Source: Ginglymostoma cirratum
Taxonomy: Eukaryota
NCBI GenBank assembly: GCA_024137785.1
Contig: JAHRHZ010000116.1
Span: 186,001-250,000 of the forward strand
Length of the DNA stretch: 64,000 nucleotides
Direction of reading: 5' to 3'
The notes beneath the pieces are model-generated. The model was not told the DNA's origin. It made no database searches and was given only the letters and a program-made list of their open reading frames with translations. Of the stretch, positions 1 to 64,000 are shown in pieces. Both the position numbers and the translations under genes were made by a program. Every line of letters starts with the position of its first letter. The first letter of the stretch is position 1.

Positions 1-34
1 GCATTGAAACATACCTGCGTTGAAAAACGCACCG

Positions 35-1130
35 ATGTGGCGCTCCATCCTCTCTCTGGTGTGTGTGGCTTTCATTGTTGGTAAGAAATTAATTTCAAAA
101 AAGGATATCATCCCCTTAGGTATAAATTTGTGAAACAGAGTGATCACATTCGCCCTCCTGAGTGTGTACTTCTGGTCACTTTCTTACCTGAAGAAAGTAG
201 GTCACAGAACACAAAGGCAAGTCAATTCGTGCAGATATTGTTAGAATTTAGTCTTTGCAACCGTGAGAAAACAAAAAGAAAGCTTATGTTCCTTTCGCTA
301 CTAACCACAAGAAAATCGGATAACCGGACTGACGTCTTTACAGATGTAAAGTGGTCATAGATTCCGGACATTGGGAGTAAACTGCAAACTAGACGTTACT
401 ATATCAATTAACTTAATGAAGAAAAGAAAGAGGCACAAAATGATTCAAAAGAGGTTTCAAGAGAAATGTGTTTGGTGGTGAATGTCTAGACGGTGGTTAT
501 CGTTAACTCAAGGAATATGTCAGAGAGCAACAAAGATGTTCTTTTCAGGAAAGTAGATACAAGTGTGATGTAGAAATAGGCGTGGAGATTTTCTGACAGA
601 GTGATAACGAGCAATAGGCATGATGCTTGCGGGTTTTTTACACGTGGAAACGAGACTGATTGGCCGAATGGGTTTTTGCCACTCTCAATTCTATCTTTTT
701 AATGTTAATACTGTGAATTTCCATCTTCTTTTCATTTTGTTCGAACATTTAATTGGTGATTTTACCTTTCTACAGCCTTGTATTCCAGACAGGAGCAATG
801 GAAATTATGTAAGTCAGTGGGAGTCCTCACTCATTCAGATGAAGGGAGAGGATGTCACTTTAAAGTGTACCTACACTGCAGTCCTCTATCCGTGTTCTGG
901 TACCGTCAGTATCCAGGCTGGCAGCCCGACTTTGCAATCCGTAGGTACACGAGTAGTGCTGCTGAAACGAAGGCAGATTTCGCTCAGATCCGGTTTTCCG
1001 ATGCCCTGCAGCAGGCACACAAGTTCTATCAGTTGACTATCTTGGAGCTGCTGCTTTCTGACACCAGGGTATATTATTGTGCAATCAGTCTAACGGGAGT
1101 GGGAGCAAGTGAAAGCCTCGTACAATAAGT
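35..1130 (+). pseudogene. TCR alpha/delta-type V pseudogene, family A
   Basis: Leader 35-80 MWRSILSLVCVAFIV|GT. V exon 789-1091 (..VTLKCTYT / VFWYRQYPG..RFSD..SDTRVYYCAIS) has a 1-nt deletion after Cys1 relative to the paralog at 55291. RSS heptamer is degenerate (AACGGGA 1092-1098), then a 23-nt spacer and nonamer ACAATAAGT 1122-1130. Confidence 0.92.
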
Positions 1131-1249
1131 ACTGCTGGTTTCTGGGGCACAGTTTCAGCATCTTAAGAGCTGTTATTCAGCTCTTATTCCATGGTCACAC
1201 ACTGGAACTTTGTTACATTTCTGTGGAGTAAAAATCATGGAGGACAATT

Positions 1250-2130
1250 CAGATTGATTATTTGATTGTCACGTGCACTGAATTATAGTCAAAAGCTTTG
1301 CTTATGAGCCATACAAGCAGATCATAGGAAGCAGGGGTACAGAAACACCTAGGCAGAGGCAAACAAGTCACATTGCACAGGACATACTGAAGGTGGGCTC
1401 AAGCTTAGCGAAATGAGCAGTATTTGAGTCTGGAAAATCAACTTAACAGTCTAATAACTTGAGGAAGAAGCTGTTCCTGAAACTACTGGTGGGTGTGTTC
1501 AGGCTTCTGTATCTTTTGCTGGACCCAAAAGGTTACAAAATTTTTTGCAGTGGGGGTGCAATGGGTCTTCGTTTATGTTTGTGGACTCTCCACAGCAAAG
1601 AGCCGTGTAAATTGGGTCCATGGATGGAAGGTTGGCTAAAGCGCTCGTTTTGACTGTGCACACCATCTTCTGTAGTTTCTTGTGATCCTGGGCAGAAGGG
1701 TGCCACAGCTGGCTGTCATGCACCTGGACAGTATGCTTTCAACTGTGCATTTGTGGAAGTTGGTGTGAGTCCTCGTGGTCATGCCAAATTTCCTCAGCTA
1801 CCTGAGGAATAAGAGGCGTTTTCGTGCCTTCTTCAACGTGGGAACGCATCTACGTGGGAAGTCCAGGACAGGTTGTCAGTTATCATCACTCCGAGAAGCT
1901 TGACTCACTCCACCCTCTCAAACTCAATTCCATGGATATTAATTGGGGCATATTCTCTTCCTTTATTTCTGTAGTCAGTAATCAATTCTTTCGTTTTTCT
2001 GATTTTGAGAGAGAGAGATTGTTCTCATTGCACAACACCACCAAGTGTTCTGTCTCCGTTCAGTATTTTGACACGTCGTTGTTTTATATGCCTCCAACTA
2101 CGGTCATATCATCAATGAACGTGTTGATAA
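1250..2130 (-). mobile_element. Rex1/Babar-type LINE 3' fragment
   Basis: Minus-strand RT C-terminal remnants (SAQDHKKLQKMVCT; RLLFLR.LRKFGMT). A paralogous copy lies at 55735-56600. Confidence 0.75.
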
Positions 2131-2976
2131 AATAGTACTTACAATTGCTCTCAGGAAGTACGATTTCTCATTGTTGCATTGACCATGTGAGGGCCGATTT
2201 GGCTGGTGTTTATTTATGATTCTCTCGGAAGTTCTCCACGCATTTTCACTGAGAATACAGACTCTGCAACCGGCTTGGCATTAACAGTTTTTGTGTACCA
2301 CAGTTTTGGGTAAAAATACACAATTAATGTTCGATTGTGAAATTCCAGGGTGCAAGGTCCAGGGTGCACCTATGCCAGGTGAGGAAATCCCGGGTAATTA
2401 CTGTGACCACATTGAACACGTCTCACTAGTAATAATATACATATAAAGGGTAAGAATTCTCAATATAACAGGTCAAAGAAAAAGTTATTTTCATGAGGGC
2501 GTCGTATTTCCTTGGTCAGAGAACCGACTGAGAAGAAAAGCATAATTGGAAAAATGATATTTTTCCTATAGAATATTAGAATGACATTTAGAAGGTTGAA
2601 ACGATCGGATACCATTATTTGAGTTTTTTTTTTCTGAAGCAATCCGTGATGCTATCCTGTTCCAGTTAAATATTCATGAACAATTGGGAGACAACGTCAG
2701 GTCAGACATTTAGGTAGACTATTCAGTCGCCAAATTTTTAATTTGTAAAATGGCATTGATTCCCTAATCTCATTTTTGGATGATGTTCAGAATATATCCG
2801 ATGCAAAATCGAGCATCAGAAACCTTCCCCATCACTGCGCCTGTTATTCTCTGTTGTTATAATTTGATATTTTTCAAATGAGAACTTTTCAAGAGTATGT
2901 TTCGAATGTCTCAATTGCCCCGAGGGCTGCACGTTCCGCTCCCCCGACTTTCGCCCACCTTATCCCCCGACAGCAG

Positions 2977-3510
2977 AACTTTTGAGTGACACACCCTCTT
3001 GTTTCTGTCACTGTATTCTCCCAACCCGCAATCATCCACTAATGTTAAAGTTTCCCTCATATTTTCAAGCGTTCTGAGGTTCACAGTTCCATGCACAATG
3101 GACGTTTCTAATGACAACATTCCCATATTTACGGATGTAGGTCAAGAATATCGGAGATTTACCCGGGTCCTGATGTTACAAGTGCAAAATATGTGCATTT
3201 TCTGTGGCCAAATAGCGAAAGCTAACATGAGCAGTCGCCAAATTTCCTTCAAACTGTGTCATTTTAGCCAGCGGCTATGAGATCAAGTCTGCAAGATTAA
3301 AGCCTGCAGAAATGTAGAAATAAAATGGCATGAAAAGGCCGACGACAATTAATGTTAATAAGTTAAAGCATACATTGTAATACAGAGAACACATCCAAAT
3401 AAACTATTGCTATAGTGATATTGCCCAGAAGTTAGCACTTCACAGCTCACAAACTTACCTGTGAGGAGAGTTGCAGTAGTGTGAAGGGAGAAAATAATAA
3501 ATGGGTACAT
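2977..3510 (-). pseudogene. TCR-type V pseudogene, family B (no Cys1, Trp->Leu)
   Basis: Leader 3510-3459 MYPFIIFSLHTTATLLT|GTAAG. V exon 3303-3016 has stops (..VSFRY..LHL*HQDPGKSPIFLTYI..DDCGLG). RSS TACAGTG (3015-3009), 23 spacer, TCAAAAGTT. Confidence 0.85.
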
Positions 3511-5858
3511 GTTTGCAGAGCGGATGATGGATTTGAACGAAAGGCATTGATGCTGAATTATTCAGCTGAGACACCATGATGTTTCTATTCCAGTCTCCCT
3601 GCCGAATCGAGTTCATTTCTGACAGTATCATCAGGTATCATCCAGTCAGCTGGCAGCTCATTAATTCCTCGTTCATGACGTGAAAATGAATGCAGGGCGG
3701 CAGCGAGAGTTAGAGGAGGTTACTTGGCCGTTTGGCATGTGCAACCCGCTCTGTCAGAGAATGAGATTGTGGTCATTCCACCACAATTCCAAATTCCTGC
3801 AGAATTCCCAAATGACTTCTGTCTTTTACGTTCTATTCGTCAATCAGCATCGGTCAAATACACTTAATATCTGAACAACAAATATAGCTTGATTATTGAA
3901 TGAAGCTGTAACGAGGGTTAACTTTAATTTGGGTCTTTAACAGAGTCACTCCGGGCCATTAATTTCATGGTGTTGTGGTATTAGCACGTCACTGATCACT
4001 GTCACAGCATTTTATCAATTTCGACAGTAAACAACGTACATATTAAAATGTGTTGACACTCCTGATGTTATATCAGGGACTGAACCCTGATCAGAGACAT
4101 ACTTGGACAATTGAATCATGTTTTCCCTTCAAGCAATTGGCTGGTTTCTCAGATTTGATGTCAACAGTGGGCCAACCTCAGTTATTCCAGGAATGAGTTC
4201 AGCTGACACTCTCCAATCTCTTCCCTGGATGTTATAGCGTCTTTCTCACAAGTTTGCTCTTTCTTTGCTTTCAGACATTGCGTCTTCTCTCCGTTTAACA
4301 CGACTTTCTTCAGAGATTTTTAGTGCTCACTTCAGATTGGTGGATTTTTCTCTGTAGTTAAGATCAAATGTGAAATTATTCAATATAATTTTATCATTCA
4401 GGTGTCAAACGACGTGTACAGACAAGGTCCACCGTTATGTGCTACTGAGTGAAGATCACCAAGGAAATGACAAGTAGTCATCCACTTCATAACTGAATTG
4501 TTTTCTTAATGGAACTGAACTTGTTTTGAAAAATTGTTCATTTAAATCACAAACCATTTTACCCTTTGGGCTTTAAAATGTTCATCTTACAGTCACCCTA
4601 ACATTCACTTACCCAGCCAGACATTAGATTAGATCAGTTTTGAAAGATTGTGATTGATAAAATGGAAACATTTCCAGGAAATTTAAAAGTAAAGAAGGGC
4701 ATCTTCAAAAGTAGTATGAAGACGCCATTCTGCACTTTGATCTGTCTCCTCTATTTCAGAAAATCATGACTAGTCTTGTTCGGACCTCAACACTTTTTCG
4801 CTGCCCACCCACAGAATTCCTTTTCAATCTACAGATCAAAAATATACCTAACGTCGCCTTGAATATATTCAATAGTCCAGCCTCCAATGGCCTGGTATAT
4901 TTTAATTCCAAAGAAAAACGATCGTTTGAGAGAGAAAGAGGAATTTCCTGACATTCATCTTAAATTTGAGTGTGGTTCTTTTTAACGTTTGTCTTTTCAC
5001 TCAAAATAGCCTGAAAAAAATATTACCTCAGTATCCGCAAAATTAAGGACGCTCGGGATTTTTCATGTTTTGTTCAAAAAAAACCTCCTTTTTATTTTCT
5101 CATTTGTTTGTTAATCCCTCCATTAAGTCCACATTACATCTAACATTAAAGTGATCCCTTGATGTGCATTACTGTGGTGAAGACCAACGGACAGAATGAA
5201 AGAAAACCTCTCGGATCGGGCTGTGTTATCATATTCGTTCTCTTTCTCCTTCTATTGGAATGGAATCCTTTTTTTTTTCTTCCATTGGTACGGGCCTGTG
5301 ATGTTTGAGCTAGGCAACTTTTAATTAAATATTTAGCATTATTTAAACTCAAACAACTGTGCTTCATATAATTCAATAACTTTGAAAATGTATTTAGTTT
5401 TCCATTACCACATGCTTTGTTTTATTTGTATAAGTACCTGTCTGTTTCTGTTTAGAAGCCATGTCTGAGTTTTTCTTTTGAAGCCTGTTCCAGTCAATAC
5501 ACGACGGCGCGCTCTGAACGCATTCAGAAGATTAGCTTGTCTCCTTCGACAGAAAATGATTGTTTGAAGAAAGCAAAATATATGGGGAGATGCAATCACA
5601 GACAGTCACACAATACTACTGGGTTGCTTCAACTTATCCTGTCCCAGATCTAGAACAGACAGTGATCGTTATTACTGGAGTTCAGTCTTTAAAAATGGTT
5701 GTGAATTTCATCCAACTCTGATTATTCTCTTGATAATGATTCCAACTGCAACCCCAAATAAAAGCAACAAGCCATTTGTTTCTTCGCATTTCAATTTTCG
5801 AGTGATCATCATTATCCTCAGCTTTCTAATGCAATGTTTATCTGCTGTTTCTTTCCAG

Positions 5859-6202
5859 AGATGAACATTTGGTGTCTCAGTCAGAACAGGAAGTGAAATC
5901 AGTGAAGGAAAAGGATCAGCAACATCTTACAGCTACTGGGTATCTGATGTAGCTACAAACTATGGCCTGTTCTGGATTCGAGAGTATTCACAGCAAGCTC
6001 CTCAATAGATTCTCCCAAACAATAGTTATGAATGTAATGTTACTGCTTCCGGTTGTGATCGATTTAGCGAGCACCTCTCCTCGCAGCAGACATTTTCCAA
6101 TTTGACGAAATAATACAGGCATTAAGGCAACAGACAGCCTGGTTATCACTGTGTACAGAGATCGACATTGAATGTGATTCCCTATACGCTGATGGGCAAA
6201 CT
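5859..6202 (+). pseudogene. TCR-type V pseudogene, family C
   Basis: Acceptor CTTTCCAG, then VSQSEQEV..SEGKGSATSYSY..NYGLFWIREYSQQAPQ*..RFS..YHCVQR with stops and frameshifts. Degenerate RSS GACATTG-23-GGGCAAACT. Confidence 0.75.
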
Positions 6203-7252
6203 GGTCCATGTCAACAATCATGAGTTTGTAGCAAGAAAATATGAGGAATTGGATAACATCGAAAAGTTACAGAAAATAAATGGGACAATAGGTCCTGTTT
6301 CGAAAGGCTTTGTCACTTTCTAGCCAATGCTTATCAGTATTGGAAATGTGACATTGGGCATCTCTTCAATCATGGATCCAACTGAGACATTTCACGACAC
6401 ATTGGCAAAAAATTAGAAGAATGGCTGTCATTTACACGAAGCGTGAAAAAACCTGAGTGGTTTTTCCATGGTTAATACTAACACAGCGTGTTCACATGTT
6501 GGAAATTTGAAATTACGACAATGTCTCAAAAACTAATGGCCTCCCGTTTATGTTGGAGAGAGGAAATCGCTCCTTCTCTGTCACAGGATCGGTTGACTTT
6601 TTTAAATTCATTTTCTCAGAGCGCGGGGCGGCGTGTGGTGAGCCATTAAATATATTCAAGGCCGTGTTATACAGAATTTTGATGTACAAGGGAGAAAAAT
6701 GTTATGGGGCAGGGAGGAACTGAGGGTGGAGGCATGATAAGAACAGTTATGGAACAGAGTAGAATTTTCGACTAGCGTACTAATATTCCTATTCATCATG
6801 ATCTTCTGAGAATGCCCAGGCTGAGTCACTGCATCAATCAATACGTATTAAAGTTCTAAATCTCGTGCCTATCGATCAAGCATAATCTTTCCAAAGTGAT
6901 GGAATCTGAAAGTGGGCTCAGGGATGGAACATTCTGAAGCCTCTGAGGTAAAAATAGGTACTGACTCAAACAAAGGATTTACTAGAACTATTTGCGCAAT
7001 TCTGTTCAGAGGTGGATGACTACTTATCATTTCCTTCCGAAGCACATTGTCAATTAATCGTGAACCTTAGCAGCATGAATTGATTAAATCCGGAGTATTA
7101 AGTTAATTTTGAACTATTTCCACTTTCAGTGAACTGCAGAGACCAATCTATGGATTTGAAGAATGCACTCATAAGCTCGAAATAAAATCAGCTTAAATCG
7201 GGAAGAGAGAGAATGTGTGAAATTTTAAGGCATGTCAAGAATTGGACAGCCA

Positions 7253-7340
7253 AAAGGTGAGTGTAGGTGGGGAGGTAGGGAGATCGAGGGAGTGTCGGAG
7301 GTCTTGGGGTGGTGTCCAGGACATGGAGATGTGTTGGAGG
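7253..7340 (-). repeat. 88-bp perfect inverted copy of 8174-8261 (Penelope-derived)
   Basis: Base-by-base reverse-complement identity with 8174-8261. Confidence 0.92.
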
Positions 7341-7794
7341 CTTTTGTAATAATAATGATCATGCCACCGAGTGAGTCTGAATTCAATTCGCCATCTTATG
7401 TTTCATCTTTGCAATCATATTTTTGACACATTCACTGTGTTTCTTGGAGGAACGAGCGGTCAAGTTTCAGTTTTCCAGGAATCACTTGAACAAACGGTTC
7501 AGGAAAGAGGTAATGTAAGCCTGAACTGCAGTTACAAAACTACAGAGCCTGCTCCTAATTTATTCTGGTACGTCCAAGATCCAGGGGAATCTCCGAGATA
7601 TATACTGAGGAGATTCAATAAGGAACAGGGAGACTAGTCTCAGGATTTCCCTGACAGGTTTTCTGCGAATTTGGACAAAGGGAAGAAGACAGTTCCATTA
7701 AAAATCACAGCGGCTTCTGACTCTGACATTGCTGTCTGTCACTGTGCACTGATCTCAACAGAGATACAGAGTTCAGTTAGCCTATTCAAAAAGC
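7341..7794 (+). pseudogene. TRAV-like V pseudogene, family D
   Basis: Leader remnant ends 7370|GTGAGT. V exon 7450-7756 reads TSGQVSVFQ..VSLNCSYKTT..LFWYVQDPGESPRYIL..GD*SQDFPDRFSA..SDIAVCHCALI. RSS AACAGAG-22-TCAAAAAGC. Confidence 0.92.
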
Positions 7795-7899
7795 AGCACG
7801 CTGATCTCAACAGCTCACCTCCCTCTACCCCGGCCACAACACCCACACACACACACGCACCCCCCCCCACACACAAACACACACAAAGATACACAAAAA

Positions 7900-8513
7900 C
7901 CGACGTAGCTCTGTCCATCGCCTCCACAGCCAACAGCTCCAGAGGAGGCTGGAGCACCCAGCCCTGCCGGGTCTTCACCATCCCTCCAGACCTCCCCCTT
8001 ACTGAGGAAGAACGGTCAGTCTTCAGTAGACGGCTCACTTTTGTCCCCCTCCACCCACACATCAACGAATGCCAGTCACGTTTGGCCAGTGAGCAGTTTT
8101 TCTGCTGCCTCCGCCTCCGCGCTTACTTCTTTAACCGTGAGCCTAACCCTTCCTCTACTAATCCCTTCGCCCACCTCCAACACATCTCCATGTCCTGGAC
8201 ACCACCCCAAGACCTCCGACACTCCCTCGATCTCCCTACCTCCCCACCTACACTCACCTTTACTGGCTCCACTCCCGCCTTTTTGACCTTCTGTCTCATC
8301 TTCACCTATCTTCTCCTCTGTCCATCTTCTATCCGCCTCCCTCTCTCTACCTATTTATTTCAGAACCCCCTTCCCCTCCCCCATTTCTGAAGAAGGGTCT
8401 CGGCCTGAAACGTCAGCCTCCCTGCTCCTCTGATGCTGCTTGGCCTGCTGTTTTCATTCAGCTCTACACCTTGTTACCTCAGATTCCCCAGTATCTGCAG
8501 TTTCTACTATCTC
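7900..8513 (+). mobile_element. Internally deleted Penelope-like retroelement (ORF N-terminal part fused to 3' repeat)
   Basis: VFTIPPDLPLTEEERSVFSRRLTFVP..FFCCLRLRAYFF resembles the pre-RT region of Penelope ORFs. The 3' end matches the terminus of the element at 27604 and carries a hammerhead-like core. It is absent from the paralogous block near 35370. Confidence 0.75.
8387..8414 (+). ncRNA. Minimal hammerhead-ribozyme-like core
   Basis: CTGAAGA-A-GGGTCTCGGCCT-GAAAC-GTC matches CUGANGA / stem II / GAAA / GUC triplet. Stem I is weak. Confidence 0.5.
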
Positions 8514-9229
8514 TCAAATAAGCAATCAGATGTGTGTGCTGTATTAGTTAGCTCTTGTTTTTGAAAATAAAGCTACGAATTTCACTTTATCCAGAAGATT
8601 TCTACTACGGTTCAGAATGTTTGCTTTTTGTTTAAAGTCCCTCTTATATCGTTAGCAGAAATTGTTCATGATCAAAGAACAGGGTATTTAATAGCGGCAC
8701 CGATATTGCAACACAATTAGTTCTCACTCATCAATGACCCAGCTCAAGTTTGACTCTGCGAAGTGAACAAAATTGAAGATAATGTTCATTTCAATTTTAT
8801 TCAGTATTATATAACAGATGGTGCACTTGTAACTATATTATTTTCCACCGATGACGATGGATCAACAGATCTTAATGGACAGAATGGAGTTGGTAATTGT
8901 ACAGAAAGTTGTCTGCGAGTATACCATTCTAATATTACTCAGTGAAGGAGAAAGTTCAAAATGTCAAATTGCTCTGGCCCAAAGAAAATTTTTTGATGAT
9001 CTGACCAGGTCTTTGACGACAGAGTCTAGAGAAGAAAAGGAGCTATGAGGAATTATGCTGTCACCTTGTTATTGTGTCTGACATGAAGCAGTTGGTAACG
9101 AGACACATATGATAGAACATCAGTTCTGACTTGAAGCAATTCAGCTTCAGCTCCTTATCTAAAAATCTACCATGAGGTCTGATCATAAACAATTTAACTT
9201 CAAATGGCAATGTGAAAACAATATGCTTA

Positions 9230-9757
9230 GCAAATATTTCAACTATTACTATTTGTTTATTTGTCACTTTTGCCGCTCTTTTAATTAATAAATTCCTCGG
9301 ATGAATAAAGTTAGGCTGTAGCAATTTTACCCATGTCTTCATTTCCCTGTATTGTATTATATGCCCTTATCTTGTTAAAATTGATTATAATTGTCCATGA
9401 AACCCGTTTCATTTCCAAATTTCTGCAGGCGTTCATTATACAGATACAGTGTCACAGTTGACACTGACAGCGATACTAATTGGTGGAGATTTTGTGACCG
9501 TTGATTTCAGCTATTTTACAGCAATATTACAGTTGTACCATCAGGACCCGGGTAAATCCCAGACATTCTTGATCGACAGTCTTAAATATAGGGATTTTGT
9601 AGGAGATAATGACGTTGTCAATCGATATTTGCTCCTCTGGGTACATTGAAAAGGGATGGGAATTTCACTGTTGGTGAATTGCACCCGTGTGACAGTGCGG
9701 TTTATTATTGTGTGCTGCAAGACACGGTGACAGGAACCAGATGGACCCTCAAAGATA
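9230..9757 (+). pseudogene. TCR-type V pseudogene, family B
   Basis: Degenerate leader (ATG->ATT, GT->AT). Exon 9429-9722 reads DTVSQ..VTVDFSY..LQLYHQDPGKSQTFLID..DSAVYYCVLQ with a stop and a frameshift. Heptamer CACGGTG 9723-9729; the spacer is shortened to ~19 nt. Confidence 0.85.
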
Positions 9758-9859
9758 AAGAAACACTATTATGAACAAACCTCAACAGAAAGCAGCAGTA
9801 ACCCAGAAAGCTGCACCTGTTATTGTATGACGTTTTGGCCTGATACAATTCCTTTATTC

Positions 9860-10145
9860 ATTAACGGGATGTCTCAGGCTATCAAGCATTTATTTCTAAT
9901 TGCTCAGAGGGCAGGTGAGAGTAAATTAAATTTCTGTGGGTCTGGAGTTTCCATCCCTAAAGAACATTAGTGAACCAGATGGGTTTTTCCAAGACGATCG
10001 ATTTATGGTCATCATTAAAATTTTAATTCCAGACATTTCAATTTTTAAAAAAAATTCCACAACGTGCTATGGCGGAATTCACAGGTTCCCAGAATGTTAT
10101 CTGGGTCTATGGATTAATGTTCTCGCCGTAATAACATCAACCATT
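9860..10145 (-). mobile_element. tRNA-derived shark SINE inserted at the RSS of the adjacent V
   Basis: Shared motifs (CCAGA.CC..ATAACATTC, AAAAACCCATCTGGTTCACTAATG, AATAAATGCT tail) with copies at 33680-34010, 43450-43610, 52030-52330 and 61840-62070. Confidence 0.65.
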
Positions 10146-10151
10146 CTGGTG

Positions 10152-10884
10152 GGGTTCCCCACACAGTAATTGACTGTGGTGTCATACTCTATCAGTTCCC
10201 AGATGGTCAATCGCTACAACCACTTCGACTGCTGGATTGAATCAGAAAACCAGGCCTGAGCGAAATCCACCTTCAGTTGAGCAGCACACTTGTCCCTCCA
10301 GACTGCATACACTGGCTAACTCCCTCGGTACTGACGGGGCCACAATAAGGAATAAAGATCGCTAGCGTAGGTGCATCTGAAAGTGACATCTTCTCCCTCT
10401 GACTGTATGAGCGAAGGATCCCGCAAAATGACAAAAAATGAATTGCTCTGATCTGGAACAAACTGTTAAAGAAAGTGGAAGTCTACAATGAAATAAGCAT
10501 TTAGATTGATCTACCAATTTAAAATAAAACTCATTCAGTGCGATATGTTACTAAGAAGAAATTAGAGCATACTATAATTAAATCACATAATGAAAATAAC
10601 TGCCTGTATCCATGACGATAACCTAGAGGAGAATTCTCTTTTCCCCTTGTTCCCGTTTGTTTCAGCATGTCTCGCTGACCGTGTTTCCTGCTTCATTTTC
10701 CTTGGCCAGCTCCTCACGACTCAATTGATTTGATACAACCACTCCTTCCGCTATTCCAGTTCTTGATTTAAAGACCTCTGGCTTGTTTCATTTTTAGTAA
10801 AACAGAAGATCAACGTCTGATTTTGAAACTTGTTACCACAATAAAGGTCACCGAGATTACCACGAAAACGGGGAACTACATCAT
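10152..10884 (-). pseudogene. TCR-type V pseudogene, family A
   Basis: Leader 10884-10837 MM*FPVFVVISVTFIV. Exon from 10452 reads SLIQSEGEDVTFRCTY..LLWPRQYRGS*..DFAQAWFSD..DTTVNYCVG with stops. The RSS is destroyed by the SINE. Confidence 0.85.
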
Positions 10885-11469
10885 TGCTGCTGCCCTTCCA
10901 GGAGATTTATTTATGTCTCAGAAATCTGCAGAATATTGAATAAGAGAGAAAAAAATCTCAGAGCATTGGCCGAGACTAGTCTGATGTCAAGTCCGTCAAC
11001 AGAAGCATCTGTCATCTCTGTTTCAGATTGGTCGGGGGCCATTTCCATTCTTAGTTTTCAGCGCTTCCGACATTAACCTGACATTCCACCGAACAGAGTA
11101 AAGGACCAGTAAAGATAAACGCCTCATTTCTCATAAAACTGTCAGCCTGATGTTTAACTGATCTGAGATATTTATTTCAAAATAAATGAAATACAGCTGA
11201 TAAATATGGAAGATGGCCATCAGCGAATTTCCCTCACTGTCACAAATCAAACTGAATTCGCAGGATGGATCATTGGACTCAAAACGTTCATTCTGTTTTG
11301 TCTCCACAGAAGGCGCCAGACTCACAGAGATATTCCAACAATTGTTGTTTTAATACTCAATTTGCTGATGGCTTCAGTTTTGATCAACGTTTTACCAACG
11401 ATACATAATGTGATTTTCGCTTAGATTTCACATTCTGCAAGTGGATCAGCGGGCTTTAGAACGAATGGA

Positions 11470-11846
11470 ACGTTTGGACCTCCAGCGCAAAAAGGAGTCA
11501 ACATCTTGAGGAGTTCCTGTGCTGTAATTTTCTTTGCTCTTTCTTCTTTGTTCTTTGAGTGTAGAGCTACTGGACATGGTCGCTCAAAATATATAGTCAC
11601 AGTCTCCGTGAGAGCTGTGAACAATTGGTCAGCATTGTTCCTGTTAGCAGAACACATGAGAGCATTGAAGGGAGACCCGGAAGGGCCAATTGACGTTATG
11701 GAGCTCTACGGTTGAAACTTGTTTTCAAGTTCAAAATCATTTCTTAACGAAATATGCTCATTTTGCAGTAACTGTGAATGACTCAGCAATAGGCTTCATT
11801 GAATAAACACGATGAACAGACACTATTCCAAAGTTTCAGGAAACTG
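11470..11846 (+). pseudogene. Highly decayed V relic, possibly IgH-V-like
   Basis: Read together with the paralog at 32015-32380 (-): W/VRIVPG-like, FKVRFIS and VNDSAI(D/G)F motifs in order, then CACGATG (11808) + 23 nt + an A-rich nonamer-like site. Confidence 0.3.
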
Positions 11847-12404
11847 ACAGTGTTGATGTAAAAATGGTGATCGATAGTGCACATAAGAAGGGAAATTCCT
11901 TCAATAGGCTTTTATTTATTTTTAAAAAAAGCGATTGAGTAAATTTTACAAATACTAGTTGAAGGGGACATACGATTTGAAATAACGTAATATTATTTCA
12001 GCAATCAGCATCACCTCCTCGTAGAATGTTATGGCTTGGTATGATTTTTGCGGAAGGTCCCTCCGACTGTTACTGTGCTCGCAAAAAATATTGCTTCTGC
12101 TTTTTGTCGTGAGTGCGCCCGCTGGTAGACACTACTGGAAATCTCAGAGTGGGTTTTTGGGCATGATCCAAATATTCTTCCGTCACTGCAGGCTTCATGG
12201 CAACGAACAACACGCCCAATAAAATTAAGAAACATTTCTTTTTTAGTATAAATGTGTAGAGAAATTATTTTATAAATCGAAAGATCCTCTCAATCTGTTG
12301 AGATTAAGAATTCAATTGATTACCGATCCTGAAGCGATTAAAGGACAACATCATCACATCATGCACAGACCACAAAACCTGAATATAGAAAATAAAAGGT
12401 CCTC

Positions 12405-12875
12405 CATGGCAATCTTCAAGAACAGTGTCCTGCAAGAATGCGTGCTCTGCCCTTACTGTACTTCGTGCACATCATGAATGTATGTCTTGACGACATCTAT
12501 AAGGTCACTAATGACACCACCGTTCCTGGCCGGATTTCAAACAATGATGAGGCACATTTCAACAAAGAGATAAACTGCTTGATGGAGACCTGTAAAGATA
12601 ATGAACGGACCCTCAATGTCAGCAGAACGAAAGAGGTCGGCATTAGCTTCAGGAGTCAAGGGGAATTACATGCCTTTCCCTGCTGCAATGGAGCTGAGAT
12701 GGAGAACGTCGAGAACCTCATGTTCCAACGTGTTACAATCATCAACAACCTGCCCTTGTCGGCAGACGTTGATGCGACAGTCAGGAAAACAAAATAACAC
12801 CTCTGCTTCGCCGAGAAACAAGGGAAATTCGTCAAGTCATTAAAGACACTGAACAATATTCATAGATGCATCATG
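12405..12875 (+). mobile_element. Rex1/Babar-type LINE RT fragment
   Basis: DTTVPGRISNNDE..CKDNERTLNVSRTKE..TIINNL is typical of the RT 3' half. Confidence 0.75.
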
Positions 12876-13770
12876 TTGCTTCTTGTTCTCTCTTCTCCAG
12901 GCGGTACACATAGACTAATTCATATTGATGACCTTTTTTATGCCCACCCTAATTTTGTGTGTGAATTTATGCCATTATGCACTGGTGTCCTACCTCTGAC
13001 TTAACCCTCAATGATCTTTCCAGGCTGCCTGCGCAGTGGCGTCTGGTCTCCATAAGAGGTAGGTATTGTATCACTTTCATCATTATAGAAATAGGCAGAG
13101 AGCAATTAGAGAACTCTAACTGCCCAGTAGAAGGTGCTGAGCTGGCTTATTGAATGCCTAGTCTACTGGATGTGCTTGGCTACCCATTTCATTGTTAGAA
13201 AGCGAGGACCAGGGTCTTGACCATGTGATGGAGAAAGAATGTGATATAGGTCCAAGTTACAATGGTGCATGAAGTTGTAATAAGTGGCATTCCCAATGCA
13301 TAGACTACCTTTGTATCTGTCGGTGATATAGACAGTGACACTTTTTTTTAGTTGGTGAAGACGAGATGATATACGACAACGCATTTTGTGGGTGGGCCAC
13401 AAATCTGCCACTGTGCATCAGTGATGACACAGTGAATGTGGAATATGATAGTTTAGGTGCCATTCCAGCATGGATGTGTTTTTTTTTTCTGCATTTCATG
13501 TATCTAATCACTTTTTACAGTCTACCTGTATGTCCCTTTTAAATATTAATTCATTCACGGGATCAGAACATCACTAGTTATTGCAGCATTTATTGACATA
13601 AGCTATAAATCACAATGGAGGAAGAAGAATGGCCTTTTTAACGTCATTTACATTTAATTAACAGTTACACAATCGAGTTATTTCAACAAACGTTTTCTAA
13701 AAGCAGATTATTTGATATCATCCCAACATCCCAACTGTCTATTTCCTGTCGGTTAAATGTTCCTAGATTT

Positions 13771-13787
13771 CTCGCCAGAGGGCGCTG
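13771..13787 (+). promoter_or_regulatory. CTCF-like motif
   Basis: CTCGCCAGAGGGCGCTG matches the CTCF core consensus. The paralog at 62347-62363 has one substitution. Confidence 0.5.
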
Positions 13788-13833
13788 TAATCTCACTACT
13801 TGAACTCTTTATAGCATCCTCTTCTTGTCGACT

Positions 13834-14262
13834 GTGCCATCTTCACCACTCGCCTTTTTATTATTTTTTGTGTCAACTGCAAACTTGACGAAGTATATTC
13901 TCGTTTGGCAGGATTTGTGTCAATGTGCATCTTTGCTGTCTCGCAAATCAGACTCACAGTTGGACAGAAACTGTTCCATAGATTCTATTTCAAAATTTCA
14001 TGGATAGAGTTTGGGCGCAGATGGCAATGCTGGCATCTATATCCGATACTTCTTGAAAATGTAGCCGTGAGCTCTCTCCTTCTGTCATTGCAGCATATCT
14101 GTTTAAATATAATTTTTACAATTGTTATGGCACAAACTAAAATTAAACAAACTGTGTTTGCTATGAATCTTACCACTAAATGCAGTAAAAACACGAATCC
14201 CCTGTACTATTTAAGAAATTGAAAATATTGTTTTTATTTAGCTCCGACTTATTGCCACCCTT
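13834..14262 (+). pseudogene. Decayed V-like relic (paralog 62415-62855)
   Basis: Leader-like GTG-PSSPLAFLLFFVS, acceptor TTGGCAG. The FR3 remnant is clearer in the paralog (LRN*KYNFSLSHHC, matching LxxxDSxxYYC spacing). Confidence 0.35.
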
Positions 14263-14696
14263 CATGGACTTAAGGGAGCTCTCATAATCAGACAAATGTT
14301 CTGCTAGTCAGAGAACTCCTGCTCTGATACTTGAAAAGTATGAATTGCTTTCCTTCCCTGATTTTGCCCACAACCAACATTTTTTTTAAAAAAAGTTGTA
14401 TAATATCAACATTTGTTTATTCTGTGCAGAAAACCATGTTGGCTGATGAGTGACTTAATTTTTGTCATTTTTGCTGCGACTGTCCGAAGAGGAATCCAAA
14501 GGACCCTCAAGCTAATTGGCTGAACTAAAGGACAACGGAGGTCGAAACACATTGGCTGGCATCAGATGTCTTCGGTAACAATGAACCAATGATTCAAGGT
14601 CCGGAAGTTGCTCATCATTTTTTTTTCCAACAATTGATTGAAATGATTTCAGCTTGGACTCGCTCAGATCATATTCAGCGTGATCTCCCTGTTACA

Positions 14697-15550
14697 ATGT
14701 TTCCAGGACCATTACATTTATTCCTCACAGCTGCGGCTTCTCTACCAGGTAGACTGATAAATTGTGGATCTTTCTGTTTCTGATCATCAGTAGAAATTAC
14801 ACTTAATCGATCAGTTCCGTCAAAACACAAGCAGCAATACAGTCGCCCCAACTGAAAACAATCACCTGGATTTAACACCCAGCATGTTCAGGGGTAGTTA
14901 GCGAACGTCCTCAAGTAGATGATAGCAGAAGTGTTTGGCTGGCAATCTAGCCAGGACTGAGGCCATTAAGATGCAGTGACAGGAACGGGAGCTTTCAACT
15001 CACTGGCTTAAACAGTTTTACTTTCTAGTTACAGAGATGAAATTTGAAATGACTTCAGGAGAAGATATGACATGTTTATAAATGAAGTATTATTTAGTCT
15101 GTCGAAGCTCTTTCCCGTTCCGTCTGCTGAATTGCTAAAAATGGCTTCTTGCTTAGCTTCCCTGATTACTTTTTCAGGTTGCTGTGTCTTAGCTTCCTTC
15201 ATTTGTTTTTTGGGTTGCTGACATTTTCCAGAAACTGACCTTTCTTATCAACTCTCGTGTTATTGTTCAATTTGACGGGCCAAATCTGGGCGATAAAAAA
15301 AAAATTAAATTTCCTACTACTCCTGCTTGTTTTTTACAGTACTTTTTCGTGGAGATTCCATCTGACAGACATCGGCTTCAATCCCAGAGCACGAGAGTGA
15401 TGATGTTCAGCTGTTCTGTAATTGCACTACAACAAGCAACACTCCTTATCTTTTCTGGTACTATGAACGTTTAAACGTCTCCATGGAATTTCTACTATCC
15501 AGAAACCAATGCCGTGAGAACACAGAGAGATGTCCATTGGTTCGTGAAAC
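14697..15550 (+). pseudogene. TRAV/TRDV-like V pseudogene, family E, 3'-truncated
   Basis: Leader 14697-14748 MFPGPLHLFLTAAASLP|GT. Exon from 15340 reads GDSI*QTSASI..VQLFCNCTTTSNTPYLFWYYERLN..EFLL. No FR3 end or RSS found. CCAAT and an ETS site (CCGGAAGT at 14601) lie upstream. Confidence 0.82.
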
Positions 15551-17411
15551 AACGATCTGTCACACGATTCTAAGAATGAAACACGCGAACAACATGAATA
15601 ACATCAAGCATATTGCATCTTAATAATGCCCCTTATCTGCATGTTCGAATCTCCCGAACAGCAAGTGATAGATTCACTGATCAGTGATGATTTAGACTTG
15701 TTTTTATATAATAACGTTAAAATAGAATGTAACTCATAGCTGAAGAAAGCTAATCCCTGAAGATAATCAGTGGAGGCTGACTGATGATCCATAGCCGGCG
15801 GTGAGATTCTCAGTCACATGCAGTTTCTGCTGTTGGGCTAGATGGAAGTGAAAATTCCTCAGTTTTAAAATAAAATCATTAATTCCTTGCCAGTGGCTCA
15901 CATTTGGTATGTTAATTGTGTAAGTGTACCTTCTCCTCCTCTGGCGATATTTGATAGAAACTGAATCTATTTGTGACTCCAAATTGCCTTGGAGAAAGAG
16001 AAGTTGATCTGCCTCTTGGAGTGCTGGGCTCGTTGGGATGCTGGGACAGTGACAGTGCTGTTAGTAAGGGAGTTCCGGGATTTTCACACAATGGCTGAAA
16101 GAATACATGAAGTTCAAAATCAGGATGGTGGCTGATTTGGAAGGGAAGTTTACACAAGATATGTATTCCCGAAGCTCCGGATTTTCAATTCTGTTTGCTT
16201 TTTCTTTATCTTGGTTAAATACTTATCTTGAACACCATTAGTATAACCATCGTGACATTGTTATCAGTGATTCCAGTTGGTTTCCCTTGTCTATCAATGA
16301 ACGTATTAACTGACACTGATAGCCCACTTTGTCAGAGTGATCCATACATGCCCTATGTTATAACAGAAACGTATGTGGTTTCTGAACAGACGATTAGAGA
16401 AAACGAACTTTCCTTTTAAATCGAACTGAATTTCTAGTACAGATCTGAACATTGTTTGCATCTAAAATAGTGTTTTAGTTCTACCTGCTGAGCTTTATCT
16501 TCTTTCTGCCCGAAAGGAATGCAGTTAATGATCCCTAGTCTTCAGATTTTGGATTTGCAGTGAGTGAGGAGAGAGCTCAGAATTGTTACCTTTCCAACAT
16601 TTACTTCGCTTTCTTTTTTTTCACCAGGAATAGAGAAACTGGAGAGGATCAAAATATCCCAGGGGCAAGTATGAACAGTTCCACATAATTCCACACTGTT
16701 AACACCCTTTAAAAAAGCAAACATTGCAGTTAAATCAGTTTCTGTATTAATTATTTTTATCAGTGGTGTCTAACTATTCCTGTCATTGGCTGAGGGATAT
16801 TTTGTTAATTCCCATCCACTGTACCCAGACATTGCAGAAATTCCGCAACCTCTTCCGTGATTGTATTTCTAAACTCAAGTTTTAAAGGAACACTGCACAA
16901 TGACTTGATAGGGGAAAATACACCGCTAAGAGCCGGTCAACAAAACATTGAAGCATTGAGTGGACGGAGATCTCCTCACGCAGGATCTAATTCATTTGAT
17001 AATGCAGCAGCTGGAATATCAACACTTAAACATTCCACAAAGCAATCATCACGTTTGAATGATCTGACTGAGAAATAATGTTTAAATTTACCCGCCCAAT
17101 TTTGGAAAGGAATAACAACGAACAGCCAGCGCAAATATATGAATATATCTCCTGACAAATGTGAACAGTATGAGGCGGATAACGTCCAGTCTCCTCGACG
17201 TGCTATTTAACTCTTGTCTGCAGTGATTATTGCTTTTTGAAACTTTACCTAGTACCCCTCTTTGATTAGTTGCGATCAATTAAGTCGTGGCAAATTTTGA
17301 TAATCTCTGAGGCAACCGTTTGTACTCATTTAACGTAGTGAAATAAGAACAGCAAATCTTCATATCATTCTGTGAATAAGTTCACAAATGAAATGATCAA
17401 ATAATGTCGTG

Positions 17412-17515
17412 AAATAAAAACAGGAACAACTGCAGAACCTCAGCAGGTCTGGCAGCATCTGTACAGAGTGAAACAGCATGAACAATTCCCGACCAATGTG
17501 ACCATCCTTCAGAAC
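17412..17515 (-). mobile_element. Short Penelope-associated repeat unit (degenerate hammerhead-like)
   Basis: CTCAGCAGGTCTGGCAGCATCTG..TGACCATCCTTCAGAAC. Same family as 26555-26598 / 27389-27460. Confidence 0.5.
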
Positions 17516-17644
17516 TGAAGGTAATAATCAGTTTTTGTTTGAACAATGTCTTCTCAATTTTATCTTTAAAATATTTACAGAATGCTCAGTTAATGCCAGT
17601 GTTCCCAGCGCAGCTGAGGGACATGGCTGAAAATCAATTCTACA

Positions 17645-18135
17645 ATAAGAACATAAGAATTGGCTGATCTTCTTGTGGGCTCAGATCCAATTACTCACCC
17701 GCTCACAAAAACCCTCAATTATTTTATTGTTCAAAAATATATCGATCTCCGTGCTTCAAATAATTCAACGAGGCAGCTTCAACTGCTTCACTAAGCAGCA
17801 TATACTACAGTTTCAAAATCCTTTGGGTGAAGATGTTCCTCCTCAACTCAGTCCCAAATCTGCTCCCCCTTTCTTGGAGCCTATGCTTCCTAGTTTTAGT
17901 TGTACTTAGTTGTAACTAGTTTTAGTTGTAACACGTCCACGAATCTATTTCATCTATTACTTTGATAATATGATATGTTTCTATAAGATCCAGCATACCC
18001 GTCTCCCCCAACCCCAAATCTTCAAAATTTCAACGAATGTGTTCGCAGTCTACCCAATCTGTCAACCCCAGAATAATCTTTTTGAACCCCTTCTACACTA
18101 ATTAAAGTGCCAGCACATCCTTTCTCAAGAAACAA
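17645..18135 (-). mobile_element. CR1 LINE 3' fragment
   Basis: ATAAGAACATAAGAA tail and decayed RT C-terminus (LRKDVLAL). Confidence 0.6.
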
Positions 18136-18397
18136 CGGAATTCCTCATATTTATTCAATGCTCCTAAATCGCTCTGCGTTTGCATGAGTAAGAGGAGCTG
18201 ATATTTTCGTTTATTGTGGAATGTGTCCCAAGCTTGGCCTCCTCCGTCATCTTTTATTGAATTATTCTGTTCTTTCTTGATTCCCGATCCAGGTACTACA
18301 AAACACAAGTTTCCAGAAGACAATACACAGTGGAAGTTTTCAGAAAATTTGATTCTTCATTTCTTGATTTTCATCACCATCTCACTCTGTGTTAATA

Positions 18398-19178
18398 TGA
18401 GATTTTATTAAGATAGCATCCTATTGATTTCCATATTCTCTATATATAATAGTCTTTATCTGCTTACACAGAGGTATGCAGGCACTGCTTTAAAACTTCC
18501 TGCCCAACTAGATTTAACTGTAAAACTTTGTAAATCCTCATCTTCCATTTCATAAGTAGAAAAAACACTGCCTTAAGCTTCCTGCCTGAATAGAATTAGG
18601 TATAAATTTTGTAAATATTTATTTTCCTGCACAGCGGTATGTGGAAGCTGTCTCAAATAAGATCAGGTGGCAACGTTTGTAAAGGTGTGAGGCTTCTGAA
18701 ATCCTGTAAAGAATGCAGCTTCTGTTTCTGCTAAAGGGGCCAGGACACTGACCTTTGTTCAAGACAGACACTTAGGCAGCTTGAAATCACATCTGTCGCT
18801 GCAGCAACTTGAAATCGCCTCCTGCCGTGAGCAGTCACTTTACGAACGATCGATACTGTATCCTGCTTTCTTTATGTTTTCGATGTAGTAATTGTTTGTG
18901 TTATCATGTCATTGTCCGATGTAGTGATTGTTTCATGTAACATGCCATTGTGAGATGTAAAATTGCTTTATGTATTATGCACTCGATAAGGTATAAAAAG
19001 TGAGAACTATCCGCTGCTCGGGAGAATCGCTTACGAGACTCTGCACTCGGTGCCGGGTTGAGCACAGTGATCCTCCACAGCTTGTACTTGCTTGGTAATA
19101 AAGGATTTATGTTTTCCAAACAGGTCAGTGTCTTGTTATTGCATCAAGTACGTGAGCGTCTCCAAAAATAACCAAGCA
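18398..19178 (+). repeat. ERV 5' LTR
   Basis: TGAGAT..AAGCA. Contains a TATAAAA box, AATAAA and an internal ~85-bp duplicated U3 unit; homologous to 23319-24103. Confidence 0.93.
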
Positions 19179-19180
19179 TT

Positions 19181-19198
19181 TGACGCTGCGAGCAGGGT
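19181..19198 (+). promoter_or_regulatory. Primer-binding site, tRNA-Ser-like
   Basis: TGACGCTGCGAGCAGGGT lies 2 nt after the LTR and is nearly complementary to vertebrate tRNA-Ser 3' ends (..ACCCTGCTCGC(T/A)GCG-CCA). Confidence 0.7.
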
Positions 19199-19629
19199 TC
19201 CAACATGTACAGCAGTCTTCCGTGGAGGACTGAATAAGTGATCGTTCGAGTGTCGGTGGAGTGAGACGGACGGGCCCGCAAGGTACGATTCACCTTGGTC
19301 TCTCTCACTAACCTGCCGCCCGTGCGACCCCTCGCCCCTGCGTGGCTCTGTACTGATGGAACCCCGAGACGGCTCACGGTCTTGAACACTGCTAAATCCT
19401 AACGCCTGGAGGTTCGAGTCCCCAGGTTAGTAAAGAAAAATCCGGGAGTTGAGAGAACCCTGGTGGCCGGGGTTAGACCCCCAGGTGAGGTGAAATTGAC
19501 GGAGTAAGTCGTGGGAGGGGGGGTTAGTATAAGATTGGTAAAGTTGAATAAGTGTTCAGATGTAGGTATAGGATAGTTACACTGTCTGTCTGTCTCAACA
19601 ACACTGCTTTAGACCGGTTGTTAAGAGGG

Positions 19630-21930
19630 GAAATCCCTAAACTTTGCTTACTAAACTATTGATTCCTTTGGATTCTTGTAAAGCACCAAAAACCTTCACC
19701 CTGTCTAACGAGCCAACAGTCAGCCTTTACAAAACTAAAAGCAGCCCTTGCTGCCGCCCCAGTTTTGGGAAGATCTTTATATGACAGACCTTTCCAGTTA
19801 TATGTTAATATTCTGGATGGGTGCGCTACTGGGGTATTGACACATACTCACGGAGATGGCAAACGACCGGTTTCCCACTACTCTACCCGCCTGGACTCTC
19901 TAGCTCGGGGCTTACCCCTTTGATTTCAGGTTCTTCGTGTGATTTATTCTTTAGTCACTGCGACCTCTAATTTTACTCTCCACCAGCCTCTTACTGTCTA
20001 TACCTCACATGCCATTGTAGCCGTCCTCACCTCCCACCAGACTCAACACCTTACCCAGACACGTTTAAGCTGCTAAGAATTCGCACTCCTTACCAATTCC
20101 CTCTTAACATTCTCTTTCTGCTCCACTATTCACCGAGCCACGTTTTTGAGCGGCCCCCAGATGAGTTCTTAGAACCCCCGCATGACTGCTTACTAAGGAA
20201 CCAATTTCTAACCTCTCCCCGCCTGGACCTTACTGACGTCCCACTCCCTTCTGCGGACCTTATCCTGTTTGTTGATGGCAGTTCCTCCATGTCCCCCTTG
20301 GGTACCCGCCTCTCTGGATACGCGACTGTCGATGCTGCCTCCACATTAGAATTTGAGCCCCCGGGGTCTGCTCAGAAAGCAGAACTTTTAGCCCTTACCC
20401 GTGCTTGCATTCTAGCCTGAGGGAAGTCAGCAAATATTTACAATGACTCTCAGTATGCTTTTGGAGTCTCCCACGACTTTGGAGAGTTATGGTCTCAGCG
20501 TGGGTTTTTAACGTCCTCAGGTACACCATCCAGAATTCCCTGTTTGTTTAAAACCTTCTCCAGGAAATCCACCTCCTTAAACAATTGGCCATTATCAAAT
20601 GCGCTACTCATGCCTCCGATGATTCTATAGTTACTCTGGGCAACACTCGTGCTGATCAGGCTGCCAAACGGGCTGCTGCAGATCAAACTTTTATTGTGCC
20701 CTCTGTGAACAAGCAGGCGGTAAATCGAACGCCTTCTTCGGACAAGACGGGCATGCCAGATATAATCACTGTACAGCACTTACAGCGGAATTCCCCTGCT
20801 TCTGAAAAGGATATTTGGAAGGCGCATGGATGTTTGCATTCTGCGTCGTCAGACCTTTGGCTTATCCCAATCGGCCACGTGTGTACACTTGATGCTTTGT
20901 TACCAATGCTTGTTGACTGCCTGCATTCTGACATCCACCTTGGCAAGTAGGGTATGAGTGGTATTATACTCCGTATCTGGTGGCACTCCAGACTGGCTGA
21001 GGCAGCCCAGTCTCGTGTAGCATCATCTCTAACATGCCAACAAAACAATGTTGGTCAGGAGGTGAGATGCTCACCAGGAAAAGCACCCTTGTCAGGTCGA
21101 CGTTTGAATGCATTCAGCTAGATTTTATTGAATTACCGCGTGTAAATAGTTATAAGTATTGTCTTGTCATTGTAGATGTATTCAGTAGCTGGATAGAGGC
21201 TTTTCTAACGAGAAATAACAAAGCCTCAACAGTAGTAAAATTATTATTAACTGAAATAATACCGAGGTTAGGAGTGCCTCGACAAATTAGTTCGGACAGT
21301 GGCCCTCACTTTATAGGAAAGATTAATAAGGAACTGTGTGATGCGTTACGCATCCAGCAACAATTCCACTGTGCATACCACCCCCGGGCAGCAGGGATAG
21401 TGGAAAGAGCTAACGGGACACTCAAAGCGAAATTGACCAAGTTGACCTTAGAGACTGGCCTTAGCTGGTTAAAAGTTTTGCCCCTAGCTTTGTCCCACAT
21501 GCGAATAACACCCCATTCTACTACTGGACTCTCGGCAGCAGAAATAGTCTATGGCCGACCCAGCAGAACACTCTGGGATGCCGATAGCAGCCCTCCCAAC
21601 AAAATTGACTTGAATGTGATGGGATAAGAAATGCAAAAGTACTTCTGGCAACGAACATCGTTTCTAAAGTTTCTCCATTCATAGGTGAAGTGCGCCTACG
21701 GACCACTTCTGCAGACACCAGGCCAAGACCTTTAGGACCAGGATCGTTCTTCGTGGCCACAGATCAGAGATTTCGTACTTGTCCGAGACTAGGATCTCCC
21801 TAAGCTCGGACCAAGGTGGAAAGGGCCATTTGGTGCTTCTTCAAACTCCGGCAGGTGTTAAAGTTAAAGGGCCGAGATGCTGGGTCCACCTAAGTGACTG
21901 CAAACGATGGATTACCTCATCAGCTTGCAA
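19630..21930 (+). pseudogene. pol: Retroviral pol remnant: RT thumb/connection, RNase H, integrase
   Basis: RNase H: LFVDGSS..SAQKAELLAL..IYNDSQYAFG. Integrase D,D(35)E: IQLDFIEL..ISSDSGPHF..GIVERANG, plus C-terminal PRWKGPF. Contains stops and frameshifts; no YxDD seen. Confidence 0.92.
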
Positions 21931-21936
21931 TGAACC

Positions 21937-23290
21937 ATGGGACTGAGTATTATTCTGACCGTGCATGGCCAGCAGGACAAGCTGTTTTATCGAACACACA
22001 TCCAGCTGCATGGGAATCGGAAGCGTATTACCCCTAGCACCGTCTGTCGAGGCGTTATTCGTGGCAACACCAGGCTGGAACCCTAGGCAGCTCTATTAAG
22101 TAGAGTATTCCGGTAAACCTTGCCGAGGGGCGAGGGAAACTTGGACGAGAGGTGTGCAGGGTTGGTGTGTGGAATTGGTGGTTCATGGCCCCTCTGATTG
22201 TATAGGCACTAGACGTAGGCGTGGGAAGGAAAGGGTTAACTGTACAAGTCCCAAAATCTATCCGTTTTGCTTTATTGGAACTGGGATTTGTTGTGTGCAT
22301 GCTCTAATCACTAACCACCCCCATAATGTTTCCTGGCCTCACTGGTGCATAAAAAGAACTTGCACAACTGAAGGAGGACTGTTGAACTGCCCCTCTTTAG
22401 AATCTAAGCCGATAACTGTGACCCCGGGCATACAGTGGACTTGTGGGTATTGTAATGACACTTATGTAGAAACGGACTACGGGACGTTTCCGTTTATCTC
22501 CACAGACTTCCATTCGTATAAGGAACAGTCCTCCTGGAATAGCTATCAAGGAATACGTGAGTCTGTTACTTGCTACCGGGCTAAGAAGGGATTCTTTTTC
22601 CTTCTTAACAGGACCTTCACGACTGCCACTCCAACTTTGCCAGTGCTGTTTGCTGTTGGGATTATTGGGCCTCTTACGGTCCCTTGTCCCCAACGAGCAC
22701 AGACTCAACGGCGAATGGTCATACGCTTCCTGAGTCGGGAGTTTTGTGCTGCATGGCAGGATCCGACTGCCTTGGGCTCTTCCTTGGGTTACGGTTTCCT
22801 AGGAATTGTCAGCTTGGGAGCCTCCCCAGGTGTGGTGGCCGCAAAAAACCGGAATTACCTTACATGTAGACTCACCGCTCTGGGTAACAGCACAATGAAG
22901 GCATTGTAGGCAGTCAACGAAGAATTAGCCGAACTTCGGCTCGATGCTCAGCAAAACCGGTGTGCAGTGGACTATGAACTGGCTCAGCAAGGAGGAGTAT
23001 GTACTACTATAGACGACAAGTGCATTACCCATGTTATTGACGAGTCCTATAATATGACCCAGGCTTTTCAAGCCATACAGGGGCAGCTGGAACAGTACAG
23101 AGAGGGACGCCGACCTGATGAGGGCTTGTTGTGATGGCTTATGCGAGGTTCTTGTGGCTCATACCTGCTACATGGGTTAGTTATTCTAATAGTTATCACA
23201 GCTGTTTGCTGTATATTTCCGGTATGCCTGAACTCCCGCTGCAGACTTGGGTTTGACGGACCAGCAGCTCCCTTCTCGGCCCCAATATAG
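21937..23290 (+). pseudogene. env: Retroviral env remnant
   Basis: Cys-rich SU with CGYC, basic cleavage region RRMVIR, ISD-like QQNRCAVDYELAQQGGVC, CTTIDDKCI, and TM LLHGLVILIVITAVCCIF. Contains stops. Confidence 0.88.
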
Positions 23291-23318
23291 GTTATCATGA
23301 AATGATGAAAGGAGGGAA

Positions 23319-24103
23319 TGAGATGTTATTGGGATAACATCCCATTGATTTCTATATTCTCTATAAATTAATGCTCTTTTTCTGCTTACACAGAGGTATG
23401 CAGAAACTACCTTAAAACTTCATGCCCAACTAGAATTAGGTGTAAAACTTTGGAAATCTTTGTCTTCCTATACGTAAGTAGAAAAGACAATGCCTTAAGT
23501 TTTCTGCCTGGAAAGAATTAGGTGTAAACTTTGTAAATCTTTATTTTCCTGCGTAGGGGTATGTTGAAGCTGTCTCAAATAAGATTAGGTGGCAACGTTT
23601 GTAAAGGTGTGAGACTTCTGAAATCCTGTAAAGAATGTAACTTCTGTTTCTGATAAAGGGGCCAGGACACTGACCTTTGTTCAAGACAGACACTTCGGAA
23701 GCTTGAAATTACATTCTGTCACTTCAACAACTTGAAATCGCCTCCTGCCGTTAGCAGTCACTTTGAGAACAATCGCTACTGTATCCTGCTTTCTTTATGT
23801 TTTCGATGTAGTAATTGTTTGTGTTATCATGTCATTGTCCGATGTAGTGCTTGCTTCATGTAACATGCCATTGTGAGATGTAAAATTGCTTTATGTACTA
23901 TGCACTCGATAAGGTATGAAAAGTGGGGACTGTCCGCTGCTCGGGGAGAATCGCTTACGAGACTCTGCACTCTGCCAGGTTGAGTACAGTGATCCTCCAC
24001 AGCTTGTACTTACTTTGTAATAAAGGATTTATGTTTTTTCTAAACAGGTCAGTGTCTTGTTATTGCATCAAGTCCGTGTGTGTCTCCAAAAACGAACCTA
24101 ACA
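23319..24103 (+). repeat. ERV 3' LTR
   Basis: Preceded by polypurine tract GAAAGGAGGGAA; TGAGAT..CCTAACA. Confidence 0.93.
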
Positions 24104-24524
24104 AGTAGAGACACATCCTTACAAGATAGTGTCAATGCACAAATCTGAGAAGTGTACTTACGTGTCCTAGATCAAAACATTCCTATCAAAGATGAATACA
24201 TTTACTTAATTTCAAGAATCATCACTCCCACGATCCCACTGTCTGAGTGCTGATTTGTGACTTTTGCTGTTATCTCTTTCCCATTCACTTACTGGAAAAG
24301 AACAGATGGTGAAACAGAACATATTGTGCGTTAGTTTTTATGAACTGGACACGTGAAATTTGAAAACCTAAGGAAAGCATATTCAGTGACAATGACACTG
24401 CTTACAAAGAGAATCAGATAAAAATTTAAGGAAGTGGGATAGAGGTCACAGAATCATCATTTTCATATTAGCAGTAAGGGAATCTTCCTGAGAGATGAGG
24501 AATGTGAGTCTGTGGAAATTGAAC

Positions 24525-24795
24525 TGTGCATTTCAAGAAATACCTGAAATCCGAGTCTGGTCAGGGGAAACAGTTTCTCCCGATATGCTTCATGAACACA
24601 CTCATTTGAACGACTCACATCCCCTTCATTACAAACAGCCCTAAGAAATCATCGCCTTTACTCCAAAGGGAACATTCCTGGCCTCGAGATTCACTTCACA
24701 AAAGATAATTCCTCATCCATGGGCATGGTGCTATTCCAGGGAATGAGAAGAAGTCTTGCGAAAATGATTGCCAGTTGTAGGTGGTAAAATGTGAA
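24525..24795 (+). pseudogene. Decayed Ig-V-like relic
   Basis: Across frameshifts: PEIRVWSGETVS / ICFM / HYKQP / SRFTS / KDNSSS / DCQ, in V-domain order. Confidence 0.33.
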
Positions 24796-24929
24796 GGAAA
24801 CAAAACAAAATCCCTGCTCTCCAGCCATTCAACCTTTGGAAGTTCTTTTGGGGATAGGAGTCAGAGGGGAATTAAGTGCAAGCTGTTAGACTGAGAACAT
24901 ATAGCCAAAGAAACGTTCTCTTTTTTATT

Positions 24930-25590
24930 TAAATGACTTTTGCGTGATGTGGGCGTTGCTACTGGCCAGCATTTATTGTCGTACCTTCTTGCTCCTGAGG
25001 CGGTCATGATAGTCTACCTTTTTGAACAGTTGCTTTTCACCAGCTATTGCCTGATACAAAGAGCTATTCTGGAATAAATTCCAGGATTCTGACTCAATGA
25101 CAGTGAAGAACAGCGCTTTATTTGTACGTGACATTCATGGTATTCTCAAGTATCTTCTCCCCTTGTCCTTCGGAAGGAAGTGTTCGCTTGCTTGGAAGAT
25201 GCTGTCTATGAATTTTTAATGAATTTTTACAGTGCGTCTTGCCGATAGCACACATTCCTACTCATGTCCTTTGTGGTGGGAGCATTGGATACTTGCAGAT
25301 ATAATGCCAACGAAGCGCACTACTCTCTCCTGGATGGTAAGCTTCTTCAGTGTTGTTGAAACTGCACACATCTATCCCATTCTATCACATTCCTAACTGT
25401 GCCTTGTAGAGGGTGAACAGGATTTGGAGAGTCAGGACGTGAGTTATTCCGTGCAGTCTCCATAGCCTGTTACCTGGCTTCGTAGCCATTGTATGTATTT
25501 CACAACTGCAGTTGAATTTCTGGTCAATGGTACCAACTAGGATGTTGATACTGGAGGGTTCACTGACGGTACAAACACTGAATATCAAGA
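24930..25590 (-). mobile_element. CR1/L2-superfamily LINE 3' fragment
   Basis: GGCCAGCATTTATTG tail shared with the SINE family; decayed RT C-terminus (ITHVLTLQILFTLYKAQ). Confidence 0.6.
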
Positions 25591-26598
25591 TTTGCCTGCG
25601 TTTTCATCGTCCAGCACACCAAACTCGGAGTTAATTTGGCAATGACAGCGGGGTGCAAGATCGGGACAGAAGCAGAAAGAGATGCAACATGAAATTGTTT
25701 AGAATTTGTCGTATATCACTTGTTTTCAGTGAGGAATATCTGCCGGATGTTGTTTTGTAAGCATACTAAGAAGCTGCAGAATATGGGTCGCTGGTTTTGT
25801 GGAATCTAAAGTTGCACAATAGCCGCTTGTAGGATTATATCAGCCCACTACTGATTTCATGTCCCAGCTCATAACAACGATTTTCATTGTCTGGAGAAGG
25901 CACTTGTCAAAGACATTTGTGTCTGTGGACGGGGAGCTGATGTGACGCAAATGGAACGTATCTAATCCTGCCGACTCTGCCACTTGGGCGATGAGTCTGT
26001 GTGTTTCCCTCTGAGGTTGAAAATGAGGATCAATTACTCCTGGTGGTGGGCACACAGTTTTTCCCATGTGAATCTTCAGTCCTAATTGCTGTGTAGATTT
26101 GATTAAAAAATGTTGCAGAAAGCATATCATTGAGATAAGAACTTGAAAAGTCGGAGAACATAAGGCTACAAGCTATGTTCTTGAAAATGGGTTAGAATAG
26201 ATGGAAATTTGATGACCAGCACTGATATAATAGGCTGAAGAGTCTTTTTCTCCAAGCAATAAAGTCTTGGTGACAGAAAGAAATCAATCGGTCGTGCAAA
26301 TGAAAGTCAAAACAGAGTCATGAACAAAAGCTACAAGAAGGTTTAGTACCTTGCCTTTGGGTTTGCTCGTTAGGATTGGGTGCTCTCAGTGGCACGACCA
26401 AGGTTCGGCTTTTGGTGGGGGAATAAGATCCAAAGTATTCTGCCGATTTATCGTAACTACAGTATTTTAAACGAAGATTCAGACACACGAACTAAGCTGT
26501 GGAACCACCGGAAGAGTTCTGAGTGGATCAAACTTTTTTCAGGTTACAAGGAAAAGAACATTTGCAGATGCTGGAAATCTGAAAGGATATCAGAGAAT

Positions 26599-27384
26599 TG
26601 TTAGGTTCATTTTTGGAGACCCTCACAGACTTGATGCAATAACAAGACACTGACCTGTTTAGAAAAACATAAATACTTTATTACAAAGCAAGTACAAGCT
26701 GTGGAGGATCATTGTACTCAACCCGGCACAGAGTGCAGAGTTGCGTCAGTGATTCTCCCCGAGCAGCGGACACTCCCCGCATTTTATACCTTATCGAGTG
26801 CATAATACATAAAGCAATTTTACATCTCACAATGGCATGTTACATGAAACAATCACTACATCGGACAATGACATGATAACACAAACAGTTACTACAACGA
26901 AAACATATAGTAAACAGGTTACAGTATCGATCGTTCTCAAAGTGACTGCGAATGGCAGGAGGCGATTTCAAGGTGCTGCATTTACAGAATGTATTTTCAA
27001 GCTTCCGAAGTATCTGGCTTGAACAAAGGCCAGTGTCCTGGCACCTTTAGCAGAAACAGAAGTTACATTCTTTACAGGATTTCAGAAGTCTCACACCTTA
27101 ACAAACGTTGCCACCTAATCTTATTTGAGACAGCTTCCACATATCACCGTGCAGGAAAATAAAGATTTACAAAGTTTATACCTAATTCTATTCAGGCAGG
27201 AACCTTAAGGGATTGTCTTTTCTACTTATGTACAGGAACATAAGGATTTACTAAGTTTTACACCTAATTCTAGTTGGGCAGTAAATTTTAAGGTAGTGCC
27301 TGCATACCTCTGTGTAAGCAGATAAAGAGCATTAATTTATAGAGAATATAGAAATCAATGCGATGTTATCCCAATAACATCTCA
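26599..27384 (-). mobile_element. Solo LTR of the same ERV family
   Basis: Reverse complement of the proviral LTRs with a perfect 4-bp TSD GAAT (26595-26598, 27385-27388). It interrupts a short Penelope-associated repeat. Confidence 0.95.
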
Positions 27385-27603
27385 GAATAAGCAGGTGTGG
27401 CATCATCTTTTGACAGAGTGCAGTGTTTACCGTTTTGGTTCCAGTGACCCTGCTTTAGAAATAGGCCAGTTATGACTCACTATATTAAAATATTGGAGAA
27501 AAAAATTATATTTATCGGTTGAATCAGCATATTTATCAAATTCTCTGTCATTGGATTACAACAGTCAACTTCAAAGTTTCAAAACGATTTAATTATCTCT
27601 TCC

Positions 27604-29477
27604 CATCAGAGGGGCAGGAAAGCTGACATTTCGAGTCGGGACACTTCTTCAGAAATGGGGGAGAGGAAGGGGTCTCTGAAGTAAATAAAGAGGGAGGCGG
27701 TGATAGCAGATAGATAATGAAGCGGATAGATGGGAGACAAGAAGGGCAGACCAAGGAGACGGGGATGAAGCTAGCAACAGTGAGTGTAGTTAGGTCGTGG
27801 TGGGGATTGGTCAGTGAGGGAGGACGATCCGATAGGTGGGATAAAAGATGGACAGGTCAATGATGCGGGGACGAGTGGGGGACTGGTCTTGGGATGAGGT
27901 TGGGGGTGGGGAGATTTTGAAGCTGGTAAAGACGAAATTGAGACCATTCGGTTGTCGTATTCCAAGCTGAATAGGAAGTGTTCTTCCTCCAGTTTCTGGG
28001 TGGCAACATTGTGGCGCTGGAGGAGGCCCAAAATGGACATATCATCCAGGGAGTGGGAGGGGAAACTGAAGTGGTTCGCGACTGGGAGTTGTTGTTGTTT
28101 GTTATGAACCGTGTGTAGGTGTTCGACAAAGCTGTTTCCGTGCCTTCGCTTGGTCTCACTGATGAAGAAAACGTCACATCGGAGACAGCATATACAATCG
28201 ACCACATTAGCAGATGTGCAGGTGAACATGTTTGCTGTGGAAGCTTTTCTTTTTTGGGGCCTGGGATGGAGCTGAGGGGAATGCGTAGGGGCTGGGGTAG
28301 CAACTCCTGTGATTTCAGGGAAAGGTGCTGGGTGTGGTGGGGCTAGTGGGGAATGTGGAGTGGATGATGAAGTCGAGAGAGCAGTCCCTCCGGAATGCAG
28401 TCAAGGGAGGGGAGGGAAATATATCCTTCGTAGTGTGGTCAGATTGCAGGTGACATAAGTGGCGGATAATAATGCGTTGGCTCCGGAGGTTAATGGGATG
28501 ATAAGTGAGGACAAGGGGAAATCTGTCTTTGCTTTTGTTGCGGAGAGGTGGGTCCGAGGGCTGAGGTGCAGGAAACGCAAGACATGCAGTCGAGGGCGTT
28601 TTCGAACACCGGAGCGGGGGTCGGGGGGCACGGTGGGGGGGAAGTTGCGGTCCTTGAAATACGAGGACATCTGGGATGTTCGGGAGTGGAATGCCTCACC
28701 TTGGGATCAGATGCGGCAGAGGCAGAGTAATTGTGAGTAGGGAATCGCATTCTTGCAGGAAGGTGGGTGATAGGAAGTGTAATCTAAGTAGCAGTGGGAG
28801 ACGGTGGGCTTGAAATAGACACCAGTTTCGAGATGGTCACCAGAGATGGAGACAGAGAGGTCCAGGAAGGAGAGAGAGGTATCAGAGAAGGTCCAGGTCG
28901 AATTGAGGTTGGGGTGTAAGTTGTTGGTAAAGTTAATGAACTGTTCGAGCTCCTCATGGGAGCACGAGGCAGCGTCGATACATTAATTGATGTAGCCGAT
29001 GAAGAGGTGGGGGATAGTGCCAGTGTAGCTGCCGAAGAGAGACTGTTCCACGTATCCTACAAAGTGGCAGGCATGCCTGGGGCCCATCCGGGTATCCATG
29101 GACACCCCTTTAGCCTGCCACAAGAGGGAGCAGTTGAAAGAGAAGTTGTTAAGGGTAATGGCGAATTCAGCTAAGCCGATCAGGGTGTCGTTGGAGGGGA
29201 CAGGTTGGCCCTACGGGAGAGGAAAAAGCAAGGGATTTTAGGCCACCATCATGGGGAAAGCAAATGTACAGGGATTGGAAGCCCATTGTGAAGATGAGGC
29301 CAGGGAATTGGAAGTTTTGGAGGAGGTGAAGTGCTTGGATGATATCACGGACGGAAGTGGGGTGTTCCTGGCCCAGGGACTAGAAAATAGTATCGAGATA
29401 AGTCGAGAAAAGTTCGGTGGGTCAGAAGCATCCAGAGAGAACGGGTTGGCCAGGACAGTCGTGTTTATGGATTTTGG
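27604..29477 (-). mobile_element. Penelope-like retroelement (RT + GIY-YIG endonuclease), degenerate and 5'-truncated
   Basis: GIY-YIG remnant FTCTSANVVDCICCLRC..ISETKRR..EH..LPVANHF. RT remnants at 28400-29470. Terminal repeat with a hammerhead-like core at 27622-27652. Confidence 0.9.
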
Positions 29478-31443
29478 GAACATCGAACATCGAACATTAC
29501 AGCGCAGTATAGGCCTTTCGGCCCTCGATGTTGCGCCGACCTGTGAAACCAATTTGAAGCCCATCTAACCTACTCTATTCCATTATCATCCATATGTTTA
29601 TCCAATGACCATTTGAATGCCCTAAAAGTTGGCAAGTCTACTGTTGCAGGCAGGGAATTCCACGCCTTTACTACCCTCTGAGTAAAGAGCCTATCTCTGA
29701 CATCTGTCCTAAATCTAACACCCCTCAATTTAAAGCTGTGTCCCGTCGTGCTAGCCGTCACTATCCGAGGAAAAATGCTCTCACTGCCCACCCTATCCAA
29801 TCCTCTGATTATCTTGTATGTCTCTATTAAGTCACCTCTTAAACTTCTTCTCTCTAACGAAAACAGCCTCAAGTCCCTCAGCCTTTCCTCATAAGACCTT
29901 CCCTTATTACCAGGCAACATCCTGGTAAATCTTCTCTGCACCCTTTCTAATGCTTCCTCATCCTTCCTATAATGCGGCGACCAGAACTGCATGCAATACT
30001 CCAAGTGCAGCCGCACCAGCTGTTTTGTACAGCTGCAACATGACCTCATGGCTCCGAAATTCAAGCCCTCTACCAATAAAACCGAACACGCCATACGCCT
30101 TCCTAACAACCCTACCAACATGGGTGGCGACTTTCAGGGATCTAAGCACATGGACACCGAAATCCCTCTGCTCATCGACACTACCAAGAATATTACCATA
30201 TCCCTGTACTCTGTATTCCTGTTACTTCTTCCAAAGTGAATCACCTCATACTTTCCCTCATTAAACTCCATTTGCCACCTCTCAGCCCAGCTCTGCAGCT
30301 TATCTGTGTCCCTCTGTAACCTGTAACATCCTTCCGCACTATCCAAAAATCCACCGACCTTAGTGTCTTCCCCAAATATATTAACCCATCCTTCTACGCC
30401 CTCATCCAGGTCATTTATAAAAATGACAAACAGCAGTGGTACAAAATAGATCCTTGCGGTACACTACTAGTAACTGAACTCCGGGATGAACATTTCCAAT
30501 CATCCACCACCCTCTGTCTTCTTACAGCTAACCAATTTCTCATCCAAACCGCTAAATAACCCTCAATCCCATTCCTCTGTATTTTCTGAAATAGCCTACC
30601 GTGGGGAACCTTATCAAACGCTTCACTGAAATCCATACACACAACATCAACTGCTTTACCCTCATCCACCTGTTGGGTCACCTTCTCAAAGAACTCAATA
30701 AGGTTTGTGAGGCATGACCTACCCTTCACAAAACCGTGTTGACTATCCCTAATCAAATCATTCCTTTCTCGATGATTATAAATCATATCTCTTATAATCC
30801 TTTCCAACACTCTACCCACAACCAAAGTAAGGCTCACTGGTCTATAATTACTGGGGTCGTCTCTACTCCCCTTCTTGAAAAAGGGGACAACATTTGCTGT
30901 CCTCCAGTCTTCTGGCACTATTCCTGTAGACAATGATGACATAAAGATCAAAGCCAAAGGCTCTGAAATCTCATCCCTGGCTTCCCAGAGAATCCTAGGA
31001 TAAATACTTTTCATCCCAGGGGACTTATCTATTTTCATACTTTCCAGAATTGCTAACACGTCTTCCTTATGAACCTCAATCCCGTCTAGTCTAATAGCCT
31101 GTATCTCAGTATTCTCCTCGACAACATTGTCTTTTTCATGTCTGAATACTGACGAAAAATATTCATTCAGCGCCTCTCCTATCTATTTGGACTCCATGCA
31201 CAACTTCCCACTATTATCCTTGACTGGCCCTAATCTTACGCTAGTCATTCTTTTATTACTGACATACCTATAGAAAGCTTTAGGGTTTTCCTTGACCCTA
31301 CCTGCTAAAGACTTCTCTTGTCCTCTCCTGGCTCTTCTTAGCTCTCTCTTTAGATCATTCCTGGCTAACTTGTAACTCTCAAGCGCCCTAACTGAGCCTT
31401 CACGCCTTATCTCTACATGAGCCTCTTTTTTCCTCTTGACGAA
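29478..31443 (-). mobile_element. CR1 LINE, 5'-truncated ORF2 (RT)
   Basis: NYRPVSLT, QHGFVKGRSCLTNL, DFSEAFDKVPH, VPQGSIL and LERVQRRFTRMLPG motifs; (GAACATC)n tail; frameshifts. Confidence 0.95.
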
Positions 31444-32926
31444 CATTGACGCTGGAGGATCAATTGCATAAATCGGCTGAAGTGTGGCAGCTGGAGCGAT
31501 ATTTGAATAAATAAGAAATATTGCATTTTCATAAAACAAGCAAGGGCAGGATTTCTCCAACAAAATTATGGCCTTGGGTAGTGTTGTCGAATAAAGATAC
31601 CTACGGTGTCAGGTACATATTTATTTGAACCCTGCATGAACGATAGATTGCATGCTTATCTTTGCTATGAAGCCTGCACTGACTGCACTGACACTATTTG
31701 GATCATTTCCAAAAACCCACTCTGAGATTTCCAGCAGTGCACAACAGCGGGCGCACTCACCATCAAAAAGCAGAACCAATAATTTTGCAAGTACAGTGAC
31801 AATCAGAGGGACCTTCCGAAAAGAATCATACCAAGCCCCAAAATTCAACAAGGCGATGATCCTGACTGCTTAAATAATGTTACTTTATTTCAAAACGTAT
31901 TTCCCCTTCAATCAGCATTTGTAAAATTTACTCAATCACTTTTCTAATATTGCCTTTTGAAGGAGTTTCCCTGCCTATGTGCACTGTTAATCACCATTTC
32001 TACATCAACACTGTCAGCTTCCTAAAACTTTGGAATGGTGTTTGTTCATCGGGTTTATTCAATGAAGTCTATTGCTGAGTCATTCACAGTCCATGTGAAA
32101 TGAACATATTTCGTAAAGAAATGAATCTGACTTTGAAAACAGCTTCGCAAACATAGAGCCCCGGAATGTCAGTTGGCGCTTCATGATCTACCTTCAATGT
32201 TCTCATGTGTTCTGCTCCCAGGAACAATCCTGACCAATCATTCACAGCTCTCACGGACAGAATGCCTACATATGCAATACCGCTGCACTCCTCAGGATAT
32301 TGATTCCCTTTTGCGCTAGAGGTACAAACATTCCATCCATTCTGCAGTCCGCTGTTCCATTTGTAGAACGTTACACTCAAACATTGAGACGAAAATCACT
32401 TTGTGTATTCCTGGTAAAACGTTAATCAAAGCAGAAGCCATCAGCAAACGAAGTTTTAAAACTGCAATGGTTGGAAAATCTGAGCGAGTCTGGCACCATC
32501 TGTGGAGACAAAACAGAATGAACGTTTTGAGTCCAATGACCCTTCCTCCGGATTCAGTTTGATTCGTGACAGTGAGCGAAATAAGCTGAGGGTCTTCTTC
32601 CGTATTTATCAACTGTATTTCTTTTATTTTGAAATAAATATCTCAGATCAGTTAAACATCAGACTGACAGGTTTTTGAGAAACGAGGCTGTCTATCTTTA
32701 CTGATCATTTACTCTGTTCAGCGGAATTCCAGGTTAATGTTAGAAACAGTGAAAGCTAAGAGTGGAAATGTCTCCCAAGCAATCTGAAACAGAGATCACA
32801 GATACTTGTTGTGACGAACGTGACATCAGACTCATCTCGGTCAATGCTCTGAGGATTTTTTTCTCTCTTATTCAATATTCCGCATATTTCTGAGACATAA
32901 AGTAATCTCCTGGAAGCGCAGCAGCA

Positions 32927-33661
32927 ATGATGTAGTTCCCCGTTTTCGCGGTAATCTCGGTAACCTTTATTGTGAAATGAAGTTTCATATTTAGACAGCT
33001 TTTAATTTCTGCATTTCTCAAACTGAAACAAGCCAGTGTTCTTTCAATCAAGAACTGGACTGGTGGTAGGAGTGGTTGTGTCAAATCAATTGAGTCCTGA
33101 AGTGCCCATCAGGAAATAAGATGTAGGAAAGACGGACAGAGAGAAAATCAAAAATAAATGAGAACAAGGGGAAAAGAGAATTCTCCTCCAGATTGCTATC
33201 ATAGATACAGACCGTTTCCGTATGTGAATTAATTATGGTATGTTCTAGTTTCTTAATATCATGTTGCACTGAATGCAATTTTTACTTTTTTATCAGTAGT
33301 TCAATGTACATAAATATTTAATTGCAGACTTCCACTCTCTGTCACATTTTGTTCCAAATCAGAGCAATTCATTTTCTGTCATTTGGCGGGATTTTTCGCT
33401 TACACAGCCATAGGGAGAAGATGTCACTTTCAGTTTCACTTTTGCGGAGGATCTTCAATCATTATTATGGTAGCATCGGCACCCAGGGTGATTGCCAGTG
33501 CTTGCAGTCTGGAGGGACAAGAGCGGTACTGCACAATTGAAGGCGGATTTCGGTCAGGCCCGGTTTTCTGATGCAGTCCAGCATTCAAAGTGGTTGTACC
33601 GATTGAACATCCTGGAGCTACCACTGTATGACACCACAGTCTATTACCGTGCAGTGATCCT
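32927..33661 (+). pseudogene. TCR-type V pseudogene, family A
   Basis: Leader MM*FPVFAVISVTFIV. Acceptor mutated (CCAA). Exon reads ..GEDVTF..LLW*HRHPG*..ADFGQARFSDAVQ..DTTVYYRAV. A SINE follows in the RSS. Confidence 0.85.
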
Positions 33662-33679
33662 CCGTGTAATACAGGGAGA

Positions 33680-34010
33680 CGATGTTCTAATGTTATTACA
33701 GCGAGACATTGAATCCAGAGACCCACATAACATTCAGGGCGAGCCTGCGAAACACACCACGGCAGATTGTGTGGAATTTGAATTCATTAAAATATCTGCA
33801 ATCAAAAATCTAACGAAGACCATGAGTCGATTGTCATGGAAAAAACACATCTGGTTTACTAATGTCCTTTAGGAATGGAAACTGCCATCCTTACCTGGTC
33901 TGGTCTCTATGTGACTCTAAACCCACAGCAATATGATTGCCTCTCACCTGCCCTCTGGACAATTAGAAATAAATGCTGCGCAGCCAGCGACGCCCTCACC
34001 CATTAATGAA
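33680..34010 (+). mobile_element. tRNA-derived shark SINE
   Basis: CATCTGGTTTACTAATGTCCTTTAGG..CTTACCTGGTCTGG..AATAAATGCTG..GCCAGCGACGCCC. Paralog of 9860-10145. Confidence 0.7.
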
Positions 34011-34109
34011 TAAAGGAATGGTATCAAGCCAAAACGTCGTAGACTAACTGTTGCAGCTTTCGGGGTCACATCTGCTTTCTCTTGAGGGTTGTTCATAACA
34101 GTGTTTCTT

Positions 34110-34660
34110 TCTCTTTGAGAATCCATCTGGTTCCTGTCACTGTGTCTCACAACACACAGGAATAGACTGCACTGTCAAACTGGTGAAACTCACCGATAGT
34201 GAAATTCCCATCGCTTTTCTCTCTGCCCAGTGGAGCAAATATCGATTGACAACGTCATTATTTCCTTCACCATCCCCATACTTAAGGATGTCGATAAAGA
34301 ATGTCAGGGACTTCCCCGGGTCCTGACGGTGCAACAGTAAACTATAAATCAATTGCTGTAAAATAGCTCAAATCAATGTTCAATAAATCTCCACCAATCT
34401 TTATCTCAGTAAGCATCAACCGCGACAATGAATCTACATAATTAACGCCGGCAGAAATTTGGAAATGAAACAGCTTTTAAGGACAATTATAATCAATGTA
34501 ATATAATGGGCATGTAATGCAATACAGGGAAATGTAGACATAGGAAAGATTGCTATAGTCTTATTACCTACAAGCTATCACTTTTCTTCATCTGAGGAAC
34601 TTATTAATTATGAGAGCGGCAGAAGTGGGAAATGAGTAAACAGTAACAGCTGAAATGTTT
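34110..34660 (-). pseudogene. TCR-type V pseudogene, family B
   Basis: Exon 34448-34145 reads ..IDLSY..LLLHRQDPGKSLTFFIDI..DSAVYSCVL. Heptamer CACAGTG 34144-34138 with a shortened spacer. Leader and acceptor mutated. Confidence 0.85.
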
Positions 34661-35454
34661 GCAAAATAAGTGGAGAGTTTTCACAATGCCATTTGAAGCT
34701 AAATTGTCCATGCTTAGAACTCAAGGTAGATTTGTAGATAAGGAGCTAAGCTGAACAGCTTCGAGTCAGAATTGATTTTCTATCATAGAGGTCTCGTTGT
34801 CAACCGTTTCATTTCAGACACAATAACAAGGTGACAGCCAAAGTCCATGTAGCTCATTTTCTTCTCTAAGCTCTGACGTCAGAGATCTGGTAACATGATC
34901 CCAAAATATTAGACGGATTGGGGCCATTGGGCTCTTTGAACTTTCTCCTCGACTCAGTAAGATTACATTGATATGCTCACAACCAACTTTCTGCACAATT
35001 CTCAATTGCAAAATGTCTATTAAAATCCTCTGATCCATCGACAACAATGGGAAATAAAATCTTTGCAAGTGCAACATCTATTCTATGATTACTGAATCAA
35101 ATTGAAATGAACATTATCTTCAATTCTGTTCACTTCGCAGAGTCAATCTTGAGCTGGGTCATTGATGAGTAAGAAGTAATTTGTTCTCATATCAGCGCCG
35201 CTAATACATCCACCATTCCCTGCTCATGAACAATTTGAACAACCGATATAAGAGGGCGTTTAAACAGAAAAGCAAATATTCTGAACCGTAGTAGAGATCT
35301 TTTGGATCATGTGAAATTCATAGTTTTGATTTCGACAACTAGAATTAATATTCCAGCACACAAACCTAAATGCTTATTTGTATGTATGTTTGCGTGTGTG
35401 CGTGTGTGTGTGTGGTAAGGGTAGAGGGAGGTGAGCTGTTGAGATCTTCTTGCT

Positions 35455-35930
35455 GTGTTTTGTACAGGCTGACTGAACTCTGTATCACTGTGAAGCTCAG
35501 TGCACAGCGATAGACGGCAGTATTAGAGACAGGAGCTGCTGCGAGTTTTAATGGAACTGTCTTCTTTCCTTTGTCCAAAATCGCAGAACACCTGTCGGGG
35601 AATTCTTGAGACTTGTCTCCCTATTGACTGTTGAATCTCCTCAGTATATATTTCGGGGGTTCCCCTGGATGGTTTACGTACCAGAAGAGAATAGGAGCAG
35701 GATCCGTTGTTTCGTAACTGCAGTTCAGGCAACATTGCCTCCTTCCTGAAACGTTTGTTCAAGTGATTCCTGGAAACTGAATCTTGGCCGCTCGTTCCTG
35801 CAACAAACACAATGCATGTGTCAAAATATGATTGCAAAGAAGAAACACACGCTGGCAAATTGATTTCAGACTCACTCGGTGTCATGGCCATTATTATTAC
35901 AAAAGCCAACACAGAAGCATGACATCACAT
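35455..35930 (-). pseudogene. TRAV-like V pseudogene, family D
   Basis: Leader 35930-35876 M*CHASVLAFVIIMAMTP|GTGAGT. Exon 35797-35493 has two frameshifts and a TAG (LNCSY..LFWYV..AVYRCALS). RSS CACAGTG-22-ACAAAACAC. Confidence 0.92.
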
Positions 35931-36561
35931 TCGAAATTCAACAATACACTGTTTAAAATATTTTCATTCTTGTGATCCTATACCTATGACTAAACCCAGA
36001 ATGAAGATAGCCTTCACTTCATGGGCAAGTGAAGGGCGTGTTACTTTGTTCTGATCGGCTTCTTTCACAGACATGATATCAGCTGCAGACTTCTCACTGT
36101 TACTCAGACAGAAGGCAGCTGACTCTCTCCAATCCTTGACATGCCTTAAAATTTTACACATTCTCTCTCTTCCCTTTTTAATCTGCTTTTATTTTGAGTT
36201 TAGGAGCGCTCTCTTCGAATGCATAGATGGTCGTCTGTAGTTGTGCTGTAATTTCAAATTCCGAACAAGTGAATACGTCGTGTTAGTATTAACCATAGAA
36301 AGACCGCTCCGGTAAATTCATGTTTCATGTAAATGACAGCCGCTCTTCTAATTGTTTGCCAATGTGTCGGGAAATGTTTCAGTTGTATCTATGATTAGAG
36401 ACGCCTAATGTTATTTTTTTCCAATACTGTTAAGCATTGTCTCGAAAGTGAGAACTCCGTTCAGATCAGGACCTATTGTCACATTCATTGTCTGCAGATT
36501 TTCGATGTTATCAAATTCATCATAATTTGTTGCTACCGACTCATGATTGTTGACATGGATC

Positions 36562-36910
36562 AGTTTGTTCATGAGTATCTAGGGACTCTCGTTCACTGTA
36601 AATCTCAGTACATGGTGCTAACTGGCGCTGCCTGTTGCCCGAATATCTTATTTTTGTCAAATTGGAAAATGGTTGTAACGAGGAGTGGTGCCTGCTAAAT
36701 CGATCAAATCCGGAACAGTCACATTACATTCATAACTATTTTCTCGGAGCACCTACAGAGGAACTTGCTGTGAATACTGGCGACTCCAGAACAGGCCATA
36801 GTTTGTAGCTACACCAGATGGCGAGTAGCTGTAAGATATTGCTGAACCCTTGCCTTCACTGATTTGTCTTCCTGTTCTGACTGGGACACCAAATGTATTG
36901 TTATTCATCT
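36562..36910 (-). pseudogene. TCR-type V pseudogene, family C
   Basis: SEGKGSAISYSY..NYGLFWSRQYSQQVPL*. RSS TACAGTG (36600-36594)-23-GAACAAACT. Confidence 0.78.
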
Positions 36911-37454
36911 CTGGAAATAAAGAGCAGATAAACATCGTGTTGGAAAACCGAGAATAAAAATAATCAGTTGAAATTTGAAATGTGAAGCAACAAATGGCTT
37001 GATAATTTTATTTCTGTTTGCATTTGGAATCACGATCACGAGAATAATCAGGGATGGATGAATTTCACACCCATTTTTCAAGACTGAACTCCAGTAATAG
37101 TGATTACTGGATGTTCCAGTGCTGAGACAGGGGGAGTTGAAGCAACCCAGTAATAGTGTGCGTTTTTTCTGGGGACTCCATCATCCTGTGTGTTTTGATT
37201 TCTTCAGTCACCTTCTGTCGAAGGGGATAAGCTGATTTTCTGAATGCTTTCCCGGCGAGCCCTCCTGTGGTCAGTGAAACAATTGCAGAAGAAAGACTCG
37301 CACACAGCTTCCAAACAGAGACAGACAGGTACACAACAAATAAAACAAAGCATGCGGAAATGGAAAGATAAATGCATTTTGAAACGTATTGCATTATATG
37401 AGGCTCAGTGGTTTGAGTTTAAGTAATGCTAAATAAGTAATCAAAGGGCGCCTC

Positions 37455-37760
37455 GTGTGTCATTTTTAACCTTCATTTTATTTGCTTACAGAAATAAAAA
37501 GACAAGGGACCCATTTCTGATCCTTGGGGAATATAGCTACAAGCTTTCCTGCAGCCCGAAAAATACCAATTTAACTTTGCTGTCTGCTTCTGTTTGAATA
37601 GCCAATTGTGTGTTCTGTTGCTGCTCTCCCTTTCATTACATGATCTACAACTTTCCTCACAAGTCTGTGGTGTGGCACTGTGTCAAGCATCTTCTGGACG
37701 TAATTGCACAGGGCATCAAAAGCATTGACATCATCTAGCATTTCTTTTACGTCCAAAATG
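37455..37760 (-). mobile_element. CR1 LINE RT fragment
   Basis: QKMLDTVPHHRLVRKV..RQQ resembles the CR1 RT motif (KAFDKVPH). Confidence 0.6.
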
Positions 37761-37869
37761 TGTTTTCATTGCCAGTGATATTTAGCAGTTCTCAAAGTGT
37801 TGTCCATTGAAGTGAAGCAATCTGACTTTAGGTATTTTCTGTTTATCCATGAATGATCTGAGGTTGATG

Positions 37870-38050
37870 GGCATTGTCATGCATTACTCTTTACTGAGTC
37901 CCATTGTGAATGCTGATCCCTACGGAATTAAAACAATAATAACACAGGCCTGGATCTGCAATTATGAATCTGTATCAGTAAATTACGAGGTCAGATTGCA
38001 GAGAAAATGCACAGGGAATTATTACGAGGATACAGCCTGATCCAACCATG
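37870..38050 (-). pseudogene. 3' fragment of a V relic with RSS
   Basis: ADPGLCYYCFNSVGISI followed by CACAATG (37908-37902), 23 nt and GACAATGCC. The 5' part is cut by CR1 insertions. Confidence 0.45.
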
Positions 38051-38059
38051 TTCACCTGT

Positions 38060-40235
38060 TATGGACTCATGGAGTCATAATGCACAGAAATAGTCATTTC
38101 AGGCCAACTTGTCCATGCTGACTAGGAATCCCAAAATGAACTATTCCCATCTGGCTCCGACTGCCCCATATTCCTCGAAAACTTTCCTATTCATAATCTC
38201 TCCAAACGTCCTTTGAATTTTGCAATTCTGTGGTGCCTATCCATTCATATGGCAGCTCTGTCCACATATACATTGCTTTCTGCGTGAATTCATCGCCTTA
38301 ATACACCTTTTTAAATAGTTTTTTCCGTCTCAACTGTGCCTTCTAGTTTTGGACTCACATGCCCTTTTGTAAAAAGGAAGACACTTGTATTCACTTTTCG
38401 CTGCTCCTCATGATATTAAAAACCTCGTAAAGGTCAGCCGCCAGGCTTTTCCATTCCAGGCGACAAACTCCAAATGTGACCAGGCTCTCCTGATAACTCA
38501 AACCCTTCAGAGCTGGCAACATTCTTGTATTTTATTTCTGTACTCTTTCAAGTTTAACAATGCACTTCGTACAGCAGGGTGGCCAGAATGGAAAACATTC
38601 TTCTCAAAGTTGTCTCTCCAATGTCCTGTACAACTGCAACAGGTTGTGCCAAATCCTATATTCAATGCTCTGACCAATGAAGGCAAACGTGCCAAACGCC
38701 TTCTTCACCACCACATCTACCTGCAGTAAACCACTTAACGAATAACGAGCCTGCACAACTCTGTTCAACAATACTGCCCAGTGTATGACTATCAATTTTT
38801 AAGTCTTGTTCCGAATTGTTTTACCAAAACAAAAATCTTTCAGGTAATAAAATTAAACTCCACCAGAGACTTCTGTGTCCTTTTGGCCCTCCCAATCAAT
38901 ATATCGTGTACTTATTGATAACCTTCCGCACTGCTCACTGTGCCAACTAGTTTGGCATTATCTGCAAATTTACTAACCATGATCCCCATATTCTGATCAT
39001 TATCATTGACATAAATAAAGTTCATGTAAATAAATAAATGAGGAGGCATGGGATTCATGTAATTTGGCTGTCTGGATACAAAATTGGATGTCCATTATAA
39101 GACAAAGGGTAGTAGTAGATGGAAAGTATACAGCCTGGAGCTCGGTGACCAGTGATGTTCTGTCGGGATACGTTCTGGGAGCTCTGCTCATTGTGATCTT
39201 TATAAATGACTTGGATGAGGAAGTGGAAGGGTGGGTTAGTAAGTTTGCCAATGACACGAAGATTGGTTGAGCTGTGGATAGTGTGAACTTAGTGTAAGTT
39301 GTAATGGGATATTGACAGGATGCAAATCTGGGCAGGGAAGTGGCAGATGGAAGTCAACCCGGAAAAGTGTGAAGTGATTCATTTTGGTAGGTCAAATTTG
39401 AATGCAGAATCCAGGGTTAATAGTAGGATTAGGGTCCACACCATAGATCTCTCAAATGTACTCTCCAAGTTGATAGGATTGTTAAGGAGGCGCATGCTGC
39501 GCTGGCTTTCATTGGTAGGGGAATTGAGTTTAAGAGCGAGGTTATGCTGCAGCATTATAAAACTCTTGTTAGATGACTCTTGTAGTAATGTGTTCAGCAC
39601 TGTTCGCCTCTTGATCGGAAGTATGTGGAAGCATTAGAGCGGGTGCAGAGGAGATTTACCAGGACGTTACCTCGATTGCAGGGCAAGTCTTATAAGCAAA
39701 GTTTGAAGGAGCTTAGCCTTCCCTCTTTAGCGCGAAGAAGCATGAGAGGTGACTTGATAGAGGTGTACAAGATGATGTGAGGCATACATATGGTAGATTG
39801 CCAGATACTTCCTCCCCCCCACAAACCAGGACAAAAATGGCTATTACGAGGGGACATAATTTTAAGGTGATTGGAGCATGGTATAGTGGAAATGTCAGAT
39901 GTAGGTTATTTACACAGAGAGTAGTGGTTCCCTGGAATGCGCTGTCAGCAGTGGTAGCGGAGTCAGATGCATCATGGACATTTAAGCGATTCTTGGATAG
40001 ACACATGGATGACAGTAAATGTAGTATATGCAGGGTCGTTTGATCATGGTGAAGGATAATATGTCAGTACTACATCGTGGGCCAAATAGCCTGTACTGTT
40101 CTATATTCTACATTCTATGTTCTTTGTAGCAGCAATCGTCCAAGAAATACCCCTGTGGCATACCGCTGTTCACTGGCCTCCAGTCTGAGTATCAACGCTG
40201 TACGACCACCATCCCTTCTATCATCAAGTCAATTT
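38060..40235 (-). mobile_element. Older CR1 (38060-39030 and 40125-40235) split by a younger CR1
   Basis: Minus-strand RT remnants (VVKKAFGTFAFIGQSIEYR) resume on the far side of the plus-strand insert. Confidence 0.75.
39045..40120 (+). mobile_element. CR1 LINE 3' fragment
   Basis: IFINDLDEEVEGWVSKFANDTKIG, WQMEVNPEKCEVIHFG; (TTCTAT)n-like tail. Confidence 0.9.
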
Positions 40236-41348
40236 AGTTATATGCGGTAGAAATGTAGCAACTGACATTCACTACAATTCTGGATTCAATTCATACGTTT
40301 CATGACCCATTAGGAAACCATGAGAAGAATGAGCGATCGTCTGGCTGAAACATGAAATATCCTGAATGACCATGACCGAGCAGCTACTGAGAAGACATTT
40401 TCACTTTTCAGGGCCTGTGTGAACAAGTTTAAAATCAATGGAGCTTCCAGTTAAACTGGTGTTATGAGGCGAACTTTCTCTCAGCTGGTCTTGAGTCTTT
40501 TGGAAGCCTATTCCACAGAAATCAGCAGAGGCTTGGTCATTAATGCATTCACAGTTGAATTAGACAAAGCTTTGATCTGCAACATTAAAAAAAAAAGTAC
40601 TGTCGGGTTTGTATGCAAGTGGCGTTCATTTCGCAGACAAATTAGTTAGGATCTTCTTAAGCAGCAAAGCAGGATGGTATGGCCAAATGATCTGCTTTCT
40701 TGCTCCATAGGATCTTTTTCAGCTGCACGGAGCTAAATGCATAAATCAATTTTCATTCTTAAATTTCGTGAATACTGTGCCTATCAACCAAGTGACACTT
40801 TCTAAATATTATCAAACCTCAAGAGTACCTCAGGGGTTATTACCTTAGGTACGTTTAAAATTAGCAGACAATTAATCATTTCCTTGATGGACTTTATCTA
40901 AAAATAGACAATCATTGTGTATATTCAGCACTGTATTGATTGGTTAGGTTCATATAAGAATAATCTTAAATTAGTTGTCTTTTTGTCTCATGTAGAGAGA
41001 ATGGTTTACGTTTCTGGTTTCAGAGTCAACTTCAAATAAAAGTGGCACGTGAAAGCCAAGAAGTGGCTAGATTCTGAAATATGTGAAACGTTTAACTGCA
41101 GTGAGAAAGACATCGAGAACAAAAATAGAAGAAAGCCATTCCAGTGTATTTTAGCATCCAACTCAATCTGATTCATCCACTGGTGTCGATGAACCTGATA
41201 ATCCAGCCAATTACAGCACAAGCAAACGCCCTTTTATTGCCCAATTAATTAAACCTGTCTAGGTTCTGAGCTCAATCAATGGCATCAGCCGAGAAAACCA
41301 GACACATTTTACAAAATTGTTTTTTTTTTTGCTATCGAACCTGATATC

Positions 41349-41747
41349 ATGTGTTCCCTCTGCACATTACCGACAATATTAGTTGTGCTACCAGATGAAT
41401 CTGACCGAAAAACTTCAATGTGTGATGCATTGATTCCAATTAGTCATCTACCCTGCGTGTTTGTTCCAGGAATGAACGTCGAAAATTGAGTTTCCCAAGA
41501 TCCACCTCAATGATCGGTTTAGGAAGGACAGACTGCAATATTGAAGACTACATGATGAATTACACTTCGGGTACATCGGAGATAGTTACTGAAGCGGTAA
41601 GACAAGGATGGGGGGCACTGGTGTCCAGATTTGCCTGAATGATTTTCTTCTCATTTGAACAAGATAAACAAAAATGATTGATTTAAGTATCGCTAGGCCT
41701 CGTGCCTCTCATTTTACCATCTTCCACTTTGCACTGCGATCCACATG
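41349..41747 (+). pseudogene. TRAV-like V pseudogene related to family D, internally deleted
   Basis: Leader MCSLCTLPTILVVLP with donor GT->AT. Exon 41470-41741 reads VSQDPPQ*SV*EGQTAIL..PDLPE*FSSHLNK..IDLSIA..FHFALR, then CACATG. Confidence 0.7.
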
Positions 41748-42487
41748 ATGAGTTATAAATATAATCAAAGCAACATTAAAAATAACACGCATGAAATCGT
41801 TTAATTTTTTCCTTTGGTGCAGAATGTTGGACATTCGATACGAAGTTGTGTGCAACATTCGTTGTCAGCGAGCAACACTTTTCACGGTAGACTCTGGCAC
41901 TGAGTCAAAAAACAACATTAACTATTACCCATAACTGAACGAATTCAAAGACTACCTCGTGCTAACTGTTCAGAACAGGAGATATCGCTTGTTATATTGC
42001 TAATTTTTACATCAAACAGCGGTGGTTGTTTGGCTGGCAAGAACATTGCAAACTGATGTCGCTAATTAAGTGGTCACGAATGAAAATAATGGATTTGGGG
42101 ATAGTGCAGGAAAGTCGTTATGAGGCACATCATCCTGATCGAATAGAAGAACAGTTTTGAAGGATCAAATGTTCTGCACTAGTTCCTATTCTCACTGTTG
42201 TGTCAATCATCTCGCTAATGTCTTGGACGAAAGGAGAAAAAGTAATTAGATGTCGCCTGGTGACTCTGTCAGGAATGAAAAGAAACAGTTTGCAGAAAGG
42301 CTAGGTATGGCAAACATTTCCTCAGCTCTGAGCTGAAATATTTCAGATTTTTCTCTTTCACTTCAAGCCGTCCATCAGTTCTGAGTTGAAACAATTTTCT
42401 TCAAATCTCCCTGTGCATATCGCTCATCAGCTCAACAATCATGTTGCCTGTTACTTTTTCTACGTTAATGACAAAGGTATTCACCAT

Positions 42488-42780
42488 GGGTGGTGCGGTG
42501 GACCAGTGGCTAGCTTTACCTCCTCGCAGTGCTACGAACACGGTTTCAATTTCACTGTTGCATGTCTGTCTGTGTGGAGTTTACGCATTCTTCCCAGATC
42601 TGCGCGGGATTCTTCTGGGAGCCTCGGTTTTCTCCCACAATCCAATGATGTGTATGTAGGATGAATTAGCTGTGCTAAATGACCTGTAGTGTTTAGTGGG
42701 AAGAGTCTGGGTGCGATTTTCTGAGAGGCCATGTGGACTTACGGCACCAGACGGCCTGTTTCCACACGGTAGGTTTTATA
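42488..42780 (+). mobile_element. HE1-type V-SINE
   Basis: tRNA-like head, then the V-domain core TGTCTGTGTGGAGTTT.C.CATTCT.CCC..TCTGCG.GGG..CGGTTTTCTCCCACA.TCCAA and tail GGCCTGTTTCCACAC. Confidence 0.85.
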
Positions 42781-43067
42781 TGGTCTCTGTTTAAATAAGT
42801 TCACCAATTAATAAAATATTGACAAGGTCATTTTTTAAAAAAAAAATAATTGTTTTCTGTCTATTTACAATGCTTTCTATTACCTTGATGGCGTGATTTG
42901 ATCGAAGTGATAACGTATGACTTCATTTCCCTTCAGTTTCTTTTTTAAGGATTAATTGTGCAGACCCCCGTATTCCAGGAGCCTGCGAATTAAACCGGTT
43001 TGAAGGCGACTCTGTGACCATTAACTTTAGTCATCAGCTCAAAATTGCTGATTTGTATTCCTTTCAG

Positions 43068-43208
43068 ATGTGCGGTCAAGACACAATAAGTGTCCCACTG
43101 ATCCCACAATACGAAGATCTTTTCAGGACATTGTACATACGTTCTGCGTTTTCCCCTTCTCAGGAGAGACACAGTGATAGTAAGCAGAGCGAAACCCAGA
43201 CAGAAACA
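43068..43208 (+). pseudogene. Internally deleted mini-V (102-nt exon) with near-consensus 23-RSS
   Basis: Acceptor TTCCTTTCAG; CGQDTIS..(FR1) fused to SAF..ER. RSS CACAGTG 43170-43176, 23 spacer, ACAGAAACA 43200-43208. Confidence 0.65.
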
Positions 43209-44639
43209 CTGCTGTCATGGGTCAAAGTGAGTGGAATTGGGGTGGAAGGCAGAGAGGGCGTGCAAACTGCAAACAATCCTGGACTTTCTAAACATTTTAT
43301 TGAAGAGCGTTGACTTGAGATATATCGACATATTCAATACAAATTAATAGATGCAGCATTAGAGACTGTATCCTCTCTTCTATTATATTGGTTATATACT
43401 GAAGTGCTTATATTTCTTAAAGTTTTGTGACAGCAAGTTTTGCCAGAGGCGATAGTTTCGTGGTATTATCCCTAGATTTCTCATTCAGAGACACACGTAA
43501 TGTTCTGGGGACCCGTATTCGAATCTTGCCATGGTAGATGGCATAATTTGAGTTCAGCAACTACTTGTAATTAAGATTCTAATGAAAAACGTGAGACCAT
43601 TGTGGAAAACATCAGCTAACTTTCTGCATCAGTAGTCTACCACAAAAATAAATAGTCTATCACTCTTTCTCAAAATCTTTGCTTTTGAATTATATTTCTC
43701 GTTTCCTTTTGAACGTTAGTAATAAAATTCTTTGCATCATCCTTTTAAGCAATGCTTTACAAATGGTTTAAACTCATCGGTAGGTTTAAAGCTGATTGAA
43801 AAAGACAATGTTTTGGAATCATGTATCAGAGCATTCAGGTATTTTTTCTTTATCTGTTAATGAAACTACGAAAATTTTAAGAGAAGCCTACAGATCCATT
43901 CGAATATCTCCATCCACGATTTTGCTAAGGTGTTACTTAATATGTAATTTAACTGTGCTTCTTCTAAACAAATCAGGGTTGTAACACAAACTAGTTCAAA
44001 TATGAGAGAATTATCAAGTTTCACTTTCAAACGGGAATCTTAAACCTGCCTCTTTACTCTCAGTGAATCAGAAATCACAAACGCACACATCTATGTGTTT
44101 CAGTTCTCCAGTAGAAACAGTAGAAACACGAGGTATACAAATCCATTGACGAATGCAATGGAGGAAGAATGTATGGAGTTTGTAGTAAATATTTCTGAAG
44201 CAGCAGTTTGAAAGACCAAATAAGAATACCCTTGTTTTCGGTTAATTATTTTGTAGACAGAAAGGGCAAATACTAAAATTTCTTTTAAGAACCCTTGTTG
44301 AATAATGGCCATCATATTATGGAAATTTTCATCTAGTGTCAAAGTGATGTAGTTCGTTTTGGAACTAAGGTCTCAAACAAAAACAATGAAAACTATAAAG
44401 ACTGCTGTTGTAAATTGACTGTGATGGATTGTAAAATGCAGAAAATCATTTGAAAATCTAAAAGTATGAGGACATATTACAATATCTACAATGAATATTC
44501 ATTGCTCAAAAAGGGAAATATGCAGCACAGGAAAGAAATTAAACTGTTGCTGATAAAAATAACTTAACGATTATATTAGATGAAAGATACGAGGAAGTTC
44601 AGAGAAAAAAGGTGAAGAGCAAAAGTTGCATATTTACGT

Positions 44640-45110
44640 GAAAGTCAGGGAAAAATAAATGCAAAGCCCAGCTGGATTAGCACCCAGACCATCAACCTCA
44701 AAATTCACTGCCTTTCAGTGATGCATGTTTGCAGAAGTGCAGTCCATCGACAAGATGTACTGCAGTGACTCACCAAGTCTCCTCCAACAGAACCCTCTCA
44801 CGCCCTTTACAAATTCATTCTCAAGCCATAAAGCACCGTGACATGGACACATATCGTATTCTTTCATTATCACTTGGTCAAGGTCTTGAAGCTCACTTCC
44901 TAAAGACAATGTGTGTGCTGCAGAGCAACAAGGCATGCAGACATTCCAAAAGGCAGCTCACCGCCATCTTCTCGCATTCAGTTGCGATTGGTCAAAGCCT
45001 CTCTCCACATTTCTCCCTTGAAAGTAACGCAATACCTCACTCTGTTGGCAGCTCAACTCCACTGCACAGGCAGCGTTTGAAAATCATCAGGGATTAAGTC
45101 AGAGGAAAGT
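44640..45110 (+). mobile_element. CR1/L2-superfamily LINE 3' fragment
   Basis: Same family as 24930-25590, opposite strand (CAAGATGTACTGCAG..AAGGCAGCTCACC.CCATCTTCTC). Confidence 0.55.
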
Positions 45111-45920
45111 CAGCAGCCTGAAACATCATTCGAACTGACAACAATATCAACTTACACATAATTATGGAGTCTTCAAGTGTGAATCAGTCACTGTGTACTG
45201 CCAGCGGTAAATCAAAGTATATGAAGAAGAAAGATCAAGAAACGACAAATCTTAAAAGCCGAAAGTGTCACCACAGCGATCTCTGAACAAGGGGCAGTGA
45301 AATGTCAGCTCAGTTTTTCCTGCCACCAATTGTGTGCATGCCCAGTCTGCACCTAAGGACAATGGGTTGGTAGTGGTTCATTCGTTGAGAGTTTCAACTG
45401 ATCGAGTAATAAATCATCATTCATATTGTTTTAACCTGCACCTGGAATGTACGCTTTTGTAATAAATGCTAATTACATTAAGTAAAGAACCAGGTTCGTG
45501 TTTTCTGTTATTTGGCCCGTAAATGACGGGTAAATTGGAGATTATGTGAACTTTGATGATGTTTTTTTCTCTTTGGTTACCTCTAAGAACAGCAGATCTT
45601 ACGGCTGTACAGGCATTACAAACATTCATCTGCATTCGGAGATATAAGTTTTAAATTTCTTACATCTTGGGAGATCTCTCCCTGGCTTTATATTTGTTTA
45701 TTTTTGCTGGACATTGAAATTAGATTTCCAATTCCCTAAATAACACAGAGTAAGCTTCAAAATTGCTCCAATATATCAAATGCAGTTGTCCTCAACCATG
45801 AATATAAAAACGGTCCTCCCTTCGTTACTATTAGGACAATCAGAATCAGCGGAAGTCTTCTCTCAAGTCGAGACAACTACTATTTCAATAAATGATTCAA
45901 AAGACGCGATACCCTCTGAG

Positions 45921-46013
45921 ATAACAAGGTGTAGAGCTGGATGAACACAGCAGTTCAGGCAGCATCAGAGGAGTAGGAAAGCTGACGTTTCGGGTCTGGA
46001 CCCTTCTTCAGGA
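45921..46013 (-). mobile_element. 93-bp Penelope terminal-repeat unit with hammerhead-like core, flanked by 10-bp direct repeats
   Basis: ACCCTCTGAG at 45911-45920 and 46014-46023. The minus strand reads CTGAAGA-A-GGGTC-CA-GACCC-GAAAC-GTC. Confidence 0.8.
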
Positions 46014-46254
46014 ACCCTCTGAGGGATATGTTTTCACTCATCTGTCTTAAAAACCGAAAATTATAAATGAGCTCTTGAAATAGATGTGCTGCATTCTGAA
46101 ATATCTGCCGCTTGTGCTGTAGCTTGGATTCGCCACCAGATGAGAGCATTATATCATTTTAATCAGAAGACAACAACAGTCGAGAGGCTTTCAAACTGCA
46201 ATTCACTCAATATAAAGGCAGAAGCATTTCCAATTGCGTGCAGTGATCAACGCA

Positions 46255-46274
46255 CACAAACACATGCAGATAGG

Positions 46275-46313
<39 letters not shown>

Positions 46314-46335
46314 GAAAACACGCACGAAAACACAT
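46255..46335. repeat. (CA)n microsatellite
   Basis: Direct reading. Other tracts lie at ~7840-7885, 35385-35415, 46880-46915 and 60095-60125. Confidence 0.9.
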
Positions 46336-46364
46336 AGAAACACGGACAGGAACATGCACATATC

Positions 46365-46782
46365 ATCATCATCAACAACATCAGGGATCCTGCGCAGATG
46401 TGGATGACTATTTTTTCACTCTCAGCCTGATTCTATGCATGTTTCATGCCTTCCTAGGTGCTCCATCTCCACTTTGGCCAGTCGTAGACCTGTGATTACC
46501 AGATGTCTGTGAGATTGCTACACTTTACTACTTCGGCCTTGAGGGTATTAAGGACGCGCTTCTTCTCTCCACTTGCGGCTCATCTCCGGTTCTGAATCTG
46601 GGAGTAGAGCACCTGCTGTGGTTTCAGGTGTCTGCGGACGAAATCTCCATCCCAGCGTAGCAGATCATTTGTATCCAGTTCCTTGATGCCAGGGATGTTG
46701 GCCTGGTCGAGGATGCTGGTGATGACGCATCTTTCTTCCCAGTGGGTTCACAGGATCGTGTGCTGAAGCACATTGGTAGTCA
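46365..46782 (-). mobile_element. RTE-type LINE 3' fragment
   Basis: Minus-strand remnants ..SILDQANIPGIKEL..LLRWDG..PQQVLYSQ; (CAT/CAA)n tail. Confidence 0.65.
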
Positions 46783-47249
46783 CACAGAAATGAAAATATA
46801 GAGAGAGTAATACAAATAAATAGACACTCAGACAGAAAGACAGTGGAATGACACACAGAGATATCTCCTGACAGATACCTTTACACACACACAAACACAC
46901 ACACACACACACACAGAAACATAAATGTACAGTTGACAAGTACCAGGCTACCTTTACGTTTGCACGCTATCTATCGCTTCTGCTTCTATCCAAAATTTGT
47001 CAGAATCCACTTATTTGTAAGCGCCACTATAATGAATATATTACATCTTCTAGCACAGGGATTTCAGAAGCTGTTTGCTTCTGAAAAGCTGTTTGTTTAG
47101 GACAGACGTCATTCTGGAGAGATATCTGAAAGTGTATTTGCGTGTGTGTGTGTGTGGGCGAATGCACACACATATTTGTATATGAGTGCATCAGATAGAG
47201 AATGTGATTTCAGAAAGTTCACAGTTGAGGGTTATAGTACATAAAGTTC

Positions 47250-49345
47250 ACAATATATTGGGGCAGTATTTGGCCATTAGGCACATTGAATTCGGCTCCG
47301 CCATTTTGTTGTGTCTGATATACCCCTCACCCACATTTTATAGCCTTCTCCCCATAACCCTTCAACCGATTACCAATTAAAAAATCTGTCTAAGTTCTCC
47401 TTAAAATGACTCTTGGCCCGAGCTGACACCACTTTGGTGGAGCAAATTCCAGAGGTTCACAACTCTTTGGGAGAATTAATTTATCTTCAAGTCTGTTTCA
47501 AATGTGCTATCCCTTATCATAAGCCTTTGACCCCTCCTCCTCGATTGCCCCACAAGAAGCATCCACTACACCTATGTTTTATCTATAACTTTTAACAAAG
47601 TGAGTACCTCACTTTGATCTCCCAGCATTCTTCTCGATTCCAGAGGGTATCGGCATAAACTGTTCAATCTCTCTTCATACGACAATCTCTTCATCTCTGG
47701 CATCAAACTAGTGAACCTCCTCTGAGATGATTCCAAAGCCAGTACATCTTTCCTCAAATAAGGAGACCAAAGCTATGCACAATATTCCAGATGTGGTGTC
47801 AGCAATGCTTTGAATAGTTGTAACAATACCTCCTTACCATTATATTCTATTGCTTTATCTGTAAATGCCTTCACTCCATTTGCTATCTTTATTATCTGCT
47901 CTACCTACATGACAGTTTTCTGTGACTCATGAACAAGGATACCTAGATCCCTCTGCACCGGAGCACCCCAAACTCTTTTCCCATGTTCACAATAGGTCGC
48001 CTTCCCATTTTTGCTACCAAAATACATGACCTCACAATTATGCAGGTTAAAATCTATCTGCCACATTTTGGCCCATTGTCCTGGACTATCTATACACCTT
48101 TGTCTGGTTCTGGTTTTCCCTTTGTAAGTGACTGTATCGCCAATTTTTGTGTCGTCTGTAAGTTTGTCTTTCAAGACCTCTATCCCTGCATCTAGTCGTT
48201 AATGTGGGTTGTAAATAGCTGGGATCCAAGGACCGAACTCTGTAGCATCGCAGGAGTTACTTCTTTCCCTGCAGCGAAAAAAATATACCGCAACTCTCTG
48301 CCTTCTGTCCAGCAGCCAGTTACCTATCCAAGATAATAAATTACACCTAATTCCATATAATCCAATCCTGTGAAATAACCTTCTCTGTGGTATCTTACCG
48401 AATTTCTTCCAGAAGTCAGATACATTACATCGACATTATCTATTTTATTTGTTGCATCTTCGAAGAACTTATGTAAAATATTCAAACATGATTTGCATTT
48501 CATAAAGCCACGGTAACTCTAATGGACAGCGTTTTGCTTTTCCACATGTCCTGATATTGTTTCCATGATAATTGATTCTAATATTTACCAACAACGAATG
48601 TTAAACTAACTAGTATGCTCGTTCTCACATATTGTCGCCCTTCCCTTTTTGAATAAGGCGTTACATTAGCACTTTCCCTGTATCCAGTGAATTTTAGAAT
48701 ATTGTAATCAACAGATCCACTATCTCCACCGACAATCCCTGTAATATCCTTGGGTGTAGTCCATCAGGGCAGAGTTTGTTGAGTTCCTTTCTCCCTATCT
48801 ATTTGGTTCTTCTAAGATCTAACCTTGAAATTGCCTCTGACTTGCCCGTTTCAATAGGAATGGCACAATTGCGCTCCACCATGAAAACTGAGGTAAAGTA
48901 TTAATTTAGCGCCTGTCCCATTTTAGTGTTCCCACTACTGTATCTCTGGTTTCATTTTCCAAGGGACCAACTTTCACCATAGTGATTCTCTTCTAAATAC
49001 GCATATAAGTTATGATTTTTTTTTGAAATTTTATGCTCTTGTTCTTTCGTAATTTATCTCAGCACATGTTACTTTTTTGTCGTATCATTTTATTTTTGAA
49101 AGTTTTCCAATCCAGTATGGATGTCTATTTTTACCTCCTTACCATCTTTTCTTTCTCACTGGGATATAGGTTAGTTGTGAGGAATAGCATAGTTCCTGAA
49201 ACAACTGTTACTGCTCATCCGCTATTCTAACTTTAAGCCTTCTTGGTCAATCTACTTGGGCCAAATGTCTCCTCTTGCCTATATAATTTAATTTGTTTAA
49301 TTCCAGAACTGTATGGTAGGGCTGCACTTTCTTACCACCAAACCG
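47250..49345 (-). mobile_element. Old CR1 LINE
   Basis: TDDTKIG..WQIDFN..CEVMYFG..QRDLGILVH and RKDVLALESSQRRFTSLMP motifs. Confidence 0.85.
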
Positions 49346-49356
49346 AATTTTGAGAT

Positions 49357-50790
49357 ACAAATTTTGCTTTTGCTGATGGCATAGCCCGAACACTGGAAAT
49401 AAATGCTTGTATCGCATTACTCTGAGTACACACGGCTTCAAACCACGTACCAAAATTTAAGTATTAATGTTGGAACATTTCTCTTGTTGCACGGAAATTA
49501 GTACAGTGTCGTGCACAGTTTTGGATACAATAAATGAGGAAAACAGCATGAAAACATTGGATGCTGCTGTTGAAGCAAAACGCAGTGTTTTCTGGATAAT
49601 AACACGACACCAAGAAGGAAGAAGGATCTGTTCTCATTGACCATGATCGAGTGAACTTAATTTTGGATTTGAAAATTAACCTTGCTTTTTTCCAGGAAAC
49701 ACCACTAGACGGCCGTGTGAATCTTTGTTAAATGCTGAACGAGAGGAAAGGAGGCGGAGAGAGATTACAATCAAAGAGAACAGCTGTCAGTTTGAAAGGC
49801 TTTTTTTACGGAGAGAAAAACAATGAGACAAATCTTCTTCTGTAACTTCAGAAAGAAGGCGGCTCTGAGTTAGACTTCAAAAGATATAACTTGATAATGT
49901 CTGGAATTTACAAAATCCTCGTTGCTCCTTTCCGGAAGAAGTAGATCATCACGCCACATGTGGAAAAATTGAGAATGGGCAATGCATTCTATGCCAGGTA
50001 GTGACATCCATACCCTGCGAAGCAATTTTTAAAAATTGTGGTTTCCAATCAAAAACATGAAATTGGACTGGGTAGTTCGAATGGCCTCGTTCTATTTTGT
50101 TTGACTGTATGAAACCAGCTGTGGAGTTATTACAGATAAGTTATAAATTCTATCCCAGCAAGCGATGTCCGTATCCCGGAAACATGTTTTTTCTTTATGT
50201 TGCAGTTTCTAATAAGACCGGCAAAAGATCTGGAACAAATTCAGAGGTGGGCCAAGGGAGTGAAAAGAAAGAACGAAAGACAATAATGACTGAGATGCAT
50301 GCGGCAAGAGGTGAGTATGGAGCTTGTACTTCGATCTCAGAAGGAGTAAAATAAGTGTGGGACGTAATGAGAGAGATTTGGTGGCCTACTGTTTCATATG
50401 ATACACTGGCTCACACTTCACTCCTGATCGATTAATCAAAATTACCCTCTTCTTCTTGCGATTCAGGAATTTGATGAGCTATACACATGGTGTGTCTGCA
50501 AGAGTCTATCAAATTGCAATAATTTCAGAGCGATTAACTCATCTTCTGATCCCCAAAATTTGCCCAGCATCCACAACTCATAAGTCATAAGTGTAATGTA
50601 ATACTCTCCACTTACGTGGAACAGTGCAGCTCCAATTACTGCAATGACGCTCGAGACAATTCAGGACAAAACATTTCAGTTCAAATGTCCGAGGAGAAAA
50701 GACTTCCCTTGAAATTAAAATGCTTACTGCGAAGTGATATCAATTCACTGTGAAAGAAAGTATTACAATTATATTTGAAGAGTGAACATG
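49357..50790 (+). pseudogene. Putative decayed TCR J-C-connecting peptide-TM cassette
   Basis: J-like FADGIARTLEI; a 302-nt AG/GT-bounded segment with TAVSL..FY..LIMSGIY; a 105-nt exon with perfect splice sites; a weak EK.SL...MLTAK motif. Confidence 0.3.
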
Positions 50791-50859
50791 GGAAAAATAA
50801 GGTTTAATTTCGTTACAGAAATCGAAATTTACAAGATTGACAATATCTCACCGTTTCAC

Positions 50860-51421
50860 TACAGTTCACTGCATGGCACGGAGGTTCATGGCACTGTAAG
50901 AGTTAAGGATACTGTTTCGTGATCTTGTCAGTTTTATTAAGCCGAGAGGGAAATTGACCACTAATGCAGTTGTCCCTCTGCGCTCTTCTTCTAGTAATTC
51001 AATAAACGAACTGTGGATGCTGCCTGGGCACTAACTGTATCAAGATTCATAAGGTTTAGATTCACTTGTCTTCAAATTGCAGTTTAGGACGGTACTGTTT
51101 GCCTCTTCAGACGTCATTTCAGAAAATGGCTGCCCCACTGTAAACTACCAGCTACATTATGACACCCGAAATATGCTAAGAAATGAAACTCGGTGTCAGC
51201 CACATATTGGTCAAATTAATCGTCATATTGACTGTTATTCAACTAACACTAATATCTGTGTTGTAGCAATAAAATATTTTCCTAGAAGATATATACTTAT
51301 TGAGAATGGAGAGAATGTTGAACAACGGTATGAGATATTTACCCATGTGAATTCTTACCTCTGTAACTCTGCAGTGCAAGAAATTCCTTGTCAGAGCAGA
51401 AAATACAAATCCCTGCCCCAT
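50860..51421 (-). pseudogene. TRAV/TRDV-like V pseudogene
   Basis: Donor GAG|GTAAGA at 51358. Exon ~51151-50867 reads TVGQPFSEMTSEEANSTVLNCNLKTSESKPYES*YS*CPG..SYSAMNLRAM. Degenerate heptamer AACTGTA. Confidence 0.72.
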
Positions 51422-52479
51422 TGCCTTGTTGATCCAATCGATAACAAGATTGGAGCAGCGGCAACACTCTTTCCAAGAAGACAACGGGGTCAGAGAGAAG
51501 GAGAAGGAGAGAGGGATAGAGCAGGAAATGAAAACCGTGGGCAGGGATAGCATACATTTTAATTTCGATGATGAGTGTGATACCCCTCAGCTGGACACAC
51601 AGCTGGTACAGTGGAACCAGTGAGCGTCTCCAATATGTGGCCTTTTCTCTAACCATGGACAGTATTACTTATCACGATTCAATATTGCATATCTTCAGTA
51701 AAAGCTACATGGTATTTTATCTTTACCCATATGGAAGTTTAAAAAGGAGAAATAATGTTTCTGAACATCAGTTTCATTTTTACCATACTGGTTTTGGGAA
51801 TAGTGAATGGTGCAGTCGGGGCAGAACAGCAGATAGTGTAGTTTCTAACCCATTCATTGTTTCTGCTTCACACAGATACTAGCAAATATTTAACTTTTAT
51901 CCCGAAGAACTATAAACGAAATTTTTGCCGTTTGAATTTATATCTGGCAAAATTTCTTTAACAAGACAACGTAAGTAATGAAGGAAATGGTAGCAAAACA
52001 ACGTGAATGAATGTTCATTTTAAGGATGGATGGTGGTGTCGCGGAAATGTCACTGTTCCTCGTTATTCATAAGCTCAGACTACTACTCTGTAGACTGATG
52101 ACCTGCTGGGATGGAAAGTCAGTAAGTAAAAAATTTGGACTTAGCTAACCCCAGTAATGGTGGATTTGAAACTAATCAAATCGGAGTGTTTTTATAACAT
52201 TTGAAGAAGGAATGATGCCAAAATTACCTGGTCTGACTTACACATGACTTCAAGCATCAGAAGTGCATTTATGGTCCTCGAAAAATGCATTGCAAGAAAC
52301 TAGGTTCAAAAACAATTACAGAACAGCGTGGGATCCTACATTTCGCAGTATAACCCACAACTCATGATGCAACAAATTAAAAAAAAGAAAAATTACACAG
52401 TGAACGGCCATTATCATTTTAAATTTGCATTTGAGCCACAGACTATCAATGTGATTGGGACTCTGCCCACACTGTGCTC

Positions 52480-53310
52480 TATAGCAATGTTCCAAAGACT
52501 TATAGATATCTGAGAGAAAAGCGTTTCATTATGTCTGCCTTACCTGGCGCTATTTATTCTGCGACTATGCCCTCCTGTCCTGGACTCTTACATGAATGGA
52601 AACATACCCTCAGCATTTAATCTGTCAAGACCTTGGTGTTCATAGTCCTAATCCTATTTGTTACATTAAGATGACTTTCCATTCTTCTGAACACCAATAA
52701 GTAGAGTCTAAACCTGTTAATTTCTGTCAATATGAAGATTCCTCCAGACTTGGTATAACCATAGTGAATCTTCTCTGAAAACAACTTCTGACAAAACGTT
52801 ATCTTTCTCTAAATAAGAGAACCAAAATTCCACGCAGTACATCACATGTGGTCCATCTCGTATCCTGTACAGTTGCAGTAAGTATTCCCTGCACTGAAGT
52901 TTAAAACCCTTGCATTCAACCCAACGTTCTAACAGGCTTCCTGATTACCTGATGCATATAGGTGCTAGGTTTTGTGTTTCACGCACAGTTACTCCAAGTC
53001 CTTTTTTTTTTGCAATTTTCGGCTCTTTTAGTGTATTGAAATAAGAACCTGTTTTTTATCCTTCTTTCCAAGATAAGCAATGTCACATTTTTCTACATTA
53101 TACTTCAAGTGCCAATACTTTTCCCCATATACACTATCGATCAATATATGTCTTAATCCGTTGTATTCTTTTCCCAATTTGCCTTTCCACCTTTTTTGCG
53201 TCATTTTCAAATTTAGCTGCAGTACATTCGTTTCTGTTCTCCAAGTAATGAATGTATATATGTTGTAAAAATGTGTGGTCTTTTCACTGACTTGCTTTTA
53301 CCAACCAACT
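52480..53310 (-). mobile_element. Old CR1 LINE fragment
   Basis: WHLKYNVEKCDIAYLG motif and downstream RT remnants. Confidence 0.65.
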
Positions 53311-53473
53311 CTCATAACTGGTAACTTATTTTAAAAAGTACACACATCTACATGCAGACTTCACTGATACCATTTTGATGTGTTTCCTGTATATTCTGAA
53401 AAAGTTAAATTACCGATTGATACCGTAATGTAATGATAAGTAACTATAGTACTGTAATGGTAAATTACTGTAG

Positions 53474-53811
53474 GTGTAAGTAAGTGGAAACTCAATCACC
53501 CAGGACCTACTATCAGCGATAAGTATTGAAATTAATATGGTGACCTTTGGTAACAATTATTCTACTACTGCTTCTGATGCAAATTATTTTCAACTAATTC
53601 TTAAGCTTCGAGATAAAGAGCCGATGTTCTTGATTTACATTCCTAGCTTCCTAACTGGCCATGTTAGCAATGCTGAGGGTAAGGGTCCACGATTTTCTGC
53701 TAACATAGACTGTTTCACGAACAGTGAGTGGCTGAAGTCTGACAAAGTGCTTTATTATTGTAGACTGACAGACACCACGACAGGACCCAGAGGGAACCCA
53801 GAACAAAAGTA
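53474..53811 (+). pseudogene. TCR-type V pseudogene, divergent family-B relative (no Cys1, Trp->Leu)
   Basis: GNSITQD..VTFGNNYSTT..FQLILK..FLIYIPS..GPRFSANID..SDKVLYYCRLT. A 4-nt duplication at the exon start shifts the frame, and FR3 has a deletion. RSS CACCACG-23-ACAAAAGTA. Confidence 0.85.
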
Positions 53812-54519
53812 TTTTACCTTGAGGCGAGGTGAACTGTGAAAGGAGTTTGGAGGGAGAAACATTGATAAACAGCATTTAACAAACAGGCTTCGAACAATGA
53901 CTCTGTATGACTGTTCCAATTTGCCCTGAATAGATGAGTGAGCTTTCCTATGGAAATTAAACCAAACCGTTAGGAATTGGCAGTTGAAACATGTCACAGT
54001 TATAAAACCCCCCTATTCATGCACTCTTGTCGATTTTCTGTGTTCATTTGTCCCTCTCTGTTTTGATACTGCTAACACAGAGTGACATGTGACAATCTTT
54101 CCCTTATGATTCCAGCATAGATGGTGATCAGCATTCAACACTCTCCAAACTCAGTCTGACTGGCGGCATTGAGTGAAAAAGGAACATCTAACTTCAACAA
54201 CTCTATTTATTTCACTGAAACCACTTTTTCCGTCCATTAAGTGGCCAAGTGGTCTATGAACTCAGTTCCGGATCAAGAAATCTGTACTTACTAATTTTTT
54301 TTCGACTCATTACAATGCGCCATTTATGCTTCTCTTAGCTGACATAAGCGCAGACTTGTGGTTATCAAAGTCATCAGATCATCAGATCTAGGTCATCCTA
54401 TTGCACGATACAAAGGAAGTGCCATCAAATTTAACCCAGCTAAATGTTGTCAGTTTATAATCCTACGGTGTTCTGCAGTTTTCAGAGGCACTGAAACATC
54501 TCTAGCATCTAAAGCAGCA

Positions 54520-55588
54520 ATGATGTGGCTCTCCATCCTCTCTCTGGTGTGTGTGACATTCATTGCAGGTAAGGAATTAAATTTTAAAAAGGATATCAAT
54601 CCACGAAGTATAAATTTGTGAATCAGGGTGATTGTGTTACATAAGTACCTGAGCTGGATTAAAGCCCTCGTGGGTGTACACTTCTGGTCTCTTTCTTACC
54701 TGAAGAATGAACGGTCACGAAATACAACGGCAAGTCATTTAGTGTAGATAATGTTAGAGTTTCGTGATTGCAAACGACAGAAAACAAAAAAAAGTTAGAT
54801 TAGGTACCTTTCCCTACTAACCACAAGACTATTGGTTAACCAGACTGATGTCTTTACAGATGTCAAGAGGTCTTAGTTTCTGCAAATGGAGAGTGCATTG
54901 CATATGAGAAGATTTCATATCAATAAACTTGATTTAGGTAAAAAGAAGGAACAAAATGTTCCAAATAAGATTTCAAGAGAAATTTGTTTAGCTGGAGAGT
55001 GTCTAGAATTTGGTTATCGTTACTACAAGGAAAATTTGAGAGAACAGCAACGATGTTCTTTTAAGGAAAGTAGATAAAAGTATGAGTTGGAAATGGGTGG
55101 AGAGATTTTCTCATAAAATGATAAGGATAAATAGTTTTTATACACGTGGACACAAGACTGACAGACCGAATAAATTTTTGCGACTCTCAATTCTGTCTGG
55201 TTATTATTAATGCTGTCAATTTCCATCTTCAGTTCAGTTCATTCAAACGTTTAATCACTGATCTCTGCTTTCTCTAACGTTGTATTCCAGGCACGAACGA
55301 TGGAGATTCTCTCACTCAGCAGGTGCCCTCACTCACACAGACGAAGGGCGACGATGTCACTCTAAACTGTACTTACACTGGTCGTCCTGTTTCCGTGTTC
55401 CGGTACCATCAGTATCCAGGAGGGCATCCCGACCTCGCAATCTGGAGGTACACGAGTAGTGCTGCTGAAATGAAGTCGGATTTCGCACAGACCTGGTTTT
55501 CTGATGCCCTGCAGCAGACAGACAAGTTCTATAAGTTAACTATCTCGGAGCCTACTGACACCTCGGTATATTGCTGTGCAATGAGACT
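54520..55588 (+). CDS. TCR alpha/delta-type V segment, family A, open frame but non-canonical (exons 54520-54568 and 55291-55588)
   Basis: MMWLSILSLVCVTFIA|GTNDGDSLTQ..VTLNCTY..VFRYHQYPG..ISEPTDTSVYCCAMR. No stops and intact GT/AG. Trp->Arg and a 2-codon FR3 deletion. Confidence 0.85.
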
Positions 55589-55627
55589 CACTGTGGTGGA
55601 AGCAAGTGAAAGCTTCGTACAATAAGT
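55589..55627 (+). other. 23-spacer recombination signal sequence
   Basis: CACTGTG + 23 nt + ACAATAAGT. Confidence 0.85.
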
Positions 55628-55734
55628 ACGATTGGTTTATTGGTCACAGATGCTGCATCTTAAGCGCTGTTGTTAACAGTGGGTCACACACTGGAACTTT
55701 GTTACATTCCTGTGAGGGAACGATCGTGAAGCAC

Positions 55735-56600
55735 AGTTCAGATTGATTGATTGATTGATCGTAACACGTACCGAATCATAGTAAAAAAGGTTTGCTTACG
55801 AGCCATTTATGCAGACCATAGTAAGCAAGGATGCACATACCAAGAAGACATGGACGGAGGCATACAGCTCACATTGCACAGGACATGGGATAGACTGAAT
55901 CAGCAGTATTTGAGGCTGTAAAGCCAATTTTACATTCTAATAATTCCGTCAAGAAACGGTTCATGAACCTACTGATGGGTGCGTTAATGCTTCTGTATCT
56001 TATGCTGAATGGAAAAGGTTATATAAGATTATCACAGTGGGGGTACGATGGGTTTTCGATTATTTGTGCCTCCTCATTACAGCAGAGAGCAGTGTAAATG
56101 GAGTCCATGGGAGGAAGTTTGGCTTCAGAAATGGTTTTGGCTGTGCACACTACCTTCTGTAGCTTCTGGCGGTCCTGGACAGAAGAGTTGCCAAAGCAGG
56201 CCGTCATGCACTCGGACAGCATGAGCAGCTGCAGAAGTTGGTGTGGGTACTTGTAGGCATGCCAAGTTTCCTAAGCTTCTGGAGGAAGAAGAAGCATTTT
56301 GTGCCTTCTTGATCATCACATTTATATAGACGTCCAGGGCAAGTTGTCAGTTATCGTCAATCCGAGCGACTTGACTCACTCCATCCTCTCAAACTCAGTT
56401 CAATTGATGTAGACTGGGGCACATTCTCCACTTTTATTTCTGTAGTCAATGATCAGTTGTTTTGCTTTTCTGATTTTTAAAGAGTGAGAGTGTTCTCATT
56501 GTGCGACGTCACCAAGCCTTTTGTGTCCCTTCTGTGTTTCGACATCTCGTAGTTTGATATCCATTCTACTACGGCCGTGTCGTCAGTGAACTTGTAGATA
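55735..56600 (-). mobile_element. Rex1/Babar-type LINE 3' fragment
   Basis: LSECMTACFGNSSVQDRQKLQKVVCTAKTI. Paralog of 1250-2130. Confidence 0.78.
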
Positions 56601-57420
56601 AAATAACACTTACAATTACTCTCAGGAAGTACGATTTCTCATTGTTGCATTGACCATGTGCGGAACGATTTGGCTGGTGTTTATTTGAGATTCTCTGGGA
56701 AGTCTTCCACCCATTTTCATTGAGAATACCACCTCTGCAACTGGCTAGGCATTTAAAAAAATTGTGTAACACGGATTTGAGTTAAAAAAAACATAATTTT
56801 CAGTGTGAAATTCTAGAGTGCAGTTACCACCAGGTAAGGAAATCCTGGGTAATTACTGTGACCTGATTGAACATGTCTCACTGGGTAATGATATGCATAT
56901 AATGACTAAGAATTCTGAATAAAAGGATAAAAATAAATATTTTCATGACGGCATCGGATTTCCTTGGTCAGAGAATATAAAAACATACTTTGGAAAAACA
57001 ATATTTATATAGTATTATATAGTGAATATTAGAAGGGCATTTAGAAAATCGAAATGAATGTATATTGTTGCTTGCGAATATTTTTTTTTCCTGACCACGC
57101 CGTGGTGCTGTCCTGTTGCAGTTAAATATTCATGAAAAATTGGAAGACACAGTCAGGTCACACATTTAGGTAGACTTCTATCGCCACTGCCAAATTTCTA
57201 ATTTGTAAAATGGTTTTGATTCCCTAATCACATATTTGAATGATGTCCAGAATGTATCCATTACAAAATCGAGCAGAGGAAACCTGCTCCAACTGTTCTT
57301 AATGTTTTGATCTAATTAAAATGAGAACTTTTCAAGAGAATGTATTGATTGCCTGGATTTCACCGCAGTCTGCATGAAGCCCTCCCCCGACTTTTCGCCC
57401 ACACTATCCAACGACAGCAG

Positions 57421-57948
57421 TACTTTTGAGTGACACACCCTTTGGTTCCTGTCACATTGTCCTCTCAACCCGCAATGATCCACCACCGCTGAAGTTTCTG
57501 TCATATTTCTATTCATTCTGAGATGCAGAAAATTGAGCACGGAGGCCATTTGTTCTGACAGCATTTCCATATTAACGGATGTACATCAAGAATATCGGAG
57601 ACTTACCCAGGTCCTCATGTTACAATTGCAAAGTATATAGATTGTCTGTGTTCGATTAATTGAAATGAACATTCACCAAATTTCAATCAAACTGTATCAC
57701 TTTAGCCAGATGCTATGAGATTTAGTCTGCACAATGAACACTTGCAGAAGTATAGAAAGAAATTGACATGAAAAGGCCAATGACCATTATTATTAACAAG
57801 TTGAACCATACATTGCATTTGAGAGAACACATCCAAAGAGTCGATTGCTAGAGCAACAATGCTTAGAAGCTAGCATTTCAAAATTCACGAAATTACCTGT
57901 GAAGAGAGTTGCAGCAGTATGAAGTGAGTAAATAGTAAATAGGTGCAT
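57421..57948 (-). pseudogene. TCR-type V pseudogene, family B
   Basis: Leader 57948-57897 MHLFTIYSLHTAATLFT|GT. Acceptor mutated; stops present; ..VVDHCGLR. RSS CAATGTG-23-TCAAAAGTA. Confidence 0.83.
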
Positions 57949-59463
57949 GTTTGCAGAGCGGATGGTGGATTTGAACAAAACGCATTGAAGCTGTATGATT
58001 TCAGTTGCGAGATCAGGATCTTTCAAATCCTGTCTCTCTGCCGGTTGAGATTCATTTGTGTCAGTATCACCAAGTAACACCCAGTCAGCTGGCAACTCTT
58101 TCATTCCTCAGTTCCTCGTTCTGGCCGCACGAACGCAGATCATGAGGTGGAATTTGAGGAGGCCATTTGGCCTTTTGGTAGGTGCAACCTGCTCTGTCAG
58201 TAAATTAGATTGTGGTTATTCTACCTCACATCCAAATTCATGCTGAATTCCCAAATCACTTCTGTCTTTTAAGATCCACCAGTCAATCAATATCGGTCAG
58301 AAATACACGTACAATCTGGACAACAAATATTGCTTAATTACTGAATTAAGCTAGAAGGAGGGTTCGTTTCAATTTGGTTCTTTAATAGAGTCAAGCCGGG
58401 TCACTGATTGTTGTTAGTTCATGTTGTTGTCGTATTAGTACATCCCTGATCACTCTCGCAGCATCTTATTAAGTTCCACAGTAAACAACACACTTTTGAA
58501 AAGTATGTTGGCACTTCTGATCCTATTTCAGGGACTTAACCCTGATTAGAGACAAGCTTGGACAATTGAGACATGTGTTCTCTTAATCCGACTGGCTGGT
58601 TTCTCAGATTTGATGTCAAAAGTGGACCGATGTCAGTTATTACAGGACTGAATGCATCTGACACTCTCCAGTCTTTTACCGGATGTTTTTCGTCTTTATC
58701 ACTAATTTGCTCTCTCGCACACTTTCTGATATTTTCTCTCCTGCCCGTTTAAGACTACTTTCTTCAGAGTTTGATAGTGCTCTCTTCAGATAGGCAGATT
58801 TTTTTTTCCTCTGTTAGATCAAAGGTGAAATAAGTCAATGTCATTTCATTATTCATGTCTCAATCGATGTGTACAGAGAAGTTCCACAATTATTTGCTAC
58901 TGAGTGAAGTTCACCAAGGAAATGACAAGTATTCATCCACTTCGTAACTGAATTGTATTCTTAATGAAACTCATCTTATTGTGATAAATTGCTCATTTAA
59001 ATGAGTAAAAGTTTTTACCCAATGGATTTTAAAATGTTCATCCTGATAGTCACACTTCCATGCACCTCTTTCTGAAAGATTGTGATTGATAAATTAGAAT
59101 CTTATCCCGAACATTTAGAAGTGAAGAAGGACATCTTCAAACGAAGCAAGATGACGCCATTCTACCCTATGATCTTTCTCTCCTATTTCAGGAAATCATG
59201 ACTGTTGTGATTAGGACCTCAACACAACTTTACTCGCTCCTTCTTCGCATTGGTTTGTTAATGTCTCCAGAAATGTCTACATTTCATCAAACCTTAAAGT
59301 GATCCCCTTTTGTTACATTACTTCAGTGGCAACCAGTGGCCAGAAGGACTGAAAACCGCTAGTATCCATCTGTATTATCACATTCATTTCTATTTACTTT
59401 CACTGGAATGCAATCCCTTGTTATTTCTTTCTCTGGTATGGGCCTGTGATGTTTGAGCTAGGC

Positions 59464-60067
59464 AACTTTCGCATAAGGCACTAGGCGACATCATTCATTG
59501 TGATTCTCATCACACAGTAATATAGGGAGGTTTCTGTTTGATTCAAATCTTTCATGTACAATATTTCATGTCCCTGCTGCGAGGTTGAAATTCCCAAATA
59601 AATGCTGAAAGACTGGCGCCATACAGCTATGTCCATCATTACCGGATCTGAACACAACCTCTCGATACTGGTGATAACACAACAGGTCATAATTTGCAAC
59701 TTCAGCACGTATCAAGTAAATGCAGAATATTTTTTAACGTTCTTCCCTATTTCTTCAACTTTTTTTTTATTTTATGGCTGATAACTAGTTCCCCATTACT
59801 CATCTCTGAAAGTAAAAAGTGGATACACACCGGATCAAAGAGAGATTGAAAAAAAAGATATTTGTCTAGCGATGGGATTAGGAATTAACTTAATCCGTCT
59901 TTGATATGAAATTGGAGAAATTGAAACAGCTCGGGGATGTTATGCAATAAGTTTGGATTTCAGCACCTCGCCCAAATCATTTCCTTCAAAAAATCACTTT
60001 CTGTTTAAGGGTAAATGATCAGAGTGCGACATCCTGTGACCAGAAGAAAGACTTCTGACAACCACAT
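59464..60067 (-). pseudogene. TCR-type V pseudogene (family C-related)
   Basis: Exon 59805-59503 reads FCIY..VANYDLLCYHQY / ..ETSLYYCVMR with frameshifts. RSS CACAATG (59502-59496)-23-GCGAAAGTT. Leader-like MWLSEVFLLVTG at 60067. Confidence 0.8.
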
Positions 60068-60531
60068 TGACACGTTGACAAAGACAGCGACATGTGCATA
60101 CACACACAAACACACACACAAAACGCAATACAGAGGAGACCTAATTCATCACCCAATGGAGAACGTTCCGTATTAATCAGCGAGTGACTGTTTTGACCGT
60201 GTTTAACCTGAAGCTATGGTTTGGTTTCAGAACTCCGAAAGCAACTCCCTCCCGAAAGTAGACCTCGGGCAGGTCTATCTGTGTGTGGGGATGGTGATGG
60301 TGGCATCTTGTGCGTTGTCTATCAGGAATGTCTCCATAGATATCATGAAATCATTCTGTTGATTGACAAACTTGTGAAACACCTCTGCAAATTTTGCCAC
60401 TAGCCCCACCGACGTTAATAGGGACAACTTTATAGGATCCAAATGACTGTTTCTGCACTTGTTCTGGTGCCTAGGACTGTGCCTGCTTCGTCAGTCCAGT
60501 TTCATTTATTTGTTTATGTACTGAAGAGGTT

Positions 60532-61196
60532 TATTATGGATCATATCCGATTAGCTCAAAATATTTTAAGACGTTAGTCTAGGCCCTAACTCTGTCTTAT
60601 TTTAAAGGTATATGTGAAATATATGGTCCAGATATGATGCAACTGGCCAAACCACTCGACCTTAAGGGAAACACAATTTATTTAAATGCTGTCGTTAAAA
60701 AAAAAACAAACAAATGAGAGCAGAATTTAGAATAATGTAAAGATTGGGAAATTTAACAGAATAATTGTTGCAGTACCTATTACTAAGTAACTATTCCAAT
60801 AGAGTAACATCCCATAAACATACTCCTTGGCAAAACGGTAAATTCAGACACAGAATCGCACAGGCAACTCTTCAGTCCAGGGGTGAAACATATCAAGAGA
60901 CGTTTCAGAGAATGTAGCAGCTAGAAATCGTTTTTACTGAAGCTCCAACTCTTCTCGGACAAAGAAAACTATTGACTGCTGCATCCAAAAAAAAAAAAAT
61001 CCAGACGGCCTCGTCTATGAGAACTGACCGCTTCACTTTCATTGTTACAACTGCCTAAAAATAAACCTGAAGATCTCCTCTGATTACTGACTTAGGCCGT
61101 CTCCCATAGCCACTTCTGTACCTGCACTTTTACAAGCGCTCTTCAAACGAAAACGGGAGAAAAATATTTTCTTTTAGAAATGACAGCATTGTCGCA
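60532..61196. mobile_element. Probable solo LTR of an LTR retrotransposon
   Basis: T(A)TTA..CGCA ends with flanks GGTT / AGTT; ~665 bp; no second copy in the window. Confidence 0.4.
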
Positions 61197-61229
61197 AGTT
61201 GCTGTAACTTGGTCTGCCACAGCTATCAG

Positions 61230-61794
61230 AGATAAAAGGTACTGCAGATGCTGGAGAATCCGAGATAACAAGCATGGGGCTGGATGAACACAGCAGGTCA
61301 AGCAGCATCATAGGNNNNNNNNNNNNNNNNNNNNNNNNNNNNNNNNNNNNNNNNNNNNNNNNNNNNNNNNNNNNNNNNNNNNNNNNNNNNNNNNNNNNNN
61401 NNNNNNNNNNNNNNNNNNNNNNNNNNNNNNNNNNNNNNNNNNNNNNNNNNNNNNNNNNNNNNNNNNNNNNNNNNNNNNNNNNNNNNNNNNNNNNNNNNNN
61501 NNNNNNNNNNNNNNNNNNNNNNNNNNNNNNNNNNNNNNNNNNNNNNNNNNNNNNNNNNNNNNNNNNNNNNNNNNNNNNNNNNNNNNNNNNNNNNNNNNNN
61601 NNNNNNNNNNNNNNNNNNNNNNNNNNNNNNNNNNNNNNNNNNNNNNNNNNNNNNNNNNNNNNNNNNNNNNNNNNNNNNNNNNNNNNNNNNNNNNNNNNNN
61701 NNNNNNNNNNNNNNGAAGGGTTTAGGCCCGAAACGTCAAGTTTTCCTGCTCCTATGATGCTGCTTGACCTGTTGTGTTCATCCAGCCCCATGCT
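61230..61794. mobile_element. Young Penelope-type insertion with inverted terminal units spanning the N gap
   Basis: 46-bp inverted arms (61269-61314, 61751-61796; one mismatch), direct repeat TGCCACAGCTATCAG (61215-61229, 61795-61809) and a partial hammerhead-like core at 61715-61737. Confidence 0.8.
61315..61714. other. Assembly gap (400 N)
   Basis: Run of N. Confidence 1.
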
Positions 61795-62414
61795 TGCCAC
61801 AGCTATCAGCCTGGATTTGAATGTAGGCAAGACCAAGTGAGGACAGAAAATTTAGTTCCGTGAACGACATTAATGAGTCAGAATGCATTTTCAGGCAATC
61901 AACAATATTGTCATCGTCATTAGTGGATTCTTATTTCTGGACGTTTTATTTTATTCAATTCAATTTACACCATGAGCTTAGCGGGGTTTGAACAAATGTG
62001 CCCAGAGCATTCATCCACTTCTGGATTAGTAGTCTCACGAATTATTGATATACCATCGCCTCCCATAGATGCAAATGTTCAACAAAACGTTTTAAACTCT
62101 ATCTACAAGGCATTTTTAATTTTAATTCATTCACGGGTTCAGGGATTCACTGGTTCTTGCAGAATTTATTGACAAAAGCCATAAATCACAACGGAGGAAG
62201 AAAAACAGCCTTTTTAACATCATTCACATTTCATGAACAGTTAATGACTTCAGTTGTCTCAACAAACGTTTCCTAAAAGATAATTATTCGATATCAATCC
62301 AACATCTGATTCATTCATTTCCTTGTAATACAATGTTCCTAGATATCTCGCCAGAGGACGCTGTAATCCCACTTTCTTAAACTATTTACATCCTTGTCTT
62401 CTTGCAGGCTGTTT

Positions 62415-62855
62415 GTGCCATCTTCACCACTCACCTTTTTATTATTTTTTGTCATCTGTAAACTTGATGAAGTACATTTTCGTTTGTCAGGATTGTGTGT
62501 TAATGTTCATGTCTGCTCCCTCCCCATTCAGACTCAAACTTTCAGAGAAACTGAGAGTCTACGTTAAAATTTCATAACCAGTGTTTGGGTGCAGATGGCA
62601 ATACTGTTATCTATCTCCGATACTCCTTGAATATGAGGCGGTGAGCTGTCTCCTTCAGGCACTGCAGAGTATCTGTTTAAGTATCATTACATTAGTTATG
62701 GTACAAACTAAAACTAAAAAAAACTGTGTTTGCTACGAATCTAACCAGTATATGCAGCGAAAACACCAATCTTGCGTACCATTTAAGGAATTGAAAATAT
62801 AATTTTTCTTTATCTCATCACTGTGTTCAAATCGCTCCGACAAAATGTCACCCTG
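62415..62855 (+). pseudogene. Decayed V-like relic
   Basis: GTG-PSSPLTFLLFFVI|GT, acceptor at 62490, ..LRN*KYNFSLSHHCVQIAPTKC, then CACCCTG. Confidence 0.38.
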
Positions 62856-63274
62856 CATGGACTGCAGGGAGTCCTCATAATCAGACAAATGTTCTGTTAA
62901 CTCGAGATCTCCGGCTCTGATACTCGAAAATATAAACTGGGTTTCTTCCCTGACTTTTCCTACGAGAAAAATAAAAAGCTGTATCATATCAACATTTGTT
63001 TAATCTCTGCAGAAAACCCTGTTGTCTGATGATTTTTAAAAAAAATTTCCTTTTTGCTGCTGTTGTCGAAAGTGGCGATGAAAGGAGCCTCAATGTGATT
63101 GGCTGAATTTAAGGACAGAATAGGTCGATGTACATTGGCTGGCACCACATGTCTTCGGCAAAAATGAACCAATGGTCAGAGATCCGGAAATGACTCTTCA
63201 TTTTTACCAACTATTGACTAAAACTATTTCAGCTTAGACTCGCTTAGCTCACTTTCAGCGTGATTTCTGCAAAA

Positions 63275-64000
63275 ATGTTGCCAGGCGTACTTCATTTATT
63301 CCTCACAGCTGCGGCTGCTCTACCAGGTAGGCCGATAAATTGTGGATCTTTCTGTTTCAGATCACCAGGAGTAATTACATTTACTCGATCAATTTCTCCA
63401 AAACAGGAGCAGCAATACATTCGCCCAAATGAAAACAATCATTTGGATTTAACACCAAGCATGTTCAGGGGAATTTAGCGAATGTTTTCAAGTCGATTAC
63501 AGCAGAAGAGTTAGGACGAAAATCTATCCGGGACTGAGGCCACTAACATGCTGTGACAGGAACGGGAGCTTTAAACTCGCTGACTTAAACAGTTGTACGT
63601 TCAAGTTGCAGAGATGAATTGCGAAATGACTTCTGTAGAAGATATGACATGTTTATCAAGAAAGTTTTACTTCGGCTGTTGAAGCTCTTTCCAGTCACAT
63701 TTGCTGCGTTGCGAAAAATGGCTTTTTGGTTAACTTCCCTGATTTGTTCTTCAGGTTGCAGTGGTTTTGCTTCCTGGAATTATTTTTCGGATTGCTGAAG
63801 TTTTTTTTTCAGAAACTGATCCTTCTTGGTAATTCTCATGTTTTGGTTCAATTTGACGGGCCGAATGTGGACAATAAAAAAGAATTTTTTTTAATAAATT
63901 TCCTATTACTCCTTGTTTTTTACAGTATTTTGTCGCGGGGATTCTGTCACTCAGACACCGGCTTCAATCTCAGTGAATGAGAAAGATAATGCCCAGCTGT
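63275..64000 (+). CDS. TRAV/TRDV-like V segment, family E, partial (exons 63275-63326 and 63926->window end), possibly functional
   Basis: Leader MLPGVLHLFLTAAAALP|GT, acceptor TTTTACAG, open FCRGDSVTQTPASISVNEKDNAQL. The paralog at 15340 has a stop here. Confidence 0.8.

Follow-up and report, generated by a model that had tools for sequence, protein, structure and literature searches.

V segments without Cys23 and Trp41 in a nurse shark TCR locus are pseudogenes of the TRA V10 clade, whose intact members probably encode working V domains

Results

The window analysed here, 64,000 nucleotides of a nurse shark contig (Ginglymostoma cirratum, JAHRHZ010000116.1, positions 186,001 to 250,000), contains five V exons that a first-pass annotation had described as lacking the first cysteine and the conserved tryptophan. 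All five were found at the coordinates given there, and a codon comparison in register with an intact relative confirmed that Cys23 and Trp41 are absent and the Cys104 codon is present in each. The copy at 3016..3303 (minus strand), with a leader exon at about 3459-3510 and the heptamer TACAGTG at 3009-3015, has Phe23, Leu41 and a Cys104 codon (TTT/TTG/TGC) and carries three in-register stops and a 26-nt deletion in FR3. The copy at 9429..9722 (plus strand; heptamer CACGGTG, 9723-9729) has Phe23, Leu41 and Cys104 (TTC/TTG/TGT); its leader ATG and donor site are gone, CDR1 contains a deletion and FR3 a 1-nt frameshift, and it is 71% identical in nucleotide sequence to the intact segment L004. 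At 34145..34448 (minus strand; heptamer CACAGTG, 34138-34144), Leu23, Leu41 and Cys104 (TTG/TTG/TGT) are accompanied by loss of the acceptor AG, two frameshifts and a stop 3' of Cys104. The exon at 57460..57741 (minus strand; leader ATG at about 57948) has Phe23, Leu41 and a Cys104 codon (TTC/TTG/TGC), has also lost its acceptor AG, and contains seven in-register stops and an FR3 deletion matching that of the 3016 copy. The fifth copy, at 53474..53772 (plus strand), has Asn23, Leu41 and Cys104 (AAC/CTA/TGT) and belongs to the branch of segment aV10.1 (L054), to which it is 69% identical in nucleotides with a dN/dS of 0.91; one extra nucleotide at the start of the exon and the loss of 18 nt from FR3 disrupt it. 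The order of leader, intron, V exon and recombination signal sequence (RSS) is traceable yet broken in all window copies, and a search of the window for perfect-consensus RSS gave no match. Pfam assigned no family to three fragments of the clade from the window. The five window copies themselves are ordinary pseudogenes.

A sixth, partial V10-like remnant, overlooked in the first-pass annotation, lies at approximately 42948..43126 (plus strand). It corresponds to the 5' half of the exon, has Phe23 and Met41, and was detected by nhmmer (51.9 bits) and also by tblastn; it was kept outside the tree.

Four of the five copies form two duplicated pairs. The block at 1..4793 (plus strand), which carries the 3016 copy together with one V pseudogene of canonical type, has its partner at 54488-59225, which holds the 57460 copy (75.7% identity over 4.9 kb), and the block at 8515..11514 (plus strand), where the 9429 copy is accompanied by a V pseudogene of canonical type, has an inverted partner at 32287-35380 containing the 34145 copy (78.6% over 3.1 kb). 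The partners of each pair have lesions in common, such as the stop at codon 42 in the 3016 and 57460 copies. The five copies are therefore not five independent witnesses of the loss.

In a tree, the window copies fell into a single clade of 24 segments (support 100/100), set against 25 canonical V segments. The clade segments were placed in the TCR alpha/delta locus: the translation at C116:58.8k is of the published aV1.1 type. C116, C282 and C115 are separate contigs whose physical linkage is presumed. Cys23 was absent from 23 of the 24 members, the exception being a pseudogene with five stops at C116:410k, and Trp41 was absent from all of them, with Leu (20), Ile (2), Phe (1) or Gln (1) at this position. 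Phe89 occurred in 20 members and Cys104 in 16, and all open members had both. Since all 25 other open-frame V segments with an RSS in the DNA analysed kept both Cys23 and Trp41 (checked by eye), the double loss is not due to chance. Five independent decays are ruled out by the single clade and the shared codons, and the loss is ancestral, as had been proposed from the window alone. With respect to the features of an IMGT-functional V domain, the open members of the clade possess the hydrophobic residue 89 and 2nd-CYS 104, and the clade lacks 1st-CYS 23 and CONSERVED-TRP 41.

Three nurse shark members with open frames were found, all on a contig other than that of the window. L004 and L054 are intact, with a leader, a GT-AG intron, an open V exon and a 23-bp RSS; in this assembly, the acceptor of L053 reads CG and its residue 103 is Ser. 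In public data, one contig run (X1) contained both a leader-V splice and a V-J joint of L004, the joined J being a germline segment from the C115 array, which comprises about 75 J segments, and L054 was spliced in three of four runs and joined to J in two of the four; for the contigs that make up the L004 and L054 runs, an RNA origin is either a guess or not on record. Hand translation of the joint ends showed that the V-J joints of both segments are in frame. Among the runs listed, none recorded as RNA contained L004. Two raw-read RNA runs from 2026 yielded no reads and two reads falling outside the exon, respectively, and a search for longer homologues returned no full-length V10 chain. The suggestion of the first-pass annotation that the lineage is possibly expressed thus applies to L004 and L054, which are spliced and J-joined, and not to the window copies, which are dead. 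Its opposite, that every intact or expressed relative would carry Cys23 and Trp41, is contradicted by these open, J-joined relatives, which lack both.

Whether such a family had been published for sharks had been left as a question; the family and its transcripts are in fact already public, as nurse shark TRA V10 (Ott 2018, PMC5931798). In the source data of Table 1 of that paper, 43 aV10.1 rows match L054, which is identical letter for letter (by eye) to the unmutated aV10.1 cDNA rows, and two aV10.2 rows match L053. All 45 V10 cDNA rows have Tyr or Phe at position 23 and Leu or Phe at position 41 (by eye), and none has Cys23 or Trp41, so that neither hypermutation nor editing restored Cys23 in these clones. 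According to the paper, aV10 was amplified using an alpha C primer, the analysed clones are in frame and stop-free, shark TCR alpha is hypermutated and mutated V10 clonal groups were analysed; the leader of L054 contains the peptide of the V10 leader primer described there. Because a V10-specific primer yielded part of the clones, their counts cannot be used as usage frequencies. The V10 clone names bear both T and V tissue tags (PMC5931798), which we read as thymus and periphery. The passages searched carry no remark on missing Cys23 or Trp41 ("tryptophan" and "disulfide" had no matches, "cysteine" two), and the L004 motif was not found in the supplement. Our literature search, whose scope stopped short of Criscitiello 2010, Deiss 2019, Ott 2020 and Ott 2021 as possible describers, returned no statement of the double loss in sharks.

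By the family rule of PMC5931798 (70% nucleotide and 75% amino acid identity), L054 and L053 belong to V10, with aV10.1 and aV10.2 themselves being 68% identical in nucleotides. L004 shares 73-75% of its nucleotides and about 57-61% of its amino acids with L054 and L053; the window copies share 54-69% of their nucleotides with L054 or L053 and at most 71% with L004. L004 and the window copies thus group with aV10.1 and aV10.2 in one clade but lie outside the strict family rule. They differ from the published segments in that L004 is a further expressed branch, and the window copies are pseudogenes.

Open frames of the clade were also found in the bamboo shark Chiloscyllium punctatum, with Phe23 and Leu41 in GCC45228.1 and Phe23 and Val41 in GCC20152.1. 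Our search found no members beyond the bamboo and nurse sharks, which does not indicate their absence, since V segments are seldom annotated as proteins. The known range is two orectolobiform sharks of two genera.

The dN/dS comparison proposed in the first-pass annotation gave values of 0.48, 0.38 and 0.41 for the three pairs of open members (68-75% identity, dS 0.56-0.80; bootstrap intervals below 1). These are comparable to those of 16 canonical control pairs (0.32-0.77), and the dead pair 3016/57460 had a dN/dS of 0.98. Substitution patterns thus indicate that the open V10 members are under purifying selection.

Gly87 and Phe89 occurred together in all five open members and in none of the 25 canonical genome V segments; Phe89 was present in three of 184 canonical database domains. 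This pair likely represents a compensating repack of the core. The volume sums over five core positions were 688-738 in V10, within or below the canonical value of 751 ± 38, compared with 842 ± 41 in fish domains that lack Cys23 and keep Trp41, which may faintly hint at compensation. The AlphaFold model of V10 had a pLDDT of 95.6; since 61 of the 66 alignment rows came from outside the clade, and a run with clade members alone (4-row alignment) gave an unusable model (pLDDT 43), this value is no test of stability. Sequence and fold searches of the PDB and the Atlas returned V-set domains only. Cys104 was kept in all five open members and is the sole Cys in the V segment of L054. By analogy with canonical V folds, in whose core Cys104 lies, this unpaired residue would most likely be buried and not be a reactive free thiol.

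Discussion

The window copies are very probably dead duplicates of a carpet-shark TRA V10 lineage whose intact members are likely working V domains, with a repacked core in place of the B-F disulfide. In the ancestor, Cys23 would have been replaced by Phe or Tyr and Trp41 by Leu, both single-base changes from the canonical codons, while Phe took the place of Leu89 and Gly came to occupy position 87. Phe89 and the aromatic side chain at 23 would take up the volume vacated by the disulfide and the indole, with Gly87 providing room, and Cys104 would remain buried and unpaired. After a later expansion by birth and death, two to three genes would still be live and about 21 would be pseudogenes, of which the window holds five or six.

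That a single dead ancestor without Cys23 and Trp41 was duplicated, the clade being pseudogenes throughout, would agree with the dead window copies, the shared lesions of the duplicated pairs and the approximately 21 of 24 members that are broken. However, intact signals and open frames in members so far diverged with a dN/dS of about 0.4, the open frames in the bamboo shark and the spliced in-frame V-J transcripts make this barely credible; it is refuted for L004 and L054, and within the pairs 3016/57460 and 9429/34145 it does hold. The high rate of gene death could conceivably be caused by marginal stability. V10 might accordingly be rearranged and transcribed but give a marginal protein, with transient thymic use or a weak alpha chain that secondary rearrangement often replaces, in a lineage on its way out, to which the decay of L053 and its sister at C282:162k would also correspond. 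We regard this as unlikely, given clones bearing both tissue tags, the mutated clonal groups analysed in PMC5931798, purifying selection like that on canonical V genes, and retention in two shark genera.

It is also highly unlikely that the unpaired Cys104 was kept for a function of its own, as a redox-sensitive site or in a disulfide to a cysteine in CDR3 or one made by hypermutation. Its retention in every open member despite the lost partner, and the hypermutation of shark TCR alpha reported in PMC5931798, would suit such a role; against it stand the 45 published clones, none of which regained Cys23, the L054 V segment with no other cysteine, the core position in canonical folds, and Cys104 in 28 of 30 Cys23-less fish TRAV domains.

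Possibly, and we propose this tentatively, TRA V10 is a so far undescribed natural germline V domain under selection in which both the disulfide and the Trp pin were given up through a four-site swap (Phe/Tyr23, Leu41, Gly87, Phe89). If so, disulfide-free V domains could be modelled directly on it, and it may mark a specialised shark T-cell subset. Since Cys23, Trp41 and Cys104 are the criteria for calling V genes functional, the V10 family would be lost under annotation rules despite being rearranged, transcribed and, by its substitution pattern, under purifying selection. The lineage opens a direct test of V-domain folding without the disulfide and the core Trp, which is relevant to Ig-fold evolution and to the design of V domains able to fold under reducing conditions.

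TRAV1 of salmonids and other teleosts likewise lacks 1st-CYS 23, having Tyr at this position and Cys104 kept; it is classed as functional and rearranges productively to 72 of 118 TRAJ (PMC8559430). Like V10 it is a TCR alpha V without Cys23, but the Cys23-less fish domains that we retrieved keep Trp41 and mostly Leu89, whereas shark V10 has no Trp41 and combines Phe89 with Gly87. In the best tree, the Cys23-less fish group stood apart from shark V10 and fell within the canonical fish V domains (99/98); an AU test did not formally reject a common origin (p = 0.052; 47 rows, 98 columns, with the Cys23-less fish domains represented by 10 of 21, the canonical database domains by 10, and three long-branch genome rows omitted). 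V-set folds without the B-F disulfide also occur in the heavy chain of the antibody ABPC48, in domain 1 of CD2 and in the CEACAM N domains. ABPC48 is a single somatic variant, CD2 and CEACAM are non-rearranging receptors, and none of these proteins is known as an antigen receptor lacking the C-strand Trp; in contrast, V10 is a germline rearranging lineage without both Cys23 and Trp41.

The V10 clade

The DNA read from the 4.36-Gb nurse shark genome comprised C116:1-650000, the last 179 kb of contig C115 and the loci around search matches; contig C282 and most of C115 were covered through search matches only. The window spans G000:C116:186001-250000. TCR alpha/delta-type V genes were found on all three contigs, and the end of C115 holds about 75 J segments in an array (77 matches, two of them duplicates). 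Searching with a DNA profile of five relatives yielded 24 matches of at least 112 bits, with the next at 65 bits. In a tree with 25 canonical open V segments, these 24 segments, related to the published nurse shark TRA V10, formed one side of a 100/100 branch; the members had been picked by the profile, and codons 23 and 41 were retained in the alignment (6 of 291 columns). Cys23 is missing in 23 of the 24 (Phe in 12, Tyr in 5, Leu in 3, other residues in 3) and Trp41 in all of them, while Cys104 is present in 16. A single base substitution in the canonical codon suffices for Phe or Tyr at 23, and likewise for Leu at 41, so both losses would fit one ancestral change. Only one member encodes Cys at 23 (G000:C116:410168-410540); it is a pseudogene with 5 stops nested in the Tyr23 branch, so this codon is probably a neutral TAC-to-TGC change.

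Open members and their expression

Three of the 28 open-frame V segments with a recombination signal (RSS) in the DNA read belong to the V10 clade. L004 (C282:761.3k) and L054 (C282:520.7k) each consist of a leader, an intron, an open V and a 23-bp RSS; the third, L053 (C282:390966-391283, minus strand), has an open frame, but in the assembly its splice acceptor reads CG and its residue 103 is Ser.

The leader-V splice of L004 (158 nt, GT-AG) was found in the public sequence run X1, where the V end continues in frame (hand translation) into J-like sequence whose single genomic copy lies in the J array of C115. Run X3 gave a second loose end on L004. For L054, the leader-V splice was found in three of four runs and V-J joints in two of four, both in frame by hand translation. 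The run sequences compared are contigs, and their origin from RNA is either a guess or not on record, though the splicing and V-J junctions in them indicate lymphocyte transcripts. The first-pass annotation had proposed an ancestral, possibly expressed TCR V lineage without Cys23 and Trp41, and this holds: the segments form one clade, and open members are expressed, spliced and J-joined.

Under the name nurse shark TRA V10, the family and its sequences have already been published. Among 447 data rows in the Table 1 source data of Ott et al. 2018 (PMC5931798), 43 aV10.1 rows match L054 and 2 aV10.2 rows match L053; by eye, residue 23 is Tyr or Phe and residue 41 is Leu or Phe in each of the 45. 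Cloning used a V10 leader primer, so the row count is no measure of usage frequency. These cDNAs include two aV10.1 alleles, which match the synonymous T/C variant that runs X3 and X4 show at L054:1507. The available main text contains neither "tryptophan" nor "disulfide", and both matches to "cysteine" are B2M primers. L053 carries two additional Cys, in FR2 and FR3, and its two cDNA rows were published nonetheless; an allele difference or non-canonical splicing may explain this.

Open V10-clade members are under constraint like ordinary V genes. Nei-Gojobori dN/dS values (ranges in brackets) were 0.48 (0.27-0.82), 0.38 (0.20-0.63) and 0.41 (0.22-0.72) for the three open pairs and 0.32-0.77 for sixteen canonical control pairs. 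Among the window copies, named by start position, the dead pair 3016/57460 gave 0.98 (0.50-1.98), 9429/34145 gave 0.57 (0.31-1.15), and 53474 against L054 gave 0.91.

A proposed repacked core

Gly87 and Phe89 occur together in all five open members (two species) versus none of the 25 canonical V segments of the same genome; among 184 canonical domains from databases, 3 have Phe89. The aromatic residue at 23 and Phe89 may fill the volume otherwise taken up by the disulfide and the indole of Trp, Gly87 would provide room, and Cys104 would remain buried without a partner. Added up over five core positions, V10 residue volumes come to 688-738, either inside the canonical range (751 ± 38) or under it, and Cys23-less fish domains reach 842, so core volume alone proves little. 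AlphaFold returned no usable model from four V10-clade rows only; with 61 rows from outside the clade supplied, it predicted a V-set fold (pLDDT 95.6; TM-score to V domains up to 0.90), and because of this dependence we draw no stability claim from the model.

Relatives in other species

Chiloscyllium punctatum has two V10-clade members, GCC45228.1 (Phe23, Leu41) and GCC20152.1 (Phe23, Val41). Database searches returned none from other species; given the poor annotation of V segments, this counts as weak evidence. In the N-terminal V of the two-V shark proteins P0163, P0171, P0175 and P0186, which we take to be NAR-TCR-like, the C-strand Trp is missing and both Cys are kept, in a poorly aligned region.

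Among the V10 search matches, 28 domains lack Cys23 and have Trp41 and Cys104; the six looked up were all teleost. TRAV domains of this kind include P0033, P0063, P0070, P0082 and P0143, from pikeperch, bonefish, Centroberyx, clownfish and whitefish. A quick tree placed bonefish P0063 away from the main Cys23-less fish group, suggesting repeated loss. In the best tree this group is separate from V10, and their union was not rejected (AU test, p 0.052). Cys23 loss alone has teleost precedent: salmonid TRAV1 with Tyr23 is described in PMC8559430 as functional and productively rearranged. These teleost domains keep Trp41, whereas shark V10 lacks both residues. What appears to be undescribed, going by our literature searches, is loss of both residues combined with Phe89 and Gly87; further nurse shark TCR papers or figures may note it.

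V pseudogenes in the window

The window shows the V10 lineage only through pseudogenes. The five V exons lie where the first-pass annotation had placed them, and its reading of their core residues was borne out: in the register of an intact relative, residue 23 is Phe in 3016, 9429 and 57460, Leu in 34145 and Asn in 53474, and every copy has Leu in place of Trp41 and retains the codon for Cys104. Stops, frameshifts or losses of splice signals disrupt each of the five. Self-comparison revealed duplicated blocks at 1-4793 and 54488-59225 (75.7%) and inverted ones at 8515-11514 and 32287-35380 (78.6%); 3016/57460 and 9429/34145 are therefore pairs with common lesions, leaving at most three independent deaths in the window. 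A sixth, partial V10-clade-like member lies near 42948.

The window is a graveyard of V pseudogenes in mixed orientations. Eight canonical-type TCR V segments detected by tblastn (841-1089, 7467-7751, 10154-10435, 15357-15545, 33378-33656, 35495-35728, 50992-51138 and 55311-55580) all look damaged, through stops, truncation or the loss of core residues. Self-comparison also showed three copies of a repeat of about 790 bp (18392-19181, 23318-24104 and 26596-27390; 89-91% identity, one inverted), which is probably a transposable element.
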